A stretch of 25,311 nucleotides of DNA from Chiloscyllium plagiosum. Lineage: Eukaryota. The notes below the pieces were generated by a model, which was not told the origin of the DNA, searched no databases, and was given only the letters and a program-made list of their open reading frames with translations. The translations under genes were made by a program, and so were the position numbers. The stretch spans positions 7,605,135-7,630,445 of the forward strand of contig NC_057719.1 in NCBI RefSeq assembly GCF_004010195.1. The letters are read 5' to 3'. This document shows positions 1 through 25,311 of the stretch, one piece after another. Position 1 is the stretch's first letter; every line of letters begins with the position of its first letter.

Positions 1-600
1 ATAAGCATTCCGGCATAACCCCTGCACAATCACCTGATGAACTGGATGCAATATCTGGATGACTGCAAATTTCCTCCCTCTCTGGCTCTTATTTTCTCAA
101 CACTTAAATGGGCAAGGTCCAAGAGGAGAAAAAAGAATGCTACCAAGGCAATGAAGCTCTTGTTGAAATGTGGCAGAAGTGACAATGCCAGGAGGAGCTT
201 GCTACCAATTGGTTAAAATAATAACTTATTCACCAAGCTACACTGAAATTGTGGAAGTGCCAGTTGTTTCTGTGCCAGTAATTGAGACTGCAGAATGGTA
301 TGTTGCCTCCTTGGTGTTACTGGAAGGCATTTGTTTACGTGAAGGTGAAGAACCAGAGTGGTGCTTGGCATCACAGTGGTATCAATGATATAGGAAAAAA
401 AAGTCCTGGAGAAAGTAGATTTTGGGTCCCATTCAAGATCTGTACGGTAGCAATCTCAGGATTACTCCCAACGTCAAGTGCTATTGAATATAGATATATA
501 AAGTTTGAGTTTGAACATGTGACTGAACTAATGGTGCAAGATTGGATGTCTTTAGGTTGGATTGCTGGTACCTAGGACCATTCTGGGGTAGGTCTGACCA

Positions 601-904
601 GTCATAGAGATGTACTGGACGGAAACAGACCCTTCGGTCTAACTTGGAGAAAGTGAGGACTGCAGATGCTGGAGATCAGAGCTTAAAAATGTGTTGCTGG
701 AAAAGCGCAGCAGGTCAGGCAGCATCAAAGGAACAGGAGAATCGACGTTTCGGGCATAAGCCCTTCTTCAGGAATCCTGAAGAAGGACTTATGCCCGAAA
801 CGTTGATTCTCCTGCTCCTTTGATGCTGCCTGACCTGCTGCGCTTTTCCAGCAACGCATTTTTAACCTTCAGACTAACCCATCCAGATGCCTTTTAAATG
901 TTGC
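601..904 (-). mobile_element. CR1 (HER1-like) 3' tail fragment, split by a PLE fold-back insertion
   Basis: gtcatagagatgtac..cagacccttcggtctaac and atccagatgccttttaaatgttg are reverse complements of parts of the CR1 tail seen on + at 12500-12641. Confidence 0.7.
646..865 (-). mobile_element. Short Penelope-like terminal (pLTR) insertion with a 91-bp inverted duplication and hammerhead cores on both strands
   Basis: Arms 683-773 and 775-865 are reverse complements with 4 mismatches, centred on 774. Core CTGAAGA-AGGGC-TTAT-GCCC-GAAAC-GTC on the - strand. Degenerate TSD ccttcggtctaac (631-643) / ccttcagactaac (866-878). Homologous to the end of the Penelope at 15764-15900. Confidence 0.85.
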
Positions 905-1089
905 CCGAGGAGGAGGACTGGTTGTATCGCAACAGCACTAGGATTAATATTCTCTGAAGAGATCTGCTAGTGCTTTTTCAGGGGATTTAAGATCGCTTGT
1001 CAGGGGTTGGTAACTTGGGAAGTTCAGAAGAAAATCAAAGCTGGTAATGGGAAGTGCCAAATATAACCAGGATCAAATTACAGAGTAAT

Positions 1090-2330
1090 ATGAAAAAGGC
1101 AGAATTAAGTGTCCTTTCTGAATGCATGCAGAATTTGTAACAAGTTAGGTTAATTGGTGGTGCTGGTAGAAGTATAATTTAATTGATATGATTGAGACAT
1201 GGCTACAGGGTGACTAAGTCTGAGAACTGAACTCTGAAGAATATTTAGGAAGGAAAAGCAGGCTGATTATAAGAGGTGGGATCAGTACATTTGTAAGAAT
1301 CGTTGATCAGAAGAAAAGGGTGTTGATTTTGTTTGGGTGAAGCTAAGGTGAAATAATGTCTGACAAACCTGATTTTTAAAGGATGTTGCTAGAAGTGTTG
1401 ATAAGGAGGAATCAGTTGATATGTTCAGATTTTCAGTAGGCTCTTGATTCACTTCTCACTGGAGATTAGTAAACAAAACTAAAGAATTGTGGTTAATACA
1501 CTAACATGGAATGCGAATTAGTTACCATGCAAAAAAAACAGGAGGAATAGATGGGTCATTCTTGGGCTGTGACCATGTGTACTGCAAGGATTAGTGCTCA
1601 GGCCCTAATCTTTCCACTATCTACATTTCAATGAGGACGAATTGAATTATTTCAGTTCTTAGATGGTACCAAATTTGGTGGGAATGTGTTCAGGAAGATG
1701 CAAAGAGGCCATTTGGATAGACTGAGTATGTGGGCAGGTGTGTGGCAGATGGATTACACAGTGGATCAGTGGGGTTTAGTTGGAGGAACAAAAGCATGAT
1801 TTTTTTCAGTTGTCTAAATAAATTGTTGATTAGATTAGATTAGATTAATTCCCTACAGTGTGGAAACAGGCCCTTTGGTGCAACAAGTCCACACCTACCC
1901 TCCGAAGAGTAAGTCCCATTTCCCTCTGACTGTTGCACCTAACACTATGGGCAATTTAGCATAGCCAATTCACCTGACTGCACATCTTTGGACTGTGGGA
2001 GGAAACCCACGCAGACACGAGGCGAATGTGCAAACTCCACAGACAAAGTTTCCCGAGGCTGGAATTGAACCTGGGACCCTGGTGCTGTTGTTGTACAAAT
2101 TGGTTGCGATGTCCTTCATAAGTAGCTGAAAGCAAGCAAGCAGGTTTAGTGAGCGATTTGGAAAACAAATGGTATGCTCGTCTTTATCGCAAAAGAATTT
2201 GAGCATAGGAGTAAAGACATCTTAGTTTCAGTTGCATATCAAGTAGATATACACCAGCGAACAGATGACCAGTAAACACTGATTAGACCGCCCTTGGAGT
2301 ATTTTGCCATTCTGTTCCTCTTGCTTTTGA
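1090..2330 (+). mobile_element. Highly degraded, internally deleted CR1 ORF2 (APE endonuclease and RT remnants), interrupted by HE1
   Basis: Remnants of LNARS..NK, ETWLQGD, CLTNL, DFQ.A.D, QG.VL.P, D.TK.GG and ANGML.FIAK.FE.RSKD motifs, with many stops and frameshifts. Confidence 0.75.
1828..2087 (-). mobile_element. HE1-type tRNA-derived SINE, 5'-truncated
   Basis: Reverse complement of the copies at 7046 and 8122; (TAATC)n tail seen as gattagattagatt; B-box GGTTCAATTCC on -. Confidence 0.9.
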
Positions 2331-2334
2331 AAAC

Positions 2335-2656
2335 TTATTTTTATAACAACATAAAAGATATATTATGGCACATATGAATCAAGATTAGTGTGATGCTGGA
2401 AAAGTCCAGCAGATCAGCCAGCCTCCAAGGAGCAGGAAAAATCGACGTTTCCTGATGAAGGGCTTTTGCCTGAAATGTTGATATTCCTGCTCCTCGGATG
2501 CTGCCTGACCTGCTGTGCTTTTCTAGTACCGCTCTAATCTTGACTCTGATCTCCAACATCTGCAGTTCTCACTTTCACCTATGGTACATACGAGGCAAGT
2601 GGGAGTTGAATTTGGATCTTCTAGCCCAGAGGTAGGGATTCTACCACTGCCATAAT
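2335..2656 (-). mobile_element. Short tRNA-derived SINE (same type as 22127-22238), hosting a PLE insertion
   Basis: gtgggagttgaatttggatc..gtagggattctaccactgcc is the reverse complement of the head type seen at 22135-22192. Confidence 0.5.
2378..2579 (+). mobile_element. Short PLE pLTR insertion with an inverted arm; the hammerhead core forms the loop
   Basis: Arm 2379-2451 is complementary to ~2472-2543; loop CTGATGAAGGGCTTTTGCCT; 3' end ctgcagttctcactttcacc; degenerate TSD tatggcacatatga (2364-2377) / tatggtacatacga (2580-2593). Confidence 0.8.
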
Positions 2657-4232
2657 CCCTCACTTAAGGAAAGATATATTTGTTGTGCAGGAAGTACAGC
2701 AGACGTTCATTAGACTGATTCCTGGGATTGTGGACTGTCCTGTATTCTTTTGAGTTTAGAAGAATGAGAGGCAATCTCTTAAAAACTTAGAAGAGTAGAT
2801 GCAGAAAGGATGTTTCCCTTGGCTGTGAGTTGTAGAGCCAGGGGGCACAGTCTCAGAATAAAAGGCATGTAATTTAGGCCTTTGTTTTAGACATGTTGAG
2901 TAAGTGGAAAAGTGTGTGACATGATGTATAATGTGATGTTACTTACTATGGGAACAAAAACAGGAAGGCAGATTATTATTGGAACAGCGATAGATTGTGA
3001 AAATGGCCGATGCAAGAGGTCTGGATGTTCTTGTGCATCAGTCACTGAAAGCAAGATGCAGATGTGGCAGAAGGCCAAGTGGTATGTTAGCCTTGGTATG
3101 AGGATTCTAATATAAGAGCAGGGATGTCTTTGTGCAATGAAACGGGATATTTTTTTCATTGACTCATGGGATGTGGGTATTGCTGGCTGGCCCACATTTA
3201 TATTGCCTGGTCCTAGCTGTCCTTGAACTGAGTGGCTTGCTAGGCCATTTCAGAGGTCACTTGAGAGTCAGCCACATTGCTGTGGGCCTGGAGTCGCATA
3301 TAGGCCAGGCCAGGTGAGGGTGGTTTATGTACTTCCCTAACAGGTCAGCAAAGGTCATATCAGTAGATTTTGAATTCCAGACTTTTTGTTTTGTTTTGAA
3401 TTGAATTCATGGTGGAATTTGAACTTAGGATTCCAGAACATTAGCAGAGAGTCTATATTAATAGGCTAGCGCTAATACCACTAGATCATTACTGAAGGTA
3501 TGAGACCATACCTAAACTATTATGAGCTGCTTTAGTTGCCATTATCTGAGGAAGGATATTCTGGCTCTGCACAAAGCATGGCAAAGCCTTACCAGGCTGA
3601 TTCTTGGAATGGTAGGATTGATGTATGAAGAGAGACTGGAGTTTAGAAAAATGAGGTGCTATCTCGCAGACACTTATAAAATTCTAACCGAACAAGACAG
3701 CTAAATGCAGGAAGGATATTCCTGGTGACTAGGGACTCCCAAAATAGGTCATAGTCTAAGATAGGCCATTTAGGATTGAGTGGAGAAATTTCCTCCCCCC
3801 AAACAAGGAGCATCTGAAATTCTCGACCACCAATGTGGTTAAGGCCAAAATATTGTACATTTTTATGAAAGAATTAAACATAGTTCTTGGGGCTAAATTG
3901 TTTCCAAAGTCTGGTGAGAAAGTGGGAACAGGTTACTGCTGAGTACCTTTGATCAGCCCTGATCGTTTTGAATGGTTGAGCAAGCTTGAAAGCTGAATGG
4001 TCTATTCCTTGTATTTTCCTGTTTCTAAGATGAGAAACCTCTTCACTCAGAGCATGGTTAATGCTTGGAATTCTCACCCCAGAAGGCTATGCAAGTTTTA
4101 ATTACTAATATCATCAGGAATGTGGGAATAGTGCTGGCATAAATCATTGAGGTGCATCAACAGCCATGATCCAAAATGGCACAGCAGCCTCGAGTGGTTG
4201 AATGGCTGACTACTGCACTTATGTTCCTATAT
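2657..4232 (+). mobile_element. Several degraded CR1 ORF2 C-terminal and 3' UTR fragments
   Basis: Motifs resembling RPHLEYC..W.P.LRKDI, LMYEERL, EFRKMR, TYKIL; CR1-type tails ending at ~4025 and ~4230. Confidence 0.7.
3149..3492 (-). mobile_element. SacSINE1-like (Deu-domain) SINE inserted in a CR1
   Basis: On -: tRNA-like head (tagtggtatt..gttcaaattccacc), central ccacagcaatgtggctgactctcaagtgacctctgaaatggcctagcaagccactcagtt, and a tail shared with the LINE 3' end at 7700-7775. Confidence 0.7.
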
Positions 4233-5600
4233 GTTGAATCCAAATACCTTAATCCTGAGGCAAAGCACTGGCAGAATAGGAAATTAAAAGAAGCAAATCC
4301 TGAACTGCAGATCTCTATCTTATGAGATATCTTGTCCCATGAATCTAAAGTTCTGTGAGTTGAGAATCAGCATTTCAGTCACGTGAAACCTGTGACTGAG
4401 TAGATCTCATCCTCAAATTGAGGGACATTTGACCAGCTGTGTGAACTCATCAACTGTGGGGAAAATAGCAGTCCTGCATTTACATAGACCTCTGGCCCTG
4501 CTGGAAGGAGGGTCAGTGACTCTGGATACACATGATGCAAAGCTTATTATGTTGTGGAAAAATAAGGGAACCAGCTACCAAGGTATTTCCTGTTGAGCAA
4601 TGCTGAAAATTGTATTAGCCCATGTTGCTCTTGTGTCAGATTGCAATCCTGGCTGAACACATTTATCCTGAATCCCATTATGTTTCAGAATTGGCAGATC
4701 CATAATCAACATGATTTTCTAAATCTGAAAGTGGCAAAAGAAATCCTGAGAGCTGAGGAGATCATTAACCTCATCAAAGTTTCAGTCATGGGAGCAAAGG
4801 TGGTTTGTTTTAAAGTGAAGAAAATTGGCTATCAACCAGAACTACTCGATGCGGTCTCCTGTAATCTGTGACCACATTATTCAAAAAGCTTTAGTATGTT
4901 TTCTGCTGTGTGTAATCAAGAAATTAGGGAAACAAACTTTTGGATTAGGAATAGCTAGATTGGCTAAAAATCAGACGAAATGTTGGCAAGTATAATTCTT
5001 CAAAGGGCAGATTGCAAGAAATGGTATATTCAAGAATATTTCAGAATTGGCATGCGTAATACTCTGCCTCTCAGAAGATGTTTCTTATCATTGAAGGAAA
5101 ACATTTTAGCAGTCAGAAATGGAGGTAAACAGATAATCAGATTGGTTTTCTCAACACTCTCTTCTGGTACAAGCCTCCATGTTGATGTTTCTGAGCTGTC
5201 AAGCTGGAGTCATGTACCTCCATATCAAGTTTCTCCTACTTTCACATCAAGACGAGTGTGGTAGGAGTTAATAAAAGGCACCCAGCAAGAAATAAACTGA
5301 AAGGTTGCCTCAAGGCAAAGCAAATGAAGAAGTGGGGTTACTTGGATATATTTCCATTTTCTTTACACTATTTGGGCTCAGCAGTTAGCACTGCTACCTC
5401 ATAGTGCCAGGGATCCAGATTCGAATCAGCCCTCTGGCAACTGACTGCACAGTCTCTCCCTGCCTGCATGGGCTTCCTCCAAGTGCTCTGGTTTCCTCCT
5501 ACAGTCCACAGATGGGCTGTTTATGAGCAGTTTCACCTGACTACTCCACATAATGTCCACAGCTGTGCAGGCTAGGTGAATTAACCGTGAGAAATGTAGG

Positions 5601-7795
5601 GCTACTTCTGTGCCAAACAGCATAAAGCAAGTGATAGGCAGAGCTAAGCGATCCCACAACCAGTGGATCAGATCGAAGCTCTGCAGTCCTTCCACATCCA
5701 GTCGTGAATGGTGGTGGACAATTAAAACAACTCACTGGAGGAGAGGCTCCACAATTATCCCCATCCTCAATGATGGAGGAGCCCAGCACATCAGTGCAAA
5801 AGATAAGGATGATACATTCGTAGCAATCTTCAGTCAGAAGTTCACAAAGGATGATCCATCTCGGGCTCCTCCAGTGGTCCCCAGCATCACAGATACCAGT
5901 CTCCAGCCAATTTGATTCACTCCACGTGATATCAAGAAACAGCTGGATGCTGCAACGGCAATGGGCCCTGATAACATTCTGGCAGTACTACTGAAGATGT
6001 GTGCTGCAGAACTTGCTCCCCTAACCAAGCTTTTCTGGTACAGTTATAACACTGGCATCTACCCGACAATGTGGAAATTTGCCCAGCTATGTTCTGTACA
6101 CAAAAAGCAGGACAAATCTAATCCGGCCAATTACCGCCCAATCAGTCTACATCATCAGTAAAGTGATGGAAGGGGTCATCAACAATGCTATCCAACAGCA
6201 TCTGCTCAGAAACAGCCTGCTCAGCCACACCCAGTTTACTCAACTCCTGATCTCATTACAGCCTCGGTTCAAACATGGACAAAAGAGCTGAATTCCAGAG
6301 GGGAGGGGAGAGCGACAGCCCTTGATATCAAGGCCGCACTTGACCGAATATGGCATCAAGGAGCCCTGGCAAAACTATAATCAGTGGGTATCAAGGCGCA
6401 AACACTCTGATGGTTGGAGTCATACCTGACACAAAGGAAGATGGTTGTAGTTGTGGAGGGTCAGTCATCTCAGCTCCAGGATATCGCTGCAGAAGCTCCT
6501 CAGGGTAGTGTCCTGGGGCCAACAGTCTTCAGCTGCTTCATCAATGACCTATCCTCTGTCATAAGATCAGAAGTCAGGATGTTCACCGATGATTGTACAG
6601 TGTTCAGCACCGTTGGCGACTCCTTGGACACTGAAGCAGTCCATGCTCAAATGCAACAGGTTTTGGACAGTATCCAGGCTTGGGCCTACAAGTGGCAAGT
6701 AACATTTGCGCCACACAAATGCCTGACAATGGCCATCACCAATAAGAGACACTCTAACCACTGCCCCATGACATTTAACGTTATTCCCATCATTGAAACC
6801 CCCACTATCAACATCCTTGGGAGTTAACTTTGACCAGACACTCAACTGGACTCACCACATAAACACTGGCTACAAGAGCAGGTCAGAGACTGGAGATACT
6901 GCGGCGAGTAACTCAGCTCCTGACACCCCAAAGTCCATCCACCATCTACAAGATACAAGTCAGTGTGATGGAATACTCTCCACTTGTCTGGATGGGTGCA
7001 GCTTCAACAACACTCAAGAAGCTTGACACCATCCAGAACATTCGTGGGCGGCACGGTGGCACAGTGGTTAGCACTGCTGCCTCGCAGCGCCAGAGACCCG
7101 GGTTCAATTCCCGCCTCAGGCGACTGACTGACTGTGTGGAGTTTGCATGTTCTCCCCGTGTCTGCGTGGGTTTCCTCCGGGTGCTCCGGTTTCCTCCCAC
7201 AGTCCAAAGATGTGCGGGTCAGGTGAATTGGCCATGCTAAATTGCCCGTAGTGTTAGGTAAGTGTAGGGGTATGGGTGGGTTGCCTTCGGCGGGGCGGTG
7301 TAGACTTGTTGGGCCAAAGGGCCTGTTTCCACATTCTAAGTAATCTAATCTAAAGCAACCCGGTTAGTTGGCACCACATCTACAGACATTCACTCCAAAT
7401 ACCACTGGCTACTCAGTAGCAGAAGTGTGTACTATTTACAAGGTGAACTGCAGAAATTCACTAAAGATCCTTAGATAGCACCATCCAAACCCACACTCAG
7501 TTCCACCGAGAAGAACGAAGACAGCAGATATTTGGGAACACCATCACCTGCAAGTTCCCTCCAAGTTGCTCACTACCCTGACTTGGGAATATACCACCGT
7601 CCTTCACTGTCGGTGGGTCAAAACCCTGGAATTCACTCCCAGTTGCATTGCGGGTCAACCCACAGCAAGTGGACTGCAGTGATTCAAGAAGGCAGCTCAC
7701 CACCACCTCCTCAAGGGTAAATAGGGATGGCTATCAATGCTGCCCAGCCATTGATGACCAAGTCCCCCAAATGAAATTTTGAAAAATTTAGAAGC
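5601..7795 (+). mobile_element. 5'-truncated non-LTR LINE (CR1/L2/Jockey-group RT) with 3' UTR, disrupted
   Basis: ORF fragments MGPDNI, KSNPANYRPISL, PQGSVLGP..FINDL, FTDDCT, WQVTFAP, MEYSPLVW; degenerate 19-bp TSD taaccgtgagaaatgtagg (5582-5600) / taaccatgggaaatgtagg (7796-7814). Confidence 0.9.
7046..7353 (+). mobile_element. Full-length HE1-type SINE nested in the LINE
   Basis: gggcggcacggtggcacagtggttagc A-box, gggttcaattccc B-box, CR1-like tail ending taatctaatctaa. Confidence 0.92.
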
Positions 7796-8121
7796 TAACC
7801 ATGGGAAATGTAGGTTATAGGGTAAGGAGTGGATGTTCTTTAGTGTTAGTGTGAACCCGATGAACCGAATGGCCTGCTTCCACCCTGTAGGGACTCTATG
7901 ATTCTAATTTTCATTTGAATCATACAATTAGAAATAAATTTTCAAAACTTTTAAAAAAATAAATGATCTATCTTTGAGTTGAAAATGAATGTCATCAATG
8001 CAAACAAAAAAATGATTTAATTCTTAAAGCTATGATTTCATGGACTCTATGTAAGTACTGTATTACGTCATCCAACTCGAGAGAGAGATTGGAGAAGAAT
8101 ACAGTTATTGGAAATATTTGT

Positions 8122-8555
8122 GGGCGGCACGGTGGCACAGTGGTTAGCACTGCTGCCTCACAGCGCCAGAGACCCGGGTTCAATTCCCGCCTCAGGCAAC
8201 TGACTGTGTGGAGTTTGCACATTCTCCCCGTGTCTGCGTGGGTTTCCTCTGGGTGCTCCGGTTTCCTCCCACAGTCTAAAGATGTGCAGGCCAGGTGAAT
8301 TGGCCATGCTAAATTGTCCGGCATTAGCCCTTCCTGAAGAAGGGCTAATGCCCGAAACGTCGATTCTCCTGTTCCCTAGATGCTGCCTGACCTGCTGCGC
8401 TTTTCCAGCAACGCATTTCCATCTCATGCTAAATTGTCCATAGTGTTAGGTAAGGGGTAAATGGAGGGTATGGGTGGGTTGCGCTTCTGCGGGTCGGTGT
8501 GGACTTGTTGGGCCGAAGGGCCTGTTTTCACACTGTAAAGTAATCTAATCTAATC
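8122..8555 (+). mobile_element. Full-length HE1-type SINE carrying a PLE insertion
   Basis: Near-identical to 7046-7353 apart from the insert at 8320-8424 and its TSD. Confidence 0.92.
8320..8424 (+). mobile_element. 105-bp PLE pLTR insertion with an intact minimal hammerhead core and a 14-nt inverted arm
   Basis: Perfect 15-bp TSD catgctaaattgtcc (8305-8319 / 8425-8439); ggcattagcccttc / gaagggctaatgcc; core CTGAAGA-AGGGC-TAAT-GCCC-GAAAC-GTC at 8334-8361. Confidence 0.9.
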
Positions 8556-8969
8556 AAGTTAAAATAGAAAATACTAGAAATAGAATTTTTCAAATCTGTC
8601 TGAGAAAAATGATTGCTTTTTTTGGCCTTTGGATGCTATCAGATCTAGAGCTAAAGTTTTCCAACATTTTCTGAATGTGCAGTCTTGCTGTGGCAACAGA
8701 AGTAGCAATTTGATTCTTTATCTATGTACTAAGAATAATCACAAGCCTGGGCAGACTGATATGCAGAGTAATTGTATTTTTAACCTCTTTTCTCTGCACT
8801 CTGCAGTAGTTTCACTTAATTTGGAACTTTTGGAATGAAATTGAAGGCGTAAGATTTATAATTTGTAATCGCAAGTTTTTTGCTAGAATTTACAGAGATG
8901 AGTGTAGATGCAGAATAATTTTGGTTTGTTAAACATTTTTCTTTAAAAACTTGTGATCGTCACAGAATC

Positions 8970-9765
8970 AAAATAGGAACAGAAATTGGTGGAGAAACTC
9001 AGCAGGTTTGGCGGCATCTGTGGGGAGAAAGCAGTTAATGTTTCGAGGCCAGTGATTCTTCATCAGAACTGAAGTCTAGAAAAGGTAGAAAAATGTGGGA
9101 GGTGAATTGATAAGTGGAGATGGAGCCCAAAGAGGGTGGGAGAGGTATGAAAGAGATAGGCAGACAAGGGCTAATAGTAAACCAGCGAGAAGCTGAGTAA
9201 GTGATAATGAGAGCTGAGAGTAGATCAGACTTGCGAAAGCATGTTATGTGATAAAAGGCTTGAGAGAGGGTGAGAATGGTTTGGTTATATTGAAAGCAAC
9301 CCGTGTCATGAAAGAACCAGGGTGTGGGGGAGGGTAAAAACATGGAAAGGTGAAATCAGGCTTTAAAATTATTGAGTCCCAATTTTGAGTCCTAGAGGCT
9401 GCAGAATCACAAAGTGGAAAATGAGATGTTGTTTCTAGACCTTGTGTCGAGCTCTCTGAGCACTGCAGCAGGCTTGAGAGAAGAATATTGGCATGGGAAC
9501 ACTGTGCTGTATTGAAGTGATAGGTGTTTGGAAGCTTTGTCATTTTTATGAGCAGAACATGGATGTTCTGCAAAGCAGTTACCCAGTCTGCGATTTGTTT
9601 CTCCAGTGTAGAGGAGACCACATGGTGAGCAGCAAATACAGTAAACCAAATTGGATGAAGTGCAAGTAACATACTGCTACATGTGAAAAATGTCTGGGGC
9701 ATGGGATAGTGAGGAGAATGGGCAAGTCTAACACCTTTTGTGATTGCATGAGAAGGTGCTGTGCC
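8970..9765 (-). mobile_element. Degraded Penelope-like element 3' portion (GIY-YIG endonuclease plus pLTR with hammerhead remnant)
   Basis: VYCICCSPCGLLYTGETNRRLGNCFAEH fits the PLE GIY-YIG motif; ttctgatgaagaatca..tcgaaacatt on - at ~9037-9069. Confidence 0.85.
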
Positions 9766-10050
9766 CTTCACCACCTATACACAGTAATGGCAGTGTGCAT
9801 TCTGTAAGATTTACAAGTATTTCAGTAGCTCGCCAAGGCTCCTTCCACAGCACCTTCTAAACCTACAGCCTTTGCCACCTAGAAATAGTGTAGCAGAGGC
9901 ATGTCAACACTGCCACCTGCAAGTTCCCCTCTAAGCCCCACACAGTCCTGACTTGGAACTATATCGCTGTTCCTTCATTATTGTTGGGTCACAATCCTGG
10001 AACTCCCTAAGATCACAACCCAGGACTGGAGCAGCATCACCTTCTCCAAC
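9766..10050 (+). mobile_element. Old 3' end of the same LINE group as 5601-7795
   Basis: cacctgcaagttcccctc..cctgacttggaactatatcgctgttccttca..cctggaactccct is similar to 7545-7640. Confidence 0.75.
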
Positions 10051-10219
10051 CAATTTTTAAGAAGTTTTATTTTTAAGAAAAGGAATAAATAAACTGCACT
10101 TTGCACTAAACATGGGTGAGATCTAAGCCATCTTCATATTCTTGAAAAGCTATACCACTAATCTCGATGCTCGAAATCTCTGCCAATGAGCTTAGGTGAA
10201 ATTCAGAAGGCCATAACTT

Positions 10220-10690
10220 TAATATATTGATTTCTGTGGCCAGTAGGTTATCCTATGAAAAGAGTTTGAGTAAACTAGGCTCTTATTCAATAGATTCAAA
10301 ACAGAATGCTGGAGCAACTCAGTAGGCTTGGCAGTATCTGTGAAGAAAGAAAGAGTTAATATTTCAAATCCAGTATAATTTCTTGATGACTCTGGAACTA
10401 TTCACATAACTAGATTCAGTGTGTTAATAATCTGTATCGTGTAGATGGATGAGTTGTGAGATCTTTGAAACTTAGAAAATGTTTAAGGGAGATTGATTGG
10501 ATGACTGTGAAAAGTACATTTCCCCTGACTAAGTTCTTAAAAACAAAAGGGTTCAGTCTCAATAAGGTGTCCGCAATTTAGGACCAAAAAGAAAGAGTTG
10601 CTTTGTTGTAAATCTTCAACATTCTGTACAAAAGAGGACATGGATGCTCAGTTGATTATCATCAAGTCCGATTTAATAAGAAACTGTGCA
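10220..10690 (+). mobile_element. Degraded CR1 ORF2 C-terminal fragment
   Basis: LSYEKSLSKLGSYSI-like and downstream CR1-like remnants. Confidence 0.5.
10297..10398 (-). mobile_element. Old short PLE pLTR fragment ending at the hammerhead region
   Basis: aaacagaatgctggagcaactcagtaggcttggcagtatctgtg..agagttaatatttc is similar to 8978-9045. Confidence 0.65.
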
Positions 10691-11142
10691 TAATGCTTTT
10701 TTTATAAATTCAGGTGGTTCCAAAGCACTTCATATTGTGTAGACATTGTAAGAAACTGCAGTTACGTATAGTCCAGGTTATTACATTCAAATCTCTGAAT
10801 TGCTCTTCAGGATGGTTACGTTAGAGAAAGACAGTTTATAAACCAGGCTTGTATTCCCTTGAACATGTGAAGTTAAAGAATGATTCAAGTGAAGTATTTC
10901 AGATTATTAACCTGTTGGATGGGGAGCATGGAAACAGTTTCGTCTGGTGGAAGGGCTTTAGAACAAAGAAACAACTTTTTTTTAACTACATGGCCTAGAC
11001 TATTTGAATATGATGTTGGGAGATTGTTCAATGCAGAAATGTTCCTGGAAATCTGGAGTGCTCATCCTAAAAAAAGCTGTTGGAACTGAAAGAAAATTTC
11101 AAAAATCCCTCAGATCAGTAATTTTTTTCTTAAGGCTATGAA

Positions 11143-11795
11143 GAGATCAGTGGATCAAATCCAAGCTCTGCAGTCCTGCCCGTCCAGTCGTGAATGGTAG
11201 TGAACAGTTGCCCAGCAGATGATTCATCTCAACTTGCTCCAGTGTTTCCCAACATCACAATACCGGTCTTCAGACAATTCAGTTCACTCCATGTGCTATC
11301 GTGAAACAGGTGAAGGCACTGGATATTGCTAAGGCTATGGGCCCTGGCAACATTTTGGCAATAGTACTGAAGACTTGTGTCCAGAAACTGCAACGTCCCT
11401 AGCCAAGTTCTTTGCACCATGTGGAAAATTGCCCAGGTATGTCCTGTACACAGAAAGGACAAATCCAACCTAGCCAAATGCTATTCTGTCAGTCTACTCT
11501 CGATCATCAGCAAAGTGATGTAAGATGTCATCAACAAGCAGCACCCAGTGACACCCAGTTTGGATTCTGCCAGGACCACTCAACTCCTAATCTCATTACA
11601 GACTTGGTTCAAATATGGATGAAAGAGCTGAATTCCAGAGTGAAAGCTCTTGACGTTAAGGCCACATTTTGCTGAGTGTGGCATCAAGGTGCCCCAGCAA
11701 AATGGGAATCAGCGGGTATCGGGGGCAAACTCTCTGCTGGTTGGAGTCATATCTGGCACGTAACAAGCTGGTTATGGTTGTTGGAGGTCAGTAAT
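11143..11795 (+). mobile_element. Internally deleted fragment of the LINE family at 5601-7795
   Basis: cagtggatcaaatccaagctctgcagtcct..gctatgggccctg..tggcatcaagg aligns with pieces of 5661-6470. Confidence 0.85.
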
Positions 11796-12088
11796 CTCCT
11801 TTTTCCACGTATGGAGTCAGCTATTACGAGGGGGCATAGCTTTAAATTAATGGGTGGTAGGTATAGGACAGATGTTAGGGGTAGGTTCTTTACTCAGCGA
11901 GTCGTGAGTTCATGAAATGCCCTGCCAGTAGCAGTGGTGGACTCTCCCTCTTTATGGGCATTTAAACGGGCATTGGATAGGCATATGGAGGATAGTGGGC
12001 TAGTGTAGGTTAGGTGGGCTTTGATCGGCGCAACATCAAGGGCCAAAGGGCCTGTACTGCGCTGTATTCTTCTATGTTCTATGTTTTA
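11796..12088 (+). mobile_element. CR1 3' end
   Basis: LFPRMESAITRGHSFKL..FFTQRVV, the CR1 ORF2 terminus; tail ttctatgttctatg. Confidence 0.9.
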
Positions 12089-12387
12089 TCACCTTTTATG
12101 AGAACATCACCTCTGCTTTTGAACATATATGTGACCACTAACTAGGGAGAGTTAGTGCTTTTATTATGAATTATTTATTATTATTGTTTGAGATGGAGCG
12201 ATATTAAAAAAAAATTAAAAATTTGAAGTTGAGATTCCTGTAACCTTTGTCATTTGGAACTTAAAACTGTATAATGTTTGGCTTTTTTGTAATGCAACAA
12301 ATTACCTTGAGTTAGTGCATTTGAATTTGAACTGACTCTGACCAGGCTTTCATATATTGTGCTCACTAAACCTGCAACTTCAGTCTC

Positions 12388-12641
12388 CTGTTTAGAATGG
12401 GAGGGGAAAGATTTAAAAGGTAACCAAGGGGCAACTTTTCACGCAGAGGGTGGTGCTTGTATAGAATGAGCTGCTAGAGGAAGTGGTGGAGTCTGATACA
12501 ATGACAACATTTAAAAGGCATTTGGATGGATATATAAGTAGGAAGGAATAAACAAATGGGACTAGATTAGTTTATGATATCAGGTCGGCGTGGACAAGTT
12601 GGACCGAAGGGTCTCTTTTCATGCTGTACATGTCTATGACT
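12388..12641 (+). mobile_element. CR1 (HER1-like) 3' end
   Basis: FTQRVV-like ttttcacgcagagggtggtg; tail ggacaagttggaccgaagggtct..tctatgac. Confidence 0.85.
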
Positions 12642-13086
12642 GGAGGAAATAACTGGCTGGCAAATGCATAGACAGAGATAGCATATAACTAAGTTCCTTT
12701 CCCAGTCTACACCATAATTTGTTTAATGTGTCAGCTAGCTACTTGTCTGGGCTTGTGTGTTTATGTCTTGCCATTGCATTGATTGAATTGGTGACACCTG
12801 AACATTGGAACAGTAACCAGAATCAGCTGTTGCCATATTGTAGGTGTTTTTGATAATTTTGGTTGGCTGTTCTGTAGCTAGAAGCTATTTGGATGTGGGA
12901 ATAAATGACTAATTTCAATTTTCTTATTACTGTTATTCAAGTCAGTGGCATATGAAAGGAGAGAACATAATGTTTTTTTTTACAACACACTGTAAATTTA
13001 AATGCGTTTTATAATCTATTTCATTAGGGTTGTATTTTGATATCAAATATTATGAATGTTACATATCCTTCATTGAACTCTCATTG

Positions 13087-13360
13087 TCTAGCACGAGAGT
13101 ACATAGCTTCAAATTGAAGGGTGATAGATATAGGACAGATGTCAGAGGTAGTTCCTTTACTCAAGTGAGTAGTAGAGATGTGGAACGCATTGCCTGCAAC
13201 AGTAGCAGACCTGCCAACTTTAAGAGCATTTAAATGGTCACTGGATAGGCATATGGATGAGAATGGAATTGCGTAGGTTAGATGGGCTTCAGATTAATGT
13301 CACAGGTCGGCGCAACATCGAGGGCCGAAGGGCTGTACTGCGCTGGAATGTTCTATGTTC
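13087..13360 (+). mobile_element. CR1 3' end
   Basis: Similar to 11815-12080; tail gttctatgttc. Confidence 0.85.
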
Positions 13361-13891
13361 ATTATAATACTTTGATTGTGGAACTTGCATCTTCACCCAT
13401 CTGAAGATTTTTACATCATTTTCATCCTTGCAGTGATCGTTTCCCAAGGCTCTCTAGCAAATTGAAATGATGAAAAGAACTTGCATTTAATAGCATCTTT
13501 CACCATCTCCAATAATAAAAGACTTCAAATTCTAGTCATGGTTGTTTTGTAGGAAGGCAGGACAAACAACTTGCACACAGCAAAGTTCTACAAACCACAG
13601 TTGATGAAACTGTCAGATGATCTGGTTTAGTAATGTTTGAGAAATGTTATCAACCACACTTGGAGGATTCCCCACTCCTTTTTAAATGGAGTTTTGTCAA
13701 AAAGACAATTGAAGTTTTGAGATCCACCCCCTTTGGCTTTGTCTGAATCCAGCTATTTTCTTCTCAATATTCAAACCATCTGTTGTCCTCAAGCCAAATT
13801 TATATTTATATAAAAATTATGCAGGTAAAAGTAGATTACAAAACTTAAACTTTGTGTGTATCTCTCACTTTAATGCCACTTTCCTCTACAT

Positions 13892-14012
13892 CAAAAGCAA
13901 AATACTCTGAAACCGATAAACTGAAATTGTTGGAAATACTCAGTAGGTCTGGCACCGACTGTGAAGAGTGAGATAAAGTTAACATTTCAGATCAAAGACT
14001 TTTCTTCTGAAC
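13892..14012 (-). mobile_element. Old short PLE pLTR fragment ending at the hammerhead start
   Basis: tgaaattgttggaaatactcagtaggtctggc..aagttaacatttcagatcaaagacttttcttctgaac; similarity stops at the CTGANGA-equivalent position. Confidence 0.65.
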
Positions 14013-15249
14013 CTCTTCCAATGTAGCACTCAACCTTGAAAATGTGGTTTAGTTTCACCAGCTGCTGCTTAATCATTAAAGCCCGGAGCTAGCTCATGAC
14101 ACGTCTTGCACATGTACTTTCCCAGGACACGAGAAGTATCCACAAGTTTCCAGCCAGGAGCCGTGTCCAATAGTTGTAGCTGTTTTAAGGTTCAGGCAGA
14201 CTAAGGATAGCATCCTGACACCTATACGCTGAAACGCAAAGTGTTCATTGCCCGGTAGTAATGCCCCATGTCAGGATTAATGTAGATTAAATGCATGCTA
14301 TTACAGTTGATAGTGCACAGTTACATTCTAATTGCAGTGCAGTTACCTTGCAGTAAATATAGCCAACATATAAACGAAGCCAACTAAACTACTATAAATA
14401 TGAACTTCACCTGTTTAAAAAGCATTTCAGAGCACAAAAGGAAAAAATTGTGGATATGAAGATACCAAAACAAAACAAAGGAGCAGAGTTAATGCTTTGG
14501 GTCCATGACTTTGCACAAATCCAGGATCGTCAAGCTGAAACGTGAGCAATGTTTCTTCTTCATGAATACTGTCAGAGTATTAAGTAGCATTTTGTTTATT
14601 TTAGGTAAAATTTCTTGAAACGCCCTCCAATTTATTTTTGCCACACCAAAATAGTTGTTGACAGTGAAAATGTAGTGAGAATTAAAACATAGGACTCGCA
14701 ATGTCAAGAAAAGTTCCCAATTTTCCCAATAAACTTTAAGCTGTAACTTCAGAATCTTGTTATTGAACAGTGAATACTTATTTCTGTGTATTTGTTAGCC
14801 TGGTTAACAGTTCAGATTCTCTTCTTCCCTGAGACACTGAACAATATCTCTCCTGATGTCTATTCTCCAGCTGCTGCAGCTCACCAACTGCCTCCCCCAG
14901 CTTTCTTCACCAACTCTGTCTCCACCACAAAGTGGCCCCCACCAGCCCTCTGGAAACCATTCGACATGCAAATTGACATAGACAAGCTACCAGGCTCACT
15001 ATATACTATCCAACTTCACCATATCATCATGTCTGCTCTTCTACCAACTCATGCATTTAAATAGGATGCATCTTGGCTTGATTTCTGGGTACTTGCTCAC
15101 TTTCTTGCTTATTTGGGCTGCCACACTTTGTGGCCTGCATTAATTTTTAGCCTAGAAGAATAGGCAAGCACCTTATCACAGTGGGGAGCACAGAACAGTC
15201 AAAAAGGTGGACGTGCCACTGTAGGGCATCATCTGTCTATGTCAGTACC

Positions 15250-15700
15250 TACAGCATATGCCAGCAGCTTATGTGGCGAATGCTGCATGACCTTCACCCA
15301 AATGACTATGACTGGAAGTCAAAATGAAGCAGTCTGTAGCAAGGTCAAGGGGGACTATGGTCAGTCAGGGGCTGTTGCCAGAGTCAAGAAAGAGGTCCCT
15401 GTTACAGTCAAACAAGAGGTTTGTCTGATTCCAATCTGAGGGTTGGGTCATGTTAGTGAGGCGTTTGATCCTAGTAGAGTCTCGGGATTGGTCCACAGTC
15501 TGTCCTGCAGATCAAATGCAATCAGACCAGGGATTACAGGTGTGTCAGTTGAGGTACTATGGAGACATCAATATTGGTAGCTAAGATGGAAATTCTTTTC
15601 CTGCAGTGGGACAAATGAAGAGATTGAGCTTCAGGAAGTAGTTGAAAGAGCTGTTAGTGTGAGACAGCTTGGATAGACTGGTCTTTACTGTTTTTCATTG
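15250..15700 (-). mobile_element. Possible very old L2-type LINE ORF2 remnant
   Basis: On -: aactacttcctgaagctcaat (N.FLKLN-like) and cttgactctggcaacagc (LDYCNS-like). Weak. Confidence 0.3.
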
Positions 15701-15859
15701 ATTTTGGTTGTCCATCAAAGTTTTGTCAAGATATTAAGTTGGTCAGCGTGGTCATTGTTTTAGAGGTAAAAACAATGACTGCAGATGCTGGAAACCAGAT
15801 TCTGGATCAGTGGTGCTGGAAGAGCACAGCAATTCAGGCAGCATCCGACGAGCAGCAAA

Positions 15860-15894
15860 ATCGACATTTCGGGCAAAAGCCCTTCATCAGGAAT
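15860..15894 (-). ncRNA. Minimal type-I hammerhead ribozyme motif of the PLE pLTR (GAAAT variant)
   Basis: ttcCTGATGA-AGGGC-TTTT-GCCC-GAAAT-GTCga on -; minimal hammerheads are an established feature of PLE termini. Confidence 0.7.
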
Positions 15895-15978
15895 AAAGGC
15901 AGAGCGCCTGAAGCGTGGAGAGATAAGCTAGAGGAGGGTGAAGGTGGGGAGAAAGTAGCATAGAGTACAATAGGTGAG

Positions 15979-16961
15979 NNNNNNNNNNNNNNNNNNNNNN
16001 NNNNNNNNNNNNNNNNNNNNNNNNNNNNNNNNNNNNNNNNNNNNNNNNNNNNNNNNNNNNNNNNNNNNNNNNNNNNNNNNNNNNNNNNNNNNNNNNNNNN
16101 NNNNNNNNNNNNNNNNNNNNNNNNNNNNNNNNNNNNNNNNNNNNNNNNNNNNNNNNNNNNNNNNNNNNNNNNNNNNNNNNNNNNNNNNNNNNNNNNNNNN
16201 NNNNNNNNNNNNNNNNNNNNNNNNNNNNNNNNNNNNNNNNNNNNNNNNNNNNNNNNNNNNNNNNNNNNNNNNNNNNNNNNNNNNNNNNNNNNNNNNNNNN
16301 NNNNNNNNNNNNNNNNNNNNNNNNNNNNNNNNNNNNNNNNNNNNNNNNNNNNNNNNNNNNNNNNNNNNNNNNNNNNNNNNNNNNNNNNNNNNNNNNNNNN
16401 NNNNNNNNNNNNNNNNNNNNNNNNNNNNNNNNNNNNNNNNNNNNNNNNNNNNNNNNNNNNNNNNNNNNNNNNNNNNNNNNNNNNNNNNNNNNNNNNNNNN
16501 NNNNNNNNNNNNNNNNNNNNNNNNNNNNNNNNNNNNNNNNNNNNNNNNNNNNNNNNNNNNNNNNNNNNNNNNNNNNNNNNNNNNNNNNNNNNNNNNNNNN
16601 NNNNNNNNNNNNNNNNNNNNNNNNNNNNNNNNNNNNNNNNNNNNNNNNNNNNNNNNNNNNNNNNNNNNNNNNNNNNNNNNNNNNNNNNNNNNNNNNNNNN
16701 NNNNNNNNNNNNNNNNNNNNNNNNNNNNNNNNNNNNNNNNNNNNNNNNNNNNNNNNNNNNNNNNNNNNNNNNNNNNNNNNNNNNNNNNNNNNNNNNNNNN
16801 NNNNNNNNNNNNNNNNNNNNNNNNNNNNNNNNNNNNNNNNNNNNNNNNNNNNNNNNNNNNNNNNNNNNNNNNNNNNNNNNNNNNNNNNNNNNNNNNNNNN
16901 NNNNNNNNNNNNNNNNNNNNNNNNNNNNNNNNNNNNNNNNNNNNNNNNNNNNNNNNNNNNN
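15979..16961. other. Assembly gap (983 N)
   Basis: Run of N inside the Penelope copy. Confidence 0.99.
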
Positions 16962-17554
16962 TTTGGAGGTGGTGGAAATGTCGGCGGATGATTTGGTTTA
17001 TGGGAAGGTTGGTAGGGTGGAAGGTGAGCACCAGGGGCGTTCTGTCCTTGTTGCGGTTGGAGGGGTTGGGTCTGAGGGTGGAGGTGCGGGGTGTGGACAA
17101 GATACGTTGGAGGGCATCTTTAACCACGTGGGAAGGGAAATTGCGGTCTCTGAAGAAGGAGGCCATCTGGTGTGTTCTATGGTGGAACTGGTCCTCCTGG
17201 GAGCAGATACGACGGAGGCGGAGGAATTGGAAATACGGGATGGCATTTTTGCAAGAGATCCGGTGGGAAGAGGTGTAATCCAGATAGCTGTGGGAGTCGG
17301 TGGGTTTGTAAAAAATGTCAGTGTCAAGTCGGTCATTACTAATGGAGATGGAGAGGTCCAGGAAGGGGAGGGAGGTGTCAGAGATGGTCCAGGTAAATTT
17401 AAGGTCAGGGTGGAATGTGTTGGTGAAGTTGATGAATTGCTCAACCTCCTCGCGGTCATTGTTTTAGCCAGTTGCAGTAGTGACTTTCTTACTGATTGGA
17501 TTGCCAGATTGAGTTCTGCACCAAGTTTCATTTGCTAAGTGTTTTTATAAATAT

Positions 17555-17670
17555 TTTTTAGATGTTTTCTAATATCAGAAATGTTAGTTAAACACCTCTG
17601 GATTGGGTATGTGTTGATCCCGGGCCTCCTGGCTCAGAAGTAGGAATTCTGCCTTTGCACCATGAGAGCT
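17555..17670 (-). mobile_element. Degraded short tRNA-derived SINE
   Basis: Reverse-complement similarity to 22127-22238. Confidence 0.45.
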
Positions 17671-18587
17671 TAGGCTTTCTATTTGCCAAACCTTTGGGAA
17701 GGTGAGTTGATGCACTTAACACACTGCAAACTGGAGAAAATGCTTTTACTTGGTAGATATAGAGATGATTGCACTAATTTGATTTCAACATTATTTGCAT
17801 TTCTATTTTGGATTGGATAAGAATGGTTATTACACAACCCACAGCCTATTTGTTCCATCTTTTATAGTGATGTTATCAACACATTGCCCTCTTGCCCCTC
17901 ATCCCAGTTTTTATCTGCTTCCTTTCATTCTGGTGAGGTGTAATTCCTTGCTTACGCTCGTCCAATGTCTCTCCTGATGTCTCTTCTCCATATTAAACCT
18001 GGTTATCTATTGTCCGACTATTTAACAATGAAAGCTAATATAGCAAAGGAGAATCATGGCCACCAATAAGCTCCTTTCAGCAGCGCTTACTGAACTGCAC
18101 CAAATAAAATCCTCCTTGATCCCACAATTGCAAAGGTCAATTGTATCTCATGCAACATAATTCTTCATTTCCGTCTGTTGTATGTAAAGTTTTTTTTATC
18201 TACCTTGATGCACTTCAATTCGAGCTCAGATTTAACTTTGAACTGGAGCAGTCACGTTAAGCTCCCTTTACTCAACATATTCCATGAGAAATTCATTGAT
18301 TGGTTCTTCACCATTTTCTACCAGAAGGTGTCTCCCGAGGCAATATTCTAGAGTTCCATGTGCCATAGTTTTGGCCTTATTGGCAATCTTATAGAAAGGG
18401 CCTGAGACACTTGCTTGATGTGCAAGCCTGGTGCAGAAATAGGGTGCATCAAAGCTACCTCAATCAGATCACTGCTCACAATGGATTGCACATAATGACA
18501 AATGAGCTTTAAAAATACCCAGTCTATGTTGTTATCATGGAAGACTATAATATCTAAATAATTTGAACAACAGTGAAGCTAGCCATA

Positions 18588-18985
18588 TTTTTCCCATTCA
18601 CTCATGGGATGTGGATTTTGCATTTATTTCTCATCCCTTGAGAAAGTGGCGCTGAGCTGTAGTCCATCCGTTAACAGTGGTTAATGGTTTTCCTTTGCCA
18701 TGTAAAAGCTGCTGTTGTCTTTGCAGATGGAAGTGGTCGTGTGTTTGGAAGTGATGTCTAAGGAGCCTTGATAATTTCTGCAGTGTATCTTGTAGACGGT
18801 ACACATTGCTGCTACTTAAGATTGAATTAGTCCAACTGTACATGACGTTTCTGGACAGTTTTCCACATGTTCAGGCAAATGCCAGTGTTGTTGCTATTCT
18901 GGAGCAGCTTGGTGAGGGCCATGCTAAGTTTTTGAGCACAGATCTTCTGTATTACTGCTGGGGGAATGTTGCCAGGGCCCATATC
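18588..18985 (-). mobile_element. LINE (5601-7795 group) 3' end and RT pieces, deleted
   Basis: cattcactcatgggatgtgg..cccttgagaaagtgg..ctgcagtgtatcttgtagacggtacacattgctgctact..gttgccagggcccata are reverse complements of LINE parts. Confidence 0.8.
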
Positions 18986-19835
18986 CTTCGCCCAGTGTCT
19001 AACATTTTCTTCTTGCTGCTACTATGCAGTAACAGCAAGTGGTATTTTCCATTGATATGATGCTGTCATCAAACCAAAGGGACAGTCTGTATACCTTTGA
19101 AATGAGTAATGTGAATTTCATTTCTGTTGTACAGCTACGTACATGTCCTGTGGGTCCCAACAACTGTTTCATTCTCCATGGCAATGCCTCAAACAATCAG
19201 AATTGACTTTCGAGCAATGAGCACCCTTTTCTCAAGCCACATAAGTTGTTTCTCCCTTTTGAAATTTGATTTCTTGTGTCTGTCCTGAGGACTGTAGGAT
19301 GAAAGATCTTTGACACCACGGCCTTTGTTTTCATCAATACAACCAACATTGTTGAAATATGCTAGTTCAGTACGAATTGGAAAAATGTCTTGGCTGACAT
19401 AGCTTAGTTACATCCTGGGCAATGAGCCATTGTGGACATCAAGAAGATGTGCTTAATGCATGCAAGGAAACAGCAATCACGAGGTTTAGTTGTATGAAGA
19501 GAGTTCAGAATAATTAAATAGCGATAAAACAGGAAAAAAGCAGGTTGTAGACAACAGGAAGTAAGCTCAAGTATTAATAGTAGAAATGGTTAGAAACGTT
19601 ATGTGCATTTTAATACAAAATAAATGAATTCGCAAAATAAGCAGTGCACAGAAGTCCAGTGCAGTCCATTGTGGAGGTTAGTGCAGTCTTTTGCAGGGAG
19701 ATTTTCATAATTTAAATATTTAATCCAGAAGCTACATTAAGGTCCGAAGGATGGCATGTTTTGTTTTTATTTTTAGCAGAAGAATGACTATTCAGTGCTT
19801 TTATTCCATATAATGTAATATTATATGGTGTATAA

Positions 19836-20140
19836 TATAAGAACTAGGAGCAGGAGTTGGCAGTTCAGTTCCATGAATCTGCTTTGTCATTTGATAACAT
19901 CATGGCTGAACTCATCTTGGTTTCAAACCCATTTCCCTGTATATGGTCCATAACCTTTCAACCCATTACTAATTAAAAATCAATCTCCTTCTTCAATGTG
20001 CCAGGAACCATCACACTCTGTGGTAGTGAATTCCGTAGATAAACTTTTGAGAGAAGTACTTTCTCATCCTTGCTGCCACTTATCCTAAAGGTGTGATCTC
20101 ATTCTAGGTTGCCCTACAAGTTGAAAACATCCTCTCTGCA
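19836..20140 (-). mobile_element. Degraded CR1 3' tail
   Basis: ataagaactaggagcaggagt..catcatggctga..tgtggtagtgaattcc reads as a typical reverse CR1 tail. Confidence 0.7.
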
Positions 20141-20384
20141 GCCGACCAGCTCTCAAGGGAAATGAAATGCCTTATGGAATAGATTTAATGTTCAGCTAAT
20201 CAAGGCCGAATTTAACACAGATATAAGTTGGACACAGATTGTAAAAATGTAGGACAGAATGTATAAGAAGAAAAAAAATCCAATTAACACAGAGACACCT
20301 GTGAATAACATCAAAAATGTCACTTCCAGTGCCAATGCCTCAAAACAATTAAAATGGAATCTAGTCACTCAAAATCGGCACAAG

Positions 20385-20733
20385 CATGATAGGTGGTTCA
20401 GTGGTTAGCACAGCTTCCTCACAGTGCCGGAGATCCGGGTTTGATTCCAGCCTTGGGTGACTGTCTATTATGGAGTATCTATGTTCTCTCTGTGTCTGCT
20501 TGGGTTTTCTGCAGGTGCTCCGGTTTCCTCCTGCAGTTCAAAAATGTACGGGTTAGGTGGATTTAACCATGGTGCGTTGCCCATAGTGTACAGCAATATG
20601 CTGTTTAGGTTGATTAGCCATGGGAAATGCAGGGTTACAGGAATGGGATGGGTCTGGGTTGGCTGGTCTTCAGATGGTCGGTGTGGACTCAGAAGGCTGA
20701 ATAGCCTGCCTCCAAGCTATAGGGATTCTATGA
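20385..20733 (+). mobile_element. Older HE1-related SINE
   Basis: ggtggttcagtggttagcac..gggtttgattcc..ggtgctccggtttcctcc..tagggattctatga. Confidence 0.85.
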
Positions 20734-21195
20734 AAATCAAGATAATAGAGTAGAATGTTTACTCATGCCCTGTCATCCAATATTGGGAATATTGGATTGA
20801 GATTGCTTGCTTTCTCCTTTTGTCCTCTAGTCTCAAATCCTTTTCTGTTCAAACCTTCACACTAATCTTAACACTTGATTCTCTTGTTGGCTACACTTTT
20901 GCTTTTTAAAATGATTTTCATTCCGACAACTTCACTAAAACATATCCTAACCCGGGCCCGTCCGTATTTGCCATATCCAATTTTACACCTAACCTGCTTT
21001 TCCATTGACAGCATCGACAAGTGCATTATTGACCCTGGTTCCATGCTCATTTTCGTTCAAACTCCTAATCTCTCCAGTGCATTTGCTGCTTTTCAGCTTC
21101 TCTCGCTGTCTATTGTGAATTATTCCTCGTTGAATTTCTTGGGCACACCACAACAGTGGAATCTGGAAGGCCACACCAGGCATTTTAGGATGAGG

Positions 21196-21285
21196 TTTTG
21201 AGGAAGGGTCACTTAACCTGAAATGTTAGCTCTGGTTTCGCTCCACAAATGTTGCCACACCTGCTGAGCATTTCCAGCAATTTCT
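21196..21285 (+). mobile_element. 90-bp PLE pLTR insertion starting at a degenerate hammerhead
   Basis: Perfect 14-bp TSD attttaggatgagg (21182-21195 / 21286-21299); ttTTGAGGA-AGGGTCA..acct-GAAAT-GTT followed by cctgctgagcatttccagcaatttct. Confidence 0.8.
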
Positions 21286-21789
21286 ATTTTAGGATGAGGC
21301 GCACTTTCTTTCAACTAAGTACTGACGAAAATGAAGCCATTTTTATGAACTCTACCTGCTTGCCACAGACAATCCATCCACTCCCACAGCCTTCTGCAGA
21401 TGCAGTTCTGATGAAAAATTAATCTCTGGTCATTCTGTAGCAACCAGTGGAAACTGCAAGTGCTGAGCAATCCCAGAACTGCTGCAAAGTTTTGAACAGA
21501 TTTGGGGAAACAGATTACCTGCTCAATTCATACATCTTCAATTTTGGCAAATTTGAGCCAGAGTGTTGGGGGAGGGCAAGATTGGGGGTGGGTGGGTTGG
21601 GGTGGGGGGGCAGCGGTGAGGGAGTGGAGTGATATTTATTGATTTTTCTGCATCCTGAGCTAGGAAGAACGCAAGTCACCTAGGTTTTCTCCATTATTGT
21701 CGACATAATAATGCGTTTTCTGGAAAATGAGGGAATGTGATATTCATCTCAAATAATTTTGGGCCCAGTCCCAGGTAGCCAAATGATTT

Positions 21790-21925
21790 GACAGCCACTG
21801 ATTACGAATTGAGTATCTTGAAGGATATATGAAGGAAAAGGCAGAAAAGTGGAAGTTGAGGATTACCAGGTCAGCCATTATCTCATATTGGCTGCTAGGT
21901 GGGCTGTTTCTGCTCTGATGTCTTT
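21790..21925 (+). mobile_element. Degraded CR1 3' tail
   Basis: gaaggatatatg..aaggcagaaaagtggaagttgagg..tcagccat resembles a CR1 3' UTR. Confidence 0.5.
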
Positions 21926-22126
21926 TGCCTTTTGGCTCCATATGCCCGTACCTTCAGGTTGAGAGAGAAAGCTATTCTTGATTGAATCAGTTCAGTGAGA
22001 GTGCCAACTTAAATGCCAGGTCCTGTAAAGCAAAGGCTTTTTGAATAATAATACAGTTAAGAAATCAACTGTGAGGATGTTTTTGCATTTAATTTGAAAG
22101 CTTTTGCTAAGGTTGCCTGTTTTATG

Positions 22127-22238
22127 GGTCCTCTTGTGGTGCAGTGGTTGTATCCCTACCCCTGAACCAAGAGACCTGAGTTCAAGTCCCAGCTGGGCCA
22201 GAGATGTGTAATAAATCTCTGAACCAATTGATTGGAAA
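22127..22238 (+). mobile_element. Short tRNA-derived SINE
   Basis: A-box gtggtgcagtgg, B-box gagttcaagtcc. Confidence 0.7.
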
Positions 22239-22365
22239 AGGAAAGGATAAAACTAATCAACATTTTTTTAATAGAATCTACTGCCACTAGTAATGATTAA
22301 CTGGTAATAAATGTAATTCAGGATGAAAAGTATGAACAATTTATTTTAGTTCGCACTTTTTAAAT

Positions 22366-22406
22366 CTCTAATTTTCTATTTCTTTAATTTTTCTTTGTTT
22401 TTCTAG
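22366..22406 (+). promoter_or_regulatory. Branch point, polypyrimidine tract and AG acceptor of the gtf2a1 exon
   Basis: ctctaat followed by a T-rich tract ending ttctag at 22406. Confidence 0.8.
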
Positions 22407-22508
22407 CCTAAACTCTACAGATCAGTAATTGAAGATGTAATCAATGATGTACGAGAACAATTCCTTGATGATGGAGTGGATGAACAAGTTCTTATAGAAT
22501 TAAAAACG
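22407..22508 (+). CDS. gtf2a1: Transcription initiation factor IIA subunit 1 (TFIIA alpha/beta), internal coding exon (likely exon 2)
   Basis: ag|102 bp, phase 0-0|gt encoding PKLYRSVIEDVINDVREQFLDDGVDEQVLIELKT. This matches the conserved TFIIA N-terminal helices and is closer to GTF2A1 (INDVRDIFLDDGVDEQVLMELKT) than to GTF2A1L/ALF as I recall them. Confidence 0.93.
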
Positions 22509-23918
22509 GTACAATTTTTTAAAATACCCCAACCTAACTTTCAAACAAAAACTAAGTAGAAAAATGCATTTGTAATGAAAACCTTCCTCAGTGTTTACAT
22601 TGAATCACAGTTTACATTCTAATGATGATCTGTTCTCACAGCTTGGCAGTACCATGTGTTGACATGTTAGATGTTGGCTAACAAAACACTTACTGGCAGA
22701 ATCCTAACACATGAAATTGGTTCTCTATATTTTGACTTCGTTTTGGCGGTTGTATACTATGGTAGTAAATTACTACCATACAGCAATTCAAATTCATCTT
22801 TTGCTACTCAAGATGAATGCTAGATTGCACAATTTATTCCATTGACAGTACAATATCGCTGTAATTCTAAATTCCATTTTGTGATTATTTTAACAATATA
22901 AAAAGGTTTGAAAAGCCGCTCTTTTGCTAAAGTATACTTTAGGTTCACTGTTATTTCTCAGGTGTAAAGCACAATAGATGCCAACCATGACTTTTAATGT
23001 ACTGTAATCATAAGCTTGCATAATTGCTCTGATTTGTTTAGTGGCACTATTGTAGCTCCAGTGAGGATTGTAAATACATCACCGAACTAACAAAATCTCA
23101 CCTGTGATTTGTTCTTCCTGACTCAATGTGAAGCAACAGTAAATGTGAATGATGCATTTTTTAAAAACATGTCTTGTAATTCAGGAAGGCCTGAAATAAA
23201 ATTTCTATAATCCTGGTCTATTGGGTCTGTACTGGTTAATTGTGCAGAACAACCTTGATTAGCAGAACAAGACGGAGGGGAGGAAAACTGATCACGCTCC
23301 CTTCATGCCCCCGTTACAGGGTTCCTACTCCCTTCAGCACATTCTCGTAAGGGCCTCTCTGCGTTTGCAGGCAGTCGGCAGTGGTTTAAGGATTTGTGTT
23401 GCTGCTCCATGCAGGTGATGTCCGAACGCATTGTCCAGAGGATTAACAAGGGATCAGGCTCTTGGTCGGAGTGTCTGGCGATGATCCGTGGTCAGTGGCT
23501 TGTTGGCAAGCTGCGTTGCGAGGAAGAGCAGAAGGGGCGAACTGTTCCCGAGGTCTCCAAACCCATCACAGCCATGCCAGGCCAAATTATTGTTGCCAAG
23601 GCCAGTGTGGCCCCTGTCACCCCGACTCTTCGGAGACGTCCTGTCACAATCTCTCGGCCACATGTCTGTGATGTGTCAGTGTTTAGAGTTTCAAGTGGTG
23701 GGAAGCCAGCCAGCCACTTGAGTTCAGGATGGTTGCAGATGGTGCTCGAACATAAGACAGGGTGCCGGTGGAATTGTGACTCAGTTTGAGCGACTTCCCA
23801 CAGTGGGAAGAGCTCCATTTTAGCAAGGAAGCCAATCCGGGACTTCATACGACCTGGGTGACCTCCAGGCCGGCTAGTGACACTGAATTCAGTCTGGTCG
23901 GTGAGCAAACAGTGTGTC

Positions 23919-25311
23919 CAAACAGGGTTCCATGACAGTGAAAATAGCAGAAACAGGGTTCCTCTGACAGCGACAATAGCAGGAATAGGGTTCCCATGGT
24001 GGTAACAGTAGCAGGAACAGGGTCCAGTGGCGGTGACCGTAACTGGAACAGGGTCCAGTGGCGGTGACAGTAGCAGGAACAAGGTCCAGTGGTGCCGACT
24101 GTTGCAGGAAATAGGGCCAATGGCAGCGACTGTAGCAGGAACAGGGTCCAGTGGCGGCAGCATTATTAGGAACAGGGTCCAGTGGCGGCGACTGTAACAG
24201 GGTCCAGTGGCGGCAACATTAGCAGGAACAGGGTCCAGTGGTGGTGACTGTAGCAGGAACAGTGTCCAGTGGCGACGACTGTAGCAGGAACAGGGTCCAG
24301 TGGCAACAGCATTAGAAGGAACAGGGTCCAGTGGCTGCGACCGTAACAGGAACAGGGTCCAGTGGTGGTGACATTAGCAGGAACAAGGTCCAGTGGCTGT
24401 GACCGTAATAGGACTGTAACAGCAACAGGGTCCAGTAGCGGCGTTTGTAGCAGGAACAGGGTCCAGTGACGGCGGCAGTAGCAGGTACAGGGTCCAGTAC
24501 CGACAACTTTAAGAGGAGTAGGGTTCAGTGGTGACGACTGGAGCAGGAACAGGGTCTAGTGGTAGTGACTGTAACAGGAACAGGGTCCAGTGGCGACGAC
24601 TGTAACAGCAACAGGGTAGGTTGGTGGTGACATTCGCAGGAACAGGATCCAGTGGCTGTGACCGTAACTGGAACAGGGTCCAGTGGCAGTGACATTAGCA
24701 GGAACAGGGTCCCATGGCTGCGACCGTAACAGGAACAGGGTCCAATGGCGGTGACTGTAGCAGGGTCAGGGTCCAGTAGCAGCAATCATAACAGGAACAG
24801 GGTCCAGTGGCTGCGAATGTAACAGGAACAGGGTCTATTGGCAGTGACATTAGCAGGAACAGGGTCCAGTGGCTGCGACCATAACAGGAACAGGGTCCAA
24901 TGGCAGCGACTGTAGCAGGATCAGGGTCCAGTGGCGGCAACTGTAGCAGGAACAGGGTCCTGTGGCGACAGCATTAGTAGGATCAGGGTCCAGTGGCAGC
25001 AGCATTAGTAGGAACAGAGTCCAATGGTGGCGACTGTAGCAGGATCAGGGTCCAGTGGCGACAGCATTAGTAGGAACAGGGTCCAGTGGCGGCGACTGTA
25101 ACAGGGTCCAGTGGCGGCAGCATTAGCAGGAACAGGGTCCAGTGGCAGCAGCATTAGCAGAAACAGGATCCACTGGCAGCAGCATTAGCAGGAACATTGT
25201 CCAATGGCGGCAGCATTAGCAGGAACAGGGTCCAGTGACGGCGACTGTCGCAGGATCAGGGTCCAGTGGCAGCGACTGTAGCAGGAACAGGGTCCAGTGG
25301 CGACGACTGTA
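23919..25311. repeat. 31-bp minisatellite (consensus ~GCAGGAACAGGGTCCAGTGGCGGCGACTGTA), roughly 45 units, continuing past the window end
   Basis: Period 31 measured between acagggtcc cores (24141 to 24172; 24197 to 24228); 25-bp deletion variants; degenerate left edge. Confidence 0.97.

Follow-up and report, generated by a model that had tools for sequence, protein, structure and literature searches.

Short Penelope-like element copies in Chiloscyllium plagiosum mostly begin at the front edge of the hammerhead ribozyme and may be run-off products of a capped transcription start

It is documented that the insertion units of EN+ Penelope-like elements (PLEs) are composed of a pLTR, an adjoining inverted 5'-truncated copy and an optional tail of 30–40 bp at one end, and the passages dealing with these units ascribe the tail to endonuclease resolution and the inversion to antisense self-priming (PMC8557442, PMC3846280). 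A CX2-5CxxC linker before the endonuclease is given as a criterion for EN+ PLEs in the corresponding section of PMC8557442. A PLE protein assayed in vitro cuts each of the two strands and extends it, its RT begins at two internal sites, which define the tail, and ribozyme cleavage is unnecessary (PMC11167929). The hammerheads of metazoan PLEs are described, in the part of PMC4209133 concerned, as dispersed motifs that for the most part stand alone and are 'probably related to truncated PLEs'. The PLE transposition cycle poses three questions: why a tail is confined to one end, why copies become inverted head to head, and what role the hammerhead plays.

In this study, we analyzed a stretch of 25,311 nucleotides from C. 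plagiosum (the window), in which six short insertions had been proposed to be copies of a PLE terminus; all six are, at the positions originally given. Arm starts are numbered relative to C3 of CUGANGA; on this scale helix I of the hammerhead opens at −4, which in families A and C is the 5' edge of a helix of 4 bp. Insertion 1 consists of a tailed family-A arm on the minus strand (646–775, spanning +124 to −4) and an untailed plus-strand arm (775–865, −2 to about +91) that overlaps it by 1 nt, between 13-bp TSD copies with 2 mismatches (631–643 and 866–878). Weak miRNA-family matches to this insertion in Rfam were taken as chance hairpin matches, and the Rfam scan gave no hammerhead family match at E≤10. 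Insertion 2 has an untailed inverted arm (2378–2451, minus strand, +94 to +20), which starts well inside the ribozyme, and a tailed plus-strand arm (2449–2579) starting at −3 and overlapping it by 3 nt; its TSD (2364–2377/2580–2593) is 14 bp with 2 mismatches. Insertion 3 (8320–8424, plus strand), located within a SINE-like repeat, joins a 14-nt inverted helix-II piece (8320–8333) to a sense arm from −3 to +91 (8331–8424) and has an exact 15-bp TSD (8305–8319/8425–8439). The remaining three are family-B stubs: insertion 6 (21196–21285, plus strand) starts at −3/−2 and has an exact 14-bp TSD (21182–21195/21286–21299), and insertions 4 (10297–10398) and 5 (13892–14012), both on the minus strand, are decayed and had no clear TSD in the flanks searched. 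The starts of insertions 4, at about −4, and 6 were read against the window's own long family-B copy; that of insertion 5, at about −3, is uncertain, similarity being clear from about −3 with a weak local alignment onward to −32. The claim of four insertions with TSDs of 13–15 bp therefore holds, and the insertions are real stubs, but three of the six are head-to-head structures, two of them (646 and 2378) two-arm palindromes.

The window also holds two long copies, which the original prediction omitted, so that its "all" described a selected set. The first, a family-B copy on the minus strand (8978–9774, outer end approximate), retains a GIY-YIG remnant at 9407–9673 that matches Pfam at E=0.0034, under the curated cut-off. 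The second, a 5'-truncated family-A copy (15764–17463, minus strand), comprises an RT thumb region, for which Pfam gave no match, the 3'UTR, the hammerhead and a tail to +126; an assembly gap (15979–16960) interrupts it. The density of PLE termini in the window is ordinary for the genome (264 loci in 1.34 Mb sampled, about 1 per 5 kb).

Judged by their motifs, these elements are EN+ PLEs of the Neptune/Nematis type, an ordinary and already known class. One long copy (L084) has a YIGET motif 3' of the RT thumb, indicating a C-terminal GIY-YIG endonuclease after the RT, preceded by the CX2-5CxxC linker (GTFPCHRRDCKTC); the linker is unmatched in L094 and L098, possibly frameshifted copies. The pLTR repeated upstream of the ORF and at the 3' terminus, the optional 30–40 bp tail and the inverted 5' copy are all present. 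The stub sequence (−4 to +126) lies at the 3' terminus of long copies as well as directly 5' of the ORF, where it is the element's leader: the ORF starts 40 nt downstream of it, with an ATG near +166. Long copies carry the minimal type-I hammerhead pattern (CUGANGA, one nucleotide, helix II, GAAA, a palindromic CG and UH, with a short helix I in which 3–4 of 4 pairs are formed), from which the fold is predicted, and this resembles the metazoan PLE hammerheads as set out in the relevant part of PMC4209133: CUGANGA with one additional nucleotide ahead of helix II, GAAA-CG-UH, no helix III and a 4-bp helix I. An intact element was not obtained, the first protein search giving only 5'-truncated or gapped copies. 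Among 12 near-full-length copies that reach the leader in sense, 1 starts at about −3, 8 begin inside and 3 extend upstream past −4, indicating that RNAs or cDNAs crossing −4 exist.

The genome-wide distribution of 5' ends was surveyed in fixed-position samples totaling 1.34 Mb. The 264 loci yielded 329 arms, of which 326 were aligned and 229 retained (identity of 85% or more, 40 or more core columns, and a junction free of gaps and stretch edges); the survey misses copies shorter than about 40 nt. Among the 229 callable arms, 125 end at −12 to +9, 57 at +10 or beyond, and 47 are long. The commonest ends are −4 (19 arms) and −3 (16 arms), and 45 arms end at −4 to −2, where the loss is 14.7% per nt compared with 3.3% at +1 to +9 and 0.84% at +10 to +40, and no arm ends at −13 to −36 (1,128 nt at risk). 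Solo stubs without an inverted arm have the same mode (22/127 at −4 to −2). Clustering of 5' ends at the front edge of the ribozyme far exceeds chance. Thus a non-random boundary upstream of the core was correctly foreseen, although the statement that every copy begins there fits neither the arm at +20 in insertion 2 nor the arms at +10 or later. Family-B boundaries from the library alignment were discarded as unreliable for lack of long references carrying upstream sequence. Whole-genome exact counts put the −3 boundary about as high as −4 (7,442 vs 6,655).

The junction at −4 often carries a base that is not the element's own, and this G signature at the helix I boundary is the new addition here, the elements themselves being known. 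In one subfamily (A1), 6,655 genomic copies have a base other than C at −5, and in 3,957 of them it is G (59.5%, against 26% expected), whereas at the −3 boundary G occurs in 14 of the first 100 among the matches listed, with 29% expected. When 41 arms from 40 loci were taken in list order and bases that an inverted arm could supply were removed, G was left in 18 of 26 (p=5e-6). Read by eye, a single G stands between two complete arms at 2 loci, the target's own G overlaps the element start at 5 loci, and nothing upstream of the G is common across loci. The excess is weaker in subfamily A2 (56 G to 44 A, p=0.002) and family B (42/100, p=3.5e-4) and absent in family C (21/100 vs 29% expected), one of the four families tested. 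Reads and contigs from other samples have loose ends at −4, and single-C or CA inserts (G or TG in sense) at −4 joints. Junctions of full-length L1 bear an extra G from mRNA capping, according to the section of PMC11702581 on such junctions, and these elements resemble L1 in having an extra G where the RT would run off the cap. A non-native G at −5 favors the end of a capped RNA over a stall at the ribozyme, though the G could derive from source copies that already had G at −5.

The 3' ends of the stubs form two clusters, at about +83 to +96 and +124 to +128, and TSDs, mostly 12–18 bp long, were detected at 48 of 110 short loci against 1 of 142 in the null, although only 16 of 61 solo stubs have a detectable one. 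Sixty-one loci are head-to-head and 2 are same-strand pairs. In 43 of the 47 palindromes with both arms callable, one arm is tailed and the other untailed, where about 23 mixed pairs would be expected; none is double-tailed, and the rule of one tail also held by eye (17/17). The outer ends of both arms coincide with the two 3'-end clusters and adjoin the TSD.

We propose, with a probability of roughly two in three, that the stubs are short copies of Neptune/Nematis-type PLEs made by an RT that initiates inside the RNA at two sites, primed from a pair of staggered nicks, and then runs off a capped transcription start located where helix I begins. The PLE protein would nick both target strands about 14–15 nt apart, and each 3'-OH would prime RT at one of two internal RNA sites separated by about 35 nt; with the 5' leader as template, the cDNA would be only about 95 or 130 nt long before the RNA ends, where the RT would add a C opposite the cap. 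A single cDNA joined to the far target end would give a solo stub, and two cDNAs joined via 1–4 nt of microhomology a head-to-head palindrome, with end trimming accounting for the trailing starts as far as +50. For long copies, the RT would use the same sites at the downstream leader copy in read-through RNA, or jump after run-off. Ribozyme cleavage would be dispensable in this scheme.

In favor of run-off we count the stub 5' of the ORF, the −4/−3 mode, the empty zone at −13 to −36, the G excess and the one-tail rule. Against it are family C, the abundance of the −3 boundary, the copies crossing −4, the low TSD detection in solo stubs, a slight excess of like-length neighbors among related copies (below), and poly(A) single-cell RNA reads, which cover both strands with no molecule-start pile-up listed. 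In Drosophila virilis Penelope the start lies upstream by 46 nt plus a 75-nt intron whose end maps to helix I, going by the parts of PMC2377424 and PMC4209133 that treat it, so a transcription start at helix I departs from the known arrangement. A D. virilis-like spliced exon joined at helix I was rejected for family A, which has no AG before −4 and nothing common preceding the G; families B and C do have AG at −4/−3. What we take to be an initiator-like motif surrounds A(−4) in families A and B, and was discounted as evidence because it sits in a pyrimidine tract and is itself constrained by helix I.

The proposal has close parallels in described systems. As with Poseidon_Ac (PAc) of Anolis in vitro, the tail would be delimited by two internal RT start sites and both strands would be cut and extended, with the hammerhead upstream of the start sites and its cleavage dispensable, here by inference; PAc, however, belongs to the Penelope/Poseidon clade, its ORF begins at helix II whereas the first ATG here lies about 166 nt 3' of C3, and the main text maps no cap and describes no run-off stubs (PMC11167929). 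L1 twin priming, as portrayed in the pertinent part of PMC11702581, likewise involves a second primer from the reciprocal end, leading to inversion, with 12–18 bp TSDs and microhomology, but it uses variable sites and gives nearly non-overlapping segments, in contrast to the overlapping palindromic copies seen here and the two fixed sites proposed for them. The loci share with EN+ PLE units 5' truncation, the head-to-head inverted copy, the one-end tail, TSDs and a hammerhead in the pLTR; they differ in that most arms are cut to a 95–130 nt leader with a sharp helix I edge and an extra G, and the passages on those units in PMC8557442 and PMC3846280 describe no such breakpoint peak.

The foremost alternative, which we consider unlikely, is that the RT stalls or switches template at a protein-bound or dimerised hammerhead in a longer RNA, so that the boundary reflects structure and not an RNA end. 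Consistent with this are the fact that in families A and C the 4-bp helix I begins, on its 5' side, exactly at −4, the loss elevated over the entire core, the PAc ribozyme being described as protein-assisted (PMC11167929) and the lack of a G excess in family C. Yet an RT going 3' to 5' would presumably have unwound helices II and I before reaching −4, the edge is a cliff, and a stall gives no reason to expect G at −5 but not at the −3 boundary. The original suggestion of an RT stop or template switch at this place thus appears right as to the stop, with the extra G pointing to a capped RNA end as its cause.

Less probable still is that self-priming or fold-back, for instance on an antisense template as the relevant part of PMC3846280 models it for rotifer PLEs, produces the inverted arm, with no second nick and the boundary set by palindromic ribozyme stems. 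Many palindrome junctions do use short palindromic microhomologies, but the position of the arms' outer ends, the lack of double-tailed palindromes and the identical mode in solo stubs speak against it.

It had also been proposed that the short copies are a distinct non-autonomous ribozyme-headed mini-element mobilised by Penelope; in our formulation it would be SINE-, MITE- or retrozyme-like and be copied from short masters by the PLE protein. We regard this as quite improbable, and the data lend no support to a separate class. A very high copy number (some 700,000 loci, extrapolated from the 264-locus sample), the fixed 5' end and the TSDs would suit it, non-autonomous PLE derivatives are known from parts of PMC8557442 and bioRxiv 10.64898/2026.07.22.740005, and a stub retaining its own promoter could be transcribed again. 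However, in a tree of 108 arms over 84 columns, in which most forks are unresolved and power is weak, short copies are mixed with long ones (30 label changes against 32.9 after shuffling, 78–84 of 500 shuffles being as low) and form no clade of their own; identical cores occur in both groups, and each of the five largest subfamily types contains both. Nearest neighbors agree in label slightly above chance (66.3 vs 55.9 of 108, p=0.02), a mild clustering that short masters would produce. Nor are junctions inherited: 47 palindromes have 44 junction types, and 57 solo stubs share no common 5' flank, save one pair, for which a short inverted arm accounts. Non-LTR retrozymes are similarly short and non-coding, with a type-I hammerhead of PLE pLTR origin, but are defined in the relevant section of bioRxiv 10.64898/2026.07.22.740005 as head-to-tail tandems of at least 2 ribozyme units, whereas these loci are solo or head-to-head, with 2 same-strand pairs in 264.

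That the boundary is a self-cleavage product, later erosion or an artefact of aligning variable upstream sequence is very improbable, and for family A already contradicted: insertions 4 and 5 are decayed and lack TSDs, and the alignment library lacked family-B references with upstream sequence, but in long family-A copies the sequence upstream is conserved and can be aligned, exact-pattern counts made with no alignment give the same edge, short loci carry TSDs far above the null, and the GUC cleavage site shows no peak, as had been predicted (8/229 arms at +26 to +30, 0.79% per nt, the same as background). An apparent peak of 4 arms ending at +28 in an initial sample was not borne out by the larger one. 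By comparison, cleavage and circular templates are put forward in the part of PMC4209133 concerned, whereas the breakpoints here are indifferent to the cleavage site.

We tentatively extend the run-off reading, at somewhat short of even odds, to a view in which vertebrate Neptune-type PLEs use fixed-site twin priming, one complex priming a pair of cDNAs from two staggered nicks, at two RNA sites separated by about 35 nt. The cap would sit on the base that opens helix I, so that the ribozyme fold would serve as an element of the RNA's 5' terminus instead of a processing site, and several hundred thousand 'strong-stop-like' stubs in this genome would record the step. If true, a transcription start would have been located from DNA alone, and the internal initiation published in vitro would be linked to its genomic products. 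It would also account for roughly 700,000 small repeats in the genome, about a quarter of them hairpins resembling MITEs or miRNA precursors, and would bring the tail, the inverted pLTR and the dispersed solitary hammerheads of PLEs under one explanation.

Counting from C3 of the hammerhead core CUGANGA (C3 = 0), we show that the short Penelope-like element (PLE) insertions of this window share a 5′ boundary with a genome-wide population. Sequence comparison within the window found a PLE end at 6/6 of the loci originally predicted. The insertions at 646 (target-site duplication, TSD, of 13 bp with 2 mismatches; arm starts -4/-2) and 2378 (14 bp, 2 mismatches; -3/+20) are head-to-head palindromes of two arms, each arm being one copy of the terminus, and that at 8320 (15 bp, exact; -3) includes a 14-nt inverted arm. 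In family B, the insertion at 21196 has an exact 14-bp TSD and starts at -3/-2, and those at 10297 (about -4) and 13892 (about -3, uncertain) had no clear TSD. The four predicted TSDs of 13-15 bp are present, two of them imperfect; the claim that all insertions begin at the core holds for most arms (-4 to -2), but not for the 2378 arm starting at +20 and only uncertainly for 13892, and the list omitted two long PLE copies, 8978-9774(-) and 15764-17463(-). Possible older, strongly decayed termini seen by eye at 14470-14605 and 8560-8675 were not recovered by BLAST or profile search. The window also holds a TFIIA alpha/beta subunit exon at 22407-22508 (+) (Pfam PF03153, E=8e-12), upstream of which it is probably that gene's first intron; broken LINE copies at 5580-7020 (+), with Pfam RVT_1 at 6414-6824 and broken up by a SINE-like repeat at ~7040-7350, and at 11130-11800 (+); and a 31-bp tandem array at 23921-25311 (>40 diverged units) that continues past the window end.

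Because the tail runs on for 39 nt to an ATG and a long ORF in near-full-length copies, the so-called 3′ terminus is also the element's 5′ leader. RT, a CX4CxxC linker and a GIY-YIG motif are all present in long copies, which is the Neptune/Nematis layout given in PMC8557442, and the ribozyme matches the minimal type-I motif described in PMC4209133. Family C copies (e.g., L103:355 and L248:4826, elsewhere in the genome) have the core UUGACAA, a U3-A8 variant reported for Schistosoma (PMC4209133); their self-complementary helix I, AGCU, is the joining point in several palindromes.

The 3.56-Gb genome was sampled as 140 segments, each of 10 kb and placed at a round-number position (1,341,756 non-N bases). 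This gave 264 loci comprising 329 arms, a density of about one per 5 kb; 199 of the loci are solo, 61 are head-to-head, 2 are tail-to-tail and 2 are same-strand pairs. Arm 5′ ends were called against 102 long copies keeping native upstream sequence, and 229 arms, mostly family A, passed filters: 125 end at -12 to +9, 57 at +10 or later, 47 are longer, and none of these callable arms ends within -13 to -36. The modes are -4 (19 arms) and -3 (16); as -4 to -1 pairs with +28 to +31, the peak falls on the base that opens helix I. For each nucleotide at risk, the rate of loss is 14.7% at -4 to -2, 3.3% at +1 to +9, 0.84% at +10 to +40 and 0.36% at -13 to -100. Around the predicted cleavage site, between +27 and +28, it shows no excess (0.79% at +26 to +30). 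The boundary is real and sharp upstream, and does not lie at the cleavage site; the original prediction was correct that it is non-random and is not the cleavage site.

The base preceding this boundary is biased. In whole-genome exact-pattern counts for one young subfamily, which natively has C at -5, a base other than C stands there in 6,655 copies, and G accounts for 3,957 (59.5%, versus 26% expected from 41.2% GC). C stands at -5 in 17,210 copies (by eye, some 80 of the 100 listed first appear native), and 7,442 copies end at -3, with G in 14 of the first 100 listed versus 29% expected (by eye). Among 40 loci taken in list order, after removal of 15/41 arms where an inverted arm could supply the base, G occupies -5 in 18/26 (p=5e-6). 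By eye, these loci have no common sequence ahead of the G, and two carry a single G between complete arms; at five loci the target's own G overlaps the element start (two share a flank 3.7 kb apart, counted once). Contigs from another sample have single-C or CA inserts (sense G, TG) at -4 joints. Counts made by eye show a weaker excess in family B (42/100) and in subfamily A2 (56 G, 44 A). At loci L281-L320 the base before the G is most often T, in roughly half of the cases as judged by eye; one more non-templated A on the cDNA would account for this. Given that an extra G is typical of full-length L1 junctions and reflects mRNA capping (PMC11702581), we infer that a capped RNA begins at -4; alternatively, the G may come from source copies that already have it at -5.

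Arm 3′ ends fall into two clusters, about +83 to +96 and +124 to +128, and an arm reaching the farther one is termed tailed. Both arms could be called in 47 palindromes. One tailed and one untailed arm are combined in 43 of these, against about 23 expected if the arms were independent (p=1e-9); the other 4 lack a tail, and no palindrome is tailed on both arms. By eye, 17/17 in the set of 40 loci follow the one-tail rule, and 45/88 solo stubs, short copies holding the terminus only, are tailed. TSDs were detected in 32/49 palindromes, 28/41 arms of a younger set and 1/142 null shifts, with lengths mostly 12-18 bp, and in 3/36 long copies, where the search covered 40 nt upstream. The low rate in solo stubs (16/61) counts against many of them being discrete insertions. 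Inverted stubs also cap long 5′-truncated copies at L181, L219, L083 and L091; in the first two the stub likewise stops at -2/-3, which would mean that the second cDNA ran off at the same point. A TSD-flanked insertion, L137:2140-2720 (-), has an inverted arm, followed by sequence from -60 through the tail and on into leader and ORF start for about 175 nt; from there it returns to roughly -75 and a second terminus follows. This arrangement suggests that RT can jump from one template position to another between the ORF start and the 3′UTR.

The anatomy, the boundary, the G excess, the tail rule and the interleaving of short and long copies are direct observations. The best reading of them, to which we assign a probability of about 0.65, would have a staggered double nick in the target, two cDNAs started at the two internal RNA sites, RT run-off at a cap sitting on helix I, and joining of the cDNA ends by microhomology. 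In PMC11167929, a PLE protein was shown to cut both strands and extend each of them, to begin RT at two internal sites bounding the tail, and to insert with no need for the ribozyme to cleave. Against cap run-off, family C has no G excess (21/100, by eye), and only 1/12 near-full-length copies starts near -4 while 3/12 cross it. The D. virilis start described in PMC2377424 lies 46 nt plus an intron upstream, in contrast to the helix-I start proposed here. RNA reads map to either strand; loose ends occur at -4 but no molecule starts are listed, so the reads derive mostly from passive copies and show no start, and transcription start at -4 stays predicted.

It seems unlikely that RT instead stalls at a bound ribozyme, and quite unlikely that the arms arise by fold-back or antisense self-priming. 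The distinct non-autonomous mini-element class originally suggested is improbable: each of the five largest subfamily types contains long and short copies, palindrome junctions are of 44 types in 47, and short and long labels interleave on a tree of 108 cores (30 changes versus 32.9 shuffled, at weak resolution), although nearest neighbors are mildly clustered (p=0.02). As 57 solo stubs also share no flank apart from one short inverted piece, we conclude from these comparisons that stubs probably arise anew at each insertion; part of them may be re-copied from stubs. A cleavage product or artefact is hardly credible, with no breakpoint excess at +26 to +30.

The element class, inverted copy, tail and dispersed single hammerheads were already known, the one-sided tail qualitatively (PMC3846280 and PMC8557442); the openly readable main texts searched contained no report of a helix-I breakpoint peak or cap-type G in PLE insertions. 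The pattern is real and the elements are ordinary, and the mechanistic clue that they offer is new and testable.
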